From a virus: DNA of 64,000 bases. A model generated the notes under the pieces. The model had not been told where the DNA came from. It saw only the letters and a program-made list of their open reading frames with translations, and searched no databases. Below are positions 1 to 64,000 of this stretch, one piece after another (position 1 is the stretch's first letter; each line of letters starts with the position of its first letter). The position numbers and the translations under genes were made by a program. The DNA is taken from positions 29,493 through 93,492 of IMG/VR virus record IMGVR_UViG_3300025892_000012. One strand, 5' to 3'.

Positions 1-1
1 T

Positions 2-502
2 GAAGTTTCTTTTTATGTAGACACAACAGAACCGACCTGTTTTATAGTTATTTCCACTCAAGATAGTATACGTGAAAATAATAGTATTTTATATACAAAA
101 GAATCAAATGTAAATGTTAACTTGCATTTTGGAGACGGTGGAACAGATCCAAGTGGAACATCTAAAGGACTTGTAAAAATAAATAATAGTACAACACCAA
201 CAGTTGCTGATTTTTCAAGTGGAATAGATTTATCATCCGAAACATCTCCGAAAAACGATTACAATATTACAGGTCTTGTTGCTGGTCAATTAAATGAATT
301 AACTTTTTTTGTCAAAGATAAAACTGATAATATTTCATCAGGAGACACAGTATCAGTTTTTGTAGACCAAACTCTCCCAACTGGTAGTATATTAATATCT
401 ACTCAACAACTAAAATCAACTGTGAGTTCATTAGATCATGCAAACACTGTTGATTTAAAAGTAAAATTAGAACATGCAGATACAGATTCTGGATTATTTT
501 AA
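2..502 (+). CDS. 3' end of a large Ig-like-repeat virion protein (5'-truncated by window edge)
   Basis: Frame of ORF 122..502 is open from base 2 (EVSFYVDTTEPTCFIV...). It has the D..SG / FFVKDKTDNIS...VD..P repeat signature seen in 5741..12709 and ends mid-repeat. Confidence 0.75.
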   Translation, partial: EVSFYVDTTEPTCFIVISTQDSIRENNSILYTKESNVNVNLHFGDGGTDPSGTSKGLVKINNSTTPTVADFSSGIDLSSETSPKNDYNITGLVAGQLNELTFFVKDKTDNISSGDTVSVFVDQTLPTGSILISTQQLKSTVSSLDHANTVDLKVKLEHADTDSGLF

Positions 503-515
503 AGGTTTAAAATAA

Positions 516-3500
516 ATGGCAGTAGTTAACCCATCTTGGCTAGGTAGTGGAACTGTAACATACAATTATACAGGCCATTTACTAGTATATGCTCAGGCAG
601 TAAATCAAAGTAATCCAAGTCAAGTTGGTGGCATAACCATACATTCCATAGGTGCTGAAGGTAATGCTGGAGGCAATGATATTAATAAAACACTTCAAGA
701 ATATACAGGAATTACCTTTAGTTTTAGTGGAGATGCCACAACACTGTATTATGGGGATGGTACAACAATTTGGGAAAAATATTCAGGCCAAGTGAATTCG
801 TCATGGTCTACTATTACATGGTTATCTGGTTCAACAAGTCGCTTAGATCCAATATTTGATGAAGTTGTGAGTGATGGTTGGGAAGTAGATAGAACTAAAC
901 AAATTGCACAAATGACTAGTATTCCAGGAGCAAGTGGTTTTTCATATGGAAGTGAGGAATGGAATCATAAATTAGCAGGTGAATCTACATTTAGTCGCAG
1001 CAATTTAAAAAACATATCAGATATTAGTGAATTTGCTGGTGCAGAATTTGACTTTAAGAATATGGATATTATTACAATTTTAGTAGAGAATGCATTAGAC
1101 TTCGGTATTTCATTTCAGGCTTCAGGTGATTTGGCAACTTTATATTGGATTTCGCCTTTTATTAAAATTGAAAAACCAAGTTTACCATCTCCACCTCCAG
1201 AACCTGAGCCAGAACCTGAGCCAGAACCTGAGTCAAGTCCTGCACCTGCACCTAATCCTGAACCTGTTTCTGCAACAGGTTGCTGGGACTGGATTGCGCC
1301 GTATGACTATCCGATTCAATTTCTAAATTTCAAAAAGAATTATCCAGTTGGTGATGTACCCCCCGGTGTTATGTCTAACAATTTAGAATTTTTTGCTACT
1401 GATTTAGCAGGTGCTCAAAGCATAGTAAAAATAATAAATGATTTTAGACCATATGCATTATCTAATGTTTACACTGATGTTTGGAACATAAAAGATAATG
1501 CAGGATATGCTCTACTACCTACAAGTGGATATTCCAATGGAGATCACTTACTTGTTGTGAATTTATCGGAAGCCAAAAATGGAAAATATCAAGTTGTATT
1601 TGATGATTTGGGTGTAACTGTAGGTGTAATATTTAAATCTGGAATAGAAACTGAGAATGTAACATTAAATGATACAGCTTTGTATAGTATGACGTTTAGT
1701 TTGGCAACTTATACTTGCGGTGGAGAAAGTAGTGCACCGGAATCTAATCCCCCATCTTCATCAGAAAGCACACCAATTAGTCGCACAACAGTTACACCAC
1801 CAACACAACCGGCTACACCAACACAGACTTCATTAACTGGTGGTTCTATATTACTATTACATTCAGACACTAACCCACCAACTCAGCCAGCTACACCAAC
1901 ACCTGCAGATTTTTTTGCATTCGGAGCGTCTGTATCTCCAGCGACATCATCATCTACAGACCCATATAGTTTTAACAGTGATTTTATTAGTGGAACTTCT
2001 CTGACGAATAATTCTATTAATACAATTTATTATTATTTAATGGATGTTGCGCAAAATATTTCAAGTCTTGGTTCAGTAACTTATTATAAAGATATGGATA
2101 AACCTACTAACATAGTAGTAAATCCAACTATAAATTCACCATATACAGCGGAATGGTTAGGTGTAAATAAACTATTTTCATTCACTGGCTCAGTAAATGT
2201 TTGTGATAATCCAACTCCTGCTAATGGTGTAGGTGGAGGAACAGGTGCGAGTCCTGCAGGTTCAGGTATTATAATTGAACATTTTGAATATAGTAATGCG
2301 AGTACACCAAGCTCAGGTACTTCATTTCAAAATAATATAAATGCAACACAATGTGTTGTCTTTGATTTAGGTTCAAGGCCGGATACGTATGTTAATATTG
2401 CAGCACAAGCAAATGGAACTGATTACTATCTACACTACAATACTAAAGACAAAGCATTAAATACTTCTGATTTTATAAAATTTGATTTTAAAATAGACAA
2501 TGATGATCCTTATATTTTAAGATTTAATAATTCTGGAGGATGTACACGTATAGCTCAAGATTACTTATATGTAGTTCAAGAAGTAACAGATAATACATCT
2601 GGAGTTGTTTATTATAATCAAGGTTCATCTAAAACAGGTTCTAATAAAATTACACTTACAACTAATTATGTGAGTCCCAACCATTTAGATATATTTCAAC
2701 AAGTTCAAATCGGTTCAACTCCAGGGGCAGTAAATGTTTTCATAGAAAGTTATGACCAAGCCGAAAATCATGTAGATAATATATTCACTGTAGAGAGAAC
2801 AAGTCAAACAATAAATTGGATCACTCTTACAGGCGCTAGGTCTTCTATCTCACCTTTTGTGGTAGAAGGTACTTATAAAGCAGAAATTACTCCAACAAGT
2901 CCTGAACTTATCAATGGGTTTTTCCCAACAGCAAACTTATATTATTCACCAATGGGTACAGATTATGATACTTCAGTAGGTTCTCAAGCTATTTCTGAAC
3001 AGGACTTCAGAATGTTAGTTAAAGATACAAATACAAAAGATGCTATTATGTATCTAAGAACCGATGGACATCCACATGCGTGTGCTACTAAAGCATTTAC
3101 ATTTACATCAATTGATTATTCTACACTAAGCGCAACGCCACCAACTTTATCCATTGTAGAAGAAAATCAATTAACATGTACGAATAAATCAGATAATTAC
3201 TACAGACTAATTGCAACTGCAGGAAATGTTACTGCAGATGGAACGACTACAGTGAATGGTGATTTAATTATAGGCTATAAAATAACAGAATCATCTACTT
3301 CTCCTGGTATACAACCAACTTTTAATGATGTAACAGGTAAATTTGAGGATGTTACTAATGTAGGATGGACTGTTTTTGTAAGTGGAGTAAATTCTTTTGA
3401 TGTAAACAAAGAGTTTTCATTTGCGGCAAATTCTTTTGGAACCAAAACTCTTTACTTACATATAGCTACTATGGCATATAGTGGTTTATATGCTTCTGTA

Positions 3501-5678
3501 AGTACAGGGTTAACATTTTCTGCATCAACACAGATAGAATATGTAAATGATTTTCAAGGACCAACATTATCAAATGTTCAAGTAACAGATTCTAATGCTG
3601 TAACAGAAAACGCAACATTAACTTCTGGTATAGCGCCTGAGCAAACATTTACTAAACCAACTGAAGTAACGGCAGATACTATAACTATTTCTGGAACATT
3701 AACAGATAATTTAACTTCTGTAGGATGTACATGTGTTAAAAGATGGGTAGTAGGAAATTTTGGAAATCCACCCCCATATACACTAACAAAGCCTGGTGTT
3801 TGGAATATTGTTTCCGGTACACAACAGTCTATTAACTTTACACAAGTAGTAACTTTAAATAGACCAAATTCAACAAAATCAATTTATGTCTGGGCTGTAG
3901 ATTGTGTTGGTAATTTGTCTAAAAATAAAATAAGAATTACATTAAATAATCCCGCTTACGCAATACCTGATTGTGGTCAAGAAGCTGGTAATGTATTTAA
4001 GTTTGAAGGTAAAGCAGGTGATGAACACAGACTAAGAAAAACTATTTCTGCTATGTATGGAGATGGTGTATTTCATGTAGGATTTATTTCAAATAAAACA
4101 AGTAAAATTAGATTAAATCGTGTTCATAAATTAAGTGAATATAGAGGATTAAAAATTATAAACAAAGGTAATAATGATGCACATGAAAATCTACCAATAC
4201 CAAACGAACCTTTAAAATTTTCTGATTTTTTTCCTCACAAAATACCAAGAATAGATGACTTAACTATTGTTCCATTTATACCTCCTGTTAGTCAGCCTGC
4301 AGTAACAAATGTTCCCCAATATGTTGGTGATACAAGGGATATCGCACTCACGTTAGATATTGACACTGGCAATAATATTGTTGACCATAAATTACCAATG
4401 AATGATAATCTTGTGGATGACAGTGCAAAATTCTTCGTAGATTTTATAGAAGAAGGTTCGGGTTTAGTGAAACCCAGAACATTCTCTTATAATCCAGTAA
4501 CAGGTCATATTAATAATTTTGTTTTTGATAAACCTGGAGTATATTTTATAATAGGATTTTCTTCTTTTTGTCAATCAGTTAGTGCAACATATAGAATATA
4601 TAAGAAAGGCGCACCTTTACCACCAATACAAGGTCCACCTATTGATGTACCTGTACCAATAGGTAATCCAGGCGGAACAACACCAGTAACCATACCATTT
4701 TTTATAGACCAAGTTTCGCTTGCTGTAGATGCGGCTTTTGTTATAGACCGTTCGGGTAGTTATGTACCCGGATTTTCAAATGCTATGTATAGTACATTAT
4801 CAGAATCATTAGATGCTCTTGATTCATTTGCTAAAAACACTACTACAAATTCAACAGATTCAAGATATTCAGTAGTTTGGTTTTGGAATCCAACATCTAG
4901 AGGAGGTATAGAAACTGCTCAAAATTGGACTTCTGATAGAAGTAAAATAGATGCCGCTGTTGCTAAATATAAAGATAGTGGGTCTGGTGGTTGGGAACCC
5001 AAAATAGAAGCTATTGCGAGAGTAGCAGGTGAAGACTTAGTAGGTCCTTGGAGAGAAACCGCACTTAAATTAGTATTGTTATATTCGGATGAACCTGACG
5101 GCGCTCCAACAAATACTTCAGCAGGTTCTTCTGATAGTAAATATACTTCAGCAAATTCACCAGATTATTTTATTAATAAATTTGTTGATAATAAAGTTGC
5201 ATTACTTATTTTTGATGCTGGTTTGAATTATTCAGATCGTTCAGACCCAATAGGTCCTGGATCTACTATTAATCAAGATAATTTACTGAAGGCTATATCA
5301 GATACTAGCGAAAATGGAAGTGTTGTACAAACTTTGGGTTTAAGTGCCAGTTCAGCAGATATTGTTAATGCAATAAACAAAGCGTTTGATAAATATAAAG
5401 AAGGATTAAGTTTTGATATAGAACCGGATTTATCTACACCTGCAATATTTAAATCAAAATCTGCAAATTCAGCGCATCCTGCTGGTACACCTGTACCCAT
5501 TCCATATAATAAATTAATTGATGATGGGTCACGTAAAAAAGCATTATTTGATGTTTTATTAGATAATGATGAAGTCTATAGTTTAGGTACTCAATATATC
5601 ATAACATTTGTAACTATATATAACTCTTCTGACATACCGATTGCTAGAAAAATGATAAGAATTAGAGTTGTGCCTTGA
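516..5678 (+). CDS. Large virion adhesin-like protein: Pro-rich linkers, Ig-like repeats, C-terminal vWA domain
   Basis: 1720 aa. PEPEPE and PPTQPATPT linkers; (M/K/V)D.(A/V)xN repeats; vWA MIDAS motif AFVIDRSGS (~4730-4760) and downstream LVLLYSDEPD. Confidence 0.7.
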   Translation: MAVVNPSWLGSGTVTYNYTGHLLVYAQAVNQSNPSQVGGITIHSIGAEGNAGGNDINKTLQEYTGITFSFSGDATTLYYGDGTTIWEKYSGQVNSSWSTITWLSGSTSRLDPIFDEVVSDGWEVDRTKQIAQMTSIPGASGFSYGSEEWNHKLAGESTFSRSNLKNISDISEFAGAEFDFKNMDIITILVENALDFGISFQASGDLATLYWISPFIKIEKPSLPSPPPEPEPEPEPEPESSPAPAPNPEPVSATGCWDWIAPYDYPIQFLNFKKNYPVGDVPPGVMSNNLEFFATDLAGAQSIVKIINDFRPYALSNVYTDVWNIKDNAGYALLPTSGYSNGDHLLVVNLSEAKNGKYQVVFDDLGVTVGVIFKSGIETENVTLNDTALYSMTFSLATYTCGGESSAPESNPPSSSESTPISRTTVTPPTQPATPTQTSLTGGSILLLHSDTNPPTQPATPTPADFFAFGASVSPATSSSTDPYSFNSDFISGTSLTNNSINTIYYYLMDVAQNISSLGSVTYYKDMDKPTNIVVNPTINSPYTAEWLGVNKLFSFTGSVNVCDNPTPANGVGGGTGASPAGSGIIIEHFEYSNASTPSSGTSFQNNINATQCVVFDLGSRPDTYVNIAAQANGTDYYLHYNTKDKALNTSDFIKFDFKIDNDDPYILRFNNSGGCTRIAQDYLYVVQEVTDNTSGVVYYNQGSSKTGSNKITLTTNYVSPNHLDIFQQVQIGSTPGAVNVFIESYDQAENHVDNIFTVERTSQTINWITLTGARSSISPFVVEGTYKAEITPTSPELINGFFPTANLYYSPMGTDYDTSVGSQAISEQDFRMLVKDTNTKDAIMYLRTDGHPHACATKAFTFTSIDYSTLSATPPTLSIVEENQLTCTNKSDNYYRLIATAGNVTADGTTTVNGDLIIGYKITESSTSPGIQPTFNDVTGKFEDVTNVGWTVFVSGVNSFDVNKEFSFAANSFGTKTLYLHIATMAYSGLYASVSTGLTFSASTQIEYVNDFQGPTLSNVQVTDSNAVTENATLTSGIAPEQTFTKPTEVTADTITISGTLTDNLTSVGCTCVKRWVVGNFGNPPPYTLTKPGVWNIVSGTQQSINFTQVVTLNRPNSTKSIYVWAVDCVGNLSKNKIRITLNNPAYAIPDCGQEAGNVFKFEGKAGDEHRLRKTISAMYGDGVFHVGFISNKTSKIRLNRVHKLSEYRGLKIINKGNNDAHENLPIPNEPLKFSDFFPHKIPRIDDLTIVPFIPPVSQPAVTNVPQYVGDTRDIALTLDIDTGNNIVDHKLPMNDNLVDDSAKFFVDFIEEGSGLVKPRTFSYNPVTGHINNFVFDKPGVYFIIGFSSFCQSVSATYRIYKKGAPLPPIQGPPIDVPVPIGNPGGTTPVTIPFFIDQVSLAVDAAFVIDRSGSYVPGFSNAMYSTLSESLDALDSFAKNTTTNSTDSRYSVVWFWNPTSRGGIETAQNWTSDRSKIDAAVAKYKDSGSGGWEPKIEAIARVAGEDLVGPWRETALKLVLLYSDEPDGAPTNTSAGSSDSKYTSANSPDYFINKFVDNKVALLIFDAGLNYSDRSDPIGPGSTINQDNLLKAISDTSENGSVVQTLGLSASSADIVNAINKAFDKYKEGLSFDIEPDLSTPAIFKSKSANSAHPAGTPVPIPYNKLIDDGSRKKALFDVLLDNDEVYSLGTQYIITFVTIYNSSDIPIARKMIRIRVVP
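1197..1232 (+). repeat. Coding tandem repeat (CCAGAACCTGAG)x3
   Basis: Three exact 12-bp units encoding PEPE. Confidence 0.95.
1797..1901 (+). repeat. 27-bp imperfect direct repeat encoding PPTQPATPT (1797-1823, 1875-1901)
   Basis: Seen in DNA and protein; differences are synonymous. Confidence 0.9.
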
Positions 5679-5686
5679 GTAGTAAT

Positions 5687-5693
5687 CTAAATA
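5687..5693 (+). promoter_or_regulatory. Possible T4-like late promoter (CTAAATA)
   Basis: TAAATA core in one of the few intergenic gaps, ~50 bp upstream of 5741; AT-rich background weakens it. Confidence 0.35.
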
Positions 5694-5740
5694 AAAAAAA
5701 TACTTATTTAAAATTAAAAAAACACCACTGAAATAAAAAT

Positions 5741-8700
5741 ATGGCAATTACAGGAAGCATCTATTTAAGTACCGCAGCTATTGTATTAACTGCACCTCCA
5801 AAATATCAATTAACATTCAATGTCAATGCAAACAGTACAAATTTATTAACAAAATATCAATTATTTGTTGATAATGTTCAAGTGGGTGTAGATCAAATTA
5901 TAAATCCAAATATTAATAATTATTCTAACACAAATATTGCATATGCAGTGGATGGTACTGGTTGGCATGATATAGGTATTTTATTTTTTGATGATCAAGG
6001 AAACACACAGTTATTTACAACTAGAATATATTTGGATTTAACAAATCCTATTTTAAATGGGTTTGCTTTAAATAGAATAGAACGTGATGCCACTAATGAT
6101 TATGTAGTTTACTTTGATATAGATGTTTCTGATGAAACTGGTATTTCAAGAACTAAAATTATAAATTCAAATGATGGCACTTCCTCTGAAGTTTTAGTGC
6201 CGTTAAGTTTTAATGATTATCGGGCTGAACAAAGTATAGTTGTTCCTGGATTTAATAATAATGTCACAAAAGATTTTTATTTAGAATGGGAAGATTATTC
6301 TGGTAATATAATACAAACTACTTCTCCCATTACTGTATTTTTTACAAATACTTTACCTGTTATAACAAATTTTGAGGTAAAGGAAATTACACAAACAGCA
6401 ACAGATTATGTAGTTACTACAGAAATTGGAACATCTTTTGCTAGTTATCAAGATATTATAGAATACTCTGTGACATATGAAGACCCTGCTTCTGTTTGGA
6501 AAAATATATTAATAACTACTAGTGGTGGTGTGATAACAGATACATTCACAATACCACTTTCAGAACCAGCAGGTTTAAAAACATTATATGCAAAAATTAA
6601 AGATAATTATCAAAATGAATCAAATGTTTTTCCAATTAATCATCTTATAGATAAAGTTAACCCAATAGGTTCTGTAAAATTAGAATATGCAGAAAAAATT
6701 GGATCAAATTACTATGCTAATGTTAAATTCACAGCAACAGATGCTGGTCTAATTTCTCATTATTCTCATAATTTTATAAGTGAAAACGTAACAAATTGGA
6801 ATGTAGTTAATCCTAAGACACAAACTTTTAATAAATTTAAAACGTTTAATTTAGGAACTAACGGACAATCTGTGATGTATGTTAAATATCGTGATTTTTC
6901 CGGAAATCTTTCTCCAGCATATCAATTGCCACTTGATATTGACACAACAAATCCAGAATTTGAATTTTCATTTGATCATGGTGAATTAAGAATTGATGGT
7001 GATTATAATGCATTTTTTCATTTACTTGCAAGTGATAATAATAAAATAAAATTTATAAAGTTATTTGGTGTAAATCAAATAACGTCAAATTTAATTGGAA
7101 GTAATAATTGGGTACAGATTGCCGAAACTAATCAATATGAAGAAATAAGACCAATTGTAATACCCGCAACAGAAAATGAAGATATTATAAAATTTTATTA
7201 TCAAGTAAGAGACCTGTATGGAAATTATAGTGCTTTTAAAACTATAGATTTAAATTTTGATAAAACAGCACCAGTAGTTAATACATTTACATATAAAGAT
7301 GCGGAGAAATATTCCACATACCATAGAATACATTTTGATTTTAATGCTACTGATAATTTAGGAATTATAGCTTATAGATTAGGTTTTGATGATATCACTG
7401 TAGAATCTTGGATAAACGTAACAAATACAACAAATTTAGATAAGTCTGTATATGTAGACTTATATAATGCTAATGAACTTGGTGTTACCAAAGATGTATT
7501 GGTTCAAGTAAAAGATGTTTTTGGAAATGTAAGTAACATAGCTTCTTATTCTGTCAAATTAGAAGATCAATCACCACTCGGTTCTCTAACCTTTGCTGGT
7601 GGGGGATTGTCACCTACAGATTTCTTATTAGATTTTGATATAACAGGAGTAGATACTGATAGTGATGTTTATTGGTACTCATTAGAAATTGACGATTCAA
7701 CAATTACAAATTGGTATAAAGTAAACACACCTGGTTTAAACATAGCTCAAGTTGTGCAAAAGACACTACCAAGAGCCAGTACAGGAAGACATAATTTTTA
7801 TTTGAGAGTAGCAGACATTTATAAAAATGTGAGTCCGACTTATAATTTAGAATATGATTTGGATTCTATTGCAGTTGTTGGTGGTTTGGAAGTAGACGAT
7901 ATTGAAAAATCTGCATTAAATTATACAGCAAATGTTCATTTATATGCATTTGATAACAGAAAAGTAAAATCATATTCTTTAAATGGTGGTGCAGATACAC
8001 TTCTTGTACCAGCAGTAAAATCATTTGATGATTATGTTTTAGTTCCTCTCGGATTAACACCTGGCCAAAAGCAAATAACTGTTCAATACAAAGACACTTT
8101 TGATAATTTATCAAATACATATAGTGTTGTTTTTAATTTAGATAATATTGACCCACATAGTAATATAGTATTCAATAATGCTACATCTAATACTACTACT
8201 ATGTTTATGAATATAGATACTCATTTAACAGATAATCAAGATGTTTATGAGTATAAATTTTGGTATGTTGGAGATTCAGAACCGTATGATTATACTACAC
8301 TACCAAGAGGAATAGTTAATACTACAATAAATAAAATCTTTGAAGTTCCTAAATCAGATACATTTCCTCAATTTACAGTCAGGGTCAGAGACTTTTTTGA
8401 TAATGAACATAGCAACACTTTATCTAAAATAGTAACTACTGTACCACCAACAATCAATTCACTTACTGTAAATTCAATTTCCTATACAGTTGCTGGTATT
8501 AATGTAGGTGTAGATTATGTTGTTACTGCGGATAATAATTCAACTGTAGATTACTTAGATGTAGTTGTAAATCCATCTGGCGCAACACAATTAGATGCAT
8601 TTACTGTAAATATAGATCCGAATGTTGTAAACGCAACCGGTACTTTTTATTATGACTTTCCTATAATTTCAAATTTTAATTTTGAAGTGAAAGCTTATTC

Positions 8701-11700
8701 TGATTATGGTTATTATTCTGCTCCTTCATACTTAGCACAGAATTTTGATTCAATCGGTCCAGTTATAAGTAATGTTACATTTTTAGGAAGTTTTGATGAT
8801 AACAATGATTACATTCTTCAATTCAGAATTCAAGGAACTGATGCAACAAGCGGTATTAGAAAAATACAAGCAACTGCATTAACTACTCCGAATCCAATTA
8901 CGACTTCTTATACAATTGATTTAACTAATAATTTAGATGAAGTTGTTCATTTAAGATTAGATAGGTCAAGTACATCAAATTACATTGATGTTTCATTCAT
9001 ACTATTTGATTTATTAGATAATCCTTCAAATTCATATACACTATCCAATCTTTACTTAGATAGTGATGCACCTCAGATTTCAAACACAATCTTTAATTTA
9101 AATAAAAAATATGGAGGTTCTGTATTACCAGGTGCAAATACTCCAAATATTGAAGTTTCCTTTGATGCTTATGATTTTTCAAACATAACACATTATAAGT
9201 ATTCTCCTAATTTAACAGAAACGTATAATGCCAGTTGGACATCAATAGCTGAAGCACAAACAATATCTGTAACTGAAACTGTAAATTTAGATACGTTAGG
9301 ATTTGTTGAAGGTGCTAGAGTATTTTACTTTCATGTAAGAGATAGATTTAACAATATTGCAACTGCTGGCATAAATGTTGAATATGATAAAACACCGCCT
9401 TCTGTTTCTACTACATTTTTAAATAGAATAGAAAGAGCAAATGTAGCCGGCATTGATACATTTGTAATACCATACACATTAGCTTATTCAGATAATTATT
9501 CAGAAGTTCTTACTTTACATGAAAATTATGAATACGGCACAACATCATCAAATACAATTTCTAAAAATTTATTACCTCAAGTAACTTCAAATACTGTTAC
9601 TGAGCGTCATTATGTTCCTGTAAACTATTATGGAGATACTACGATTAATATTGCTTTAGAAGATAGATTTGAAAATGTATCTGCAAATTCATCTTTTAAT
9701 GTATTCTTAGAGAATAATCCACCAGTTATACATTATGCTAAAATTAATAATGGTGCTGTGTATACAACATCAAAAGATGTTTATATAAGAATGGATTTAA
9801 GTGATGACCAAGGTGTGACTGAAAGATTGTTTTCTACAGCTAATAATGAAACATGGAACAGTGTAGGATGGGTTCCAATACCATATGCACCAGCAAGAAA
9901 TATAACACCTACGTTTAGTGTTGATTTAGAAGCCCTTGGATTTACACAAGGTACTTGTAATGTTTATGCATACATCAAAGACTTTTGTCAAAATATAAGT
10001 AATACTGCTCAAACTATTATATATGATTATGAACCCCCTGTAATAACAGATTTCAAAGTTAATAATATAATCAGAAACATTAATACATTTGAAGTAAGTT
10101 TAAATGGTTATTCTTATGATGTTACTTCTGGATTGGATACATATTATATTTCTCAAAGTAATAATCATAATACTTATAAATCAGTACCTAATGCACCTGT
10201 AATTGGAAATACTCCAATATTGTTTAATCAAATTGAAAGCATATCAAATAAAGACACGGGTTGGAAATATTTCTATTTCCAAACTACAGATGCAGCAGGA
10301 AATATATCAGCTAAAGCAAATACACAAATATATATTGACGGTTTAGCACCTGTTATAGCGTTTTTCCAACCTACAAGTACAATATCAAAATACTATTTGA
10401 ATGCTGCTAATAATGAATTTGAATATATTGTTTCTGATGATTATGCCTTAACATCTATTCAATATGAAATAGATAATAGTGCATTGTCAGTTGTAAACAC
10501 ATATGATGCTAATAATAATATATTATATGATGCAAATACTTTCTTAGCTGATTTCAGTAGTTTAGTAGATGGAGAACATACCATTTATCTAAATGCATTT
10601 GATAGTTTCAATAATAGAGTAAGAATTCCATATGAATTTTACTTTGATAATACACCTCCAGTCATAACGAATTATGACTTCAAAAAGATTAAACCTGTTG
10701 TTCCTGACAGTACACACTATGATGTAGAACTAAGATTATCTGCATATGATAATGTATCAGTTGATTACTATGAAATTTATGTAGATGGTAATTTACTTTC
10801 TTCAGTAGATGTTGATGCAGTTAACTTTAATCATACTCCAACAGTTAATACAACTTTAACTACTATGTTTGAATCTGACTTAGACATGACATTGGCACTC
10901 ATAGTAGATGGTTATGGTGGTGGTAAAATTCTTACTGTAGCAATGGTAGAAAATTATACAGGAACTCAAACAGAAGATGACCAAATTAAATTGTTTGCAA
11001 ATGTTGAATTAGGTATACCTACAACTGAAATTAATACATATGCCGTTTTAGGAAATGATATAGATATCATTACACAAAATACTATGCCAGGAGCAACCAC
11101 TACATTGAGCGATGAGATAACAAGCATTAATTATGGTGACCCTGCATTTCCTACAAATCCATATACTCTAATACAATTACAATATGAGACTGGAACATTT
11201 CCATTCTTGCCAACATCAACATTGTCAAATTATATAACTAATAATTATTCTTATTTGGTGGGTACAGGACCTTCACCAGGGAGATATAATACAGCTTATG
11301 TAACTGGTAGATTTACTGATTTAAGTGTTAAGAAAGAATTGCATCATTATGTTGTTAAAGTATATGATAATGCCGGTAATATGACTCAAGGTACATTATC
11401 TAAATTCATACACAATGGTGATAACTTAAAGATTGAGAATTTTACTGTAGATTCAGTTACTACAATAAATAGAACAGATATTTCAGATGAAATATTTCAA
11501 GCAGATATTTCAAGTGATGTTGATATCATTGAATATGCATTAACAATACATCCGCAAATAGATTATGATAGTGCATTATGGAAAAATTTTGTAACTCCTG
11601 CAAACACAATATCTTATACTGAAACAGTAAATACTGACATCTTTGCTGTTAGTACGCTATCTACAAACAAAGTATATTTACATGTGAAAGATGATTGCGG

Positions 11701-12709
11701 AAATGTTGCTAATTCTCATGTAGAAATAAATTTCAGTAGTGTACGTCCAACAATTGTGAGTGTAGATTCTCCTATTAATTTAGTAAGAGAAGGTCATTAT
11801 TATAAAGGAGTTTTGAGATATGAAATGGATGATCCTAATGATGTTATTGAAGCGTATGCAATAGGATATGAAAAAGATCCTTCTAATTTTAAATCACTTC
11901 CTCTGTATGAAGATACAATTACAAATTTACCAAGTGGGTCTTATACTGCACAAACTGATAATTCTAGAATAATTGAGCAACAATTTAAAATTCCGACAGA
12001 AGATATAGATGGTTCTAAATTAATTTATATTCGTTTGAGAGATCAAGCTGGAAATGAATCTTTGAATTATAGAATTTCTGTGAGAGCATTGGATTTTGAA
12101 ACTAATAAATTTGAGGTGACTCCAGATTCTTATATGTTTGGAATAACAAATAATGTCAATATACTTTATGATATAGATTCTAATCCAACTGATATTACAT
12201 ATGGTTACAGAGTAGATGATACCAATGAACCTCATGTATGGCATACTCCAGTATTATATAAAAATAGTATAGGAGAATATTACTTTGACTTTAATTTAGA
12301 TGTAACTTCATTAACACCTGGACCACATACTTTACATGTGTGGTTAAAGAGTAAAGAAGGTGAATTAGTTTTAAAGAATTCAACATTTGTTAGTGAACAA
12401 TCTCAAGTAGCACCATATGCATTTATATCTATTGCAAAAACGAAGTTTGAGGAAGGTGTGAAAAAGGTTTGGGTAGAAGCAAATATCTTTGATGATGGAG
12501 TAGGTGTTGAAAAAATATGTTTTGATGAAAATAGTAATCCTGACGTTTTTGAAAATATAAATATAGTACAAAATAAAAGAATTATTAAATTATTTCAATA
12601 TGACCAATTTAACAATAATTCAATAACATATAAGTTAAAAATGATAGATGCTGTTAACAGTCCATCTTTAACATATAACGTTTCAATTGACTTGTCTAGT
12701 GTCTATTGA
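5741..12709 (+). CDS. Giant protein of ~20 tandem ~100-aa Ig-like (beta-sandwich) repeats, probable virion fibre
   Basis: 2322 aa with recurring D..G(I/V)..Y....W...Y.(V/L)(K/R)D.(F/Y/A)(G/D)N.S...D...P periodicity. Confidence 0.75.
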   Translation: MAITGSIYLSTAAIVLTAPPKYQLTFNVNANSTNLLTKYQLFVDNVQVGVDQIINPNINNYSNTNIAYAVDGTGWHDIGILFFDDQGNTQLFTTRIYLDLTNPILNGFALNRIERDATNDYVVYFDIDVSDETGISRTKIINSNDGTSSEVLVPLSFNDYRAEQSIVVPGFNNNVTKDFYLEWEDYSGNIIQTTSPITVFFTNTLPVITNFEVKEITQTATDYVVTTEIGTSFASYQDIIEYSVTYEDPASVWKNILITTSGGVITDTFTIPLSEPAGLKTLYAKIKDNYQNESNVFPINHLIDKVNPIGSVKLEYAEKIGSNYYANVKFTATDAGLISHYSHNFISENVTNWNVVNPKTQTFNKFKTFNLGTNGQSVMYVKYRDFSGNLSPAYQLPLDIDTTNPEFEFSFDHGELRIDGDYNAFFHLLASDNNKIKFIKLFGVNQITSNLIGSNNWVQIAETNQYEEIRPIVIPATENEDIIKFYYQVRDLYGNYSAFKTIDLNFDKTAPVVNTFTYKDAEKYSTYHRIHFDFNATDNLGIIAYRLGFDDITVESWINVTNTTNLDKSVYVDLYNANELGVTKDVLVQVKDVFGNVSNIASYSVKLEDQSPLGSLTFAGGGLSPTDFLLDFDITGVDTDSDVYWYSLEIDDSTITNWYKVNTPGLNIAQVVQKTLPRASTGRHNFYLRVADIYKNVSPTYNLEYDLDSIAVVGGLEVDDIEKSALNYTANVHLYAFDNRKVKSYSLNGGADTLLVPAVKSFDDYVLVPLGLTPGQKQITVQYKDTFDNLSNTYSVVFNLDNIDPHSNIVFNNATSNTTTMFMNIDTHLTDNQDVYEYKFWYVGDSEPYDYTTLPRGIVNTTINKIFEVPKSDTFPQFTVRVRDFFDNEHSNTLSKIVTTVPPTINSLTVNSISYTVAGINVGVDYVVTADNNSTVDYLDVVVNPSGATQLDAFTVNIDPNVVNATGTFYYDFPIISNFNFEVKAYSDYGYYSAPSYLAQNFDSIGPVISNVTFLGSFDDNNDYILQFRIQGTDATSGIRKIQATALTTPNPITTSYTIDLTNNLDEVVHLRLDRSSTSNYIDVSFILFDLLDNPSNSYTLSNLYLDSDAPQISNTIFNLNKKYGGSVLPGANTPNIEVSFDAYDFSNITHYKYSPNLTETYNASWTSIAEAQTISVTETVNLDTLGFVEGARVFYFHVRDRFNNIATAGINVEYDKTPPSVSTTFLNRIERANVAGIDTFVIPYTLAYSDNYSEVLTLHENYEYGTTSSNTISKNLLPQVTSNTVTERHYVPVNYYGDTTINIALEDRFENVSANSSFNVFLENNPPVIHYAKINNGAVYTTSKDVYIRMDLSDDQGVTERLFSTANNETWNSVGWVPIPYAPARNITPTFSVDLEALGFTQGTCNVYAYIKDFCQNISNTAQTIIYDYEPPVITDFKVNNIIRNINTFEVSLNGYSYDVTSGLDTYYISQSNNHNTYKSVPNAPVIGNTPILFNQIESISNKDTGWKYFYFQTTDAAGNISAKANTQIYIDGLAPVIAFFQPTSTISKYYLNAANNEFEYIVSDDYALTSIQYEIDNSALSVVNTYDANNNILYDANTFLADFSSLVDGEHTIYLNAFDSFNNRVRIPYEFYFDNTPPVITNYDFKKIKPVVPDSTHYDVELRLSAYDNVSVDYYEIYVDGNLLSSVDVDAVNFNHTPTVNTTLTTMFESDLDMTLALIVDGYGGGKILTVAMVENYTGTQTEDDQIKLFANVELGIPTTEINTYAVLGNDIDIITQNTMPGATTTLSDEITSINYGDPAFPTNPYTLIQLQYETGTFPFLPTSTLSNYITNNYSYLVGTGPSPGRYNTAYVTGRFTDLSVKKELHHYVVKVYDNAGNMTQGTLSKFIHNGDNLKIENFTVDSVTTINRTDISDEIFQADISSDVDIIEYALTIHPQIDYDSALWKNFVTPANTISYTETVNTDIFAVSTLSTNKVYLHVKDDCGNVANSHVEINFSSVRPTIVSVDSPINLVREGHYYKGVLRYEMDDPNDVIEAYAIGYEKDPSNFKSLPLYEDTITNLPSGSYTAQTDNSRIIEQQFKIPTEDIDGSKLIYIRLRDQAGNESLNYRISVRALDFETNKFEVTPDSYMFGITNNVNILYDIDSNPTDITYGYRVDDTNEPHVWHTPVLYKNSIGEYYFDFNLDVTSLTPGPHTLHVWLKSKEGELVLKNSTFVSEQSQVAPYAFISIAKTKFEEGVKKVWVEANIFDDGVGVEKICFDENSNPDVFENINIVQNKRIIKLFQYDQFNNNSITYKLKMIDAVNSPSLTYNVSIDLSSVY

Positions 12710-12932
12710 AAACTATAAAAGAGACCGCAATACACTTGCTATTGTTGCAGTAAATAAAGAAGATATAAATACTCATAGGTCCACAATACACCAAAGAAAT
12801 TTATTACATTCTTATTTAAATAATCAAAGTGATGAAATTCGTCTTCTTAAAAATGAATTAACAGAATTAAAAAATATTATAATCAATTTAGTAAAAAATC
12901 AAGATAATTTAGGAAAAGCTAATGGCAATTAA
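12699..12932 (+). CDS. Small coiled-coil hypothetical protein of T4-like structural clusters
   Basis: YKRDRNTLAIV N-terminus and EIRLLKNELTELKNII coiled coil. GTG 12699 chosen as likely start; overlaps both neighbours. Confidence 0.6.
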   Translation: MSIENYKRDRNTLAIVAVNKEDINTHRSTIHQRNLLHSYLNNQSDEIRLLKNELTELKNIIINLVKNQDNLGKANGN

Positions 12933-15900
12933 TAAGATACAAACTGGTCAAACATTTGGTAATTGGCTTGATACTACAAACCAGATGATTGATGATTTAA
13001 ATGCTGCAACTCCAAATCGTATAGGCGGAAGACTAGCTAGATACAGTTCTACTGGAAATCTAGATGTATTTGATTTGGATGCCAATACACTTATATTATC
13101 TAGTGGAACACGGATAGATAGAATTAATACCGACTACAGAACTTTTGAAGACGATAATACTATTCTTACTGCTAATGCGGTGTATCAAGCAATTCGTGCA
13201 GAAGATAAATCTACTATTAAAGACACACCAGGTGGTTTACCGGCAAATAGTAGTATCTCAGTAGCTTTAAATGAGATGGAGTTTATTATTGATGGTGCTT
13301 TACAAATGAGTGTTTTTGCAAGTAACACTACATTTGAAAATGATTTGTATGTTAAAGGAGATTTATTTGTACAAGGAAATACTGTTGAATTTACAACAGA
13401 AACTTTAAATGTTGAAGACAATAACATTATTTTAAATAAAAATGGAACCGTTAATAAAAGTACAGCAGAAGGAGCCGGTTTTGATGTAGATAAAACTTCA
13501 GCATTTTTTAGATTAGTAAACAGTGAGAACAGATTTCCATTATACAATGATGTTAAAAATATAGAGTTGGATACTGCAAATCCTGATAAATCACTTTATA
13601 GTATTAATAATATTACTAATCTTCCAATTACAATAAATGAGAAAGATATCTTAGAATTAAGATATACTATTGATCCTGTTAATGAACCGAAGTCTAACAA
13701 ATATCCAATTGGCATTGGTCTAACAGAAGATGTGAATCGTGAGCAGGTGGGTAATGTAATAGAACCTGCTGTGAATGGTTTGAATCAACAAATTGGTGAA
13801 GTTGAATATATTATTGGAGGAACTTCATATAGTGATTATAATTCATACAAAGCAGCATTTTTAGCAACGAATGTAGAGACCGATGTAGTAGTTAAATTTA
13901 CACCTGAAAATGAAGGAATATATTATTATTGGGGTGGTAGAGTAGTAAACACATCTGAATTTAGAGAATTACTATTAAATGTGGGTGTAACACATAATGG
14001 TTTAGATGGTGTTTATGTAATGGATGAACCTGATGATAACATACTTGATAACAATCCATCTATTAATATGTTTCAGGGTGATACATATAAATTTGGAATT
14101 ACACTATCAGATCCAGGTCAAAGAGATCATTATTTTGCTATTGGTAAAACTCCTTACACAGACCCGAATCGCACAGATGTTGATAATATTATTACTGATA
14201 AAAGAGTTATCACATATGAAGTAGATGGCAATGTATTTGATTTTACTGCTGGAGATACGTTTGATGATTATATAGCTGCATTTACAAATAATTCCAGTCA
14301 AGTTGCAAATATTACATTCACTCCAATTGAAACTGCAGTTTATAATTATTGGTCAAATGCCAATAATCAAATTATAAATGCTGGCGCTGAGATTAATGTC
14401 TCCGCTAATAATATTTACATGGGCGCTCCAATCAATGTTCAATTCCCTATGGGATTGCAACATTCAAGAACAGTAAGTATTGGAACTATAAACGGTATTA
14501 CCGGTATTAATTTAAATGGAAATCCAAAAGAAGATTTAATGATAGATGCCGGCGATACTATCACATTTACTGTACCCGCGGCATTAATTACTAGCAATCC
14601 TTTAGATGTAATTGGAATTGGAGAATCTGTAAATGCTGATCCTTTAGAATTTTTAGAAGGTGTTGACTATATTGTAGATGATGTATTAATTAAAACATAT
14701 GCAGGCTATGTAGGAGCATACACTACTAATAACGGTAAAGATATTACAATAAAATTTACTCCTATTACAGCAGGTGATTATTATTATTGGTCAGCAGGAA
14801 ATCAAGATTATGGAGGGAAGATTACAGTAAATGCACCAAGAGTAAAAAGTTTAAGTGCATTTCATTTGAATACTGATAATGATACAGCTACAATAGAAAA
14901 TCCATCTAAGTTCAGAGTCACTAAAAATCATGTTAATGTTTTTGAATTAAATGGTGAATTCGCAGATTTCTCAGGAACAAATAAAGGATTGGTATTACCT
15001 AGCGAATCATTTGATTTTACTGCAGCAGAAGGTGCTGTAGACGGCATTATAAGATATAATCCACTATTAAAATTATTTGAAGGTTATTCCCAAAATGAAT
15101 GGAGAGGTTTGGGTGGTGTGATTGATTTAAATCAAGACACATTTATTGAAGCCGGAACAATTGCTACACCTGCTGATGATACTTTATATTTTAGTGCAAA
15201 TGGTAAAACAGTTTCAATAATAAATGAAGAACAGAATTTCTTAGAATCAGATAAAGCAACAGTAACAACTCTGGGTAATGTAACATCAGATAAAGAAGCT
15301 AAAATACGTGTAGAGTCTAATGCAAATACTGCTGAATATAGTATAATAGTAGATGGCAAGTCAGATATATCAGAAGGCGGAGTCCATACAGTTGAAGATA
15401 GAGTATCTGGAATTAGAATAGACCATGTGGGTATGGATATAGACTCTAATGGATATTTAAAATTACCAGTTGGTGAAGTTTCTGAAAGACCATTAGTAGC
15501 TAGAGAAGGTATGATTAGATTGGCTGCTGATAGTTTACAAGTATGGGATGTTGAAAGTGGAAATTATGAATCAATAGGTGCTTTAGAGTATTATGAAGAT
15601 ACAAGTTGGAAAACTTTAACATTTGTTACCAATGAATTTACTAGTTATAATAGACCAAGTGCTACAAATGTAATAGAATTTACAGATATTCAAGTACCTT
15701 TTGAAAAAAATGATGTTGATGTTTATGTTGATGGTTTACGAGTTCAAAAATCAGACTTTGATATTGTCACCACATCTGACAATCAAATCGCAACAACAGT
15801 AACTGTTGTCGGTAACGATTATAATTATACGACTGCAGTGCCAGCTACTGTTGGTTATAATGATGTTGTTGCATTTACTATTCCGATTGATTCTACTTCA

Positions 15901-16758
15901 AATACGTCTCCATTTTTAATAGGTATTGATGTTGGTGGTGGAAATATACAACCAGCTTCAATTGCTTATGGAGTAACATATGGAATTTACGATGGTGCAA
16001 ATCTAGTTGATTACACAGGAGATATAGCGAATTATATTTCTACATTTGAAGATGCAAATACTCATGGAAATAATGCTGTAGTTACATTAACTACTAAGTC
16101 CAATCAAGTATATCACTTATACTCAAACAATGCATCAATTACTACGACTACATTGGGTGCATCTGGACACACTTTACATACATGTAGTTTAAACTTTGTA
16201 GATAATAGAGCAAGTACACAAGTTATATCAGTAGTACATAGGCCTGGTAGAACAATAGGTACTACAACTATAGATGCAGTTAATAAATCTGAATTATCTA
16301 ATGGTTATGTAAATGATATTCGTATTACTGGCACAACTCATTTAGGTGCCGGACAAAAATCTATATCAACTACTAGTGGTGCATTGATTGTTTCTGGTGG
16401 TGTGGGTGTAGGTGGAGATTTATTTGTAGAGAAGTCTATAACAGAACTTTCTGCAGCCGAACTAAAAGAAAATATATCTCCTATTGATTCTGCTCTTGAT
16501 AAAATCAAACAATTAGTTGGGGTAGAATTTACTTGGAAAGATGACAAAACAGAATCAAAAGAGTATGGATTAATTGCAGAGAACGTGGCCGAAATAACAC
16601 CAAACTTAGCATCATTTAAAGATGCTAAACCTCAAGGTGTCAAATATAGTAAAGTAGTTGCGTTACTTATAGAAGCTATGAAACAACAACAAGAAGAGAT
16701 TGATATTTTAAAATCTTTGATACCTAAAAAAAGAACTAGAAAAAATAAATCAGAATAA
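12922..16758 (+). CDS. Long tail fibre with C-terminal intramolecular chaperone (peptidase S74-like)
   Basis: 1278 aa. Fibre motifs TLNVEDNNIILN, LKLPVGEVSERP..EGMIR, STTSGALIVSGGVGVGG; S74 block SAAELKENI...YGLIAENV...VKYSKVVALLIEAMKQQQ. Confidence 0.85.
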   Translation: MAINKIQTGQTFGNWLDTTNQMIDDLNAATPNRIGGRLARYSSTGNLDVFDLDANTLILSSGTRIDRINTDYRTFEDDNTILTANAVYQAIRAEDKSTIKDTPGGLPANSSISVALNEMEFIIDGALQMSVFASNTTFENDLYVKGDLFVQGNTVEFTTETLNVEDNNIILNKNGTVNKSTAEGAGFDVDKTSAFFRLVNSENRFPLYNDVKNIELDTANPDKSLYSINNITNLPITINEKDILELRYTIDPVNEPKSNKYPIGIGLTEDVNREQVGNVIEPAVNGLNQQIGEVEYIIGGTSYSDYNSYKAAFLATNVETDVVVKFTPENEGIYYYWGGRVVNTSEFRELLLNVGVTHNGLDGVYVMDEPDDNILDNNPSINMFQGDTYKFGITLSDPGQRDHYFAIGKTPYTDPNRTDVDNIITDKRVITYEVDGNVFDFTAGDTFDDYIAAFTNNSSQVANITFTPIETAVYNYWSNANNQIINAGAEINVSANNIYMGAPINVQFPMGLQHSRTVSIGTINGITGINLNGNPKEDLMIDAGDTITFTVPAALITSNPLDVIGIGESVNADPLEFLEGVDYIVDDVLIKTYAGYVGAYTTNNGKDITIKFTPITAGDYYYWSAGNQDYGGKITVNAPRVKSLSAFHLNTDNDTATIENPSKFRVTKNHVNVFELNGEFADFSGTNKGLVLPSESFDFTAAEGAVDGIIRYNPLLKLFEGYSQNEWRGLGGVIDLNQDTFIEAGTIATPADDTLYFSANGKTVSIINEEQNFLESDKATVTTLGNVTSDKEAKIRVESNANTAEYSIIVDGKSDISEGGVHTVEDRVSGIRIDHVGMDIDSNGYLKLPVGEVSERPLVAREGMIRLAADSLQVWDVESGNYESIGALEYYEDTSWKTLTFVTNEFTSYNRPSATNVIEFTDIQVPFEKNDVDVYVDGLRVQKSDFDIVTTSDNQIATTVTVVGNDYNYTTAVPATVGYNDVVAFTIPIDSTSNTSPFLIGIDVGGGNIQPASIAYGVTYGIYDGANLVDYTGDIANYISTFEDANTHGNNAVVTLTTKSNQVYHLYSNNASITTTTLGASGHTLHTCSLNFVDNRASTQVISVVHRPGRTIGTTTIDAVNKSELSNGYVNDIRITGTTHLGAGQKSISTTSGALIVSGGVGVGGDLFVEKSITELSAAELKENISPIDSALDKIKQLVGVEFTWKDDKTESKEYGLIAENVAEITPNLASFKDAKPQGVKYSKVVALLIEAMKQQQEEIDILKSLIPKKRTRKNKSE

Positions 16759-16770
16759 GGATATAAGAAT

Positions 16771-18501
16771 ATGGCCACTAAAGGAAAAATATTAAGCTAT
16801 GTTGATAATGTTGTATCTAGTTATGATAGTCTAGAACAAGAAGCTAGATTTCCAAACCTTGCAATTGATAATACCGCAGACGTACAAAATCTTAATGTAG
16901 TTGATACAAATATTACTAATCAATTAAGAATAGGTGATGTCACTACTGGTTATACTTTTCCTTCTAGTAGACCATCAAATGCAGCAGGTTATTATCTATC
17001 TATGAATAATGCAGGTAATTTTGAATTTAAGAATTTTTCAACAGAAAGTTTATCAACGGATGATATAGCAGGAATAACGCTAGATGGTGCTAATGATGGT
17101 GATATTGTACACTTTTCTAATGGAAGTATTACAACAGAACTCACTTCTCAAATTACTGTGATTGATAATAGGCCACCATTAGACGGTAGATTCTTATCAA
17201 ATTCAGATAGACTGTTAATTTCATCTGATGCTGGAGTTGGTACAAAGTTATATAGAATTGAAATTAAAGATTTATTACAAGGATTAGAATTTCTACAAAC
17301 TAGTGTTTCTGTTGTTGGGAGTTTAACGTCCAACACAAAAATGGCAGCAGGTGCAGATAATTTTACTTATATTATTGACAAAAACAATATTTTAACAACA
17401 ATTGCAGAAATAGATATTGATGGGTTAGCATTAAATGGTAATATAAAATTAACAGATACTTCTATACTTTCTTTTGGAAATACTTCAGATGCTTTTATAG
17501 ATACTTCTCCTGCAGAAGGTTATATATTTTCAAGAAATGGTAATACCGTAACTTTTAGTTTTAATGGAACTGAAAATTTAACTATTACAGATAATCAAAT
17601 AGAAGTTGGTTCTAATTTAATATTAGATAATGGGGCGTATTTGACTTTAAATGGTGGAGGATTTTACAACTCTACAGACCGTACGTTAGAATTAAGAGCA
17701 AACTGTGTGATTGATCAAAATCTAAGGTCTACTAATACAGATTCTGTTCGCTTTTATAATCTTCAAGCATCTGATTTCATGCGTGTTGGACAACCAACAG
17801 GCTATAGATTAGATATAAAACCAGAAGCAACATTTCTGGAAATTGATGCATATGATGATAATGACCAACGAACACCAATTTTATCAAATACAGTAATCAG
17901 TATTCTTAGTAGTGAAGCGGCTACAAATTCTGGTCTTGGTGCTTTTAGAGTTGTAGGTGGAATCTATAGTGGTGCTAATATCTATGCTGGTGGTGGAATA
18001 GATGCGGTGGGAATCATAAGTTCTGCTCTTGAAATAAGTTCTGATTATAACATAATAGCGGGAGATACATTACAAGGTTTTGATTTATCCGTAGCAAATA
18101 ATTCTGTTCTCGGTACGGTAGAAGCAGAAACTTTGAATGCAAATAACATAATTATAACTAATATTCAAGTTACTGAAGATATAAATGTAGCTAATTCTGT
18201 ATTTGCTATAGACTTTATTCAAAGTTCATCAATAGAATATAAAGAAAATATACAATCGTTTGAAAATGGATTAGATTATATTATCAATATGAATCCAGTT
18301 ATTTATGACAGAAAAGATAACAATTCTAAAAATAATATAGGATTTATAGCTGAAGATATGCAAAAAATATTACCAAATGTGGTTACAACTCTAGGTGATA
18401 AAACCGGTATTAAATATACAGAAATAATTCCAGTGTTAGTTTCTGCATTGAAAGAACAGCAAAATAAGATAAGTGAACTTGAAAGTAAAATAAATAATTA
18501 A
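16771..18501 (+). CDS. Tail fibre with C-terminal peptidase S74-like chaperone
   Basis: GAFRVVGGIYSG motif; SSIEYKENI...IGFIAEDM...IKYTEIIPVLVSALKEQQ. Confidence 0.85.
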   Translation: MATKGKILSYVDNVVSSYDSLEQEARFPNLAIDNTADVQNLNVVDTNITNQLRIGDVTTGYTFPSSRPSNAAGYYLSMNNAGNFEFKNFSTESLSTDDIAGITLDGANDGDIVHFSNGSITTELTSQITVIDNRPPLDGRFLSNSDRLLISSDAGVGTKLYRIEIKDLLQGLEFLQTSVSVVGSLTSNTKMAAGADNFTYIIDKNNILTTIAEIDIDGLALNGNIKLTDTSILSFGNTSDAFIDTSPAEGYIFSRNGNTVTFSFNGTENLTITDNQIEVGSNLILDNGAYLTLNGGGFYNSTDRTLELRANCVIDQNLRSTNTDSVRFYNLQASDFMRVGQPTGYRLDIKPEATFLEIDAYDDNDQRTPILSNTVISILSSEAATNSGLGAFRVVGGIYSGANIYAGGGIDAVGIISSALEISSDYNIIAGDTLQGFDLSVANNSVLGTVEAETLNANNIIITNIQVTEDINVANSVFAIDFIQSSSIEYKENIQSFENGLDYIINMNPVIYDRKDNNSKNNIGFIAEDMQKILPNVVTTLGDKTGIKYTEIIPVLVSALKEQQNKISELESKINN

Positions 18502-18533
18502 ACAAGTACAATCACAATTGCAAAAGGAAAAAA

Positions 18534-19982
18534 ATGGCATTTATTAACAACACTATTTCTAAAAATGATATATTTATTAGAGTAGGTAATGTCTATGATT
18601 CTAATGTAGGAACACTTGCGTTAGCTTCTACAATTAATGTTACGTCAACTGTAGATTATTTTAGACCAGATCATGTGAATAACTTGGTTGTATTTGATAA
18701 CGGACAAACTAAATTTGTTAAATCTTTTATAGATGCTACTACTGTTACTGTAGAACCTAGTGATGTAGAAGTATTACAAGGAACAACGTTTACTATATTC
18801 TCTCCATCGTTAACAGTTGATAATGATGGTAGAATAATATTTGGAAAAGCGCAACCTAGTACCATAATGAATGGTGTGACAGGAATAGATTTAGATTTTG
18901 GATATGTTAGAAATTCAGCACTCCCAACTAATGCACATGACTTAGCCACAAAACAATATGTAGATTCTTTACGTATTGGACAATGGAATCATATTGAAAG
19001 ATTTGAGGGAGATGGTGTTACTGATAGTTGGACAATAACAGTACCAATTTCTATTAAAAATGCAATTGTAAGTGTAGGTGGTGTAATTCAGGAACCTTAT
19101 TATTCTTATGTGTTTGAACAATTTGGTGAAAATACTAGAATAAAATTTTATGAAGCTCCGCCAACTGAAACATATGTAACAATTAGAACAACTACTGGAA
19201 CAAATATATCAGAAAGCACCGCTTTAGAAGAGATATTCGTTTCTGCAGATCAGCAAAGTACTTTTATTTTAGAAAATGAAGTATATGACAAATATGGATT
19301 AATTGTTTCTATTGATGGTGTTGTGCAGTCAACATTAAACTATGACATTCTTACTACACCTGCTGGTATAAGACAAGTAAATGGTTCAAATGTTTATTCT
19401 GGTAATGAATATAAAATATTAAAATTTGCAGAAGGATTAGATCAAGGAGCAACTGTCAGAGTTTTAAATGTACGTGGAAGAGGATTTCATTCACATAGTG
19501 GAACTTCCTTTGTCATAGAAAATGATACTCTTGTTCCAAATACAATTTATTGGGATGAAAATAATTTCTTTTACAGAGATATCACAAACGCAAACGGCAC
19601 ATTCAATATTACTCATGATTTAATTGCTTCCCGTGGAGGATTAAATGTTTATGCTAATACTTCATTAGATAATTTGTACATTAATTTACCAGAAATGGGT
19701 AGTGAATATTCACCAGATCAGGCTCTTGAAGTTAAGATAGTAAAGGGTAACAACACATCAAATGTATTCATTAATTGTCATGGTAATAACTTTATGAACT
19801 ATGAGGGTGTATTTGATGGTCATATTGGCGGAGGTGTTGTTTATGCAAGACAACCAGATGTTCCGAGTGTTATACACTTGGAGTGGGAAAGTTATTATAG
19901 AACATGGTATATAAAATATGGAGTAGGAATTTGGAATGTAAATGCCAACACTATATCATATCCAAATACAGCACCTTATTAA
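18534..19982 (+). CDS. Fibre/baseplate-associated protein with two ~80-aa 'V..GV.Q..Y...F.EAP' repeats
   Basis: PTNAHDLATKQYVD fibre motif, then FEGDGVTDSW..VSVGGVIQEP..KFYEAP and VSIDGVVQS..KFAEG units. Confidence 0.65.
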   Translation: MAFINNTISKNDIFIRVGNVYDSNVGTLALASTINVTSTVDYFRPDHVNNLVVFDNGQTKFVKSFIDATTVTVEPSDVEVLQGTTFTIFSPSLTVDNDGRIIFGKAQPSTIMNGVTGIDLDFGYVRNSALPTNAHDLATKQYVDSLRIGQWNHIERFEGDGVTDSWTITVPISIKNAIVSVGGVIQEPYYSYVFEQFGENTRIKFYEAPPTETYVTIRTTTGTNISESTALEEIFVSADQQSTFILENEVYDKYGLIVSIDGVVQSTLNYDILTTPAGIRQVNGSNVYSGNEYKILKFAEGLDQGATVRVLNVRGRGFHSHSGTSFVIENDTLVPNTIYWDENNFFYRDITNANGTFNITHDLIASRGGLNVYANTSLDNLYINLPEMGSEYSPDQALEVKIVKGNNTSNVFINCHGNNFMNYEGVFDGHIGGGVVYARQPDVPSVIHLEWESYYRTWYIKYGVGIWNVNANTISYPNTAPY

Positions 19983-19985
19983 TAT

Positions 19986-20312
19986 ATGTTTTTGAAAATT
20001 GAAAATCAGTTATTTAATACTGATAATTTACAATATTTTATATATGATGATAATAAATTAAGTATTCTATTTAATGGGTATGTTAAATGTGAACTACGTC
20101 AAAATAATGAAGAATATTTAGATTTTTTAGATTACATAAAAACAGATGAAAATATAATTGTATTTAATAAATACTATGGTAGTAATTTAAAAAATATTAG
20201 CGGCTTATATCAAGAAAAAGATATAGTTACTTTTTATTTTTCAGATGGCAGTACTAAAAAATTTTCAGACATAAATTTTGACCAATTTGAAAAATTAATA
20301 ACAGAGGAATAA
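19986..20312 (+). CDS. Hypothetical protein (possible internal duplication)
   Basis: 108-aa ORF tightly packed in the operon; two similar ~50-aa halves. Confidence 0.55.
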   Translation: MFLKIENQLFNTDNLQYFIYDDNKLSILFNGYVKCELRQNNEEYLDFLDYIKTDENIIVFNKYYGSNLKNISGLYQEKDIVTFYFSDGSTKKFSDINFDQFEKLITEE

Positions 20313-20516
20313 ATGCCACAGTTTTTTAATCTAAACGGCACACCAATACAATATATACCAGAGCTTAGAGTAAATGTTATTAAAGATCAATCTGCAAATT
20401 TAATGATTTTGCAGGTAGACACAGCAAATAATGCTGTGGATTTATATAACGTAGAATCTATCTATACTGTCAATGGTAGAGAAATAACTGCAAATAACAT
20501 TGTAACAAATCCATAA
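20313..20516 (+). CDS. Small hypothetical protein, paralog of 20524..20730
   Basis: GAGG RBS; shared MPQ..NL.G..IQ.I.ELRV...NV..I.T..GR.I.A pattern. Confidence 0.7.
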   Translation: MPQFFNLNGTPIQYIPELRVNVIKDQSANLMILQVDTANNAVDLYNVESIYTVNGREITANNIVTNP

Positions 20517-20523
20517 ATTATAA

Positions 20524-20730
20524 ATGCCTCAAATATATAATCTTGGCGGAATGTCAATACAAAAAATAGAAGAGTTAAGAGTAGATATGTTGTCATCTTC
20601 AAATGGAAGATATAATATTATGGAACTGCATTATAATAATGGTAGTGTATTATGGAGAAATGTAAGATATATTCATACAAGTGGAGGTAGAATAATCAAT
20701 GCAGAAAAAATTCAAGAATCACCAGGTTAA
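20524..20730 (+). CDS. Small hypothetical protein, paralog of 20313..20516
   Basis: Aligns end to end with the preceding ORF. Confidence 0.7.
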   Translation: MPQIYNLGGMSIQKIEELRVDMLSSSNGRYNIMELHYNNGSVLWRNVRYIHTSGGRIINAEKIQESPG

Positions 20731-20743
20731 TAAAAGAGAATAA

Positions 20744-21022
20744 ATGGCAGCAGGAACACTAAGGTTAGCTAATGTAACAGTATTTGAAGCTAACACTACA
20801 AGTGGAAATATTAAAGTTCCTACAGGAACAACGCTAGAAGGTATCACCGATATTCTTGATTTGAGCTTAAATAGTGCTGCATTTTCAACTTCTACTAATA
20901 TTTTGTCATTGGGAAATTTTAGCGGAAATACAGTAACAGTTGATTTAAGTACATTGAGTGGTGGAGGAGGTGGCGGCGCATCACTAGGAGATGTCACTGC
21001 ATTAGCAATAGCACTCGGTTAA
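20744..21022 (+). CDS. Small connector: plug-like N-terminus, 'ALAIALG' C-terminus
   Basis: MAAGTLRLANVTVF resembles MAGTLKVGGVTLA (46139); poly-Gly linker; ends DVTALAIALG like 34079 (YSIALG). Confidence 0.6.
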   Translation: MAAGTLRLANVTVFEANTTSGNIKVPTGTTLEGITDILDLSLNSAAFSTSTNILSLGNFSGNTVTVDLSTLSGGGGGGASLGDVTALAIALG

Positions 21023-21051
21023 TTTTTTAAAAAAGTTAAAGAAATAAAAAA

Positions 21052-22473
21052 ATGGCAAAACAAACTATTAATAGAGGAATAGCACCAAATGATAACACAG
21101 GTGATACGCTAAGAGATGGTGCTGATAAAATAAATTCAAATTTTAATGATTTATACGAAAATTTGGGAGATGGGGATAATTTATCATTTAATGTACATAC
21201 GTATACTACTAGCACACAAAATCTAGAAAATAAAACATTAATTGCTGCTAACAATAATATAGTTATTAATGTAAACGAATTAAATGATGTTAGTATACCA
21301 ATTCCTGCAGTAGATTCTCAAATATTAGAATACAATGGAACTCTTAATCAGTGGGTAGTAGCAGACCGTGTGGGTAGACATTTAGTTCCGAGTTCTAATA
21401 ATACATTTGATTTAGGAAGTCCGAATTATCAATTTAAAGATTTATATCTAAGTGGGGAAACACTTTACTTGGGTGATATAAAATTATCTTCAAACAATGG
21501 AGAATTTAAAGTTGAATCACAAAGTAATCCATCTGCTGGAGGATTTAAGCTAAGTGGATTAATTGATGTATCTCCAACTGCACCAACAAATACTCAAGTA
21601 CTAACATGGAATGCTTCTGCAAATACATGGTATGCGGCAAATGCAGCCGGAGTTAGTGGTGTTGCTTCGTATTTAAATGGAAATTTAGATACTCATATTA
21701 TACCAGACACTAATGCCGCTTATGATATTGGTTCTGCAGAATACAAAATAAGACACTTATATCTTTCTGACAATTCATTATGGGTAGGAGATGATCATAA
21801 GATAAGTGTAGAAGAAGGTGAAATTAAATTTAAAAAGTTAAAAAGAACAGCACAACATGTACCCAAAGTAATTTTAGATGCTGCAATTGCGGAAGGCATT
21901 GGTGGTGATTTAGATTCAGTAGTTGCTCATGCTTTGAATTGGATGAATACACAATTAGATCCAAATGCAATTGACTTATCTGATGCTAGAATAAAAATTG
22001 AATTATGGTTTAAATACGCTATTCAAAACATTACTAACTTCATTGTTAATTTTCCTACACCAGGTGATTTATTCCCCAATGTAAATGATGCTAATTATGA
22101 TAATAATGACTATGAAGAAAATGTTAAACTAGGACAAAGTACGCATATATTTGATGTAACAAATGCCAATAATACTTCATATCTCTTTACAGACTTAGGA
22201 AATATATGGTTTCCAACATCAACACCTAATCCCACACTATATCTAAGAAGAGGTGAGATTTATAACTTTAGAATAAATGCAAGCGGTCATCCATTTAGAA
22301 TCCAAAATTCAAGTGTTGATAGTGATTTAGATGCTGTTGCTACTTCGGGTATAGTTGGTAATACAACAGAATCGGGCACACTTGTGTTTAAAGTACCTAT
22401 GGAAACACCTAGTACACTTTATTATCGGTGTACTGTGCATTCAGTCATGTCAGGAACTATAAACATTGTTTAA
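21052..22473 (+). CDS. Baseplate wedge / fibre-connector protein (T4 gp9/gp10-like N-terminus) with cupredoxin-like C-terminal domain
   Basis: MAKQTINRGIAPNDNTGDTLRDGADKINSNFNDLY matches the gp9/gp10 N-terminal motif; C-terminus GHPF...LYYRCTVHSVMSGTI. Confidence 0.75.
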   Translation: MAKQTINRGIAPNDNTGDTLRDGADKINSNFNDLYENLGDGDNLSFNVHTYTTSTQNLENKTLIAANNNIVINVNELNDVSIPIPAVDSQILEYNGTLNQWVVADRVGRHLVPSSNNTFDLGSPNYQFKDLYLSGETLYLGDIKLSSNNGEFKVESQSNPSAGGFKLSGLIDVSPTAPTNTQVLTWNASANTWYAANAAGVSGVASYLNGNLDTHIIPDTNAAYDIGSAEYKIRHLYLSDNSLWVGDDHKISVEEGEIKFKKLKRTAQHVPKVILDAAIAEGIGGDLDSVVAHALNWMNTQLDPNAIDLSDARIKIELWFKYAIQNITNFIVNFPTPGDLFPNVNDANYDNNDYEENVKLGQSTHIFDVTNANNTSYLFTDLGNIWFPTSTPNPTLYLRRGEIYNFRINASGHPFRIQNSSVDSDLDAVATSGIVGNTTESGTLVFKVPMETPSTLYYRCTVHSVMSGTINIV

Positions 22474-22482
22474 AAAAAGTAG

Positions 22483-22827
22483 ATGGCAAATATATTTAAA
22501 TTAAAAACAAAAGCTAATGTATCTAATTCAACGGCTGATACAATTTATACAGTTCCTGCAACTACAACAGCCGTTGCTATTGGATTAGTTTTAGCAAATA
22601 AGTCTACTCATGTAGTTACTGCAACCGTTGATTTAAATTCAACTACAAATGATAACGAATTAAATACAGCAGTCACTCTTTTTCATAACATAACAATTCC
22701 TGATAAAAGTACACTTGAGGTTTTTGGCGGACAAAAACTGATACTACAAACAACAGACCAAATTAAAATAACTAGTGATACACAAAATGGCTTAGATGTA
22801 GCCTTGAGTGTCTTAGAAATAAGTTAA
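22483..22827 (+). CDS. ~110-aa adaptor family protein (copy 1 of 3)
   Basis: YTVPATTTAVAIGLVLAN...IPDKSTLEVFGGQKLIL...LSVLEIS; paralog of 23747 and 36880. Confidence 0.75.
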   Translation: MANIFKLKTKANVSNSTADTIYTVPATTTAVAIGLVLANKSTHVVTATVDLNSTTNDNELNTAVTLFHNITIPDKSTLEVFGGQKLILQTTDQIKITSDTQNGLDVALSVLEIS

Positions 22828-22831
22828 ACTC

Positions 22832-23743
22832 ATGCCTACAAAAATACTAGAACTTGCAAATGATTTCTCTACATTATATAAGAAATATAATAATGAAATC
22901 GTACAACATGTTCTTGTGGAAAATTCAGTCATTGATGCCGGTTTAATTGGTAATAATCATGTATCTACTGCAAGTATTCAACTTGATAATACAATCATTA
23001 GAATTGGCACTTCTAGAGGTCTTTTAGATAATGACCTTCTCACCTATGATGCACTTCAATATAAATTTGTAAATAAAAGTTTAGCTGAATTTGGTTTTGT
23101 TGGCGCAGCCGACATAGCTAATAGCATAACTACAGATACTCTCACTGCAAACACAATCAGCGTTACTGGTGACTTAGTTGTTGCTGGTAATACAATTACA
23201 CTTGATACTCAAACATTACTAGTTGAAGATAACATTATTGTACTTGGTGCAAACAATAATACAAATCTTATAGATTTTGGTTTTGCCGGTCAATATAGTT
23301 ACGATAATGGAGCAACTACAAAATATGCAGGTATCTTTAGAGATGCAAGTATTGGAAAATTTTATTTGTTTGAAAACTATCCTCTAGAACCTCCCACATC
23401 TACAATGACGGGATTCAATCCCAGTTCAATGTCGGGAACATTAATACTTTCAAATCTAGAAGTTCTAGATGATATAACTTTAAACACTGCAGTAATAGCA
23501 TACAATGCGGCTAACGGAACATTAGATGTAAATGGAAATGCTCTTTCTTATGATGCTGGTTCAACTCTGGCTTCTTTATCGGATGTTAATACAACAGCTA
23601 ATGCCAATCAAGTTCTCACTGCTGATGGTGTAGGTAACTTCAATTTCAACACAGTAGATTACAATAATCTGATAAATAAACCAGACGCACAACTTGCGGC
23701 CTTAGCGGATGATGCATTCATAAATTCAATAATTTTTGGTTAA
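22832..23743 (+). CDS. Fibre segment ending in 'SIIFG'
   Basis: TLLVEDNIIVLG..YAGIFRDAS fibre motif; LSDVN..ANQVLTADG spacer; IALG-like C-terminus. Confidence 0.7.
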   Translation: MPTKILELANDFSTLYKKYNNEIVQHVLVENSVIDAGLIGNNHVSTASIQLDNTIIRIGTSRGLLDNDLLTYDALQYKFVNKSLAEFGFVGAADIANSITTDTLTANTISVTGDLVVAGNTITLDTQTLLVEDNIIVLGANNNTNLIDFGFAGQYSYDNGATTKYAGIFRDASIGKFYLFENYPLEPPTSTMTGFNPSSMSGTLILSNLEVLDDITLNTAVIAYNAANGTLDVNGNALSYDAGSTLASLSDVNTTANANQVLTADGVGNFNFNTVDYNNLINKPDAQLAALADDAFINSIIFG

Positions 23744-23746
23744 TAA

Positions 23747-24091
23747 ATGGCGAATACACTTTTATCTAAAACTTATGATGGCGGAAATAATTATGTTACT
23801 GCCACAACAGATGTTAACATTTATACTGTGCCTACAAGTACAACTTCCATTTTAATTGGGTTTACAATATCAAATTTAACAACCGGTATCATAGCTTTGA
23901 GTGTTAAAATTTTAGATTCAGATGCGGCACAAACTGTACACTTTTTGAAAAATGTAGTCATTGATAGTGGCTCTACTCTTGAAATAATGGGGGGCAATAA
24001 AATTATTCTAAATGCTAGTGATGCAATACGTATGCAGTCCGATACACCAAATTCCTTTGATGTTGTACTATCACTAGTGGAACAGACATGA
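23747..24091 (+). CDS. ~110-aa adaptor family protein (copy 2)
   Basis: YTVPTSTTSILIGFTISN...GSTLEIMGGNKIIL...LSLVEQT. Confidence 0.75.
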   Translation: MANTLLSKTYDGGNNYVTATTDVNIYTVPTSTTSILIGFTISNLTTGIIALSVKILDSDAAQTVHFLKNVVIDSGSTLEIMGGNKIILNASDAIRMQSDTPNSFDVVLSLVEQT

Positions 24092-24342
24092 GCAAAGCTT
24101 TTAATATAGCTACAAATCTTGGAGCATATAAAAGTGCTTTTGATTCAAGTGGTAATATAAATGTACCAATGTATTCAAACCATGACACAACTGAAGATAT
24201 AACTGTAGTTGCAAATACTAATTCTTTAATGCCAGGACCTATTACAGCAAACAATGTAGCTGTAAGCGGACATTTAATTGTAATAAATGAATTTCATGTA
24301 ACTGGTAATATTACAGTTACTGGTTCTGTATCATTAATATAA
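24088..24342 (+). CDS. Socket connector (MSKA-type N-terminus)
   Basis: MSKAFNIAT...NTNSLMPGPITANNVAVSGHLIV...VTGSVSLI; ATGA overlap. Confidence 0.7.
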   Translation: MSKAFNIATNLGAYKSAFDSSGNINVPMYSNHDTTEDITVVANTNSLMPGPITANNVAVSGHLIVINEFHVTGNITVTGSVSLI

Positions 24343-24362
24343 ATGAACAAAGAGGAGAATAA

Positions 24363-24959
24363 ATGCCTACGTTTACACTAGGAGGAAAAACACTAGCAAC
24401 ACAAACAGGAAGTGCAGAGCCACAAATAGCAGATGCTGTAACATTTCCTGGAAAATCTGGAGCAATATTACAAACAAAAACTTATATAGATCCCACATCA
24501 TGGACTCAGGTACTTGACACTGATTTTGAAACGCTTGTAAATGGGTCTGGAGTTAAATTTGCTGTATCTATTACTCCTACTCTAACAGGGTCTAAAAATA
24601 TAGTAACAGTAACTTTTGGAACTTTTTATGCACACAATGCTCAAAATTATGCATTAGGAGTTAGATTGTGTAGAAATGGCACTCCAGTAAGATTAAGCAC
24701 AGCCACCGACAGTACACCTCTAGTAACTTTTAGTGCTAGTAGTTTATATGCAAACTATATGCCAGCATGTACTGCAGTTGTTCTTGATGAAACCTTGAAT
24801 ACTAAAGATGTATTAGTTGAGTACACTTTACAAATGCAAAGACATGCAATAAGTACATACACAATGGGTATGAATAAAACTGGAACCACAAGAACTGATA
24901 ATTCTGCCTATGGACAGCGTACATCCAGTCAAATTATGGCACAGGAGGTTGTGGTATGA
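24363..24959 (+). CDS. Receptor-binding tip, TFP(A)G family
   Basis: Plug MPTFTLGGKTLATQTG; VTFPG..GAILQ; ends QIMAQEVVV; GAGGAG RBS. Confidence 0.7.
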   Translation: MPTFTLGGKTLATQTGSAEPQIADAVTFPGKSGAILQTKTYIDPTSWTQVLDTDFETLVNGSGVKFAVSITPTLTGSKNIVTVTFGTFYAHNAQNYALGVRLCRNGTPVRLSTATDSTPLVTFSASSLYANYMPACTAVVLDETLNTKDVLVEYTLQMQRHAISTYTMGMNKTGTTRTDNSAYGQRTSSQIMAQEVVV

Positions 24960-25330
24960 TTACAATAACACAAGCAGTACAAGCACTAGGAGGAAAAAGT
25001 TTTAGTGTTGAAGAAGAAAATCCAAATAAAGTTTTTTTTAATAGAGGTAATCCATTAAACATAACAACTGCTCAAATAAAAGAAAAATTTGACGAATTAG
25101 TTGCAGAATTTAATCAGACAGAACCCATTAGATTACTAAGAGAACAAAGGGATAAATTACTTACAGAAACCGATTGGGTAACTGCAAAAGCAATAGAAAC
25201 AGAAGAACCAATACCTGCTGAATGGAAAACCTATAGACAAGCACTCAGAGATTTACCAGCTACTGCAGAACCACAACTAGATGAGTTTGGTAATTTAATT
25301 AATGTAACTTGGCCGGAGAAACCAGAGTGA
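24956..25330 (+). CDS. Phage tail assembly chaperone (LR..R..LL.ETDW...YRQALRDLP family)
   Basis: Family motif, ends WPEKPE; ATGA overlap. Confidence 0.85.
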   Translation: MITITQAVQALGGKSFSVEEENPNKVFFNRGNPLNITTAQIKEKFDELVAEFNQTEPIRLLREQRDKLLTETDWVTAKAIETEEPIPAEWKTYRQALRDLPATAEPQLDEFGNLINVTWPEKPE

Positions 25331-25599
25331 GTGGAACACTTAAATTAAACGATACACTATTTGCTACAGAAAATAGTGGAGATATAAGTGTAACTGCGCA
25401 TTTTACAGAAACTAATGTTGTACAAAACTCAAATGTTATAACACAGAGTTTGACGATAGCAAACAATAAAAATGCAACAATTTCAGGACCTGTATCTGTA
25501 AGTGGTTTAACAATCAATGGAAGTTTAAATGTAATGGGTAATTTAACAATTCCTACAACACAAAATTTAACAATTACAGGAAGATTAAGGATATTATAA
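25327..25599 (+). CDS. Plug-plus-socket 'extender' connector
   Basis: GTGA-coupled start gives MSGTLKLNDTLFATENSG (plug); ends NKNATISGPVSVSGLTINGSLNV...ITGRLRIL (socket). Confidence 0.7.
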   Translation: MSGTLKLNDTLFATENSGDISVTAHFTETNVVQNSNVITQSLTIANNKNATISGPVSVSGLTINGSLNVMGNLTIPTTQNLTITGRLRIL

Positions 25600-25600
25600 T

Positions 25601-26194
25601 ATGGCAGATTTAATTTTAGGAAACACTACTGTAATGACAGAAAGTGGAGGTAATGTTACACTTGCTGATTTTTTTGAAGCTAAAATATTACAAATAGATT
25701 ATGGAATGCACAGTAGCACTTATTACGACAGTGGCCAGGGTACTGCATTTCCTGGAACCACTTTACCTGGAGAACTTGGTGATGGAAGTGTAAATTTAAC
25801 TCCTACCAGTTCCAGTAATTTTATAGAGATTTCGTATACAATGCATTGTGGACAACATGCCACATGGAATTTATTTTTCTTTAGAACATATTACAGTGTA
25901 GACGGAGGTAGTACTTATGCATATGTAACAGATACTGGAGGTGGAGCAATAGGTTATCATTCAGGTTGGAATGGCTCACCTTTTATAGCATCTGCCTGTG
26001 TGATTAAACCGGTGACTTTTTTTACTAGCACAAATCAAAATATAAAATTTCGAATGAATTCTTGTAAAGAAAGTAATTCAGCAACAGGATTAGCACTCAA
26101 CGTAAACACAAGTACTAATGATAGCTCAAAAACTACAAATTTTTCAGGTGCTTGTTCATCATTGATAGTAAAAGAATTAAAAGGACCATTATGA
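25601..26194 (+). CDS. Receptor-binding tip (TFPAG-related family)
   Basis: Plug MADLILGNTTVMTESGG; KILQ...LTPTSSSNFIEI...SSLIVKEL. Confidence 0.7.
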   Translation: MADLILGNTTVMTESGGNVTLADFFEAKILQIDYGMHSSTYYDSGQGTAFPGTTLPGELGDGSVNLTPTSSSNFIEISYTMHCGQHATWNLFFFRTYYSVDGGSTYAYVTDTGGGAIGYHSGWNGSPFIASACVIKPVTFFTSTNQNIKFRMNSCKESNSATGLALNVNTSTNDSSKTTNFSGACSSLIVKELKGPL

Positions 26195-26553
26195 CAGACA
26201 TTGTTAACGCTATAGAATCTTTAGTTGATAAAGCTAAATTCAGTATTGAAGATGGAGATTATGACAAAATTGTTTGGAAAGATGAAAGAACTATTCCCAC
26301 AAAAGCACAAATAGAAACAAAGATTACTGAATTAGAAGCTGAAGAACCTGTGCGAATTTTACGATTACACAGAGATAGATTATTACAAGAAACAGATTGG
26401 GTATCTGCTAGAAGTGTTGATTCAGGTACACCAGTGTCTCAAGAATGGGTTGCATATAGACAAGCACTTAGAGATTTGCCAGTTACAGCAGAACCACAAC
26501 TAGATGAAAATGGTAATTTGACAAATGTCACTTGGCCAGTAAAACCAGTATAA
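26191..26553 (+). CDS. Tail assembly chaperone
   Basis: LRLHRDRLLQETDW...YRQALRDLP...WPVKP; start moved to ATG 26191 (ATGA overlap). Confidence 0.85.
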   Translation: MTDIVNAIESLVDKAKFSIEDGDYDKIVWKDERTIPTKAQIETKITELEAEEPVRILRLHRDRLLQETDWVSARSVDSGTPVSQEWVAYRQALRDLPVTAEPQLDENGNLTNVTWPVKPV

Positions 26554-26563
26554 AAGGATTAAA

Positions 26564-26839
26564 ATGGATTACACAATAACATTAACAGATACTGAAGACA
26601 AAGCACTGGCATATGCCGCTGCAAGTCAACAGGATTGGATTGATAACGTAGTTCACAATCGTTGTCGCATTGCAATTGATGACATTGTAAAACTTGCAAT
26701 AGACAAATTTATTGCTGCTGGTGAAAGCATGCCAGGAAATAAAGACCAAATTGTTGCAATTGCATTTGAAAGAGGTTGGGTCAAAACTGCAGCACAAAGA
26801 AATGAAGAAGCACAAGCCGAAATGGAGAAACAAGCATAA
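26564..26839 (+). CDS. Helical hypothetical protein, probable fibre-associated chaperone
   Basis: AAGGA RBS; QDWIDNVVHNRCRIAIDDIV...GWVKTAAQRN. Function inferred from context only. Confidence 0.55.
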   Translation: MDYTITLTDTEDKALAYAAASQQDWIDNVVHNRCRIAIDDIVKLAIDKFIAAGESMPGNKDQIVAIAFERGWVKTAAQRNEEAQAEMEKQA

Positions 26840-27324
26840 TGCCAGTTTTAGGAGCCGTAGCAAGACCTAATATCACTAGTTCATCAACAATCATAGATCA
26901 TAAAGAATATCTTGGTGGACATGCGGATATAATTTCAAATCCTGGCTATTATACTTTTTATGCACACTATACACCAGGAAATGTATCTGTCATAGTGCGT
27001 GGAATAAATATGGCGAGTAGTGACTATACGGCATCTAGTGGCAAAGATATTTTAATATCCACATCAGCAATAACATTAAACTCTGATGATATCATACAAA
27101 TTATCGGATATGGAACTAGCACTTCTGCCATATTAACCAAAAGCGATATGAACATCACTGGTGGACAGGCAATCAATCTAGAAAAAGTGGATAGTAAGAT
27201 TTATATGAATCGTAATCAGTATTCTGCAAATTTACATGTGCCCGCAGGATACAATGCATTCTTTGCTGGACCTATGAATTTTACAGGCACATTAACAATT
27301 GATGGCGTTTTAAACATAATTTAA
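26839..27324 (+). CDS. Socket connector with YIG-type N-terminus; paralog of the 55017 N-domain
   Basis: NPGYYTFY..Y.PGN.SV...SD.NITGG shared with 55017; ends YNAFFAGPMNFTGTLTIDGVLNII. Confidence 0.75.
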   Translation: MPVLGAVARPNITSSSTIIDHKEYLGGHADIISNPGYYTFYAHYTPGNVSVIVRGINMASSDYTASSGKDILISTSAITLNSDDIIQIIGYGTSTSAILTKSDMNITGGQAINLEKVDSKIYMNRNQYSANLHVPAGYNAFFAGPMNFTGTLTIDGVLNII

Positions 27325-27333
27325 AAAGAAGAT

Positions 27334-27912
27334 ATGAGTGGAGTTATAAAACTAGGTTCAACAACATTTGGCACAGAGAACAATGGCAAGATAGATTTGA
27401 CCAATGTTGGTGAAATCGCTTACAATAATCATCCTGCATTTTTTGCATGGTTAAGTACTCTTCAAAATAACTTTACTGATCAAACATATGTCAAAGTTGC
27501 GTATAATTCCATAGATATAGACACTCACAATTCTTTTGATACTACTTCTTTTGTTGGTAGATATACTATACCTGATGGTTGTAGTGGAACTTATCAAATA
27601 AGTGCTAGAGTTACTGGATGGGCAGTAACAGATACAAACCTAAGAGATGACCACTTATATTTAAGAAAAAATGGTTCTAATTATGAAGGTGTGGCGAATA
27701 GATGGGCAGGAAATGATATAGCACACCATTCTAATGTGCTAACAACAATTATAGATTTAAATGCTGGAGATTATTTAGAGATTTATTGTTTTATGAATTC
27801 AGTAAATAGTGCTGATAATAGAGTTTTATCAAAAATGGGTGACTACAACTTAAATAGTGGTTGGGAGGAAATATCAAGATTAACAACTTTTAGTGGATAT
27901 CGTATAAGGTAA
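27334..27912 (+). CDS. Receptor-binding tip, C1q/TNF-like domain
   Basis: Plug; HPAFFA...FDTT..GRYTIP..GTYQISA...LNAGDYLEIY...FSGYRI. Confidence 0.7.
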   Translation: MSGVIKLGSTTFGTENNGKIDLTNVGEIAYNNHPAFFAWLSTLQNNFTDQTYVKVAYNSIDIDTHNSFDTTSFVGRYTIPDGCSGTYQISARVTGWAVTDTNLRDDHLYLRKNGSNYEGVANRWAGNDIAHHSNVLTTIIDLNAGDYLEIYCFMNSVNSADNRVLSKMGDYNLNSGWEEISRLTTFSGYRIR

Positions 27913-27919
27913 TTAACTT

Positions 27920-28489
27920 ATGGCATCAGAAATACAATTAGGCGGTAAAACAATATTCACGCAAGATGGTAACAACATGCCAGAAATGCATACGAATGTT
28001 GTAATACCCGAAGCAACAAAAACAGCATTAGGATTAAATGCTATACCAGCAGGAACAACAGCAGAAAGACCAGGTACTCCTGCAGTTGGTATGATTCGTT
28101 ACAACACAGATTTTAAATGTATTGAATACTATGATACTAATAGTCTATCTGGTTCAACTTGGCACAGTGTAGGGCCTTTTGTTACTGTAAAATTTAATGG
28201 CTTTAATGGTTCTGTCATGAATTGGTGGGGTAATTATTCAAGTATAACGAGAAATGCAACAGGACATTATACATTAACTTTTGCAACAGCAGTTGGTGAT
28301 TATATGTGGTATATTGATACCGATACAAATAATTCAAGGAGTGGTAATCACGTAATGGGACTAAGTGGTTTTGGTAGTTATTATTTTGTTTATAATTCAA
28401 CTTATTTTACATTTACAATAGGTGATATTATTACACCAGCACGGTCAGATGCCGATATAGTTTGGGTTTCTCTATGGAGTATATCATGA
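27920..28489 (+). CDS. Receptor-binding tip
   Basis: Plug MASEIQLGGKTIFTQDG; PAGTTAERP..GMIRYNT spacer; VKFNG..SSITRNATGHYTLTF domain. Confidence 0.7.
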   Translation: MASEIQLGGKTIFTQDGNNMPEMHTNVVIPEATKTALGLNAIPAGTTAERPGTPAVGMIRYNTDFKCIEYYDTNSLSGSTWHSVGPFVTVKFNGFNGSVMNWWGNYSSITRNATGHYTLTFATAVGDYMWYIDTDTNNSRSGNHVMGLSGFGSYYFVYNSTYFTFTIGDIITPARSDADIVWVSLWSIS

Positions 28490-28905
28490 ATAATTTAATA
28501 CTTTACACAAATGCAGAAGGTTCAGTCTCTAGCATTTGTATCAATGGTGCAGAAGACATCACAAAAGTCAGAAAGTATATATTAGACCATAGTTTAAATG
28601 ATGCTATTATTATAGATGAAGCCGCACTACCAGAAAAAAAATTAGAGTATTGCAAAATAGTAAATGGTGAGTTAATATCAGATGAAGAATATAAAACAAA
28701 TAAAGCCATGCAATTGTTGCGAGAAGAAAGAGAAAAGTTATTGATTCAATCTGATTGGCGTGACCTTCCTTCTTATCCAGGTACAGACCAAGAAGCATGG
28801 CGAACATATAGACAGGATCTAAGAGACATGACTGAATTAGAATCTCCTAAAATAGATCAATATGGTAATCTAATTGAAGTAGTCTGGCCAACACCACCGG
28901 AGTAA
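28486..28905 (+). CDS. Tail assembly chaperone
   Basis: LREEREKLLIQSDW...YRQDLRDM...WPTPPE; ATG 28486 overlaps upstream stop. Confidence 0.8.
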   Translation: MNNLILYTNAEGSVSSICINGAEDITKVRKYILDHSLNDAIIIDEAALPEKKLEYCKIVNGELISDEEYKTNKAMQLLREEREKLLIQSDWRDLPSYPGTDQEAWRTYRQDLRDMTELESPKIDQYGNLIEVVWPTPPE

Positions 28906-28906
28906 A

Positions 28907-29137
28907 ATGGGAAACATTTCAATCATCAAAGGTTTTGATTCAGAAGGAATCAGACCAAGCAACGAAATAGTTGTAGACAAGAATGTAGTAGCTGAAGAAG
29001 GTTATTCACAATTGTTAATTGGTCCTGTTACTGTTCCCAATGTTACTGTAAATGGTAATCTAAACGTGATGACTGAAATAAATATTACTGGAGACTTAAC
29101 AATTGGTGAGAACGGTCAACTCAACATCATCGGATAA
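28907..29137 (+). CDS. Socket connector
   Basis: YSQLLIGPVTVPNVTVNGNLNV...GENGQLNIIG; close paralog of 32799. Confidence 0.7.
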   Translation: MGNISIIKGFDSEGIRPSNEIVVDKNVVAEEGYSQLLIGPVTVPNVTVNGNLNVMTEINITGDLTIGENGQLNIIG

Positions 29138-29142
29138 AACGA

Positions 29143-29667
29143 ATGGGTAATCTTGTATTAAATGGGCAGACAGTATTAGAGCAAGTCGGAACTGCTAAAC
29201 CTACAGTTGGTTCTGGTTGGCCTTCTGGTACAATTTGTGGATTTGAAAGATACATTACACCTATTACAAGTCATCAATCTAGTACTACCACATATCAAAC
29301 TATTACAGGAACACAAATAGATTATACACCAGTGACAGGTAGTACTTATGTATATTATAGTACAAGTTTTTTAATGACTGGAGAAGATAATAGTGCTTTA
29401 GGACATTTTAAACTATTATTAGATTACAATACAGTAAATGGAGCGGAGTTTACAATAAGGCAGGGAGTTTATTGGGCAGGAAATCTTATATATTTAGAAT
29501 GGATATTTGATTCATGGAGTGGTCCTAAAAATATATTATGTGAGTGTAGGGAGTATAATGCCTCATACACATTTAGATTACATCAAAATGTTAATTGGGA
29601 TGGAGCAAGTGATTCGGCAACTGGACCATATAAATCTCCAGTAACTAAAATATATTCTATAATGTGA
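29143..29667 (+). CDS. Receptor-binding tip
   Basis: Plug MGNLVLNGQTVLEQVG; WPSGTI in place of FPAGH. Confidence 0.7.
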   Translation: MGNLVLNGQTVLEQVGTAKPTVGSGWPSGTICGFERYITPITSHQSSTTTYQTITGTQIDYTPVTGSTYVYYSTSFLMTGEDNSALGHFKLLLDYNTVNGAEFTIRQGVYWAGNLIYLEWIFDSWSGPKNILCECREYNASYTFRLHQNVNWDGASDSATGPYKSPVTKIYSIM

Positions 29668-29674
29668 GAAACTA

Positions 29675-30274
29675 ATGGCAACACTTAAACTCAACAACAC
29701 AACAGTTTTTACAGAATCAAATGGTGCTGCGAGTATTCCAAGTGCGGTCAAGTTTCCTGCTGGACATGTTGTACAAGTTGTAGAATTACATGATGATAAT
29801 TATGTAACAATAAATGCTGCATCCATTAAATGTTATGATGTTCAAATTACAACCAAACAATCAAATTCAAAAATTTATGTGATAGCAAATTTAGGTCACA
29901 GTAACTATAATCATGATGTTGATAGAGCATTGGCAATGGGATATAAAGTTGGTGGGGTATCCACAAATTCTTCTGATTATATTGCTTTACAAAGTTCAAA
30001 ATATACTAGGCAAATAGAAGGAAATTTAGGTAGTTTTTGGACACAAGATACAGGAGACCCAGGTGGAGGAAGTTGGAGTGGAACTTACGGAATAAGTTCG
30101 GTGATGTTTACTAAACTACATGCTCCTAATGTTCCTAAAGATACACTATTATCATATTCGTTGTGGGGTTCTTCAGATGGTACATTCTACATTGGCACAT
30201 CCAATTCTACAGGAGGTGGAACACCTAATGGTTATGACAATAGTATTACTTTAATGGAGATTTCTAATGGTTAA
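29675..30274 (+). CDS. Receptor-binding tip, FPAGH family
   Basis: MATLKLNNTTVFTESNG...KFPAGHVVQ...SITLMEIS. Confidence 0.75.
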   Translation: MATLKLNNTTVFTESNGAASIPSAVKFPAGHVVQVVELHDDNYVTINAASIKCYDVQITTKQSNSKIYVIANLGHSNYNHDVDRALAMGYKVGGVSTNSSDYIALQSSKYTRQIEGNLGSFWTQDTGDPGGGSWSGTYGISSVMFTKLHAPNVPKDTLLSYSLWGSSDGTFYIGTSNSTGGGTPNGYDNSITLMEISNG

Positions 30275-30641
30275 GCCAAAACAAATAACCATCAATAATG
30301 CTATGGTAGAATATTATGGCAATTATAGTTGGGGAATGACTGGACCGAACTATACAGATATTATTTGGAAATCTAATCCTGATGAGAAACCAAGTTTAGA
30401 AGATTTAGAAGAAAAGGTAATACTGTTACAACAACAAGAACCATTAAGATTTTTGAGAGAAAAAAGAAACATTTTGTTAAAAGAAACAGATTGGAGAGCA
30501 ACAGTTGACTATCCTGGAACAGACCAAGAGGCATGGTTGACTTATAGACAGGCACTGAGGGATTTACCTGCAACAGCAGAACCAGAATTGGATGAAAACG
30601 GAATGCTTACAAACGTAACTTGGCCAGAGGAACCAGTATAA
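30267..30641 (+). CDS. Tail assembly chaperone
   Basis: LREKRNILLKETDW...YRQALRDLP...WPEEP. Confidence 0.85.
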   Translation: MVKPKQITINNAMVEYYGNYSWGMTGPNYTDIIWKSNPDEKPSLEDLEEKVILLQQQEPLRFLREKRNILLKETDWRATVDYPGTDQEAWLTYRQALRDLPATAEPELDENGMLTNVTWPEEPV

Positions 30642-31225
30642 TGGCAATACTAAAGTTAAACAGTCATGAAGTGATTACACAAAGTGGAGACAATCGTCCA
30701 GAGTTTGGTGCAAGTGTGCCTGCTGGTTGTATGTTACAACTTAAATCAACTACTAAAACCGACCATTGGGGTGGTTCTGGAGTTTCAAATGGAAATTCAG
30801 GTGTTACTCCATATGCTGTAACTGGATTATCTGTTACAATTACTCCAAAGTTTAATACAAGTAAAATATGGTTATTTGCTGATATTTTTATGGGATTAAA
30901 TAACTTTGAAGGATACAATTATTATTGGTCAATTTATAGAAGTATTAATGGAGGAACTAGTTCAGCAATTGGAGTAGGTACAGATAGTAGTGCAACATTT
31001 TTTGTTATGGGTGGTCATAATATGTATCCTTCTGGAAGTAGTATTCCTTTTGCGGGAGGTAATTCTAAAAATTATTTAGACAGTCCATCTACAATAGATA
31101 GTATAACTTATCAAATAAATGTAGGTGCTGCAGATTCAAATGCTATTTTATATGTTAATAGAAGAGCTAGTGGTGGCAATCCTTGTGGGGTATCAACAAT
31201 CACAGCAATGGAGATAGCAGCATAA
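30641..31225 (+). CDS. Receptor-binding tip, PAG family
   Basis: TAATG-coupled start MAILKLNSHEVITQSG; VPAGCMLQ; ITPKFNTSKI; STITAMEIAA. Confidence 0.75.
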   Translation: MAILKLNSHEVITQSGDNRPEFGASVPAGCMLQLKSTTKTDHWGGSGVSNGNSGVTPYAVTGLSVTITPKFNTSKIWLFADIFMGLNNFEGYNYYWSIYRSINGGTSSAIGVGTDSSATFFVMGGHNMYPSGSSIPFAGGNSKNYLDSPSTIDSITYQINVGAADSNAILYVNRRASGGNPCGVSTITAMEIAA

Positions 31226-31776
31226 TGGCAACTCTACAACTCGGAAACAAAACACTGTTTACACAATCTGGAAGTGCTGATCCGGAAATAACATCAAATG
31301 TAAATTTGACAAATGCAGATATGTCTAATGCAGATATGTCTAATGCAAATATTAAAACATCATTTAGTTCATTAGATACTTCTGCATCTCAAGGACCAAC
31401 AACAGATTTAACAAATACAACATTACCTATATTTGCTTGTAGAGCATGGGTACATTTTAACGGCATGTCATATGTTACTGTAGAAAGTGAATCTCATTGT
31501 GATATATATGCTTCTGGTAACGTAAGTAAAGTAGTAAGGGTTGGCGTTGGTTTGTATAAAATTTATTTTTTAACCCCAATGCCAGATACTAATTATTGTG
31601 TAACTGGTTCGCATGTTGCTTCAACCAATAGTTATGGTAATGTTGGTGGAATCGGAGGTTACAATGCTACGGCAGGGGGTATTGAAACAACTTATGTAGG
31701 AATAACATACCAATACCACTATAGTAGTTATGGTTTCGTTGACCAAGACCATTTACATATTGCTATTTTCAGATAA
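31225..31776 (+). CDS. Receptor-binding tip, 'RAWV.FNG...SGNVS' family
   Basis: TAATG-coupled start MATLQLGNKTLFTQSG; CRAWVHFNG..ASGNVSKV..G.Y...F..PMPDTNY. Confidence 0.75.
   Translation: MATLQLGNKTLFTQSGSADPEITSNVNLTNADMSNADMSNANIKTSFSSLDTSASQGPTTDLTNTTLPIFACRAWVHFNGMSYVTVESESHCDIYASGNVSKVVRVGVGLYKIYFLTPMPDTNYCVTGSHVASTNSYGNVGGIGGYNATAGGIETTYVGITYQYHYSSYGFVDQDHLHIAIFR
31312..31347 (+). repeat. 15-bp tandem repeat AATGCAGATATGTCT x2.4 (NADMS)
   Basis: Exact in-frame tandem duplication. Confidence 0.9.
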
Positions 31777-31786
31777 GGTATAAAAC

Positions 31787-32368
31787 ATGGCAACACTTAC
31801 GATTGGTGGAAAAACAGTAGTAACGCAGACAGGCACGGATGAGCCTATAATGACAAGTAATGTTGTGATGGATAATGTTAATGTGAACAATGCATTGGCA
31901 AGTGCTACGTTTCCTGCTGGACATATGTTAAGACATTTTTATGATGAATATAATTTTAATGGGTCTCCTGCTACAATCACAACAACCGCATCAAATTGGA
32001 GCGGTCTACAAATTGATATAATTAATCCTAATACAAGTAATTATTTATTTTTACAAATGTTTATTCCTGACGTATATTGTAGCGGTTCAAGTAATGGACT
32101 TGGAGGTGGTTTTGTTTATAGTACAAATTCTTTTAGTTCAGAATCAATTTTAGGTTCATCTGCTTGGTATTTTAATCAACATTCATGGACAAGTTCTGGT
32201 TCAAATTTAAATAATACTAGTTTGACTGTTAGAGTATTACATCCAACAAGTAGTAACTATTCAATAAGACCATATTTTCAGGCTTATAATGCAAGTTTAA
32301 GTATAGGACAAGGCAATAGTGGCAATAAGTCTATCGCAACATTATTTGCTATGGAGATACAAGGATGA
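31787..32368 (+). CDS. Receptor-binding tip, TFPAGH family
   Basis: MATLTIGGKTVVTQTG...ATFPAGH...LFAMEIQG. Confidence 0.75.
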   Translation: MATLTIGGKTVVTQTGTDEPIMTSNVVMDNVNVNNALASATFPAGHMLRHFYDEYNFNGSPATITTTASNWSGLQIDIINPNTSNYLFLQMFIPDVYCSGSSNGLGGGFVYSTNSFSSESILGSSAWYFNQHSWTSSGSNLNNTSLTVRVLHPTSSNYSIRPYFQAYNASLSIGQGNSGNKSIATLFAMEIQG

Positions 32369-32799
32369 AAACATATTTTGAAGTGGTTATAGATTTAGTA
32401 GGTATTGAAAATATTTGTAACGGACCATCCAATGGACCTGTATCTCAAATTAAATTTATAAATGGATTTGTAAACATACCCACTGAAGAAGAAATCCAAG
32501 CAAAGATAGCAGAACTTCAAGCAGCCGAACCACTACGTCTATTAAGAATAGAACGAAACCAAATTCTTCAACAATCTGATTGGGAAGTTCAACGCAATAC
32601 AGAACGCAACATTACAGATTCAAATCTAATAGACTATCGTAATGCACTCCGAGACCTTCCACAAGAAATAGCAAATGGAAACATTCCAGCACCTACACTG
32701 GATGAGAATGGAATGCTGGTGTTTGAACATTGGCCGAATCGCTATGAGATAAATATAGAAGATGAACCAACAGCAAACAATTCAGCTAATACAGTTTAA
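32365..32799 (+). CDS. Tail assembly chaperone with C-terminal extension
   Basis: AEPLRLLRIERNQILQQSDW...YRNALRDLP...FEHWP plus ~20 extra residues. Confidence 0.85.
   Translation: MKTYFEVVIDLVGIENICNGPSNGPVSQIKFINGFVNIPTEEEIQAKIAELQAAEPLRLLRIERNQILQQSDWEVQRNTERNITDSNLIDYRNALRDLPQEIANGNIPAPTLDENGMLVFEHWPNRYEINIEDEPTANNSANTV
32749..32755 (+). promoter_or_regulatory. Possible late promoter ATAAATA
   Basis: GATAAATATAG, identical to the element at 50482; ~45 bp before socket gene 32799. Confidence 0.4.
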
Positions 32800-33023
32800 T
32801 GCCGTCAAAAAGTAACGCCAAACAAAAATCAATTATAGTTGGTATTAACACAAAAACTTTTACCAATGATGTTGAAGTTGCTGAAAACTATTCTGCAATT
32901 CTCAGTGGTCCTGTAAGTGTACCAAACATCACTGTCAATGGTACTTTAAATGTGATCAACAATCTAAGTGTAGATGGTGATATTGTGATTGGTCCAAATG
33001 GTAATTTAAATCTAACAGGATGA
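32799..33023 (+). CDS. Socket connector
   Basis: YSAILSGPVSVPNITVNGTLNV...GPNGNLNLTG. Confidence 0.7.
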   Translation: MPSKSNAKQKSIIVGINTKTFTNDVEVAENYSAILSGPVSVPNITVNGTLNVINNLSVDGDIVIGPNGNLNLTG

Positions 33024-33024
33024 T

Positions 33025-33747
33025 ATGCCCAACGCAAGTTTGACAATAGATGGAACAGAAGTTATCAGCAAAGTAAATGGCTCAACTTCTATTCAAATTG
33101 ACACCGTAGAAAGTAATGATATAAAAAATGCACATGGAAATGTTGTTGGTTTTAGATCTGTTCAAATATTTGACACTGTTGGTACATCAACATGGACAAA
33201 GCCCGCTGGTGTAAATTATATAAAAGTTTATGTTACTGGCGGAGGAGGTGGCGGTGGTTCTCACAACCAAGATGATGCTCAAGGAGGTGGTGGAGCAGGG
33301 GGAACTACAATTAAATGGATTGATGTACGACAAGTAACAAGCGTATCTGTCACAGTTGGAGTTGGAGGTACACGTTCTATTGGTAATTCAGGAGGTGGTG
33401 GAGGTCCTGGAGGCACATCATCTTTTGGTTCGTATTGCTCTGCCACAGGTGGTGAAGAACCAGAAACTTGGGCAGTTGGTGGATATGGTGGTGTTGCTAC
33501 TGGAGGAGATATCAATTTGTATGGTAATGCAGGAATATGTGGCAACATAGATGGCGGTGGCAATGAAGAAAGTAGTGGAGTTGGAGGTGCTTCTTATTGG
33601 GGTGGAACAGGCAGAGGAGGTAGTGTTTGGGGTGCAAGGTCTAATCCAAATGGATGGGGATGTGGTGGTTCAGGCACCCATGTAAGCACTAATAATGAAG
33701 GTGCTGATGGATACAAAGGTGCTGTTATTGTAGAGGAATACGTATGA
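33025..33747 (+). CDS. Glycine-rich adhesin-like tip
   Basis: Plug MPNASLTIDGTEVIS; TWTKPAGVNYIKVYVTGGGGGGG...GGTSSFGSY...GAVIVEEY polyglycine domain. Confidence 0.75.
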   Translation: MPNASLTIDGTEVISKVNGSTSIQIDTVESNDIKNAHGNVVGFRSVQIFDTVGTSTWTKPAGVNYIKVYVTGGGGGGGSHNQDDAQGGGGAGGTTIKWIDVRQVTSVSVTVGVGGTRSIGNSGGGGGPGGTSSFGSYCSATGGEEPETWAVGGYGGVATGGDINLYGNAGICGNIDGGGNEESSGVGGASYWGGTGRGGSVWGARSNPNGWGCGGSGTHVSTNNEGADGYKGAVIVEEYV

Positions 33748-34079
33748 AAAAGGCGCTTATACATTTAGATAAAATTGTACAAGTTTCAGATTCCACATTT
33801 GAAGTTCATTCCAGTATGAAATGGGTAGACTGTCCAGATAATTGCACTACTAAATGGAAATATGAAAATGAACAATTCATTGAAAATGTTTATACAGATG
33901 AAGAAAAATTAAGAGATTTGAGATTAGCAAGAGGAACTAAGTTAAGAAAAACAGATTGGTGGGTTTTACCAGATAGAACTCCAACACAAGAGCAATTAAA
34001 CTATAGACAAGCTTTACGGGATATTACTAACACATATACATCACTTGATGATGTTATTTGGCCGGAGAAACCTGAATAA
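33744..34079 (+). CDS. Tail assembly chaperone
   Basis: FEVHSSMKWVDCPD N-domain; LRLARGTKLRKTDW...YRQALRDIT...WPEKPE. Confidence 0.85.
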   Translation: MKKALIHLDKIVQVSDSTFEVHSSMKWVDCPDNCTTKWKYENEQFIENVYTDEEKLRDLRLARGTKLRKTDWWVLPDRTPTQEQLNYRQALRDITNTYTSLDDVIWPEKPE

Positions 34080-36871
34080 TGCCATTCATCGGAGCACCGT
34101 CACCTAAAGAATTACAATCCATAGAAACCATTTCTGACCGTAAAACATATACGGGGGATGGCATAAAAACTATTTTTGGCGTTAGCTATGAATCCAATCA
34201 TATTAGTGTATTTCAAAACGGCTTAAAACTTATTGAAGGTATTGACTATAATATTGCATCTACTGGTCAGTATATAACATTTGTTATTGCTCCAGAAAGT
34301 GGAGATGTAATTGATTTAGTCGGTGCAAGTGGAGTTACTAATTTAGCACAATCAAGTTATTCAAGAGAAACATTTGTCTCTCTCGCAAATCAAACATCAT
34401 TCATTCTTTCAACAAATATAGATGATTCTTTTAGAACAAATGTATATGTAAATGGAATAAGATTAACAGAGACTGATTATACAATATATAATTCAAATAA
34501 TACACTTGAATTTAATTCTGCTCTTGCAGTAGATGATACTGTTGCTATAGAATTAATTAAACCTGGATTTAGAATAGTAGATGGTACTCTTGATGTTTCA
34601 AATCTAACACAAACAAGTTATGCTAGAGAAGCTTTTGAAAATATATCAAACACTTCCAATGTAATATTATCTTCAAATATTGATGCTAGTACAAGATTAA
34701 ATGTCTTTTTTAATGGTGCTAGATTACATGATACATCATTTACCATTGATGTTGCAAATAATAAAGTAACTTTCAATCAAAGTATATCAGCTAATGATGT
34801 AATAGAATTTGATATATTCAGTCCTGGTTTCAGAACGATTGATAGTGTATCAACAGGAATATCTAATTTTTCTCAATCTAGTTATAATGAAGAAGTGTTT
34901 CAAGCAATTGAAAACCAAACGGTCATAACACTTGATACAGACATTAATAGTTCTTATTTTATTAATGTATATAATAATGGTATTCGTTTAAATTTAGAAG
35001 ATTATACATTTAATTATTCTGCAAATACTATTACATTTACAGAAGCATTATTTGCTAATGATGTTATTACAGTGGACACATTTAGACCTGGATTTAGAAT
35101 ACAAGGTGTACGCACATTTCTTTCTGACTTAGTTGATGTAAATTCTACTGCTACTGCAAATCAAGTTCTGACTGCAGATGGAACTGGTAATTTCTATTTT
35201 GCTAATACAGCAGGCGGAAGCGGAAGTGTTTCACTAGCTTCATTCACGGCTAATGGTACAATCACAACAGGAGATACAGTAGCATTACGAATAGATAATG
35301 GAGAAATTGAAAAGATTGCACATCCCATAATAGCACAATATACAGAAGTTTCACAAACATTAAGTGAAGCAACTACAACTGGTACTACATTTTTTGATGT
35401 AGATTATGATGAAAACACAAGTTCTGCCATTGTTGCTCAAAGAAGTTCAGTTTCTCCTTTTAATGGATTAGTAAGTATAGGAACAGTGACTGAAACCTCA
35501 AATACGACCACAAACGGAGAAACCACAAGAGAAGTTGGTTTTAATTGGGGTACACCTGTAGCATGGAACTCAGACAATATTTCTAACACAGTTGTTGCAA
35601 TTGATACTGACCAAAATAAAGTAGTTATAACTTATATTAATAATAGTGATGCAATCAACATATATGCAGTAGTTGGAGATATAAGTGGAAATAGCATCAC
35701 ATTTGGAACTCCTCTTGAACTTTATACAACAAGGTCAAGATTTAATTCAATAGTATATGATACTAATTCAAATAAAATGGTGATATACTTTCAAGATTAT
35801 AATTCCTTTTATATGTACTATGCAGTATGTACGGTTTCTGGTACAAATATAACACTTGATTCACCAGTGACATTTATAGTAACTACGGCATCTAATGCAT
35901 ATTCAACTGCTCTATACATACCCGAATTAAATAAGCATGTTTTACTCTATCATGATACTTCTAATTATGTAACGATAATGATTGGTGAACTTGCTAATGG
36001 AACTATAACATGGGGGTCGGCAGTAACTGTACAATCTGCAGCCGGAATCACACCTATTTGCCGATATGATAGTGTAAATGAAAAACTACTTCTTTATATT
36101 GGTCAGAATACTGCAGACAGTAACTACCAGTCAGTATTTATTGGTACAATTACCAATAATTCTGTAACTTTTGGTTCTGCTATAAGAGTTAGTACTGCTA
36201 ATCCGTTTTCTGGCGTTGCTAATATTTTTGTTCATCATAAAGCCAGCAATAAATTTATAATTGGTGGTGCTGATGGAAATAATAGTTCTTATCCATATTA
36301 TAACGTAGTTCAAATAGATGATTCTGCTCCTAATGGATTATCAATTTCAGGTGTTACTGATATAGTTTCTACAGGTTCAACTTATTTTGGATTAGGTGGT
36401 GGTGTGTATGCGAGTAATTTTGAAAAAATATTTGTAGGTATACGTTTAGATAATACTACCAGACCTAATGTTTGGACATATAATCCAGAATATACATCAT
36501 ATGATCTAACAACAACAAATGCGACTAATTATATAGGTATAGCCAAAGATTCTGTAAACAATGGTCAAGTATCTGAAGTATTTTTAGTAGGTGATATTGC
36601 GGACAATCAAACTGGACTTACCGTAAATCAAAATTACTATTTAACTGGAAGTGGTTTGTTAACTACATCATCTACTTCTTATGGTTTAATTGGCAGAGCA
36701 GTATCAGATACATCTATACAACTATTACAAACTACATCAAAATCACTAACAGACCTAAATATAACAGATGGTACTTCTGGTCAAGTTCTCAAAACATATG
36801 GCAATAATGCATTCTATTTTGCTGATGAAGAAAACCTTAATGCAATACTTTATTCAATTGCTCTCGGATAA
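34079..36871 (+). CDS. Multidomain fibre: four ~85-aa repeats, propeller-like domain, IALG end
   Basis: MPFIG start; V(Y/F).NG.(R/K)L...Y...F...D.I...PGFR x4; ISGNSITFGTP-type blades; ends YSIALG. Confidence 0.75.
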   Translation: MPFIGAPSPKELQSIETISDRKTYTGDGIKTIFGVSYESNHISVFQNGLKLIEGIDYNIASTGQYITFVIAPESGDVIDLVGASGVTNLAQSSYSRETFVSLANQTSFILSTNIDDSFRTNVYVNGIRLTETDYTIYNSNNTLEFNSALAVDDTVAIELIKPGFRIVDGTLDVSNLTQTSYAREAFENISNTSNVILSSNIDASTRLNVFFNGARLHDTSFTIDVANNKVTFNQSISANDVIEFDIFSPGFRTIDSVSTGISNFSQSSYNEEVFQAIENQTVITLDTDINSSYFINVYNNGIRLNLEDYTFNYSANTITFTEALFANDVITVDTFRPGFRIQGVRTFLSDLVDVNSTATANQVLTADGTGNFYFANTAGGSGSVSLASFTANGTITTGDTVALRIDNGEIEKIAHPIIAQYTEVSQTLSEATTTGTTFFDVDYDENTSSAIVAQRSSVSPFNGLVSIGTVTETSNTTTNGETTREVGFNWGTPVAWNSDNISNTVVAIDTDQNKVVITYINNSDAINIYAVVGDISGNSITFGTPLELYTTRSRFNSIVYDTNSNKMVIYFQDYNSFYMYYAVCTVSGTNITLDSPVTFIVTTASNAYSTALYIPELNKHVLLYHDTSNYVTIMIGELANGTITWGSAVTVQSAAGITPICRYDSVNEKLLLYIGQNTADSNYQSVFIGTITNNSVTFGSAIRVSTANPFSGVANIFVHHKASNKFIIGGADGNNSSYPYYNVVQIDDSAPNGLSISGVTDIVSTGSTYFGLGGGVYASNFEKIFVGIRLDNTTRPNVWTYNPEYTSYDLTTTNATNYIGIAKDSVNNGQVSEVFLVGDIADNQTGLTVNQNYYLTGSGLLTTSSTSYGLIGRAVSDTSIQLLQTTSKSLTDLNITDGTSGQVLKTYGNNAFYFADEENLNAILYSIALG

Positions 36872-36879
36872 TTTAAGAC

Positions 36880-37179
36880 ATGGCTACATTTAAAAGAAAA
36901 GCTGCAACTGCAAATACTGCTGGCGTGATCGTTCATACAACACCCGCCGGTATTACTGCATTAATCATTGGTTTAGTTCTAGCAAACAAAGGTAGTAGTT
37001 CTGAAACTGCAGATGTAGATATTGACGGAACATATGTTGTGAAGAATGCACCGATTCCAGTTGGAAGTACACTTTCAGTACTTGATGGTAAAATGGTTGT
37101 TCAGCAAAATGAAATTATCACAGTCACTGCATCGGCTAACAATGTCATAGATGCCACAATCAGCATACTAGAATTATGA
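36880..37179 (+). CDS. ~100-aa adaptor family protein (copy 3)
   Basis: HTTPAGITALIIGLVLANK...APIPVGSTLSVLDGKMVV...ISILEL. Confidence 0.75.
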   Translation: MATFKRKAATANTAGVIVHTTPAGITALIIGLVLANKGSSSETADVDIDGTYVVKNAPIPVGSTLSVLDGKMVVQQNEIITVTASANNVIDATISILEL

Positions 37180-37454
37180 GTGGTTACTTAGGTTCAAAAA
37201 GAGCGGTCAACTTTGCTACAGTACAGTTGCCGATAAAATCAAAAGACATGGAAATCATCACAGAGCATGGTGCAATTGCTCAAAGAAATTCAATACCCGA
37301 AGCAGTAACTATAGATGAGGGTACAAATGTAGCTTTTTATGGTGATGTAACATTTGATTCTTTAGTCACAGTCAATGGAAATTTAATTGTGATTGGTGGA
37401 GACATTGACTTCAAAGGTGGTGCGGACATCGTAGGAAAATTAATCTATCGTTAA
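37176..37454 (+). CDS. Socket connector with YLG N-terminus
   Basis: MSGYLGS...TNVAFYGDVTFDSLVTVNGNLIVI...IVGKLIYR. Confidence 0.65.
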   Translation: MSGYLGSKRAVNFATVQLPIKSKDMEIITEHGAIAQRNSIPEAVTIDEGTNVAFYGDVTFDSLVTVNGNLIVIGGDIDFKGGADIVGKLIYR

Positions 37455-37456
37455 CT

Positions 37457-38110
37457 ATGCCTGACATAAACATAAACGGTTATCCATTTATATCTCAATC
37501 TGGAACGAATGTACCTGAAATTGACAATGTTAAAATAGGTGCAAGTGTTGATACTGTTTCCAATACAGGTGCAGGATATAAACCAGCAGAAGTTTGGCTT
37601 TCTACAACTGAAATTTCAGCACAAGATACTGTCATAAATCTACCATCTGGTTATAAAAAGTATCATGTTATTGGACATAATGTATTTTGGGGTGGAACGG
37701 CCTCAACTGGTGATATTAGAATGTACATGCGTTATAACAACAATACACAAGATGATACTGGTTTACAAATGAGTGAATGGTATAAAAGATTAGATGCTGC
37801 GGGATATGGGCAAGAAGTATGGGATGGTTTTGTTGTTATTTCAAATAATATGGGAACAGACCCAACAGAAAATTCTTTTTTTGATATTTGGTTAAATGGT
37901 TGTAATGAGGCCAATAAAACCAGGGGATATACAGGATATGGTATGTCCACTTATGGTCATACCTCAGACCAACATGCATACCATTATACTATTGGTTTTA
38001 GATCACAATTAACAGATGCTATAGATGGTTTTAGAATATATTTTCATCCCGATGATAATGCTATTACTTCTTATGGTGGCACAATAGTTGTAACAGGATA
38101 TACTTTTTAG
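37457..38110 (+). CDS. Receptor-binding tip (distinct fold)
   Basis: Plug MPDININGYPFISQSG; LPSGYKKY...IDGFRIYF...GGTIVVTGY. Confidence 0.7.
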   Translation: MPDININGYPFISQSGTNVPEIDNVKIGASVDTVSNTGAGYKPAEVWLSTTEISAQDTVINLPSGYKKYHVIGHNVFWGGTASTGDIRMYMRYNNNTQDDTGLQMSEWYKRLDAAGYGQEVWDGFVVISNNMGTDPTENSFFDIWLNGCNEANKTRGYTGYGMSTYGHTSDQHAYHYTIGFRSQLTDAIDGFRIYFHPDDNAITSYGGTIVVTGYTF

Positions 38111-38123
38111 GATTTAACATAAC

Positions 38124-38726
38124 ATGCCTGAACTTAAAATAAACGGTTACACATTTGCAACTCAAGCTGACGGCAACAATCCTGTGCTGGCGAGTAATGT
38201 TGATTTAGGTAGTGCTACGTTTCCTGCTGGGCATGTTCTACAGGTAAAAGGTGTAATTAGGAATACAGAATGGCAAGGACCAGATACAGTAAATGATAAT
38301 CATACGCTTTTTACAACTGACACTTTCACAACTACTGCACATACCAATACTGCATTTAAAGTAGAAATTACTCCAGCATCAAATGCTTCTAAATTTCTTG
38401 TTCAATATGCAATTAATATTGGTAACACAAGTACCGGCATAAGTTTAAAATTGCATCGTGGTAATGCTACATCACCAATTTATGGTTCTAGTGGTAGTAG
38501 AACACCACAGAATTCTGGCAAAGAATGGACAGGAGATAATAATCAATCGTCTCAAACTTACTATTCTATACTAGATGAACCTGCAACTGATAGCACATTA
38601 ACCTATTATCTTACTTATGTTTATTTTGGGGTTAAGCCTTGGTTTAACACAAATGTAAGCAGAAATGGTGCGGCGTATGATGATGCGTATACATCCACTC
38701 TTATTGTTATGGAGATATCAGGATGA
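38124..38726 (+). CDS. Receptor-binding tip, TFPAGH family
   Basis: MPELKINGYTFATQ...SATFPAGHVLQV...ITPASNASKFLV...LIVMEISG. Confidence 0.75.
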   Translation: MPELKINGYTFATQADGNNPVLASNVDLGSATFPAGHVLQVKGVIRNTEWQGPDTVNDNHTLFTTDTFTTTAHTNTAFKVEITPASNASKFLVQYAINIGNTSTGISLKLHRGNATSPIYGSSGSRTPQNSGKEWTGDNNQSSQTYYSILDEPATDSTLTYYLTYVYFGVKPWFNTNVSRNGAAYDDAYTSTLIVMEISG

Positions 38727-39100
38727 CCGACTTTAGGAATCAAGCAATCTATGCATTATCTCCGGATGGAGATTGGATGTGGGACGATGGTAATCTCATT
38801 TGGTGTAGCCCAAATGTTGCTCAACCAACACAAGCAGAAATAGATGCTAAATTAGCAGAACTAGAAGCAGCCGAACCACTACGCCTATTAAGAATAGAAC
38901 GCAACCGATTACTACAAGAAACAGATTGGGAAATTACTAGAGGATTAGAAGAAGGATTAAATATAGATAGTTTAAAAACATATAGAACAGCACTTAGAAA
39001 CTTACCACAACAAATAGAAGCTGGAGAAATAACAGCACCTACTTTGAATGACAATGGTATGTTAGTGTTTGAACATTGGCCGGAAAGAACAGATGCCTGA
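38723..39100 (+). CDS. Tail assembly chaperone
   Basis: AEPLRLLRIERNRLLQETDW...YRTALRNLP...FEHWP. Confidence 0.85.
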   Translation: MTDFRNQAIYALSPDGDWMWDDGNLIWCSPNVAQPTQAEIDAKLAELEAAEPLRLLRIERNRLLQETDWEITRGLEEGLNIDSLKTYRTALRNLPQQIEAGEITAPTLNDNGMLVFEHWPERTDA

Positions 39101-39695
39101 AATAAGAATTAATAATAAAGTATTAGTAACACAAACTGGAGCGGCTGAGCCTGTATTGGCGAGTAATGTTAATTTAGGTAGTGCTACGTTTCCTGCTGGG
39201 CATATTATTCAGACAGTACAACATGTATTTACTGGAACTGCATCTATTAGTTCAGTATCTACTGATAGTTTTGCATCATTTAATATTCCGTTTAGTAAAG
39301 GAATTACTCCATTTCTAAGTTCATCAAAAATTTTGGTGAGCGTTAATATAAGTTTAGGACATGATGCAGGTTCAATTCATACTGCAATATACAGAGATGG
39401 AACTAAACTCACAGGAGCAGCAGGTGACGTAGCAGGAAATAGGTTTGGTAGTACCACTCTTTCTAGATATGCAAATCCTGCATATGGTTTTGGTTGTAAT
39501 TCAATGAGTTTTAATTATTTAGATTCACCAACAATACCTACCACACCTATAGAAATTGTTTATGAAATAAAAGCAACTCTTGGTGCAAGTTATAATGATG
39601 GTATATATTTGAATCATAGTGCGAGTGACAGTACTAATATGGATTACACACCAAGAACAGCATCTTTTATGACATTATTTGAGATAGCACAATGA
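39093..39695 (+). CDS. Receptor-binding tip, TFPAGH family
   Basis: Start ATG 39093: MPEIRINNKVLVTQTG...SATFPAGHIIQ...MTLFEIAQ. Confidence 0.75.
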   Translation: MPEIRINNKVLVTQTGAAEPVLASNVNLGSATFPAGHIIQTVQHVFTGTASISSVSTDSFASFNIPFSKGITPFLSSSKILVSVNISLGHDAGSIHTAIYRDGTKLTGAAGDVAGNRFGSTTLSRYANPAYGFGCNSMSFNYLDSPTIPTTPIEIVYEIKATLGASYNDGIYLNHSASDSTNMDYTPRTASFMTLFEIAQ

Positions 39696-40054
39696 ATTAT
39701 CTAGCAAAAGCATTGGGGGAATTAAGACCACAAGAAGGCATGATTTATAATTCAGAATTACCACCAATTGCAAGTAAAATAATTTATGATTCTGAATCAA
39801 CTGTTAAAATTACACAAGAAGAATTAGATAACAAAATACAAGAAATTAAAGATAGGCAACCACTACGCCTGCTAAGAATAGAACGTGATCGATTGCTACA
39901 AGAAACAGATTGGCGTTTTCGTTCAGACCTAACACCATCTCAAGCATGGATTGACTATTGCCAAGCATTGAGAGATTTACCTGCAAACAGTGAACCACAA
40001 TTGAATGAGAATGGAGAATTGACAAACGTAACATGGCCGGAGAAACCTGAATGA
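39692..40054 (+). CDS. Tail assembly chaperone
   Basis: QPLRLLRIERDRLLQETDW...YCQALRDLP...WPEKPE. Confidence 0.85.
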   Translation: MNYLAKALGELRPQEGMIYNSELPPIASKIIYDSESTVKITQEELDNKIQEIKDRQPLRLLRIERDRLLQETDWRFRSDLTPSQAWIDYCQALRDLPANSEPQLNENGELTNVTWPEKPE

Positions 40055-40806
40055 GCGGAACGATTACATTGGGTGGGAAGACATTAGCAAGTCATAGTAA
40101 TGATACGGATAAATTAAGTCTAAGCGGAGATGTAGGAATACCTAGCGGTACTACATCAAACAGACCAGTATCTCCTTCCATTGGAACAAGTTATTACAAT
40201 ACAGAATTAAATGCTGTAGAGATGTATGTTGGACAATCACAATGGTTAACAGTTCAATACAGATATAAATGGATGTATCCTAGAGATAGTAATATTAATA
40301 ATGGAATAATATCACCTGATGGTCAGAAGTGGTGGGGGAATGGTCAAGTTGCAAGTTCATATGGAGGTGTGATTTTGAATAGAGTATTTCCTGGAGATTT
40401 TACAGTAGTTGCATCTTGGCAACAAGATTTTCGTGGTGCGGGTATGGTATATAGAGATAGTGCTAGTTTAGACGATTTCACTGGTGATGGAGGCAATGGA
40501 CCTTATTGGGGAGCAATAGGACAATCTGGATTTAGTCCTGCTTCTCCTGCATATAGTATATTATCTCAATATTATGCTCCTATAACAGGAGACACCAGTA
40601 ATACATTCTATTATTTTAAATGGCAAAGAAGTGGAAACACATTAACCTTACAGTATAGTGCGACATCAGCAACTGGTCCTTGGACAAATTTTAATACTAA
40701 TTATACGGCTACTTGTGCAACAAGTAATGAAGTAATTATAGGTGCAGGTGAAGCAAACGTCGGAGAAGTAAAACCATTAACACTAATAAGTGTAACAGAA
40801 GGATAG
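40051..40806 (+). CDS. Receptor-binding tip (lectin-like, distinct fold)
   Basis: Plug MSGTITLGGKTLASH; PSGTTSNRP..YYNTEL spacer; aromatic-rich beta domain. Confidence 0.65.
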   Translation: MSGTITLGGKTLASHSNDTDKLSLSGDVGIPSGTTSNRPVSPSIGTSYYNTELNAVEMYVGQSQWLTVQYRYKWMYPRDSNINNGIISPDGQKWWGNGQVASSYGGVILNRVFPGDFTVVASWQQDFRGAGMVYRDSASLDDFTGDGGNGPYWGAIGQSGFSPASPAYSILSQYYAPITGDTSNTFYYFKWQRSGNTLTLQYSATSATGPWTNFNTNYTATCATSNEVIIGAGEANVGEVKPLTLISVTEG

Positions 40807-40810
40807 ATTA

Positions 40811-41830
40811 ATGCCAGGAACTCTTAAAGTTGGTGGAAACATAATAGCAAGTCACACAGGTGTAGAAGGTGCGGGAACTGTTACGCTAGGGAATGTTGTG
40901 CTGGGTGATTCAGCGGTTCCTACAAATAATTACACGTTCCGCAACAAGATTATCAACGGTGGAATGCAGATTGACCAAAGAAATGCTGGCGCAAGCGTAG
41001 GTCCATTTGCATCCGCGAGTGCAGGATACAAAGGTGTAGATAGATGGTTTATAGCTAGCGATCCTATGACTTCACAACAGATAACAGGAAATACACCTAC
41101 AGGATTTTCCCATTATTTAAAACTTACTAAAGGATCAGGAAGTAATATTGATATTCGTCAAACTGTAGAATTGCCTGCTGCAGGTCAAGCAGGACAATTT
41201 GGTGTTGGTTCTGTTTGGACTTTAAGTTTTTATGCTAAGTCAGTAGCTGGTGGTGAAACTTTAAATTTTAGTAGTTATTTTCGTCTTGGAGTTGCAACAG
41301 GCACTTTTACTGCTGTTTCAGCACCTACACCAAGTAGTATTACATTAACAACAAATTGGACAAGATACTCAGTACTTTTTACAATTGATGTATCTCCAGG
41401 TGCAAGTGATTTATGTATAGCATTCGGATTAAACACTACAGCAACAGAGTTGCATTTAACTGGAGTCCAGCTTGAAGAAGGACCTGTTGCCACTCCATTT
41501 GAGCATCGTTCGATTGGGGTGGAGCTAAAGTTGTGTAAAAGATATTATGCAACTGGAAGAGTTTCTGGATTGCTTGCTTATGCTGGTGGCAGACAATCTG
41601 CTTTTACAGATGTTAATTTTGAAGTTGAAATGAGAGCAGTCCCAACTGCTTATGTCACACATGATGGAACAACAGGAACAATTAGAGACAATAATAGTGC
41701 AGTCACATATAGTGGCTGGACAACAATAGGGGGTACAAATAAATATGTCGCAGTTAGAAATGGCAATGCTAGTGTGGGCGCCCCAAGTCACCATTTTAGT
41801 ACAACTTATTTTGCAGATGCGGAATTATGA
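40811..41830 (+). CDS. Fibre, FRNKIING...QLEEG...LC.RYY family (carbohydrate-binding-module-like middle domain)
   Basis: Plug MPGTLKVGG; FRNKIINGGMQIDQRNAG; TLSFYAK; GVQLEEGPVATPFEHR; ends ADAEL. Confidence 0.75.
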   Translation: MPGTLKVGGNIIASHTGVEGAGTVTLGNVVLGDSAVPTNNYTFRNKIINGGMQIDQRNAGASVGPFASASAGYKGVDRWFIASDPMTSQQITGNTPTGFSHYLKLTKGSGSNIDIRQTVELPAAGQAGQFGVGSVWTLSFYAKSVAGGETLNFSSYFRLGVATGTFTAVSAPTPSSITLTTNWTRYSVLFTIDVSPGASDLCIAFGLNTTATELHLTGVQLEEGPVATPFEHRSIGVELKLCKRYYATGRVSGLLAYAGGRQSAFTDVNFEVEMRAVPTAYVTHDGTTGTIRDNNSAVTYSGWTTIGGTNKYVAVRNGNASVGAPSHHFSTTYFADAEL

Positions 41831-42063
41831 GTTCAATAACAAATGTAAAATACATGGCTCAAATAAATTTTGATCCAAATGCTGAAATTAAATTTAGTAA
41901 TGGTGAAAATATCAGATTTTTAGCAACTATTGACGGTATAGAAAAGTCTGTACCATTTCATTCTGGAAATAAGGATTACATAGAAATAATGGAAATGGTT
42001 GAAAAAGGCGAACTTACTATTAGTGATGCTGACGAACCTTCACAAGAGGAACCGCAATCGTGA
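41827..42063 (+). CDS. Small chaperone-like partner of FRNKIING fibres
   Basis: VPFHSGNKDYIEI...ADEPSQEEP; paralog of 49019, 50265, 56493. Confidence 0.7.
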   Translation: MSSITNVKYMAQINFDPNAEIKFSNGENIRFLATIDGIEKSVPFHSGNKDYIEIMEMVEKGELTISDADEPSQEEPQS

Positions 42064-42554
42064 GTAAAGCAAGAGAAATATCCAAGTTTGCATCCAAATT
42101 AACTGTACAAACAAACTCAGTACTCATTGATTCATTGAATACTACAAATGCCAATATTGTTTTTGCTACAACTTTAAGTGAATTATCAGATATAAATTCA
42201 GCAACTGCAACTGCCAATCAAGTTCTGACTACAGATGGATCAGGCAATTTTTATTTTAGAACGGTATCAGAAAACTTTATAACATCACTATCTCAATTAT
42301 CAGATGTCAATTCAACTGGAAATGCTAATCAAGTTCTGACTACAGATGGTTCGGGTAATTTTTATTTTACAACAGTACAGCATCCAGAAGCAAACACAGG
42401 AGGTGGTGCGTCATTAGATATTGGAAACTGGGATATAACAACTGATGGTTCTTCTAACTTATTGTTTACTTACAACAATGTAAACAAATTAAATCTAAAC
42501 ACAAGTGGTGCATTAATAGTTTCTGATGATATAGAAGCATATGGCAATCCCTAA
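42060..42554 (+). CDS. Short fibre: MSKAR N-terminus, two LSD.N..ANQVLTTDG spacers, 'DIEAYG' end
   Basis: GTG start; duplicated spacer visible at DNA level (~42181-42257, ~42295-42371). Confidence 0.7.
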   Translation: MSKAREISKFASKLTVQTNSVLIDSLNTTNANIVFATTLSELSDINSATATANQVLTTDGSGNFYFRTVSENFITSLSQLSDVNSTGNANQVLTTDGSGNFYFTTVQHPEANTGGGASLDIGNWDITTDGSSNLLFTYNNVNKLNLNTSGALIVSDDIEAYGNP

Positions 42555-43894
42555 TGGCAGTAAATGAAAACGGCTCAATAAAATTTTCTGATATAATAAG
42601 TGAATATAGAAACAAAGCCAATCATCCTACTTTATCCGATTCTAAGTTAAGTACATTTCAAGGCTGGCAAGATCACGACCGTGATGCTACACTACCGTCA
42701 AATAATATAAAATTTTCAGACCTCAGAGGTCTACCAAAACCAAGAGCAAAAAATTTAGCAGATTTGCAGACACCGTTAATCATATCAAATGCAATCCGAA
42801 CTTGGTCAACTGGTACAAGTAAATTAGATATAGAATTTAATACTATTGCAGATGGAGAAGAATATAATGAAGTAGATTACTATATTCAAACAACAACAGC
42901 AAATTCACAACCATCTAATACTCAAGGTAATTGGATATTTCTGAATCCAAATGACAGTCAGGTATCTGGACAAACTAAAGAATTTAACACTACGCAAGAC
43001 CCAGATTTTAAATTGTACTATTGGGTAAAAGCTACAAATACTGCAAACTCACAAAATTATGATATCAATCCCACACCATATGAATATCATTCTCCTCCAA
43101 AATCATATTTTATGGGTACAATATATCCAAATATAACTATCAATGATGTAGATGTTCAATCTGATTATATAAGTTATGCCCGACCAACAAGGACCGTGGA
43201 AATTAATCCAAATTGGACATGGACTCCAGCAGAAGTATATGCTTGGAACGGAATGACAGATCCTGCTAATGGTGGCACAAGTTCTGTTGTGGATAAATAT
43301 AAGGTTTTTTATAGTGCTACCCCAACTTCCGCTGCAGACATTGGAGATACAGGAACAACAATTAGTAATTGGGATGGAAACAGTTTTAAAGAAGTTGAAA
43401 TTACAGGAACAAGAACATACACTCTCGGTGTAACTAGACAAATGAATGCACATGATGAAAAAGGTGACGAAAAAACTTGGTATGATAATTGGAGAGTTAC
43501 CCCAATTAGACATGTTAGTCCTGGATATCGTTTCTGGGTAGAGCATCCAAATGGCATGAATTGGAGTCATATTGGAAATTGTCAAGGTGTTTATACATCA
43601 TTAAATCTTCCAAATGGTACTGGAGGTGGTGGAACACTTTGGTATGTTCAAATGAGTTCAGAACCGCCTACTTTAACTACTGCAAACTTTGTTGCAGATG
43701 AAAACGTAGTTTTTCAACCTAATATTTCAGGCGCAACCTTCTATAGTAGCAATTCATTTACACAACCATATAATGTTTGGAGATACTATTTTATTTTAAG
43801 ATTAACTCAAGATTATAATCTCTATAATGGATATAGATATCATTATTATTGGCAGTATTCAAGTTGGCGTTCACTTATAGTATATGCATGTTAA
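42554..43894 (+). CDS. Adhesin with N-terminal '(I)KFSD' attachment-like domain
   Basis: MAVNENGSIKFSDIISEY...KLSTFQG...PSNNIKFSDLRG, then Trp/Tyr-rich beta domains; TAATG coupling. Confidence 0.6.
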   Translation: MAVNENGSIKFSDIISEYRNKANHPTLSDSKLSTFQGWQDHDRDATLPSNNIKFSDLRGLPKPRAKNLADLQTPLIISNAIRTWSTGTSKLDIEFNTIADGEEYNEVDYYIQTTTANSQPSNTQGNWIFLNPNDSQVSGQTKEFNTTQDPDFKLYYWVKATNTANSQNYDINPTPYEYHSPPKSYFMGTIYPNITINDVDVQSDYISYARPTRTVEINPNWTWTPAEVYAWNGMTDPANGGTSSVVDKYKVFYSATPTSAADIGDTGTTISNWDGNSFKEVEITGTRTYTLGVTRQMNAHDEKGDEKTWYDNWRVTPIRHVSPGYRFWVEHPNGMNWSHIGNCQGVYTSLNLPNGTGGGGTLWYVQMSSEPPTLTTANFVADENVVFQPNISGATFYSSNSFTQPYNVWRYYFILRLTQDYNLYNGYRYHYYWQYSSWRSLIVYAC

Positions 43895-43907
43895 AAAGGA
43901 GTAAAAT

Positions 43908-44177
43908 ATGATTAAAGAATTTATAGTCACAAGACAATATATGAGCCCAGTTTCAAATGGAGCAACAATAGTTTATTTTGATGAGCCTACAAATACTATT
44001 ACTTCTAAAGAAGATTTTGAAATTGAACTTAAACATGACATGGAAATCTTAGTCATAGATGAAAATGATAGAGAAAAATCATTGACCATTGATGTTGTTT
44101 TAGATGAACAAGGTAAATATAATGAAGAGGCTACTTTAAAAAAAATTGAAGATCTTTTACCAACAATAACTTTCTAA
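43908..44177 (+). CDS. Acidic hypothetical protein, possible partner of 42554
   Basis: AAGGAG RBS; 89 aa. Confidence 0.55.
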   Translation: MIKEFIVTRQYMSPVSNGATIVYFDEPTNTITSKEDFEIELKHDMEILVIDENDREKSLTIDVVLDEQGKYNEEATLKKIEDLLPTITF

Positions 44178-44182
44178 AAAAC

Positions 44183-44797
44183 ATGAGCAGAGCAAGAAGT
44201 TTTTCTAAACTAATTAATAAATCAAACTATCTAGCACATCGCGGAACAAGTTCTGTTGCTGATTTATCACCTACGGAAACAGATGTTGCTGCTGAAATAA
44301 GTTCTAATCCAATACCTGCTTTTGTGGGAATGATTGGTGCGTTTTCAATGGCAACAACAACTGAATGGAAAACAACAAATCGGTGGATTGTTTGTGATGG
44401 TTCTGCAATATCTAGAACAATCTATAGTGATTTGTTCACTGTAGTTGGAACAACGTGGGGTATAGGTGATGGTTCTAGTACATTTAATTTACCGAATTTA
44501 CAAGGTGCTTTTTTAAGAGGTACTGGAACAGGGACAATAAACGCAAGAAATAAAACCGCAGTTGCTGTTGGAAGTCTCCAAGAAGATAATTTTCAATCAC
44601 ACCATCATCAGTATAGAAGTGAAGGTTGGCAAACGGGGTATAGTGGTGGAATGAATTTAGTTACAACAAGTACAAATTATAATCAAACTATGACTACAAA
44701 CCATGACATTGTACAATATGGTAGTAATGGAACACCCAGACACACTTCAGAAACTTATCCATATAATGCTTCTGTTCAATTTTGTATAAAATTTTAA
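44183..44797 (+). CDS. Phage tail collar domain fibre (short-fibre/gp12-like)
   Basis: GMIGAF..WIVCDGSAISRT.Y..LF...WG.GDGSSTFNLPNLQGAFLRG; QSHHH metal-type motif; PYNASVQFCIK. Confidence 0.9.
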   Translation: MSRARSFSKLINKSNYLAHRGTSSVADLSPTETDVAAEISSNPIPAFVGMIGAFSMATTTEWKTTNRWIVCDGSAISRTIYSDLFTVVGTTWGIGDGSSTFNLPNLQGAFLRGTGTGTINARNKTAVAVGSLQEDNFQSHHHQYRSEGWQTGYSGGMNLVTTSTNYNQTMTTNHDIVQYGSNGTPRHTSETYPYNASVQFCIKF

Positions 44798-45432
44798 AGG
44801 TAAGATGGCTAGTAAGGCTAAAATATTTTCAAGATTTATAAACAATTTAGATGTTGTAAATGACCAAATTATAATAAATACAGTAACGATTGATGATTCA
44901 TCAATAACAAATACTAACATGGGTGCAAATATTCAAATTGGAGGTTCTGATTTATCTAGTACTTTGTTAAGTGCAGCACCAATTGGTACAATATTAAATT
45001 ATGCCGCCGAAACAGCACCATTAGGATGGTTAATTTGTGACGGGTCCGCAATTTCAAGAACAACATACGTTAATTTATTTACAGCAATCAGCACAGCATG
45101 GGGTATAGGTGATGGTTCTAGTACATTTAATTTACCGAATTTACAAGGTGCTTTTTTAAGAGGTACTGGAACAGGGACAATAAACGCAAGAAATAAAACC
45201 GCAGTTGCTGTTGGAAGTTTCCAAGAAGACCAATTTCAAGGACACTATCATAGAGTTAGAACTTATGCAGGAACGGCAACTTATAGAATAAGTAGAAGAG
45301 CGGATAATGGTCCAACAGTTGCTTTTTACGATTCTGAAGTATTGCAGCCAACTCCCGATGGAACAAATGGTAATCCTAGATATTCCGATCAAACAAATCC
45401 ATATAATGCTTCTGTTCAATTTTGTATAAAAT
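44456..45432 (+). repeat. Identical blocks shared by the two collar genes
   Basis: 44456-44575=45099-45218 (120 bp); 44757-44792=45397-45432 (36 bp). Confidence 0.95.
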
Positions 45433-45437
45433 ATTAA
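44805..45437 (+). CDS. Phage tail collar domain fibre
   Basis: PIGTILNYA..APLGWLICDGSAISRT...; QGHYH motif. Confidence 0.9.
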   Translation: MASKAKIFSRFINNLDVVNDQIIINTVTIDDSSITNTNMGANIQIGGSDLSSTLLSAAPIGTILNYAAETAPLGWLICDGSAISRTTYVNLFTAISTAWGIGDGSSTFNLPNLQGAFLRGTGTGTINARNKTAVAVGSFQEDQFQGHYHRVRTYAGTATYRISRRADNGPTVAFYDSEVLQPTPDGTNGNPRYSDQTNPYNASVQFCIKY

Positions 45438-45444
45438 AGGTAAA

Positions 45445-45873
45445 ATGATAGCATATAATATACATAACGCAAATCAAGTTCCAAGGCAAGAATCTCCATT
45501 GGAGCCTGGAGTATGGTTAATGCCAGGACAATGCACTGATGTGGAGCCACCAGAATTTAATCAAGAAACACACACATGTAAATTCAATGGAGCCGAATGG
45601 ATTGTTGAATTAATTCCTGTTAAAGAAGAAGAGCCAACTCCAGAACCAATTCCAGCAATGGAATTATTAAGAATGGAAAGAGATTCTAAATTAGCACAAT
45701 CTGATTGGAGAGTCAACACTGATTATCCATATGATGACCAAGAAGCTTGGAAAACATATAGAGAGGAACTAAGACAACTTCCTCAACAAATAGAAACTGG
45801 TGTTATACCTGCTCCTACATTAGATGAAAATTATCAATTAGTTTTTGATAATTGGCCTGTTGAACCATCATAA
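45445..45873 (+). CDS. Tail fibre assembly protein (Tfa-like N-domain plus chaperone C-domain)
   Basis: ESPLEPGVWLMPGQCTDVEPP...FNGAEW; LRMERDSKLAQSDW...YREELRQLP. Confidence 0.8.
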   Translation: MIAYNIHNANQVPRQESPLEPGVWLMPGQCTDVEPPEFNQETHTCKFNGAEWIVELIPVKEEEPTPEPIPAMELLRMERDSKLAQSDWRVNTDYPYDDQEAWKTYREELRQLPQQIETGVIPAPTLDENYQLVFDNWPVEPS

Positions 45874-45876
45874 ATA
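45870..45876 (+). promoter_or_regulatory. Probable T4-like late promoter ATAAATA
   Basis: Opens an AT-rich intergenic gap ~35 bp before socket gene 45912. Confidence 0.5.
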
Positions 45877-45911
45877 TTGTATATAATATAAAACTTTCTT
45901 AACCAAAATAT

Positions 45912-46139
45912 ATGAGTACAGCAGAAGATTTAGCAACCTTTGCATCCGTTGGTGTCCTAACACATGATAGTTCTTTTGGATATAATCATGTAGTTGAAGC
46001 AAACACTAATGCATTGCTTATTGGACCAATAACACTACCTGGTATCATAAACGTACAAGAAAATGCAGCACTCACTGTATTTGGTGAAGTCTCTGTTACT
46101 GGTAGTTTAACTGTTGATGGCAACTTGGATATACGATAA
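45912..46139 (+). CDS. Socket connector
   Basis: MSTAEDLATFAS...NTNALLIGPITLPG...LTVDGNLDIR. Confidence 0.7.
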   Translation: MSTAEDLATFASVGVLTHDSSFGYNHVVEANTNALLIGPITLPGIINVQENAALTVFGEVSVTGSLTVDGNLDIR

Positions 46140-46732
46140 TGGCGGGAACTCTTAAAGTTGGTGGCGTAACACTCGCAACACATTCAGATGCAACTGGCTT
46201 GGTCAGTATGGATAGTAGCGTGACGTTTCCGTTTCCTGCTGGGGCGGTTATAAACTATCAGGTATCCTCTTTTAGAGGAGAATATACTAATGTTGGTGAA
46301 GGATTTTTTAATTCTTTTGATACAACTATTACTGCAAAATCTAACAATTCATGTTTCAAATATACAATGAGTTCCCAGTATGGGGTTAATTATGAGTATC
46401 ATTCAGCAAGTTACAGATTATACGTTCAAGTAAATAGTGGTTCTGATAATCTTATAAAAGATATAAATAATAATGATAACATAGCATCTTTTGGCAGTTA
46501 TCCCGATACTGGAAAGCTTCCATATCATCGTGATGCAAATCACGCAAAACCGTTTAGTTTTTCACACTTTGATTATACGACTCATAGTGCTGGAGATTCT
46601 ATGAAATACAAATTTTGGATAAGAACTCAAGGTGGTGATATTTTAGTGTTCAATCGAGCGCAAAATGGAACAGACCAAGACTACAGAGCAAGTGGAATTA
46701 CGACAATAATTATTGAAGAATTTGAAAAATAA
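46139..46732 (+). CDS. Receptor-binding tip, TFPAG family
   Basis: MAGTLKVGGVTLATH...VTFPFPAGAVI...TIIIEEFEK. Confidence 0.75.
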   Translation: MAGTLKVGGVTLATHSDATGLVSMDSSVTFPFPAGAVINYQVSSFRGEYTNVGEGFFNSFDTTITAKSNNSCFKYTMSSQYGVNYEYHSASYRLYVQVNSGSDNLIKDINNNDNIASFGSYPDTGKLPYHRDANHAKPFSFSHFDYTTHSAGDSMKYKFWIRTQGGDILVFNRAQNGTDQDYRASGITTIIIEEFEK

Positions 46733-46742
46733 AAAGGATTTG

Positions 46743-47099
46743 ATGTTTTTGGCAATCGCAATTCAAAATTTACAACCAGATGCTAGCTTCATAGTAGAGG
46801 ATAATAGTTACGATTCAATAATTTGGAGAAGTCAAGGTCTTGCAATTCCTTCTAAAGAAGAAGTGATGACTGAAGTAGACAGGTTAAAAAGTCTTGAACC
46901 ACTACGCCAACTCCGAATTCAACGCAACCAACTCCTCGCATTAACAGATTGGCGAATGACTGAAGATTACCCATTCAATGACAAAGAAGCATGGAAAACA
47001 TACCGACAAGCACTTAGAGATTTACCTGCAAACAGTTTTCCAGAATTAGATGAATTTGGTAATCTAACAAACATCACTTGGCCAGAGGAACCAGCATAA
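46743..47099 (+). CDS. Tail assembly chaperone
   Basis: AAGGA RBS before ATG 46743; EPLRQLRIQRNQLLALTDW...YRQALRDLP. Confidence 0.85.
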   Translation: MFLAIAIQNLQPDASFIVEDNSYDSIIWRSQGLAIPSKEEVMTEVDRLKSLEPLRQLRIQRNQLLALTDWRMTEDYPFNDKEAWKTYRQALRDLPANSFPELDEFGNLTNITWPEEPA

Positions 47100-47100
47100 C

Positions 47101-47664
47101 ATGACAGGGATTCTTAAAGTAGACCAAATAGCAGAAGCAAATTTGGGACAAGGTGTCAGACTGAATCATACTCTCAAGAATAGTTCTGATACAGAGATTA
47201 TAAGTGCTGTAGGAACGATTAGCAACGCAACGCTGGACTCAACGGTTACGTTTCCTGCTGGGAATATTGTTAATTTTAGTCAAGGATACTCAACTACTAA
47301 CACTGAAAAAACACTGTCATCAAGCTATGGTGCAACAGACACAAGCGTTACGTTGAGTGACATCACAACTGGAAATTCTATCTACATTATTTATTCATTT
47401 TTAGCTGACGTTGATGGAGACATCCATTCAACTATTTATGTTGATTCAACAGATGATTTAGCTTTATCAGGAGATGTAGCCTTGACACAAACGACAGATG
47501 CTGGGTCTGGTCGATTTTTAGTTAATAGTGTGGGGTCAGTTTTTTACACTTCTACTAGTACCAGTCATACTTTTACAATTTACGCAAAAACAGTAGTAAC
47601 TCCTTGTTCAATTCGGGATGACAGAATCAAAAGTCAAATTATGGCAATGGAGATTCAAGTATAA
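47101..47664 (+). CDS. Receptor-binding tip, TFPAG family
   Basis: MTGILKVDQI plug; VTFPAGNIV...QIMAMEIQV. Confidence 0.75.
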   Translation: MTGILKVDQIAEANLGQGVRLNHTLKNSSDTEIISAVGTISNATLDSTVTFPAGNIVNFSQGYSTTNTEKTLSSSYGATDTSVTLSDITTGNSIYIIYSFLADVDGDIHSTIYVDSTDDLALSGDVALTQTTDAGSGRFLVNSVGSVFYTSTSTSHTFTIYAKTVVTPCSIRDDRIKSQIMAMEIQV

Positions 47665-48050
47665 TGACTGCTCATAAACAAAAAAGAAATGCTATAAATG
47701 CGATAAGTCCCAACGCAAAGTTTACTTTATTTGGATTAACACTGAACTGGCTTGATGAAAATCAGAGAAAACCAACCGAAGAAGAAATCCAAGCAAAGAT
47801 TCAAGAACTCCGAGCCGCAGAACCACTACGCCAACTCCGAATTCAACGCAACCAACTCCTAGCATCAACAGATTGGCGCATGACAACAGACTATCCATAT
47901 GCAGACCAACCTGAATGGGAAGACTATCGTTTTGAGTTGAGAGAATTACCACAACGTATTGCGAATGGTGAAGTGCCTGCTCCTACACTGGATGAAAATG
48001 ATATGCTGATGTTTGATGAATGGCCACTAAAACCGGGAGAGACTGCATGA
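47664..48050 (+). CDS. Tail assembly chaperone
   Basis: AEPLRQLRIQRNQLLASTDW...YRFELRELP...FDEWP. Confidence 0.85.
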   Translation: MTAHKQKRNAINAISPNAKFTLFGLTLNWLDENQRKPTEEEIQAKIQELRAAEPLRQLRIQRNQLLASTDWRMTTDYPYADQPEWEDYRFELRELPQRIANGEVPAPTLDENDMLMFDEWPLKPGETA

Positions 48051-49015
48051 GTAAAGTAGTAGGATTAGGCACACTTGCAGACGATATATCAGTTAGTAAT
48101 GGTGAAGTCACTATTAATGATTTAAAACCTAGCCAAAGTATGATGTTTCGGAATAAGATTATTAATGGAAACTTTGATATTTGGCAACGTGGGACAAGTC
48201 AGACGAGTAATGATTATGGAAGTGTAGACAGGTGGCGTTTAGGGAACGTTGGAAGTTCCAAAACAGCATCACAACAATCCTTTACTCTTGGGCAAACAGA
48301 GGTTCCAGGCAATCCAAAATATTATCTAAGACATGTGGTAACAAGCGCAAATGGGTCTGGAAATTTAGTTGTTGCTTTTCATAGAATTGAAGGAGTTGGA
48401 ACATTAGCTGGGAAAACAGCAACATTAAGTTTCTGGGCAAAAGCTGATTCTAATAAGAATATTGCAACTGAGGCAGAGCAAACGTTTGGAACTGGAGGAT
48501 CTCCATCTAGTTCAGTTAATTCAATTGGGGTCACTACATATAGTCTAACACCTTCTTGGCAAAAATTTACAACCACTATTTCCATTCCATCTATTAGTGG
48601 AAAAACTATTGGCACAGATGGTAATGACTATTTTCAAATAATATTTTGGTTTGAGGCAGGTTCAACTTACAATTCCAGAACCAACTCACTAGGCAACCAA
48701 TCTGGAACCTTTGACATTGCCCAAGTCCAACTTGAAGAAGGCACAGTCGCAACTCCGTTCGAGCATCGTCCAATTGGGGTAGAACTAGGGTTGTGTCAGA
48801 GGTATTACCAGAAGATTTCTGGTAATTTGTACGGGACACAGGGCAGTGCAAGTTATGCGGTTTGGCAATTTAAGGAAACATTTAGAGCGCAACCTACTTG
48901 TACTGGCAACAACTCTGGTTCTGTTGTTGATTACCGAAATACCGATTTTGTTTCATGTTACTATAATGGTGGATATGCTAGTTGGACTAATGCAACTGCC
49001 GAAGCAGAGTTATAA
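48047..49015 (+). CDS. Fibre, FRNKIING family
   Basis: ATG 48047 (ATGA overlap); FRNKIINGNFDIWQRGTS...AQVQLEEGTVATPFEHR...LCQRYY...AEAEL. Confidence 0.8.
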   Translation: MSKVVGLGTLADDISVSNGEVTINDLKPSQSMMFRNKIINGNFDIWQRGTSQTSNDYGSVDRWRLGNVGSSKTASQQSFTLGQTEVPGNPKYYLRHVVTSANGSGNLVVAFHRIEGVGTLAGKTATLSFWAKADSNKNIATEAEQTFGTGGSPSSSVNSIGVTTYSLTPSWQKFTTTISIPSISGKTIGTDGNDYFQIIFWFEAGSTYNSRTNSLGNQSGTFDIAQVQLEEGTVATPFEHRPIGVELGLCQRYYQKISGNLYGTQGSASYAVWQFKETFRAQPTCTGNNSGSVVDYRNTDFVSCYYNGGYASWTNATAEAEL

Positions 49016-49018
49016 AAA

Positions 49019-49225
49019 ATGAGTTATACATATAAATTACAAGCAAATTACATTGATCCAATGGGTGAACTTCGGATACCTGATTTTATTATAAGAATTG
49101 AAGACAATGCCTATATCCCCTTCGACCCAGCAAACACTGACTACCAAGAATATCTTGCTTGGCTAGCCGAAGGTAATGAACCAGAACCACCAGATGAACC
49201 ACAACAAGAGGAACCGCAAGCATGA
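49019..49225 (+). CDS. Small chaperone-like partner (YQEYLAWLAEGNEPEP family)
   Basis: IPFDPANTDYQEYLAWLAEGNEPEP. Confidence 0.75.
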   Translation: MSYTYKLQANYIDPMGELRIPDFIIRIEDNAYIPFDPANTDYQEYLAWLAEGNEPEPPDEPQQEEPQA

Positions 49226-50268
49226 CCAAAGCTAGAAACATAGCAGAATTTGCAGACGATTTAAGCGTATCAAATGGTGAGGTTTCCATTGCCGATTTGA
49301 AACCTAGCCAGAGTATGATGTTTCGGAATAAGATTATTAATGGGGATATGCAAATTGACCAGAGAAATGCTGGAAGTAGTGTGGTTTTGTCAAATGCAAA
49401 TAATCTTCCTGTTGATAGATGGAGAGCATATGCGGCATCTGGTTCAGGACATACTGCACAACAATCAACAGATGTGCCTAGTGGAGTAGGGTTTAGTAAT
49501 TCTGTAAAACTTACAGTTGGAACGGGTGCGAGTCCGGCAGGAAGTAATTTGAATATCTTTTATCATGTAATTGAAGGATACAATATTTCTGATTTAATGT
49601 TTGGTTCAACGAACGCTAAATTTGTTACTCTTTCATTTTGGGTTAAATCTACTGGCTTGTCTTATCCAGCAACATTTTCAGCAAGTTTGCAAGATGGGGC
49701 AATTCCAATTGGAACAGGCATTCCTAAAGAATATACTATAAGCACTTCAAATACTTGGGAATACAAAACCTTAACCTTTATTGGTGATGTTAACACTGGA
49801 TCAACTTATTCAAATACCAATGGTAAGGGATTACATATCACTTTTGACCTTGGTTCTGGTTCTGACTACGAAGGGTCTGCTAATGTTTGGTCATCTGGAA
49901 ATATAAAAAGAACATCTTCAAGTGTTAAACTCATTGAAACATCTGGAGCAACATTATACATCACCGGAGTCCAGCTTGAAGAAGGCTCCGTTGCCACTCC
50001 GTTTGAGCATCGTCCTTATGGGTTGGAGTTAGGGTTGTGTCAGAGGTATTATGAAAAATTTGAGGGGGCTATGTATAGTGGAGATGACTCTGGTTCTGGT
50101 AATCATTATTCAATTGTCTTTTTTAAAGTTGAAAAAAGAGATGTCCCAACGACTGCTTATAGTCATTTGTACGATACTATTCAACTAATTACTAAACAAA
50201 AGTTAAGTCTATATAGGTCAAACTATAATACTTCAGTTGGCGATTTACAGATTATAGCGGAATTATGA
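49222..50268 (+). CDS. Fibre, FRNKIING family
   Basis: MTKARNIA; FRNKIINGDMQIDQRNAG...GVQLEEGSVATPFEHR...LCQRYY. Confidence 0.8.
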   Translation: MTKARNIAEFADDLSVSNGEVSIADLKPSQSMMFRNKIINGDMQIDQRNAGSSVVLSNANNLPVDRWRAYAASGSGHTAQQSTDVPSGVGFSNSVKLTVGTGASPAGSNLNIFYHVIEGYNISDLMFGSTNAKFVTLSFWVKSTGLSYPATFSASLQDGAIPIGTGIPKEYTISTSNTWEYKTLTFIGDVNTGSTYSNTNGKGLHITFDLGSGSDYEGSANVWSSGNIKRTSSSVKLIETSGATLYITGVQLEEGSVATPFEHRPYGLELGLCQRYYEKFEGAMYSGDDSGSGNHYSIVFFKVEKRDVPTTAYSHLYDTIQLITKQKLSLYRSNYNTSVGDLQIIAEL

Positions 50269-50483
50269 TTATTAAAACAGCAAGATTGCAGAATACTATA
50301 TCCCCAATATCTGGGGAGATTATTGAAAGATTAGTAGTTATTACTGATGTTAATGATAATAAAATGACAGTACCATTTGCATCGGGGAACACAGAATATC
50401 AAGAGTATCTAGCTTGGTTAGCAGAAGGCAATGAACCAGAACCATCAGATGAACCACCGCAAGAGGAACCACCCGTTACATGA
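50265..50483 (+). CDS. Small chaperone-like partner (YQEYLAWLAEGNEPEP family)
   Basis: VPFASGNTEYQEYLAWLAEGNEPEP. Confidence 0.75.
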   Translation: MIIKTARLQNTISPISGEIIERLVVITDVNDNKMTVPFASGNTEYQEYLAWLAEGNEPEPSDEPPQEEPPVT

Positions 50484-50489
50484 TAAATA
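50483..50489 (+). promoter_or_regulatory. Probable T4-like late promoter ATAAATA
   Basis: GATAAATATAG opening the gap before 50528. Confidence 0.5.
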
Positions 50490-50527
50490 TAGTAAAACAA
50501 TTTTACTCAATTTAAATTAACAATAGT

Positions 50528-51643
50528 ATGTCATACATCGGTAACTCACCAGTTTTACAAATATCTGAAAGCAAAGAAGACCAGATTGTAACTGCAACAA
50601 CGCAATCTGTCTTCAACACCAACGGATATCTTGTCGGATACATCACAGTTTACCGCAATGGTGTACGTTTATCTGCAGATGATTTCGTAGCTACCGATGG
50701 TGCAACAGTCACACTCAATGCAGCCGCCAACAAAGATGATCTAATCAGTTTTGAATATCGCACCGAAATCACACAAGGTGTGAAGATTAGTGAAATCAAA
50801 CAAGAGATTCTAGTCACCAACACCGCAGTTACTGCATACACTCTATCCTCTGACCCGCTACCAGAATACACAAACGTCTACTACAATGGTTTGTTGTTGT
50901 CTCAAGAGGACTATTCATTCAATGGTAGAGTGATGACCATGTTGTTTAGTTTGAATCTAAATGACGTAATCACGGTCATCATGAAGAAAGGTGTTGATGT
51001 TTCAGAGTACTCAGTTGCATCAGAAGCAAGAGAAGAATTCACAGTTACAGCAAACACACAAACAGATTTCATCACATTCAACGAAATCACGGATGGTCTG
51101 ACAGATGTGTTTGTCAATGGAATCAAGCTTTCCATAGATGATTTCACGGTGACAGGAAGCACAAAGACAATCACATTGACAGATGCTGCGGTGAGTGGTG
51201 ATTTGGTTGCTGTGATTAGCAAGAACAACTACATCACTGGTCCACAAATCACAGAGGCAAGACAAGAATTCACAGTGACTGCAGCACTTGAAACATCGTT
51301 CACAACAAGCGGACGTATTGTTCCAAGTCATACAGATGTCTATCTAAATGGTATACGTTTGAACACTGCGGACTATTCAATCTCTGGTCAGACAGTGACA
51401 TTGACAGATGCACCTAATGAAAATGACATCGTGGTTGTCTACAGTAGAACAAGCCTGACAGATGCTACAAAGATTGGAGCAACTGGTGGAGGAAATGATA
51501 GAGTGTTCTGGCAAAACGATACGACACTCACAACATCCTATTCTATTCCATTGAATACTAATGCGTTGTCTGCTGGACCAATCACAGTAGCAAATGGTGT
51601 AGTTATAACAGTGCCTGATGGCTCAACTTGGACGGTGGTATAA
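50528..51643 (+). CDS. Four-repeat scaffold with YIG N-terminus and socket C-terminus
   Basis: MSYIGNSP; 4x V(Y/F).NG(V/L/I).L...D(F/Y)..G..(V/M/I)T..D.(I/V); ends NALSAGPITVANGVVITVPDGSTWTVV. Confidence 0.8.
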   Translation: MSYIGNSPVLQISESKEDQIVTATTQSVFNTNGYLVGYITVYRNGVRLSADDFVATDGATVTLNAAANKDDLISFEYRTEITQGVKISEIKQEILVTNTAVTAYTLSSDPLPEYTNVYYNGLLLSQEDYSFNGRVMTMLFSLNLNDVITVIMKKGVDVSEYSVASEAREEFTVTANTQTDFITFNEITDGLTDVFVNGIKLSIDDFTVTGSTKTITLTDAAVSGDLVAVISKNNYITGPQITEARQEFTVTAALETSFTTSGRIVPSHTDVYLNGIRLNTADYSISGQTVTLTDAPNENDIVVVYSRTSLTDATKIGATGGGNDRVFWQNDTTLTTSYSIPLNTNALSAGPITVANGVVITVPDGSTWTVV

Positions 51644-52243
51644 ATGGCAACGAGTATAATAAAGACTGATGAGATTAGAAGACTAAACGATACAGTGTTG
51701 ATGAGTGATGGTGTGTTGAGTGGGAATGTTACGTTTCCTGCTGGGCATATTATTCAAACATTTCATAGAACATATCAAATTGAAAACTCTGTCAATTATA
51801 ATGGCACAACAGCAATAACTGTTAAAAGTGATGGGACTATAAGTGGTTCTAGTACAGAAGAGTTTTATGTTGATGCATCAAATATTACATCTGGGAACAA
51901 GATATTTTTGATGTTTACTTTTTCTTATAGCATATATGGTTCTGGGGTGGATGCAATTTTTGGATCATTTGGTATTTGTCGAGATTCATTGACTGTTGAT
52001 AGCAATGGAGATCCCACTAATGATTTAGTAATTAATCAAACTGCGAATGATATACTTGGGGTTAACCAACAGGCAGGAACTAACATTCAGCATCAAGGTA
52101 TGTTAACTTTAACAGCATTTGATACTCCTACAGGTGCTAGTCATAGATATAAACTTACTTATCAAACAGCTAGTTCAAATTATTATTTTAAAGTACGACC
52201 TCAAGCTATAAATAACTTTTTCGCTTTTGAGGTACAACAATGA
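51644..52243 (+). CDS. Receptor-binding tip, TFPAGH family
   Basis: MATSIIKTDEIRRLN...VTFPAGHIIQ...FFAFEVQQ. Confidence 0.75.
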   Translation: MATSIIKTDEIRRLNDTVLMSDGVLSGNVTFPAGHIIQTFHRTYQIENSVNYNGTTAITVKSDGTISGSSTEEFYVDASNITSGNKIFLMFTFSYSIYGSGVDAIFGSFGICRDSLTVDSNGDPTNDLVINQTANDILGVNQQAGTNIQHQGMLTLTAFDTPTGASHRYKLTYQTASSNYYFKVRPQAINNFFAFEVQQ

Positions 52244-52587
52244 ATTTTTTAATTGAAGCAATTAATTTTTTTACACCCAATGCTGTTGTTTCTCTTAGTG
52301 AAACTAAAATAGTTGAATGGCATGATTCTCGGCCTCAACCAACCGAAGCAGAAATCCAAGCAAAGATTGCAGAATTAGAAGCAGCCGAACCACTACGCCT
52401 ATTAAGAATAGAACGCAACCGATTGCTACAAGAAACAGATTGGCGTTTTCGTTCAGACCTAACACCAAGTCAAGCATGGTATGAGTATTGCCAAGCACTC
52501 AGAGACTTGCCTGTAAATAGTGAACCACAACTAGATGAGTTTGGAAATTTAACTAACGTAAATTGGCCTACACCACCGGAGAATTGA
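52240..52587 (+). CDS. Tail assembly chaperone
   Basis: AEPLRLLRIERNRLLQETDW...YCQALRDLP...WPTPP. Confidence 0.85.
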   Translation: MNFLIEAINFFTPNAVVSLSETKIVEWHDSRPQPTEAEIQAKIAELEAAEPLRLLRIERNRLLQETDWRFRSDLTPSQAWYEYCQALRDLPVNSEPQLDEFGNLTNVNWPTPPEN

Positions 52588-52590
52588 TAG

Positions 52591-53184
52591 ATGCCAAGTG
52601 CTTTAAGAATAAAAGAACTAAGAGATTTGAATGATAATGTAATCATGAGTGATGGTGCGTTAGGCGCAAATGTCACGTTTCCTGCTGGGCATGTGATTCA
52701 GACAAAGGTGATTAAAGATTCTACTGCTAGAGGTGGATTTGGCAGTCAAGGAGACACATACACTGGAGTTAGTATTACATTTGATAACAATTTGTCTAGT
52801 ACAAACTCAGTTGTCTTAATTGAAGCAAGTCTGCAAATTGATATACAAAATGACACTGGATATGGCTTTACTTGGGGGGCATCATCTACAACATTATCGG
52901 GTAATAAAATAGGAGTTGAGGGTAGTACAATTACAAATTTTTCTAGAGGCGCTCCACCTTATATTAACGGATCTCGGCACGGAGATCATGTAAGTTTTAT
53001 AACCTGTGATTCAAACATTATTTCTGTTACACCGAAAACTTATTATTTGTGGGTTATAAATTCTTACTCTACAAATATTTATATAAATACTCATTTAAAT
53101 GTAAATCAAGGACAACAATTTGCCACTAACTTTTGGACTGGATCTTCAACAGCAGTTTATAAATTAACAGAGATTGCAGGATGA
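52591..53184 (+). CDS. Receptor-binding tip, TFPAGH family
   Basis: MPSALRIKELRDLN...VTFPAGHVIQ...KLTEIAG. Confidence 0.75.
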   Translation: MPSALRIKELRDLNDNVIMSDGALGANVTFPAGHVIQTKVIKDSTARGGFGSQGDTYTGVSITFDNNLSSTNSVVLIEASLQIDIQNDTGYGFTWGASSTTLSGNKIGVEGSTITNFSRGAPPYINGSRHGDHVSFITCDSNIISVTPKTYYLWVINSYSTNIYINTHLNVNQGQQFATNFWTGSSTAVYKLTEIAG

Positions 53185-53534
53185 ATAAACTAATAGCAAT
53201 TAATGAATTAGGTTGTGGCCCAGTCGCTATTGATTCAGATGGGAATGTTACAGCATTGTACAATCAACAATTACCTACTGAAGAGCAAATCCAAGCAAAA
53301 ATAGCAGAACTAGAAGCAGCAGAACCACTACGCCTATTAAGAATAGAACGCAACCGAATCCTCCAACAATCAGACTGGATGGCAAATTCAGATGTTGTAA
53401 TGACAGATGAATGGAGAGCATACCGACAAGCACTCCGAGACTTACCAGAAACACAAACACCTGCACTAGATGATAATGGCAATCTAATCAATGTAGAATG
53501 GCCAACACCACCAGGAGAAACAAGTGTCAGTTAA
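53181..53534 (+). CDS. Tail assembly chaperone
   Basis: AEPLRLLRIERNRILQQSDW...YRQALRDLP...WPTPP. Confidence 0.85.
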   Translation: MNKLIAINELGCGPVAIDSDGNVTALYNQQLPTEEQIQAKIAELEAAEPLRLLRIERNRILQQSDWMANSDVVMTDEWRAYRQALRDLPETQTPALDDNGNLINVEWPTPPGETSVS

Positions 53535-54105
53535 AATATTTGGTTCTACAGGTATAGAATTTTCAGATAGCAATCAAGAAATCAAAATCAAAGGACCAAC
53601 TCAGACATTCAGTTTGAAAGCAACAACTGATGATGAGTTTACTGTATACAATGCTGCGAACAAGTTATGGGGAATGAGTTCTGCTGGATTGGAAAGTAAG
53701 CCTAATGTACCTGGATTTGTAGCTTTTGCTAGTGGTAATTCTAATTACTTAACAGTAAATGCCGGTGTACCTTTTCCTGGTAACAATGTTAATTATAATC
53801 AGGGCGGTTGTTATGATACAACAACTTATAAATTTACAGCACCAAAACAAGGATTATATTTTTTTGCATTTTCTTCTATAAAAGAAAATACTAGTAGTAG
53901 TAGACCGATGTTTTATGTTAATGATAGTAGTACTTACAATCAATGTCAACATGGTATATGTGGAGGTTCAGGTAATGCTAGTAATTCTACTTCCAGTTTA
54001 ATTTATTTACAATTGGGTGATAGTGTGTATGCTGCTTCACAATCAGGAAGCTTATATTATTATGGAAGCGGTCACAGTACATTTAGTGGATTTCTAATAG
54101 GTTAA
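53524..54105 (+). CDS. Receptor-binding tip, C1q-like domain
   Basis: GTG start after AGGAG; PGFVA...NQGGCYDTTTYKFTAPKQGLYFF...LQLGDSV...FSGFLIG. Confidence 0.75.
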   Translation: MSVKIFGSTGIEFSDSNQEIKIKGPTQTFSLKATTDDEFTVYNAANKLWGMSSAGLESKPNVPGFVAFASGNSNYLTVNAGVPFPGNNVNYNQGGCYDTTTYKFTAPKQGLYFFAFSSIKENTSSSRPMFYVNDSSTYNQCQHGICGGSGNASNSTSSLIYLQLGDSVYAASQSGSLYYYGSGHSTFSGFLIG

Positions 54106-54108
54106 CCC

Positions 54109-54264
54109 ATGACCTATCTCAAGGACAAACTTAAACAAGATTATTCATTGTTCAAAAGTTTGTTCACCAAAGAAGAGTTGTTCAGTTTTCATTTTCTAGT
54201 TATGCTTATTTCTTTATTAACTTTACCAGCGATCTTTGCGATTTTATTTTACTATTACATTTGA
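54109..54264 (+). CDS. 51-aa predicted single-pass membrane protein (below ORF-track cutoff)
   Basis: Hand translation MTYLKDKLKQDYSLFKSLFTKEELFSFHFLVMLISLLTLPAIFAILFYYYI; fills the gap exactly. Confidence 0.5.
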   Translation: MTYLKDKLKQDYSLFKSLFTKEELFSFHFLVMLISLLTLPAIFAILFYYYI

Positions 54265-54270
54265 TAAATA
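54264..54270 (+). promoter_or_regulatory. Probable T4-like late promoter ATAAATA
   Basis: GATAAATATAT opening the gap before 54307. Confidence 0.5.
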
Positions 54271-54306
54271 TATAATAAAATAGTAAAATTCATTTAATAT
54301 AATTAC

Positions 54307-55002
54307 ATGTCAAATAATAGTATACAACATATTAGAGGTACACTTGCCGAACATTCTACTTATACTGGTAGAAAAGGTGAAATCTCTTTAATCACAGATA
54401 CAACAAACGATAGAGTACCAACTGGTGAAATAAGAATTCATGATGGTGTTACTGCAAGTGGTTTACCCATAAAATTAGGTACATCCTCTTCACCATTGAC
54501 AAGTGATATCTATTTGGCTAGTGGTTCAGGAATTAATTTTGATGCGTATGCCACAAGTGGAAATCCTAGTTCAAATCTTCTGAATGATTATGAGGAGGGT
54601 ACTTGGGTTCCAAATATATATGATGCTAATGGTACTATACCATTTAGTGTTCAGTATGCCAATTATGTAAAAACAGGAAAAAATGTATATGTAACATTTT
54701 TTGCTAGTGGAGCTTTTAATTACACTTCTAGTGGTAATGTTAGAGTAGGCGGCCTTCCATTTACATCTGATGGTGGTTCATTCAACGGTGCAAAATTTGC
54801 AGGAAATTTTTATGTAAGAATGCTTGGCTCTGGCATTGTAAATCCTGGTTGTGTTATTTCTGGCGGCTCAGATCTAATTGAGATTTTAGAAATGAATAGT
54901 GGCACTTCTTTTACTGCAAATGTTTCAGCAACTCAAATATTTGTATTTAATAATTCTTCCAATAATTATTTTGGACTTTCGATAGTATATTTAACAAATT
55001 AA
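54307..55002 (+). CDS. Fibre with Mtd-N/hyaluronidase-type N-terminal domain and 'DYEEGTW' tip
   Basis: RGTLAEHSTYTGRKGEI...IRIHDGVT.SGLP; NLLNDYEEGTWVP...YVKTGKNVYV..GLPFT. Confidence 0.7.
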   Translation: MSNNSIQHIRGTLAEHSTYTGRKGEISLITDTTNDRVPTGEIRIHDGVTASGLPIKLGTSSSPLTSDIYLASGSGINFDAYATSGNPSSNLLNDYEEGTWVPNIYDANGTIPFSVQYANYVKTGKNVYVTFFASGAFNYTSSGNVRVGGLPFTSDGGSFNGAKFAGNFYVRMLGSGIVNPGCVISGGSDLIEILEMNSGTSFTANVSATQIFVFNNSSNNYFGLSIVYLTN

Positions 55003-55016
55003 AATATAGGATTTAA

Positions 55017-56492
55017 ATGCCGTACATTGGTTCAGCAGTAAAAAGTATAAACACAAGGTCAGCAGTTGACCATCAACAATTTCTTGGTTCATCTGCAGAT
55101 ACTGTTACAAATCCTGGATACTATACATTCTATGTGAACTATTCACCGGGTAATATATCTGTTTTTGTAGCAGGTAATAATATAAGTCATACAGACTATA
55201 CTGCTAATAATGGTACTGATGTAAGAATTTCTACAAGCACATTAACAATTAATCCAGCGGATAATGTAGAAATCATTGGTTATAATATACCAACAAGTCA
55301 AGTGTTAGAAAGAAGTGATGTGAATATTACTGGTGGAAGTATACGAAATGTTGAAATATCTGATTCTAATTTTCTTGGAACAAACAATGTACAATTTTCT
55401 ACGGGTCTGCCAGTTGTAGATAGTACTGGAAATAATGTTATAAGTGAAAGTGGGGGAGTAGTTACTCTTGCAAATAATGTTGTTCCTAGCAGTAGTTATA
55501 TGTTTCGGAACAAGATTATCAATGGTAATTTTGACATTTGGCAACGTGGGACAAGTCAGACAAGTAGTGGGTATGGAAGTGCAGATAGGTGGAATAACAC
55601 TCATTCTGGGCCATCATCTAAAACAGCATCACAAGGAGTATTTGCTTTAGGTCAAACTGATGTTCCAGACAATCCTAAATATTATTTAAGGACTGTATTT
55701 ACAAGTTCAGGTGGGAATGGTGATATTTGTCTAACCCTACAAAATATAGAAGATGTTAAAACATTAGCAGGGCAAACAGCAAAATTGAGCTTTTGGGCCA
55801 GAACAACAGGTTCCAATAAAAACATTGCAACTGAAATTATTCAATATTTCGGAACTGGTGGTTCTCCATCACCTTCCGTTCTTTCAATTGGGACAACAAC
55901 TCACACACTAACAAGTTCGTGGCAGAAATTTACAACTACTGTTTCTATTCCGTCTATTAGTGGAAAGACCATTGGCACAGATGCTAATGATTACTTAGGT
56001 TTAAATTTTTGGTTTGAAGCAGGTGCTAACATAAATTCTTCTAGAACTAATTCATTAGGCAACCAATCTGGAACCTTTGACATTGCCCAAGTCCAGCTTG
56101 AAGAAGGCACAGTTGCGACACCGTTCGAGCATCGGCCTTATGGGTTAGAGTTAAGTTTGTGTCAACGCTACGCACATTTTATAAGACCAGCATCACAATA
56201 TGCTGCAATTGGTGTTGGAAGAGCGTGGAGTTCTACACAGGGAAATGCTCATGTGTATCTTCCAGTCAGTATGCGAGGTGCTATAGCAATAGAATATTCA
56301 AATCTTAGCCATTTTGATTTACCCCCTGCAGGAGAAGGTGTTAATGGACTACACAATGACGGGTCAACTAAACAAACTGTGAAAGTTGGATGGGTAAGAA
56401 ATTCAAATGTCACAAGTGGTACTTACTATCAATTAGAGTTTGAAGATTCAAATTGGCAAAATGCTTATCTAGGTTTTACTTCGGAGTTGTAA
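55017..56492 (+). CDS. Fused fibre: YIG N-domain plus FRNKIING module plus unique tip
   Basis: N-domain paralogous to 26839; middle closely similar to 48047; ends FTSEL. Confidence 0.8.
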   Translation: MPYIGSAVKSINTRSAVDHQQFLGSSADTVTNPGYYTFYVNYSPGNISVFVAGNNISHTDYTANNGTDVRISTSTLTINPADNVEIIGYNIPTSQVLERSDVNITGGSIRNVEISDSNFLGTNNVQFSTGLPVVDSTGNNVISESGGVVTLANNVVPSSSYMFRNKIINGNFDIWQRGTSQTSSGYGSADRWNNTHSGPSSKTASQGVFALGQTDVPDNPKYYLRTVFTSSGGNGDICLTLQNIEDVKTLAGQTAKLSFWARTTGSNKNIATEIIQYFGTGGSPSPSVLSIGTTTHTLTSSWQKFTTTVSIPSISGKTIGTDANDYLGLNFWFEAGANINSSRTNSLGNQSGTFDIAQVQLEEGTVATPFEHRPYGLELSLCQRYAHFIRPASQYAAIGVGRAWSSTQGNAHVYLPVSMRGAIAIEYSNLSHFDLPPAGEGVNGLHNDGSTKQTVKVGWVRNSNVTSGTYYQLEFEDSNWQNAYLGFTSEL

Positions 56493-56672
56493 ATGCAATA
56501 TAAATTAATCAATGGACCAAATAATAAACCTATTAGTATTATGATAGTAGGTGGTAATGTAAGTTTTCCTTTATCTGAGGATTGTAATTATTACCAAGAA
56601 TACTTGGCATGGCTAGCAGAAGGCAATGAACCAGAACCGGCAGATGAACCAATACAACAACATGAGGAATGA
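56493..56672 (+). CDS. Small chaperone-like partner, 59 aa (missed by ORF track)
   Basis: MQYKLINGPNNKPISIMIVGGNVSFPLSEDCNYYQEYLAWLAEGNEPEPADEPIQQHEE. Confidence 0.8.
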   Translation: MQYKLINGPNNKPISIMIVGGNVSFPLSEDCNYYQEYLAWLAEGNEPEPADEPIQQHEE

Positions 56673-56675
56673 TTA

Positions 56676-57320
56676 ATGCCATTCATAGGAAATCAACCCA
56701 CACAAGAAAAAATACAAGACCATCGTTCATACACTGGTGATGGTGTTAGAACGGCATTTGGTGTTCAGTATGAAGGTGGTGCAGTACTTGTATTTCAAAA
56801 TGGTATAAAATTAAAAGAAACCGAAGATTATTTATTAAATGATATAGGCACATTTGTTACTTTTGTAGATGCGCCATTAGCAAATGATGTCATAGACCTA
56901 TATGGAACAAGTGAAATCACAGACCTATCACGTTCAACATATGCCAAAGAAACTTTCACTGCAGCAAAATATCAAACTAACTTTCAAGTACATAATCCAA
57001 TATCACCAACAGAACGTATCAATGTTTATGTAAATGGTTTAAGATTATCTGAAGTAGATTTTACAATTGATTATGTAAATAAAACTATTATTGTTCCGGA
57101 GAGAGACACAGATGATATTGTAATGGTTGAAGTGATCTCACCAGGCTTTAGAAGTTCTATGCATAATGCCAAAAATGAAAAGGCATATCATCCAATGTTC
57201 TCCACACCGGATGAGATAAATAGTGATATAGTAATACCAGAAGGAGAGAACGCAATGCTAGTTGGTCCCGTTACTCTGAATGGTGTAATCACTCTCAATG
57301 GAACACTCACCGTAGTATAA
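56676..57320 (+). CDS. Two-repeat scaffold with FIG N-terminus and socket C-terminus
   Basis: Paralog of the 34079 N-terminus; ends ENAMLVGPVTLNGVITLNGTLTVV. Confidence 0.8.
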   Translation: MPFIGNQPTQEKIQDHRSYTGDGVRTAFGVQYEGGAVLVFQNGIKLKETEDYLLNDIGTFVTFVDAPLANDVIDLYGTSEITDLSRSTYAKETFTAAKYQTNFQVHNPISPTERINVYVNGLRLSEVDFTIDYVNKTIIVPERDTDDIVMVEVISPGFRSSMHNAKNEKAYHPMFSTPDEINSDIVIPEGENAMLVGPVTLNGVITLNGTLTVV

Positions 57321-57327
57321 AAAATAA

Positions 57328-60300
57328 ATGGCAAGCATACTCAAAATTGATGTATTAGAACAAAGATACGCCAATTCAGGATTATATCTTTCTGGTAGGA
57401 TTCACGGTCCTCAGGGAGATATAATTAATAATGGTAGAGTTGTTCTTCCTGGAAACTTTGAAGCAAATACATTCAATGTTCTTGAAAGTCTAGATGCTAA
57501 TACAATAAATGCCAATACAATATTTCTCGGTGGAGTCAATGGTAAGCTTGAATTTGACGCAAACACTTCCACATTAAAAATCAATAATGCTTCCCTTGCA
57601 TTACAATCTGATGTCTCTACATTAATTGAAAATAGTTACACTAAGTTTACAGCAAATAGTTCAATTACAGCAGGAGATTTAGTAAGTTTATTAGATAATG
57701 GTAAAATTGAAAAGACAGCAGAAGCGAGTGTTAGAACTAACAGTGTTGGTGCTACTACAACATTTGATAGTAATGCTAGTGACAACATATATGTTCAATA
57801 TGATAAAACTTTAAACAAAGTACTTGTTTCATATGCGGTTGGAAGTTCCTCTGCTTGCTACGGTGTACTTGGAACGGTTAATGCTGACGGAAGTATAACA
57901 TTTGGAACACCACTTCAGATTACTTCTCAATATAATTTGATGACTGGTGCGATAGACCCCGTTCAAAATAGAGCAGTTTTTACATTTTTAGGTGATGTAT
58001 ATATTGCTGAAATTTCTGGTAACAATCTTATAAATTTACAATCTCCAATAACATTTGATAGTAGTACAGAAAATTATAATGCGACAATATATGACCCAAA
58101 TTCTGGTAAAATAATAATAGCATATTCAGATAGTGCGAGTCCTACAGGTAGAGCAGGTAATGTACTGGCGGTAACTGTTAATGGAAATTCAATTACATTT
58201 GGACAAACAACTGTTTTTGAGGCTTCCAATACAGAAACGATTTCTTTAAGTATAGATAATGATACAAATAAAATAATTATCGGATATTCATTAATAGGAT
58301 CATCCGCTAGATGTGTTATCGCAACTGTATCTGGAACAACAATAACAACAAGCTCACCTGCCGTTGCCTCTCCAGGTACAGCAGATTTTGTAAAATTTAC
58401 TTATGCTTCAAATGGCATAGTTGTTGCTGCTTTCCGTGATAATACTAATAGTAACTATGGTGCATATTCTATAGGACAGATATCTGGCAACTCAATAACA
58501 TTTGGAAGTTCTGTTGTTTTCAATTCTGCAACTTCCGTACCAATAGGTTTGAGTTATGATAATGTAAATGAGAGAATTTCAATTTCATACAATGATTTTG
58601 GAAACAGTAATTATGGTACAGTAAAATCCGGTATAATTGAAAACGGAGCTATAACATTTGAAGCTACAGATATATTCAATAGCAGTGCTACATATGAAGT
58701 TTTTAGTGTAGTTGATACCACATACAATAGAATTTTAATAGGATTTAAAAATGGTGCTACTGGTCCTGGTAGAATAAATGTATATTCAACGTTTGGAACC
58801 GAATATAAAGATAACGTAGATAATTATATTGGAATAGCAAAGGATTCAATTGCTGCTACTCAGGAAGGTTCTGTATTCATAATTGGAGACATTGCTGATA
58901 ATCAAACAAGTCTCACAGAAAATCAAATTTATTATGTTGATAAAACAGGAAGCCTAACCACATCCAAAACAGAATATAGTATTGTAGGTAGAGCGGTATC
59001 AAATACGTCAATACAATTACTTGACAATAAACCAACATTACTTACTGATTTAAATATTATAGATGGAACTAATTCACAAGTATTGACAACATATGGTAAT
59101 GGTTCTTTTTATTTTGCCGCAGCTAGTGACCCTATAGCAGTATCCAAAACTAATACTACAAATGCCATTCTATCAACAGTTACAAATGTAAATGATTTTA
59201 GATTTGATAGTGATAGTGGTTTTGATGTTGTTGATTTAGGAGCAGGTGCAGTAAAGATTCAAATGAATTCAACTTTCAAAACATTGAAAGTTTCTGGTCA
59301 GAGTGATTTAGTAGCAACTGGTTTAGATACATTAGAGTTAATAGGTTCTGGAATAACAATTACAACAGATGCTGTAGCTAATCCTAAAACACTCACATTT
59401 ACTGGTGCCAGCACTCTTACTGATTTGGGAATAACTGATGGTAGTGCAAATCAAGTATTAATTACAGACGGTTTAGGAAACTATTCTTTTGCTAATGCTG
59501 CTTCGGGAGGCGCAAGCACACTAACAGATTTAGGCATAGCTGATGGTGAATCAGACCAAGTGCTTACAACAGATGGAAATGGTAGTTTCTTCTTTGGACA
59601 TTCATTATCTATATTAAATCAAGATTTGATTGATGGTGGAGAAATTACAGAATTGCGTGATTGTCGTACAGTTATTGATTTAGGTAGTGTAGATACAAGA
59701 TTGGGATATGCCGTACCTGAAGGTAGTAAAACTATTCTTTTAGCAAATGATTCTACAATTGTTTCTTCTACAAATGATATAATTATATCAGAAACAAATG
59801 GATTTGCAAAATTAGAAAATGTCACTATAGATTTAAGTGGAAAAACGGATGCAATTATAGTTCCAAAAGGTACAACAGCACAAAGACCTAGTTCACCTAT
59901 TGCTGGAATGATTCGTTATAACACAGAATTAGACCAGTATGAATTATATGATGAAACAACAACAGCTTGGGGAAAACTTGGAGATCAACCACCTACAATT
60001 TCCAGTATTTCTCCTGCCACAACAGAAACTGTTTCAGGTACAACACAATTTACTGTGGTCGGCACTAATTTTGAATCCACAGGAATGACAACTCAATTTG
60101 TGAGTACGGTAGATAGTACCGCTGTAAATAGAACTGCATTTATTTTTGATAATAGTGGTCAAATTAGAATCACCTTTGATAACACAGATTTTGATGCCGC
60201 AAAAGAACCTTACAATTTAATTGTTACAAAATCCAGTGGTTTAAGTGTTACTAAACTAAATGCATTATATGTAGATGAAGCTCCTGTTTGGTCACTTACA

Positions 60301-61269
60301 AGCACAAATATTGCTACTATTTTACCACAAGCAATTACAAATGTCAATATAGATTTACCTACAGCAACAGACCCTGAAGGAGATATAGTAACTTATAGTG
60401 GGAGTAATTTACCTAGCGGTTTAAGTATTGATGCAAACACTGGTGATTTGAGTGGTAGTGTTCCTGCAGCAAATACAGAAATAGAATATACAGTTACTAT
60501 AAATGCACAAAGCACTGGTAGTGACCCGGGTGCAACACAAAAAACCACAACAAGACAACCCACAATCATTGTGAAACCTGTGATTGAAAATTCCTTGATG
60601 TTTGATGGGAGCAGCTATTTAAGTAAAAGCACAAGTGATAACAGCACCAATTCAAGTATTAAGACTTGGTCTTTTTGGGTTAAAAGATCAGTTCTAGGAA
60701 CAAACTTTTATATGACCGGAGGATTCAAATCGGGGAACTCAAATACTTTTGATATCTACTTTCATACTGATGATACTTTTAGTGTCCAGTGGGGTGGCAG
60801 TTCTGCATTACTTAACAGATCCAGTGCGGTATTTAGAGATACATCTGCGTGGTATCATATATTGGTGCATAAAAACAGCACTTCACAAAGTTTTTACATT
60901 AATGGCAGTTTGGTTAGTTTAGCAACAACTAACACAACTTCGTCATCAGTGGCATTTGCTGAAAACGGGATGTCTGTCTCTGGTAATTATGGCAGTTTCA
61001 TTGGTGGAGGTGGATTTGGAGGAAGCAATAACATAATTGGCTACCTCGCCAACATCCATTTCATAGACGGACAAGCATTGACCCCAACATCATTCGGTGA
61101 AAGTATAAATGGTATCTGGTTGCCGAAAGTTTACAATCCAACAGGTAATGCACTAACAGATTACGGTACAAATGGTTTCCACCTTACATTTGCACCAAGC
61201 ACAATTAGCGGCACAACTGTACAAGATATTTCTGGTAGAGGAAATGATTGGACAGCAAATGGTTTTTAA
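57328..61269 (+). CDS. Large fibre: plug, propeller-like domain, spacers, Ig-like domains, LamG/ConA-like C-terminal domain
   Basis: MASILKID plug; region homologous to the 34079 C-half; PKGTTAQRP; ATDPEGD..LPSGLSID Ig; SLMFDGSSYL..TWSFWVKRS..FRDTSAWYHI..GYLANIHFIDGQAL. Confidence 0.8.
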   Translation: MASILKIDVLEQRYANSGLYLSGRIHGPQGDIINNGRVVLPGNFEANTFNVLESLDANTINANTIFLGGVNGKLEFDANTSTLKINNASLALQSDVSTLIENSYTKFTANSSITAGDLVSLLDNGKIEKTAEASVRTNSVGATTTFDSNASDNIYVQYDKTLNKVLVSYAVGSSSACYGVLGTVNADGSITFGTPLQITSQYNLMTGAIDPVQNRAVFTFLGDVYIAEISGNNLINLQSPITFDSSTENYNATIYDPNSGKIIIAYSDSASPTGRAGNVLAVTVNGNSITFGQTTVFEASNTETISLSIDNDTNKIIIGYSLIGSSARCVIATVSGTTITTSSPAVASPGTADFVKFTYASNGIVVAAFRDNTNSNYGAYSIGQISGNSITFGSSVVFNSATSVPIGLSYDNVNERISISYNDFGNSNYGTVKSGIIENGAITFEATDIFNSSATYEVFSVVDTTYNRILIGFKNGATGPGRINVYSTFGTEYKDNVDNYIGIAKDSIAATQEGSVFIIGDIADNQTSLTENQIYYVDKTGSLTTSKTEYSIVGRAVSNTSIQLLDNKPTLLTDLNIIDGTNSQVLTTYGNGSFYFAAASDPIAVSKTNTTNAILSTVTNVNDFRFDSDSGFDVVDLGAGAVKIQMNSTFKTLKVSGQSDLVATGLDTLELIGSGITITTDAVANPKTLTFTGASTLTDLGITDGSANQVLITDGLGNYSFANAASGGASTLTDLGIADGESDQVLTTDGNGSFFFGHSLSILNQDLIDGGEITELRDCRTVIDLGSVDTRLGYAVPEGSKTILLANDSTIVSSTNDIIISETNGFAKLENVTIDLSGKTDAIIVPKGTTAQRPSSPIAGMIRYNTELDQYELYDETTTAWGKLGDQPPTISSISPATTETVSGTTQFTVVGTNFESTGMTTQFVSTVDSTAVNRTAFIFDNSGQIRITFDNTDFDAAKEPYNLIVTKSSGLSVTKLNALYVDEAPVWSLTSTNIATILPQAITNVNIDLPTATDPEGDIVTYSGSNLPSGLSIDANTGDLSGSVPAANTEIEYTVTINAQSTGSDPGATQKTTTRQPTIIVKPVIENSLMFDGSSYLSKSTSDNSTNSSIKTWSFWVKRSVLGTNFYMTGGFKSGNSNTFDIYFHTDDTFSVQWGGSSALLNRSSAVFRDTSAWYHILVHKNSTSQSFYINGSLVSLATTNTTSSSVAFAENGMSVSGNYGSFIGGGGFGGSNNIIGYLANIHFIDGQALTPTSFGESINGIWLPKVYNPTGNALTDYGTNGFHLTFAPSTISGTTVQDISGRGNDWTANGF

Positions 61270-61283
61270 TAGGATAAATTAAT

Positions 61284-63137
61284 ATGGCAGTTATAGATCA
61301 CGTTTTTCCTGATTCACCAACGAATACTTTTGCTACGCTTAATGTTTTAGATGCAGAATCTGCTACACTTAGTAATGGCAATTTAGCCGCAACAATAAAT
61401 GCTGGGCCAAACAACTCAACAACAATAATTCCGTCATCCGGTACATGGTATTGGGAAGTTTACATAACTGACCACACAAACATTTATATGGGAATTCAAA
61501 AGATAGAAACTCAAGAAAGCGGATATTCTCAAGATGCAGTGGCAGTTAATAATGTTGGAAATGTCTATTATGATGCTAGTTACCAAAATAAAGATGCACT
61601 GCCTTCAATTGCAACCGGAGATATTATTTCTGTTTTTTGGGATATAGATAATAAAAAAATTTGGTTTGCTCAAAATGGTCAATTTTATGATGCGACAGGA
61701 ACAACTCATCCCACTTTAACACTTTCCCAAGTAGCCAGTGGTGTGAACGGATATGATTATAGTTCTAATATTCCAAATAGTGCTAAACCTTTCTTTGGTA
61801 GTTCAGCGACTTCTGCAGGAATTATTTGTAATTTCGGTCAAGACAGTTCTTTTGGCGGAAATAAAACTAGCGGATCAGCTAATGCTACTGATTCTGGTGG
61901 TATAGGAGACTTTTATCATTCAGTACCAACGGGTGCAAAAGCATTATGCACATCAAATATTCAAAGTAACTTAGCTATAGATCCAGCAGTGGATGATTTG
62001 CCGGAAGACTACTTTAAATGTGTAAAATATAACGGTGTTAGCACTGGTGGGGGTAATTTTGCTGTGCCAGTAGGTTTCCAAAGTGATTTAATTTGGATTA
62101 AAAGACGAAATAACGGTAATTCGCATAATCTTTTTGATTCTGTCAGAGGATTTGATAAGTGGATAATATCAGATTTTTCGGGGGCCGAAAGGAATAACAC
62201 TTCTAACAATAGTGGTAATTCTAAAATATCAACAGTCAATAGCAGTGGGTTTACAGTACACGATAATCATAATGCGGAAGTCAATGACGGTACTGCTGGG
62301 TCAGCTAGTCAATATATCAGTTGGAATTGGAAAGCCGGTGGTGCGCCAAGTGGATCAAACATCTATATGAAGAATGATGTAGGATATACTAGTTCAACGT
62401 CAGATAAAGCAACTGTATTTGGTAACGCTAGTAACTATACGATTACTCCAGCATCAGCAAGTATTAATACAAAAGCGGGTTTTAGTATAATTAAGTATCT
62501 TTCTCCAGACGATTCGGGAGGAGCAGTTTCTACTGCTACTGTGCCGCACGGTCTTAGCGCTGCACCAGATTTTATAATTTGCAAGAATTTAGACACTTCA
62601 TACAACTGGGATATTTATCATAGCAGTGTTAATTATTCTGGAATTTTTACAACTGCAGCGATTAACTCAAGAAACGCATTCGGCACAATTAACTCTAATA
62701 TTTTTACAACTAAAGACACATTTACGCATCATGATGATGATGAGTACATAGCATATTGTTTTACAAGTATTCCCGGCTACTCCGCATTTGGTTCGTATAC
62801 TGGTACTAATCATCAAGATAAAGGTTATCGTTCATTAGATTTTAAGCCTAGTTTCATTTTGATTAAAGATGTAACTTCGAGTGGTAATTGGGCTATGTTT
62901 GATAATCAAAGAGGCCCGATTAATCCAATAGATCATTGTTTATTAGCTGATTCTGCTGCTGTTGAAACTACCAGCACTACTAGTAGTGGTCAAAATCAAA
63001 TCGACTTTTTAAGCAACGGGTTTTTTATTCGTTGCGATAATGCGAATAGCAAAATGGGGAATGTAACCGGAAATACTTACCTCTACGCAGCCTTTGCGGA
63101 AATGCCCTTCAAATACTCAGCAACGAACGCCAGGTAA
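61284..63137 (+). CDS. SPRY-like plus repeat-domain virion protein
   Basis: DSPTNTFATLN..SNGNL; SGTWYWEV; GDIISVFWDIDNKKIWF; VGFQSDLIWIKRR; HGLSAAPDFII; YLYAAFAE.PFKY. Confidence 0.75.
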   Translation: MAVIDHVFPDSPTNTFATLNVLDAESATLSNGNLAATINAGPNNSTTIIPSSGTWYWEVYITDHTNIYMGIQKIETQESGYSQDAVAVNNVGNVYYDASYQNKDALPSIATGDIISVFWDIDNKKIWFAQNGQFYDATGTTHPTLTLSQVASGVNGYDYSSNIPNSAKPFFGSSATSAGIICNFGQDSSFGGNKTSGSANATDSGGIGDFYHSVPTGAKALCTSNIQSNLAIDPAVDDLPEDYFKCVKYNGVSTGGGNFAVPVGFQSDLIWIKRRNNGNSHNLFDSVRGFDKWIISDFSGAERNNTSNNSGNSKISTVNSSGFTVHDNHNAEVNDGTAGSASQYISWNWKAGGAPSGSNIYMKNDVGYTSSTSDKATVFGNASNYTITPASASINTKAGFSIIKYLSPDDSGGAVSTATVPHGLSAAPDFIICKNLDTSYNWDIYHSSVNYSGIFTTAAINSRNAFGTINSNIFTTKDTFTHHDDDEYIAYCFTSIPGYSAFGSYTGTNHQDKGYRSLDFKPSFILIKDVTSSGNWAMFDNQRGPINPIDHCLLADSAAVETTSTTSSGQNQIDFLSNGFFIRCDNANSKMGNVTGNTYLYAAFAEMPFKYSATNAR

Positions 63138-63163
63138 TTATAATTATCAATGGAGAAAACAAT

Positions 63164-63375
63164 ATGGCAGAACAATTGAAATTGAAAACACAATTTTTGA
63201 AAACACAAACTTTTTTACAGCAGTAAATAAAGTTATAAATCATGATGAAGTTTCTATTGCCGATGCATATAGAATAAATAAGATCATTAAAAAAACTTAA
63301 AGAATTCAAGATGGAATTTTGGTCGCTGATATCAACAAACTAGAATTAATATTTGATTTTTCTAACATAGAATAA
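63164..63375 (+). pseudogene. Frameshifted remnant of a small fibre-associated gene
   Basis: GGAG RBS plus ATG 63164 is one base out of frame with TIEIENTIFEN...AYRINKIIKK; stop at 63298-63300 after an A-run; protein-like QDGILVADINKLELIFDF resumes. Confidence 0.5.
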
Positions 63376-63380
63376 AATAA

Positions 63381-63920
63381 ATGCCAGAAGTTATAAAATT
63401 TTCCAAAGGTACTGTAGCAGAACACAATAACTTTACGGGAGAGAATGGTGAAATCACATTGATTTGTGATGATAGCCCGAATCGTAAAGTTACTGGCATC
63501 ATACGTTTACATGACGGTCAGACTGTTGGTGGTGTTCCTTTTGGTGGTAGTCAATTGCTAAATGATTTACATGATGTAAATACTGCTAGTGCTACACTTG
63601 GTACTGTATTAACTGCTGGTGCTAATGACACGTTTTATTTTAATTCAGTAGTAACTAATCTAGCTGGATTGACTGATGTAATTTCTGCTAACACTGCAGC
63701 AAATGGTACAATACTTACAGCAGATGGTAATGGTGGTTTTAAGTTTGATACAATAGCAAAAGGTGGTGGAAACAATCAAGTGTTTTTTGAAAATGATACA
63801 ACAATCACAGATGATTATACAATCTCAGCAGGTAAGAATGCAATGACTGCTGGACCAATAACAATCGCAAACAATGCAACTGTAGTTATACCAGTTGGTT
63901 CAACTTGGACAATAGTGTAA
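63381..63920 (+). CDS. Socket connector with Mtd-N-type N-terminus
   Basis: KGTVAEHNNFTGENGEI..IRLHDGQTVGG (paralog of 54307); ends NAMTAGPITIANNATVVIPVGSTWTIV. Confidence 0.75.
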   Translation: MPEVIKFSKGTVAEHNNFTGENGEITLICDDSPNRKVTGIIRLHDGQTVGGVPFGGSQLLNDLHDVNTASATLGTVLTAGANDTFYFNSVVTNLAGLTDVISANTAANGTILTADGNGGFKFDTIAKGGGNNQVFFENDTTITDDYTISAGKNAMTAGPITIANNATVVIPVGSTWTIV

Positions 63921-63921
63921 T

Positions 63922-64000
63922 ATGGCAGAAAGTATATTAAAAACGGACGAAATTCGTCTATTAAATAATCAAGTGTTGATGAGTGATGGTGCGTTGACTG
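63922..64000 (+). CDS. Start of next tip gene (3'-truncated)
   Basis: MAESILKTDEIRLLNNQVLMSDGALT, closely matching the 51644 plug. Confidence 0.75.
   Translation, partial: MAESILKTDEIRLLNNQVLMSDGALT

Follow-up and report, generated by a model that had tools for sequence, protein, structure and literature searches.

Organization of the tip–chaperone array

The window, i.e., the whole analysed stretch of 64,000 nt, corresponds to positions 29,493 to 93,492 of the IMG/VR record IMGVR_UViG_3300025892_000012, a 93-kb linear fragment comprising the structural region of a genome at about 52% completeness. The source phage is an uncultured marine T4-like myovirus. In the upstream 17 kb, PHROG matches identified g17, g18, g20, g21, g22 and g23 of the T4 type, with the core structural set of large terminase, sheath, portal, prohead protease, scaffold and gp23-type capsid recognized at E = 1e-58 to 1e-181. 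The capsid protein shared 53–56% identity with its counterparts in T4-like cyanophages and phage Melnitz. The window is the host-recognition region, in which small fibre tips of a presumably trimeric type are encoded in an array, most of them followed by their own Phage_tail_APC assembly chaperone, with a dozen or more such pairs per genome.

The initial annotation described seven tip genes with the word CGTTTCCTGCTGG (anchor 1), each followed by a chaperone gene with CCACTACG (anchor 2) at a spacing of about 575–675 bp. This was confirmed by an exact word search, which revealed exactly seven copies of each anchor in the window, all on the + strand (Table 1), versus a mean of 0.01 copies of anchor 1 and 0.31 copies of anchor 2 in shuffled sequence. 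Every copy of anchor 1 was located inside an ORF of 187–208 aa, and the adjoining downstream ORF held anchor 2 at a distance of 574–673 nt. The gene starts had been given correctly, the anchors lying about 90–165 nt inside these genes.

Table 1. Tip and chaperone genes of the array and the positions of their anchor words in the window.
Feature	Coordinates	Strand	Length (aa)	Word	Remarks
Tip, eighth pair	29675–30274	+		core TTTCCTGCTGG at 29753	KFPAGH; pair of the same kind
Chaperone, eighth pair	30267–30641	+			PF16778 58.1 bits
Chaperone-less tip	30641–31225	+		CCTGCTGG at 30719	VPAG
Tip 1	31787–32368	+	193	anchor 1, 31908–31920	identical copy in contig L003
Chaperone 1	32365–32799	+	144	anchor 2, 32530–32537	Phage_tail_APC; PF16778 29.4 bits
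Tip 2	38124–38726	+	200	anchor 1, 38218–38230	modelled with AF2
Chaperone 2	38723–39100	+	125	anchor 2, 38876–38883	PF16778 33.7 bits
Tip 3	39093–39695	+	200	anchor 1, 39187–39199	length from ATG at 39093
Chaperone 3	39692–40054	+	120	anchor 2, 39860–39867	
Tip 4	46139–46732	+	197	anchor 1, 46230–46242	6-nt tandem duplication GTTTCC just before anchor 1, giving FPFPAG
Chaperone 4	46743–47099	+	118	anchor 2, 46899–46906	length from ATG at 46743
Tip 5	47101–47664	+	187	anchor 1, 47249–47261	long N-terminus of another type
Chaperone 5	47664–48050	+	128	anchor 2, 47823–47830	mosaic
Tip 6	51644–52243	+	199	anchor 1, 51732–51744	MATSIIKTDE-type N-terminus
Chaperone 6	52240–52587	+	115	anchor 2, 52390–52397	modelled with AF2
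Tip 7	52591–53184	+	197	anchor 1, 52676–52688	MPSALRIKE-type N-terminus
Chaperone 7	53181–53534	+	117	anchor 2, 53325–53332	
Start of a further tip	63922–64000	+			at contig end; N-terminus MAESILKTDE..., read from contigs L024 and L029

The sequence between the anchors was barely alignable, as previously noted. Self-BLAST returned only short stretches touching the tip genes, which covered the N-terminus and anchor 1, and the tip bodies shared at most about 30–40% protein identity, with many pairs in the window undetectable. The anchors do keep codons uncommon in the window, where ACG accounts for 5% of Thr, CTA for 11% of Leu and CGN for 25% of Arg codons. The pair beginning at 29675 had been assigned ordinary codons, which holds for its chaperone. 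Its tip carries the anchor core and departs from anchor 1 because of Lys (AAG) in place of Thr, the sole difference. This eighth, one-mismatch copy is present at 29751 on the + strand. Anchor 2 did not prove to be a boundary word, as it lies in the middle of a conserved block of about 105–108 nt encoding the central helix of the chaperone.

The PF16778 gathering cut-off (26.6 bits) was passed by all three chaperones tested, and PHROGs 'tail fiber assembly' matches were also obtained for the chaperones. A Pfam scan of two of the seven anchor-bearing tips and the tip at 29675 gave no significant match (one sub-threshold) and no gp37/gp38 family, and the phage-family matches of the tips were to generic tail-fibre groups only. 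In the AF2 model of tip 2 (pLDDT 76.7), an N-terminal hairpin is joined by the FPAGH linker (residues 33–37) to a beta-sandwich head (residues 38–198). The best Foldseek match of this monomer model was the Pgp3 C-terminal domain (E = 9e-7, probability 1.0, but TM only 0.43–0.47), with weaker matches to C1q, BclA, 4-1BBL, the lambda gpJ receptor-binding domain and a cyanophage short-fibre domain. The tip head is thus predicted to resemble a TNF/C1q-like, trimeric-type fold. In the model of chaperone 6 (pLDDT 92), a small N-domain is followed by a long helix (residues 36–65) and a C-domain, the conserved block forming the one helix that links the two small domains.

Silent-site conservation of the anchors

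The linker motif (T/V)FPAGH of anchor 1, encoded by G-TTY-CCT-GCT-GGG-CAT, has fixed silent positions across many phages. CCT GCT was found at 39/39 FPAG sites chosen independently of the DNA word (19/19 and 20/20 sites), against a background use of about 0.34 and 0.31, respectively. GGG was favoured at anchor 1 despite making up 4–10% of Gly codons, and the rare codons ACG, GTG and GGG were favoured flanking the core. The silent positions of the 11–16-nt word were invariant across contigs of 34–48% G+C and across several tip N-terminus types, whereas silent sites 5–7 codons away varied freely and the remaining PAG tripeptides of the genome used mixed codons.

The claim that anchor identity exceeds protein constraint therefore stood for anchor 1 but not for anchor 2, whose codons drift normally outside this genome. 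All synonymous codons of its EP(L/M)R motif are used in the wider family, and the codon identity of the central block in the window was moderately raised (0.66 versus 0.54 expected). The 8-mer of anchor 2 is specific to the lineage of the window, and the working right-hand element is the whole central-helix block of about 108 nt. The one-to-one pairing of the two anchors holds in the window. In relatives the partners vary, anchor 1 being present also in tips whose chaperones lack CCACTACG and in tips without a chaperone.

Cassette exchange in related contigs

Related contigs, all of them metagenome assemblies, were compared with the window and with each other. One cassette of 664–692 nt, composed of a tip body and a chaperone N-half and 95–97% identical between its copies, occupied three different slots in three viral contigs, and both the tip N-terminus and the chaperone C-half changed from slot to slot. 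Contig L023 combined flanks from slot 1 of contig L015 with a 664-nt cassette from slot 2 of L015 (96.8% identity), which began at anchor 1 and stopped 30 nt beyond anchor 2. Contig L040 combined flanks from slot 5 of L015 with the cassette common with L023 (692 nt, 95.1%), the matches overlapping by 35 nt at anchor 1 and by 108 nt at the central block. The left junction was thus located inside a 29–35-nt overlap containing anchor 1 and the right junction inside the central helix block of about 108 nt containing anchor 2. In the left crossover window of L040, perfect identity extended over only about 14 nt. Assembly chimeras seem an unlikely source of these joins, given that the shared cassettes differ by 3–5% and derive from different samples.

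Contigs L024 and L029, which extend the right end of the window at 99–100% identity and belong to its phage lineage, differed in two adjacent cassettes, whose boundaries were anchor 1 and the central block. Positions 172–1826 of L024 matched window positions 62346–64000 at 99%, and positions 1–127 of L029 matched 63874–64000 at 100%. The mutual identity of the two contigs stopped at L024 position 1848, at anchor 1, about 22 nt beyond the end of the window contig. Clustering pointed in the same direction: body cluster 33 was combined with three tip N-terminus clusters, one chaperone N-half cluster and three chaperone C-half clusters. Eight N-terminus clusters had at least two bodies each, mostly at a constant chaperone C-half, and a single-linkage N-terminal cluster spanning the MATSIIKTDE and MPSALRIKE types carried 16 different bodies in relatives. 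The proposal that the exchange unit crosses a gene boundary and keeps the tip body with the chaperone N-half is thus largely supported by the relatives, through the three-slot cassette and the L024/L029 swaps.

Among 48 non-redundant identity breakpoints, eight lay no more than 30 nt from anchor 1 (p = 5e-7) and five inside the central block (p = 0.004), with the direction of change as predicted at both. When a replacement is in place, a breakpoint at the border of the divergent segment follows in part by construction. The slot-jumping cases alone are decisive, and these come from only two cassette families. Breakpoints were not confined to the anchors. Contig L003, otherwise 99.9–100% identical to the window, has an unrelated body in place of 30695–31224, the swap spanning the N-terminal motif to the start of the next gene, and other swaps stopped at the C-termini of larger fibres.

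None of the seven bodies of the window was found elsewhere in the comparison contigs except that of tip 1, which had the same context in L003. For this reason, their exchange is deduced from relatives and from mosaics among the window chaperones. Chaperone 5 changes its nearest relative at anchor 2. Over the 51 nt upstream it shares 82% identity with chaperones 1 and 6 but 41% with chaperone 4, and over the 54 nt downstream it matches chaperone 4 at 96%. Chaperones 2 and 6 are 98% identical over the 54 nt from anchor 2 to a TGG codon, and chaperones 3 and 6 are 85% identical over 181 nt beginning 2 nt before anchor 2. Chaperone 6 therefore has a middle like chaperone 2 and a C-half like chaperone 3, and the switch points in the window are anchor 2 and the TGG codon.

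Search for recombination genes

The 93-kb record gave no match to RecA/UvsX, no nuclease (GIY-YIG, HNH), no resolvase and no integrase. The reported lack of a recombinase in the window thus extends to the whole record but carries little weight, as this is a structural fragment of about half of the genome and the replication module is absent from it. A diversity-generating retroelement was rejected: no RVT_1 reverse transcriptase match was present in the record, self-BLAST found no long near-identical repeat pair, and the variation was between unrelated bodies and not at adenine-specific positions. A fibre switch with inverted sites (Gin/Cin/Min, Rci) was also rejected, since the eight anchor 1 copies, the seven anchor 2 copies and all cassettes lie on the + strand.

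Discussion

The anatomy of the array, the linkage within cassettes, the junction positions and the fixed codons are best accommodated by a model of modular tip–chaperone pairs whose cassettes are exchanged by recombination at two homologies during co-infection, and we consider this model probable. Each pair consists of a slot-specific tip N-terminus, presumably the virion-docking piece, a hypervariable head with a predicted TNF/C1q-like fold and a presumed role in receptor binding, a hypervariable small chaperone N-domain and a slot-typical chaperone C-half. The head and the chaperone N-domain form a single exchangeable cassette, with the (T/V)FPAGH linker DNA as its left junction and the central-helix block of the chaperone as its right junction. 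In this model, cassettes are replaced in place and also move between slots and between phages. Co-inheritance and co-variability in the sequences suggest that the chaperone N-half may be specific for its own tip head.

The mechanism is most likely short-homology recombination between co-infecting T4-like phages, and its likely agent is the phage's own recombination-dependent replication machinery. Anchor 1 may be fixed because the homology there amounts to about 14–30 nt and a silent change would remove the cassette or slot from the exchange pool. This junction would also be overwritten time and again as exchanges recur. A counterpoint to the model is that a perfectly identical stretch of about 14 nt is very short for homologous recombination of the ordinary kind.

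Anchor 1 could instead be recognized or cleaved by a dedicated enzyme whose gene lies elsewhere in the genome (for instance a site-specific recombinase, homing-type nuclease or hotspot factor), in a system comparable to cassette exchange in shufflons, invertible fibre segments and integrons. Invariant silent positions in an 11–16-nt word usually point to a DNA site that a protein binds, the left junctions are restricted to about 30 nt, and in known fibre-switching systems the crossover site lies where the constant part of the fibre gene meets the variable part (Mu gix, R64 sfx). Against this, every copy is a direct repeat on the same strand, the word read by eye has no dyad symmetry, and the right junctions scatter across about 100 nt of ordinary homology with no second copy of the site. 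Furthermore, swaps occur at other motifs without the word, and the 93 kb, about half of the genome, hold none of the resolvase, integrase, GIY-YIG or HNH genes. Such an enzyme is unlikely, and it is also unlikely that a phage-encoded enzyme reads G-TTY-CCT-GCT-GGG-CAT as a true recombination signal. If one did, the tip array would be a dedicated host-range cassette-exchange system of marine T4-like phages, an analogue of shufflons and integrons operating between co-infecting genomes.

It is similarly improbable that no special device exists and that old paralogues with conserved protein motifs, shared ancestry and ordinary homologous recombination mosaics explain the array. The free codon choice of EP(L/M)R fits this explanation, as do the central-block codon identity, compatible with a shared sub-lineage of the seven chaperones, and the breakpoints at other conserved motifs. 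For anchor 1 it is already contradicted by the fixed CCT GCT, the freely varying silent sites nearby, the rare codons favoured at the flanks and the cassette found in three non-homologous slots with its junction within the word. Finally, the fixed nucleotides could serve expression, through mRNA structure or a translational pause aiding the folding of the head with its chaperone. Rare ACG and GGG do flank the word at a domain linker, but the predicted folds around the seven copies had no common hairpin, the invariant CCT and GCT are not rare, and the junctions within the word would be left unexplained, which makes this role very unlikely.

The array has partial counterparts in known systems. 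In Mu G, P1 C, p15B Min and the R64 shufflon, the unit is the variable C-terminal part of a fibre or adhesin together with a chaperone, and a conserved coding DNA word lies at the constant/variable boundary, as in the present array. Those systems depend on inverted sites and on a dedicated invertase or the Rci recombinase acting within one genome, whereas here the repeats are direct, the fragment at hand contains no recombinase, the right junction is a homology block, and exchange takes place between genomes and between slots.

In the distal tail-fibre locus of T-even phages (gp37/gp38), adhesins are swapped by recombination at conserved motifs (Tetart et al. 1998 as cited in PMC3157838; Trojet et al. 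2011, PMC3157838). Both loci are T4-type, place hypervariable receptor-binding segments between short conserved motifs and link a fibre end with an accessory protein. The present tips and chaperones have no sequence relation to gp37/gp38 (Pfam on three tips), the chaperone is of the PF16778 family, and the modelled tip fold resembles a TNF/C1q-like sandwich. Many small pairs are present instead of a single locus. The exchanged unit ends within the chaperone gene, one of its junctions has invariant silent positions, and cassettes pass between slots that are not equivalent. The PeSLs of T4-type phages are also short repeated elements that flank variable modules and serve as recombination points (PMC2839356), but they are intergenic promoter/stem-loop elements around non-essential genes, unlike the anchors, which are in-frame coding words in structural genes with no shared stem-loop.

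The window also resembles the host recognition cluster (HRC) of pelagimyophages and cyanomyophages, described as a large hypervariable fibre-gene island in the structural region of these marine T4-like phages (Zaragoza-Solas et al. 2020, PMC7029224), with structural variants at the population level (PMC12379486). The passages of these two reports on fibres and host recognition mention no tip–chaperone cassettes, junctions or fixed DNA word. Exchange of tail-fibre adhesins at conserved motifs is already known, and the present cassettes are a variation on that exchange.

Tip–chaperone pairs carry two DNA words

The 64-kb window forms the right-hand part of a viral record of 93.5 kb, a linear fragment that is ~52% complete (CheckV). 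Judged from its genes, the source phage is an uncultured marine T4-like myovirus, because the upstream genes are T4-type (terminase, sheath, portal, prohead protease, scaffold and gp23-type capsid) and the capsid protein shares only 53-56% identity with its counterparts in cyanomyophages and OM43 phage Melnitz.

The word CGTTTCCTGCTGG (anchor 1) was found in seven exact copies and one copy with a single mismatch, all on the + strand (shuffle mean 0.01), and CCACTACG (anchor 2) in seven copies (shuffle mean 0.31). Every copy of anchor 1 was located inside an ORF of 187-208 aa, and the next ORF downstream held anchor 2, with a spacing of 574-673 nt between the two words. These counts and placements agree with the initial annotation, in which seven tips with anchor 1 were each followed by a chaperone with anchor 2. 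Anchor 1, read as (A)CG TTT CCT GCT GG, encodes TFPAG ~30-55 residues from the tip start, and anchor 2, read as CCA CTA CG, encodes PLR mid-way in the conserved chaperone block. The codons of the anchors are indeed uncommon ones, with ACG accounting for 5% of Thr, CTA for 11% of Leu and CGN for 25% of Arg codons. The description of the sequence between the anchors as barely alignable was also borne out: self-BLAST of the window touched the tip genes only by short matches spanning the N-terminus and anchor 1, and the tip bodies compared as protein were mostly <30% identical. The other features observed are collected in the table.

Features of the window and its right end observed alongside the anchor-bearing cassettes
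Feature	Coordinates	Observation
Body of tip 30641, a tip without chaperone	30695-31224	Replaced in contig L003 by an unrelated 496-nt body
Duplication in the anchor of tip 46139	46222-46242	6-nt tandem duplication GTTTCC giving FPFPAG; looks like slippage inside the conserved word
Further in-frame CCTGCTGG words	5478; 19359	Encode PAG in large structural proteins; one, TTPAGIRQ, is 207 residues before the C-terminus of a 482-aa protein and could be the same junction type in a larger fibre
Larger-fibre family	40811-41830; 48020-49015; 49222-50268; 55017-56492	Ends in ...AEL; patchy DNA similarity; several identity breakpoints at the DAEL stop in relatives
Matching parts of larger fibres	48143-48798; 55500-56164	75% identical
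Tail-collar-domain paralogues	44183-45873	Two proteins (204 and 210 aa); 218-nt block in common at 87%; identical C-terminal ends
Twelfth chaperone	45445	Follows the two tail-collar paralogues; without anchor 2
Mtd_N (major tropism determinant N-terminal domain) matches	54307-55002; 63381-63920	First above the Pfam cut-off, second below
Small ORFs ahead of tip runs	24088-24342; 28907-29137; 32799-33023; 37176-37454; 45912-46139	74-92 aa; C-terminal beta-strand-like motif in common; homologues at the equivalent position in contigs L003, L015 and L023
End of the window contig	63874-64000 (L024 1-1848; L029 1-149)	Stops ~22 nt before the anchor where contigs L024 and L029 part

The ORFs downstream of the tips scored above the Pfam cut-off as Phage_tail_APC chaperones, of which the window encodes 12, seven of them with anchor 2. 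Among 56 chaperones, the N-half was the most variable part (mean pairwise identity 0.22), followed by the C-half (0.49) and the central block (0.57). A model of chaperone 52240 (pLDDT 92) consisted of a small N-domain, a single long helix (residues 36-65), which is the conserved block, and a C-domain. The model of tip 38124, built from a 50-sequence alignment (pLDDT 76.7), showed an N-terminal hairpin followed by the FPAGH linker (residues 33-37) and a beta-sandwich (residues 38-198). It matched the TNF-like C-terminal domain of Chlamydia Pgp3 (E = 9e-7, TM about 0.45) and, more weakly, the C1q, BclA and TNF heads, the lambda gpJ receptor-binding domain and a cyanophage short-fibre domain.

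Megablast of 31000-40100 against isolate phages found nothing, and one tip and one chaperone searched against isolate-phage proteins gave only weak matches, to Synechococcus phage ACG-2014j (36%) and to a virus fragment from a marine single cell. The chaperone-profile scan of the genome collection returned no relatives in bacterial or archaeal genomes and thus provided no host clue. Scanning viral contigs with the 371-aa protein encoded upstream of cassette 6 revealed distant relatives only, and the metagenome contigs found with a 930-aa protein were short or ~80% identical, none reaching the cassettes at 38-40 kb.

Cassettes move between slots in related contigs

To follow the parts separately, 72 tip–chaperone pairs were cut into tip N-terminus, tip body, chaperone N-half and chaperone C-half. 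Among the bodies, one cluster was combined with three N-terminus clusters and three chaperone C-half clusters, always with a single chaperone N-half cluster, and a second body cluster behaved similarly. Eight N-terminus clusters carried at least two bodies, mostly with one chaperone C-half.

The clearest cases came from related metagenomic viral contigs. L023 follows slot 1 of L015 (a slot being a genomic position with its own tip N-terminus and chaperone C-half) as far as anchor 1 and again after the cassette, while the cassette itself is that of L015 slot 2 (664 nt, 96.8%), running from anchor 1 to 30 nt beyond anchor 2. In L040, the same cassette as in L023 (692 nt at 95.1%) is placed between the flanks of L015 slot 5, and the matches overlap by 35 nt at anchor 1 and by 108 nt at the central block. 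In both L023 and L040, perfect identity in the left crossover window extends over only ~14 nt. Contigs L024 (99%) and L029 (100%) extend the window's own right end, beyond which further tip–chaperone pairs are located, and differ from each other in two adjacent cassettes, identity being lost at the end of anchor 1 and regained within ~40 nt of anchor 2 twice consecutively. The window contig probably ends where a polymorphic cassette broke the assembly. The slot jumps among L015, L023 and L040, together with L024/L029, support the view that the exchange unit spans the gene boundary and takes the tip body and chaperone N-half together.

Among 48 non-redundant identity breakpoints, eight fell no more than 30 nt from anchor 1 (binomial p = 5e-7) and five inside the central block (p = 0.004). 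Their direction was as predicted, with 7/8 of the former being left boundaries and 4/5 of the latter right boundaries. The placement of breakpoints at the anchors, supported by this enrichment and by L023, L040 and L024/L029, holds only in part, however, as those of L003 and of the larger fibres lie elsewhere. Over a 5.2-kb stretch, L003 and the window share 99.9-100% identity except in the body of tip 30641; one breakpoint follows codon 18 of the N-terminal motif, and the other is at the stop codon, where the next tip also starts. Other swaps in relatives ended at the C-termini of larger fibres or within big fibre genes. Exchange, as read from these alignments, is not restricted to the anchor 1 and central-block junctions. 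When a segment is replaced in place, its breakpoint will, partly by construction, coincide with the edge of the divergent stretch; it is the slot-jumping cases that bear the weight. The window's seven bodies were sought in the fetched loci, where only that of tip 1 recurred, with its context unchanged. Every relative compared is a metagenome assembly; the shared cassettes are 3-5% diverged and come from different samples, which argues against chimeric assemblies.

The window chaperones themselves are mosaics. Chaperone 47664 is 82% identical to chaperones 32365 and 52240 upstream of anchor 2 and 96% identical to chaperone 46743 downstream of it, and chaperone 52240 is 98% identical to chaperone 38723 as far as a TGG codon and 88% identical to chaperone 39692 past it.

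Silent sites are fixed at anchor 1

A comparison of synonymous divergence, proposed as a check on the anchors, gave different outcomes for the two words. At anchor 1, an 18-nt scan yielded 25 true tip genes with several N-terminus types on contigs of 34-48% G+C, and all 19 additional FPAG sites in these loci, which were not selected by the word, used CCT and GCT. Independent loci selected by chaperone had CCT in 20/20, GCT in 20/20 and GGG in 13/20 FPAG sites, and the codon before the FPAG core ended in G in 16/20. The background use in the same genes was 0.34 for CCT, 0.31 for GCT and 0.10 for GGG, and silent sites 5-7 codons downstream of FPAG varied freely. The codon counts (CCT and GCT in 39/39 sites) thus indicate conservation clearly exceeding protein constraint. 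A general Pro-Ala-Gly codon-pair bias was rejected since other PAG tripeptides of this genome show mixed codons, as was an RNA structure common to the anchor 1 copies, no shared fold being found at the word.

Anchor 2, in contrast, was not constant outside this genome. In 80 loci fetched via C-terminal chaperone peptides (chaperone loci seen, >400), the EP(L/M)R motif was encoded with CCA, CCC, CCG or CCT for Pro, ATG, CTA, CTG or TTA for Leu/Met and CGA, CGT, CGC, CGG or AGA for Arg. The exact 26-nt central-block word of the window occurred elsewhere only in L003, a contig of the same phage, and the window's version of anchor 2 is therefore lineage-specific. Among the seven window chaperones with anchor 2, codon identity at identical residues was 0.66 in the central block (expected 0.54) and 0.48 in the C-half (expected 0.51), so that conservation of anchor 2 exceeds protein constraint modestly and within this genome only. 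The best identity of the central block was 0.86-0.90 inside the window vs 0.81-0.83 outside, which weakly suggests homogenisation within the genome.

A candidate mechanism of exchange

The 93 kb of this fragment (~52% complete) encode no RecA/UvsX, GIY-YIG, HNH, resolvase, integrase or reverse transcriptase, and the replication and recombination module is absent from it. The reported lack of a recombinase in the window thus extends to the rest of the record, but this covers only about half of the genome. For this fragment, readings based on a DGR, an invertase or an integrase were rejected, as it encodes no reverse transcriptase, resolvase or integrase. A dedicated enzyme recognising the anchor 1 word would be another way to move cassettes; we consider it improbable, as the right junction is dispersed across the 108 nt of homology instead of being placed at a second copy of the word. 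The junction pattern fits homology-driven recombination better than two copies of a specific site, because the left junction is tightly confined to a homology of ~14-30 nt and the right one is spread within 108 nt of 85-95% homology.

A plausible route under homology-driven recombination would start with invasion at the right-hand block, which is the longer one; the exchange would then be completed, as T4-type recombination-dependent replication proceeds, by resolution or a template switch at the short word on the left. The fixed silent sites would then be explained best by selection on cassettes and slots, because with such short homology any silent change would drop its carrier from the exchange pool.

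Comparison with known systems and significance

In Mu-type invertible segments, a fibre end is kept with its chaperone and exchange uses inverted sites and an invertase; neither inverted sites nor an invertase was found in the 93-kb fragment. The closest parallel to the tip–chaperone cassettes is the gp37/gp38 locus of T-even phages, with exchanges within or near conserved motifs (PMC3157838). PeSLs are short repeated DNA cassettes mediating shuffling in T4-type genomes (PMC2839356). Hypervariable host-recognition islands and structural variants are described for marine myophages, and the passages of these reports consulted contain no description of tip–chaperone junctions (PMC7029224, PMC12379486). 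The cassettes differ from all four systems in that they belong to another protein family, come as many pairs in one genome, have a boundary inside the chaperone gene at a helix, move among non-equivalent slots and keep one junction fixed at silent positions.

Receptor-binding tips determine phage host range, and a central question is how phages can swap them while fibre assembly stays intact. Here, what remains with the slot is the tip's presumed docking end plus the chaperone C-half, and the presumed receptor-binding head travels with the front domain of the chaperone; as the junctions lie in a linker and a single helix, the folded domains stay whole. It has long been disputed whether phage modules are joined at special conserved linkers or by random illegitimate recombination followed by selection, and on this point the silent-site fixation seen at one junction is evidence of a rare and concrete kind. 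Cassette exchange would also account for the assembly breaks of such phages at these points, and the anchor 1 word offers a simple DNA marker by which exchangeable tip genes can be recognised in marine virome data. The tip–chaperone cassettes are thus of interest for both phage evolution and host-range work.

Follow-up and report, generated by a model that had tools for sequence, protein, structure and literature searches.

Motif-mediated exchange was reportedly described by Tetart and colleagues in 1998 for the distal tail-fibre and adhesin genes of T-even phages, at the His boxes of gp37 and the glycine-rich motifs of gp38. In these genes, variable receptor-binding segments lie next to short conserved motifs that are regarded as likely crossover sites. 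We know of no report of a strand-polar synonymous skew at the gp37 or gp38 motifs. Correlated GC and TA skews, strongest at third codon positions, are characteristic of GRINS, gene-conversion-prone repeats defined as longer than 500 bp and more than 80% identical within one cluster, with mean absolute GC and TA skews above 0.15, and found mostly in GC-rich Streptomyces (PMC8256042). At human meiotic double-strand-break hotspots, C and A are lost on the strand of the resected tail, in mirror image across the break (Hinch et al., Science 2023, PMC7615360). RecA is reported to prefer G/T-rich DNA of the TGG type (PMC3763553).

Here, we compare these systems with a locus in a marine T4-like phage, represented by a window of 64,000 nucleotides (the whole stretch of DNA that was analysed). 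Its fibre and chaperone array (Table 1) is best explained as a set of exchangeable cassettes linked by short junction motifs whose DNA sequence is conserved, each cassette comprising a variable fibre tip and the variable N terminus of its chaperone. The DNA-constant blocks of the array are mostly 60 to 260 nt long, and constant DNA is slightly enriched in GC3; the longest repeated pair (733 and 666 nt, at 48075-48807 and 55500-56165) is 71 to 87% identical, in pieces. A near-identity search against phage records returned no match, a literature search on the junction motif gave nothing relevant, and promoter or terminator consensus sequences were not in excess at the junctions. A structure of g61 predicted without an alignment was unusable (pLDDT 33), and a PDB sequence search with g61 gave one marginal match, to a laminarinase 16A chain (1gui, E 0.068).

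Table 1. Array, junction copies and skew patches in the window, with third-position counts or other observations where available
Feature	Position	Strand	z	Observation
Short tail-fibre genes, 13 Phage_tail_APC chaperone paralogues and small adaptor genes	24088..64000	+		Assigned by paralogy and by PHROG and Pfam hits
g61 VQLEEG junction, 5' half (codons -20..9, counted from the VQLE GTC codon at 49969)	49909..49998	+		C 8, G 1 (n = 30)
g61 VQLEEG junction, 3' half, PFEHRPYGLELGLCQRYY	49999..50052	+	4.66	G 9, T 8, A 1, C 0 (n = 18); end coincides with the end of DNA similarity to paralogues
g59 VQLEEG junction (V codon 48725)	48665..48808	+	-3.2 and +4.4	A/C-rich through 48754 (C 12, G 0 of 30) and G/T-rich from there on (G 7, C 2 of 18); similarity between g59 and g71 stops at the junction
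g46 VQLEEG junction (V codon 41465)	41405..41548	+	3.45	3' half G 7, T 7, C 0 of 18; 5' half weakly skewed
g71 VQLEEG junction (V codon 56091)	56031..56174	+		Weaker flip; 3' half G 6, C 3 of 18
g61 RNKIING..IDQR motif	49324..49380	+	3.2	Second swap point of these fibres
RNKIING..IDQR paralogous copies	Starts at 48149 (g59), 55506 (g71), 40940 (g46)			
g64 N-terminal junction ending TFPAGHIIQ	51704..51760	+	3.6	G/T-rich
TFPAGH core, ACG TTT CCT GCT GGG CAT or near variant	TTT at 29753, 31910, 38220, 39189, 46232, 47251, 52678			
TFPAGH-type patches	39171; 52675		3.4; 3.4	
Start of a further g64-type fibre gene, truncated by the window end	63922..64000	+		Same G-rich N-terminal block
Chaperone constant-block start in g65, AEPLRLLRIERN	52381..52422	+		A/C-rich; fourfold sites of the chaperone patch A 0.58, C 0.29, T 0.10, G 0.03; Leu and Arg on C-first codons
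Equivalent chaperone A/C-rich patches	38873-38914, 46899-46940, 47808-47891, 53334-53375			
A/C-rich patch in small gene g60	49103..49144	+	-3.8	Opens a DNA-constant block
A/C-rich patch near the end of g74	61030..61071	+	-4.0	Outside repeated DNA
A/C-rich patch at the end of g75	63078-63119		-3.3	Outside repeated DNA

Codons in the window mostly end in A or T (third positions A 0.38, T 0.45, G 0.08, C 0.09), as an initial annotation had noted, and the stretches it quoted were all found where it placed them. It had also claimed that G-ending and C-ending codons segregate locally, and this segregation survives control for amino acids. In genes from position 24000 onwards, the choice between G and C at fourfold G/C-ending sites is autocorrelated over up to 10 codons (r 0.17, z 4.7), and additional stratification by next base leaves it in place (z 4.3), which rejects codon-context bias as the source. 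The correlation is 0.23 within 15 nt, is lost beyond about 240 nt and derives mainly from pairs in different codon boxes, which likewise rejects repeated use of one codon. Autocorrelation extends to the keto (G+T) axis (z 3.6) and is absent from the purine axis, and neighbouring T-A skew is correlated with the G-versus-C choice (rho 0.14). Genes before position 24000 show no G-versus-C autocorrelation (z -0.9). A generic effect of gene position was rejected, as the G-versus-C choice does not differ between the N-terminal and C-terminal 40 codons.

A scan of 14-codon windows at |z| >= 3, controlled for codon box and next base over 300 permutations, yielded 17 G/T-rich and 25 A/C-rich patches in genes from position 24000 onwards (permutation null, 5.0 ± 2.2 and 5.8 ± 2.3). 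The upstream 24 kb holds one G/T-rich and two A/C-rich patches where 3.0 and 4.0 are expected, and the excess within the window is confined to the array. The strongest patches sit on three DNA-conserved junction motifs: VQLEEG..ATPFE..LCQRYY, RNKIING and TFPAGH. Most of the sites named in the initial annotation were recovered, comprising the G-rich sites at 51713 (z 3.6), 52675 (3.4) and 50005 (4.7), the G/T-rich sides of the flips at 48788 (z 4.4) and 41498 (z 3.5), and the C-rich sites at 47850 (z -3.4), 49103 (-3.8), 61030 (-4.0) and 63078 (-3.3); the G-rich stretch at 60570-60612 stays below the threshold. Ribosome-binding sites fail to explain the G-rich patches on the three motifs because most of these lie mid-gene, as had been argued from the start.

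The orientation of the skew within the window is narrower than first proposed. Skew patches cluster in DNA-constant blocks and in high-copy repeat families, and seven of the nine G/T-rich patches inside constant DNA lie at the 3' end of their block. A general mirror-image rule around variable modules nevertheless fails in six of nine repeat families: an A/C-rich start combined with a G/T-rich end occurs only in three high-copy families (the chaperone, the TFPAGH N terminus and the RNKIING/VQLEEG fibres). With repeat families collapsed (n = 9), the last part of the block exceeds the first in six (Wilcoxon p 0.57), and the p-value of the uncollapsed test (21/32 blocks, p 0.04) is inflated by paralogy among blocks.

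Skew, position and polarity alike recur across phages. Outside the window, the VQLEEG junction was found in 64 copies by protein search and in 115 by DNA pattern, on contigs of 33-67% GC overall (35-65% in the 64-copy protein set). Expectations for the 64 copies took codon box, next base and GC class into account and were drawn from 43,750 background codons from the same loci. The G/T fraction is 0.29 in the 5' half (codons -20..9) against 0.505 expected, and 0.73 in the 3' half (codons 10..27) against 0.53 expected. The flip from C/A-ending to G/T-ending codons falls at the same codon in 61 of the 64 protein-set copies and in 112 of the 115 pattern-set copies, a positive outcome for the check on other phages' fibre junctions that had been suggested, and among 61 clusters whose flanks are unrelated it is seen in 58 (p = 1.5e-11). 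Identical amino acids change codon between the halves, from TTC/TAC/GAA before the flip to TTT/TAT/GAG/CAG after it, and the fourfold boxes of this one motif divide into about 14 that favour C before the flip and about 9 that favour G after it, with codon 13 as the sole exception.

The other two motifs behave similarly. In 51 copies of RNxIING, C reaches 0.52 (0.38 expected) and then G 0.39 (0.17 expected), with Ile codons in the order ATC, ATC, ATT; in 28 copies of TFPAGH, G is 0.21 (0.09 expected) and C is 0.05 (0.13 expected). A and C both fall below expectation in all three 3' halves. The A/C mirror image is present on the 5' side of two motifs and in the chaperone patch of the window; both observations are of composition and not of mutations. 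Since the flip recurs in other phages at the same codon, the skew is a property of the junctions rather than a local scar, and its presence at the same sites across 33-67% GC favours a maintained bias or selection over a scar in this genome. The initial annotation had held that the GT-rich strand runs 5' to 3' into the cassette on both sides. This stands for the ends of the three junction-motif families, where the G/T-rich strand points towards the adjacent variable module in the window and in 28 to 115 copies per motif elsewhere, and falls for the chaperone flank in other phages: 76 chaperone homologues from other phages, the closest included, have no A/C-rich flank skew. By this sequence comparison, the A/C-rich mirror flank of the chaperone constant block is confined to this genome.

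The VQLEEG junction is also an island of DNA similarity of about 100 nt between otherwise unrelated podo- and myophage fibre genes, which in 197 copies covers positions -30 to +90 nt relative to the V codon. Similarity ends accumulate at the island edges in these external copies, as amino-acid conservation and codon bias would likewise predict, and the pile-up is uninformative because nearly all pairs lose similarity at the island. No recent recombinants were identified among the 197 copies, in which long flanks are common to few pairs.

These islands resemble GRINS in several respects. G skew goes with T and C skew with A, most strongly at third codon positions; G+T-rich and C+A-rich DNA alternate on one strand in abrupt switches; and the skew is associated with repeated DNA of a modular gene family, here the paralogue array. 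Unlike the repeats of more than 500 bp and 80% identity that define GRINS, however, the constant blocks of the array are short. In 60-nt windows, GC skew passes from -0.33 to +0.44 in g59 and from -0.16 to +0.75 in g61, with A-T skew opposite, over a span of about 120 nt, whereas the skew threshold of GRINS refers to elements of more than 500 bp. The phage islands, at 50-100 nt, further differ in sitting on specific protein motifs at module borders, with a fixed polarity to the neighbouring cassette, and in being common to unrelated phages instead of belonging to one cluster.

Like the T-even motifs, the junction motifs are short, conserved at the DNA level and flanked by unrelated variable segments. 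Their polarity and depleted bases match those of meiotic hotspots, namely C and A on the 3'-tailed strand, mirrored. The hotspot data, however, concern de novo mutations in 1-2 kb flanks of a eukaryote, whereas the skew of the phage junctions is an equilibrium composition, extends over 50-100 nt and consists chiefly of a gain in G, and their correlation, gone by about 240 nt, does not reach the kilobase extent of resection tracts. Chi sites and GT-rich islands of preferred RecA pairing likewise place G/T-rich DNA on the 3'-ending strand, facing an incoming break. In contrast to Chi, a specific oligomer that an end-processing nuclease recognises, the phage motifs have no defined oligomer in common. 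A Chi-like word was rejected, as the three motifs share only GCTGG, from an Ala-Gly codon pair; the top strand has 12 instances of GCTGGG and the bottom strand has one, nearly all of them within TFPAGH copies.

That the flip sits at one and the same codon in unrelated phages of any GC content argues for upkeep by a process tied to the junction. We infer that this process is recombination, and the individual routes named below are inferred with it: the strand-polar skew would be tied to homologous exchange of cassettes, a reading that we rate at an even chance. The junction skew probably marks the site and the direction of host-recognition module exchange. The half of a junction towards the upstream module carries A/C-ending codons and the half towards the downstream variable module G/T-ending ones, so that on both sides the strand leaving the junction 5' to 3' is G/T-rich. 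In this reading, a break or end within the cassette would leave single-stranded 3' tails, and these would pair within the junctions on either side. A and C could be lost on the tail through damage or error-prone fill-in, heteroduplex could be corrected with a polar bias, or selection could favour the G/T-rich tails that recombinases pair best, in line with the recombinase preference that the initial annotation had named as an alternative. Against recombination count the limitation of the orientation in the window to three of nine repeat families, the lack of the chaperone's A/C-rich flank in the 76 homologues from other phages, and the length of the islands, which at 50-100 nt are much shorter than known resection tracts or GRINS. 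It is possible, if doubtful, that the motifs have evolved as directional recombination linkers, a miniature GRINS-like element common to unrelated podo- and myophages, whose outgoing G/T-rich strands would be selected for recombinase loading or annealing.

The main rival to recombination is a translation-speed patch, in which a fast stretch followed by a conserved pause would time folding or trimerisation ahead of the variable tip. A/C-ending codons form Watson-Crick pairs with G34/U34 anticodons and are read fast, and G/T-ending codons are read slowly by wobble; a translational cause therefore predicts much of the same third-position pattern. It would fit a skew that follows the keto/amino axis, which is the wobble axis, the position-by-position conservation whatever the GC content of the host, and the rise of both T and G in TFPAGH. 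We nevertheless consider it unlikely. In the 3' half of VQLEEG, G is the only base that rises at fourfold sites and T is lower (0.27 versus about 0.40), and the first-position choices of Leu and Arg share the skew, so the bias is not limited to the third position (Leu C-first to T-first, 85:51 in the A/C-rich half versus 48:74 in the G/T-rich half). In addition, the TFPAGH patch aligns to about codons 25-50, where little of the chain would be outside the ribosome, and the window encodes no tRNA genes.

Quite unlikely is the absence of any process, with old DNA words frozen by identity selection or descent and the C-then-G order accidental. Paralogues do agree column by column in codon choice, and amino-acid type partly dictates the G/C choice at twofold codons. 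Yet the polarity is alike in three unrelated motifs, fourfold boxes are near-perfectly sorted within one of them, identical amino acids swap codons between its halves, and third-position frequencies of 60-90%, not fixed, point to a balance rather than a frozen state. The cause proposed in the initial annotation, spontaneous deamination (C->T, A->G) of 3' single-stranded tails in this genome's own history, fits poorly and is very unlikely, although its polarity is right and A and C are depleted as it predicts in all three 3' halves. The cytosine route should dominate and raise T, but two of the three motifs have T at or below its expected level and gain G on the 3' side and C on the 5' side, a net change towards GC in AT-biased genomes; the T gain of the third motif comes mostly from A. 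A local scar of this kind is also at odds with the patch length of 50-100 nt and with a skew found at identical sites on contigs of 33-67% GC. A simple GC3 rise or GC-biased conversion without polarity was rejected as well, as twofold codons avoid C in the 3' halves and retain A in the 5' halves.

A hairpin of RNA or DNA pairing the C-rich and G-rich halves, for which folding had been suggested as a check, or an overlapping-gene constraint is refuted: of the four copies in the window, two gave somewhat better folds than their shuffled versions (z -2.1 and -2.6), but the other two did not (z +0.2 and +0.3), RNAalifold gave no consensus structure in 115 and 51 copies (mean z -0.2), no Rfam family was matched, and each alternative frame is open in at most 12 of the 64 copies, the minus-strand ORF at 48606-48851 being a by-product of composition. 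Taken together, the observation in the initial annotation is real and narrower than claimed, hence confirmed in part, and its interpretation is partly supported.

It is an old question whether fibre modules are exchanged by homologous crossover at conserved linkers or by random joining followed by selection. A silent-site signature of fixed polarity on the module borders of more than 100 phages provides a handle on this question, one that lends itself to measurement in sequence data and to manipulation at the bench. It links phage fibres with GRINS and with the asymmetry of single-strand tails at meiotic hotspots, and suggests that skew islands in modular genes may have one common cause. In practice, such islands could predict the swap points of fibre genes. 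If the junction motifs are indeed directional linkers, phages that bear them could swap receptor-binding cassettes in frame with one another, and the same principle would underlie GRINS in modular enzymes.

The initial annotation had claimed that G- and C-ending codons form mirror-image skews beside variable modules, an observation that is partly confirmed here, and far more strongly outside the window than within it. The window spans 64 kb at the right end of a 93.5-kb contig; nearly all of its genes lie on the plus strand, and its overall GC content is ~33%. We place the phage among marine T4-like phages, because of its baseplate and fiber hits and its tblastn matches to Synechococcus, Prochlorococcus, Methylophilales, and Pelagibacter myophages. 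DNA-level self-comparison resolves 47 constant blocks, mostly of 60 to 260 nt, with unrelated sequence between them. The paired fiber and chaperone genes constitute a receptor-binding repertoire that is unusually large for one phage. Upstream of the array, the C-terminal domain of the large fiber g04 matches the Pfam family Peptidase_S74, an endosialidase-type intramolecular chaperone, and g05 is similar by blastp; this assembly route is unlike that of the separate chaperones further downstream.

Features of the window and of its junctions, in window coordinates
Feature	Location	Description
g04, g05	12922-18501	two large fiber proteins with a common C-terminal domain
Gene array	~24 kb to window end	tightly packed
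Short fiber genes	array	roughly twenty, ~200 aa each
RNKIING-type fibers g46, g59, g61, g71	array	four, ~330-490 aa
Phage_tail_APC chaperone paralogs	24956-53534	thirteen, each behind its own short fiber gene
Small adaptor genes	array	
TFPAGH	end of short-fiber N-terminal block	ACG TTT CCT GCT GGG CAT or near variant in eight genes
GCTGGG in TFPAGH word	29753-52688	eight sites
RNKIING..IDQR motif		G/T-rich patch site
VQLEEGxVATPFEHRxxGxELxLCQRYY		four larger fibers
VQLEEG island	48700-48825, 49944-50069	~100 nt
g59	48020-49015	RNKIING-type fiber
Antisense ORF	48606-48851, minus strand	81 codons, overlaps g59 junction
Small genes after RNKIING fibers	49133-49215, 50388-50470, 56583-56665	shared Glu/Pro-rich terminal block (..AWLAEGNEPEP..), A-rich third positions
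g75	61284-63137	617-aa structural protein, SPRY domain and DUF7483; last 15 codons strongly A/C-rich, overlapping start of next small ORF

Every stretch that had been quoted is present at the position assigned to it. Third positions in the window are A 0.38, T 0.45, G 0.08, and C 0.09. To control for amino acid composition, we considered only fourfold boxes ending in G or C, and the skew survives this control in the array: in genes at or beyond 24000, the G-versus-C choice correlates among neighbors up to 10 codons apart (r 0.17, z 4.7; z 4.3 after next-base stratification, mainly from pairs in different boxes). Over distances of up to 15 nt this correlation stands at 0.23, and it has faded by ~240 nt; the same fourfold-site test found none among genes below 24000. 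There is autocorrelation along the keto axis (G+T versus A+C) but none along the purine axis, which bears out the proposed pairing of G with T and of C with A. At |z| of at least 3, a 14-codon scan of the array yielded 17 patches rich in G/T and 25 rich in A/C, versus 5.0 and 5.8 in permutations; nearly all of the positions originally singled out fall among them. Upstream of the array, the same scan found no excess of patches.

We then considered orientation relative to the variable modules. Constant blocks tend to have a C skew in their first half and a G skew in their second (21 of 32 blocks), but the blocks are paralogous; collapsed to nine repeat families, the pattern appears in three only, and the test is not significant. 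These three are the chaperone, the TFPAGH N terminus, and the RNKIING/VQLEEG fibers, with 5 to 12 copies each. The claim that skew flanks variable modules thus stands for the most-repeated junctions but not for constant DNA in general. The proposed polarity holds, in that the strand leaving the junction 5' to 3' is G/T-rich on either side. In the window chaperones, a strong A/C-rich patch marks the start of the constant block (fourfold sites A 0.58, C 0.29, T 0.10, G 0.03), with Leu and Arg codons mostly C-first. No skew was found in 76 external chaperone homologs, and the mirrored downstream flank is based on one family in one genome.

The strongest G/T-rich patches sit on three protein motifs, TFPAGH, RNKIING, and VQLEEG, each of which is conserved as DNA too. 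By blastn, the VQLEEG motif has matches 72 to 80% identical over ~100 nt in fiber genes of very different phages that otherwise share nothing with the window phage, among them cyanopodophages of the Autographiviridae, cyanomyophages of the Kyanoviridae, phages of Methylophilales, and freshwater podophages. Within g59, residues 119 to 194 have a marginal match (E 0.068) to a laminarinase 16A chain (PDB 1gui), which hints at a sugar-binding fold in the segment between two swap points.

External VQLEEG copies were collected with a degenerate DNA pattern (115 distinct copies, viral contigs of 33 to 67% GC) and with a protein pattern, which is independent of codon choice (64 distinct copies, 35 to 65% GC). 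The third-position pattern is alike in the two sets: C/A-rich between about codons -20 and +9 (numbered from the V of VQLE), then G/T-rich up to codon 27 after a switch at the Thr-Pro step, and back at background as soon as conservation ends. One and the same amino acid switches codon from half to half. Phe is TTC in 50 of 63 Phe copies in the 5' half and TTT in 79% in the 3' half; Tyr goes from TAC (53 of 63 Tyr copies) to TAT (84%), Glu from GAA (90%) to GAG (64 to 75%), and Gln from CAA (67%) to CAG (about 90%). A background model that takes account of codon box, next base, and GC class, built on 43,750 codons from the same loci, predicts a G/T fraction of 0.505 for the 5' half and 0.53 for the 3' half; the observed fractions are 0.29 and 0.73. 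The flip is seen in 61 of 64 protein-pattern copies, 112 of 115 DNA-pattern copies, and 58 of 61 clusters with unrelated flanking DNA (p about 1e-11), and contigs of low, middle, and high GC all show it. Nearly every pair of external copies loses similarity at the edges of the island, as would be expected from conservation alone, and no recombinant turned up among them.

The other two motifs follow the same pattern. Across 51 RNxIING copies, C is 0.52 versus 0.38 expected in codons 0 to 6 and G is 0.39 versus 0.17 in codons 7 to 18, with ATC giving way to ATT for Ile in the space of six codons. Across 28 TFPAGH copies, the ten codons before the motif have G 0.21 versus 0.09 and C 0.05 versus 0.13 expected, and T within the motif is 0.62 versus 0.42.

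What all the 3' halves have in common is a depletion of both A and C. In VQLEEG and RNxIING, the gain is in G in the 3' half and in C in the 5' half, where pyrimidine-to-purine totals are unchanged. Leu and Arg first-position choices follow the same skew, which suggests that what is constrained is the nucleotide strand and not wobble decoding alone.

Two published phenomena have traits in common with the junction skew. GRINS, gene-conversion-prone repeats in polyketide synthase genes, are marked by intense GC and TA skews that are correlated with each other, peak at third positions, and switch abruptly on one strand (PMC8256042). At human meiotic hotspots, C and A are lost from the resected flanks on the strand left single-stranded, in mirror image about the break (PMC7615360). 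A preference of RecA for TGG-type G/T-rich DNA has also been reported (PMC3763553). We therefore regard a recombination-linked, strand-polar skew as the most likely reading, with moderate confidence. A recombination geometry is plausible, and the skew could arise by mutagenesis of the tail, by polar heteroduplex correction, or by selection for recombinogenic tails.

The main rival, which we consider unlikely, is a conserved patch of fast-then-slow translation. G/T-ending codons are the wobble-read ones, and most third-position data fit such a patch equally; however, fourfold sites in the 3' half of VQLEEG have less T than expected, the Leu and Arg choices track the skew, and the TFPAGH patch lies at about codons 25 to 50 of the gene, too early for much chain emergence. 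The initial annotation had proposed deamination of single-stranded tails. Cytosine deamination should raise T above all, yet the 3' halves of VQLEEG and RNxIING show no enrichment of T and the net change opposes the AT bias of these genomes, so this chemistry is not supported.

As for a hairpin, only two of four window copies folded better than shuffles, and RNAalifold found no consensus structure among the 115 or 51 copies (mean z -0.2). An overlapping gene is rejected, as each alternative frame is open in at most 12 of 64 copies; the antisense ORF at the g59 junction probably results from the stop-poor skewed composition, since most external copies have the corresponding frame closed. Codon context, codon reuse, and plain GC3 enrichment do not reproduce the pattern; no known RNA, tRNA, promoter, or terminator is involved; and no Chi-like word is common to the three motifs. 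GCTGGG, which resembles the start of E. coli Chi, is present 12 times on the plus strand and once on the minus strand, mostly as the Ala-Gly codon pair within the TFPAGH word, and no longer word proved to be shared. The junction feature is a new, miniature, polar variant of the skew islands found in modular genes.
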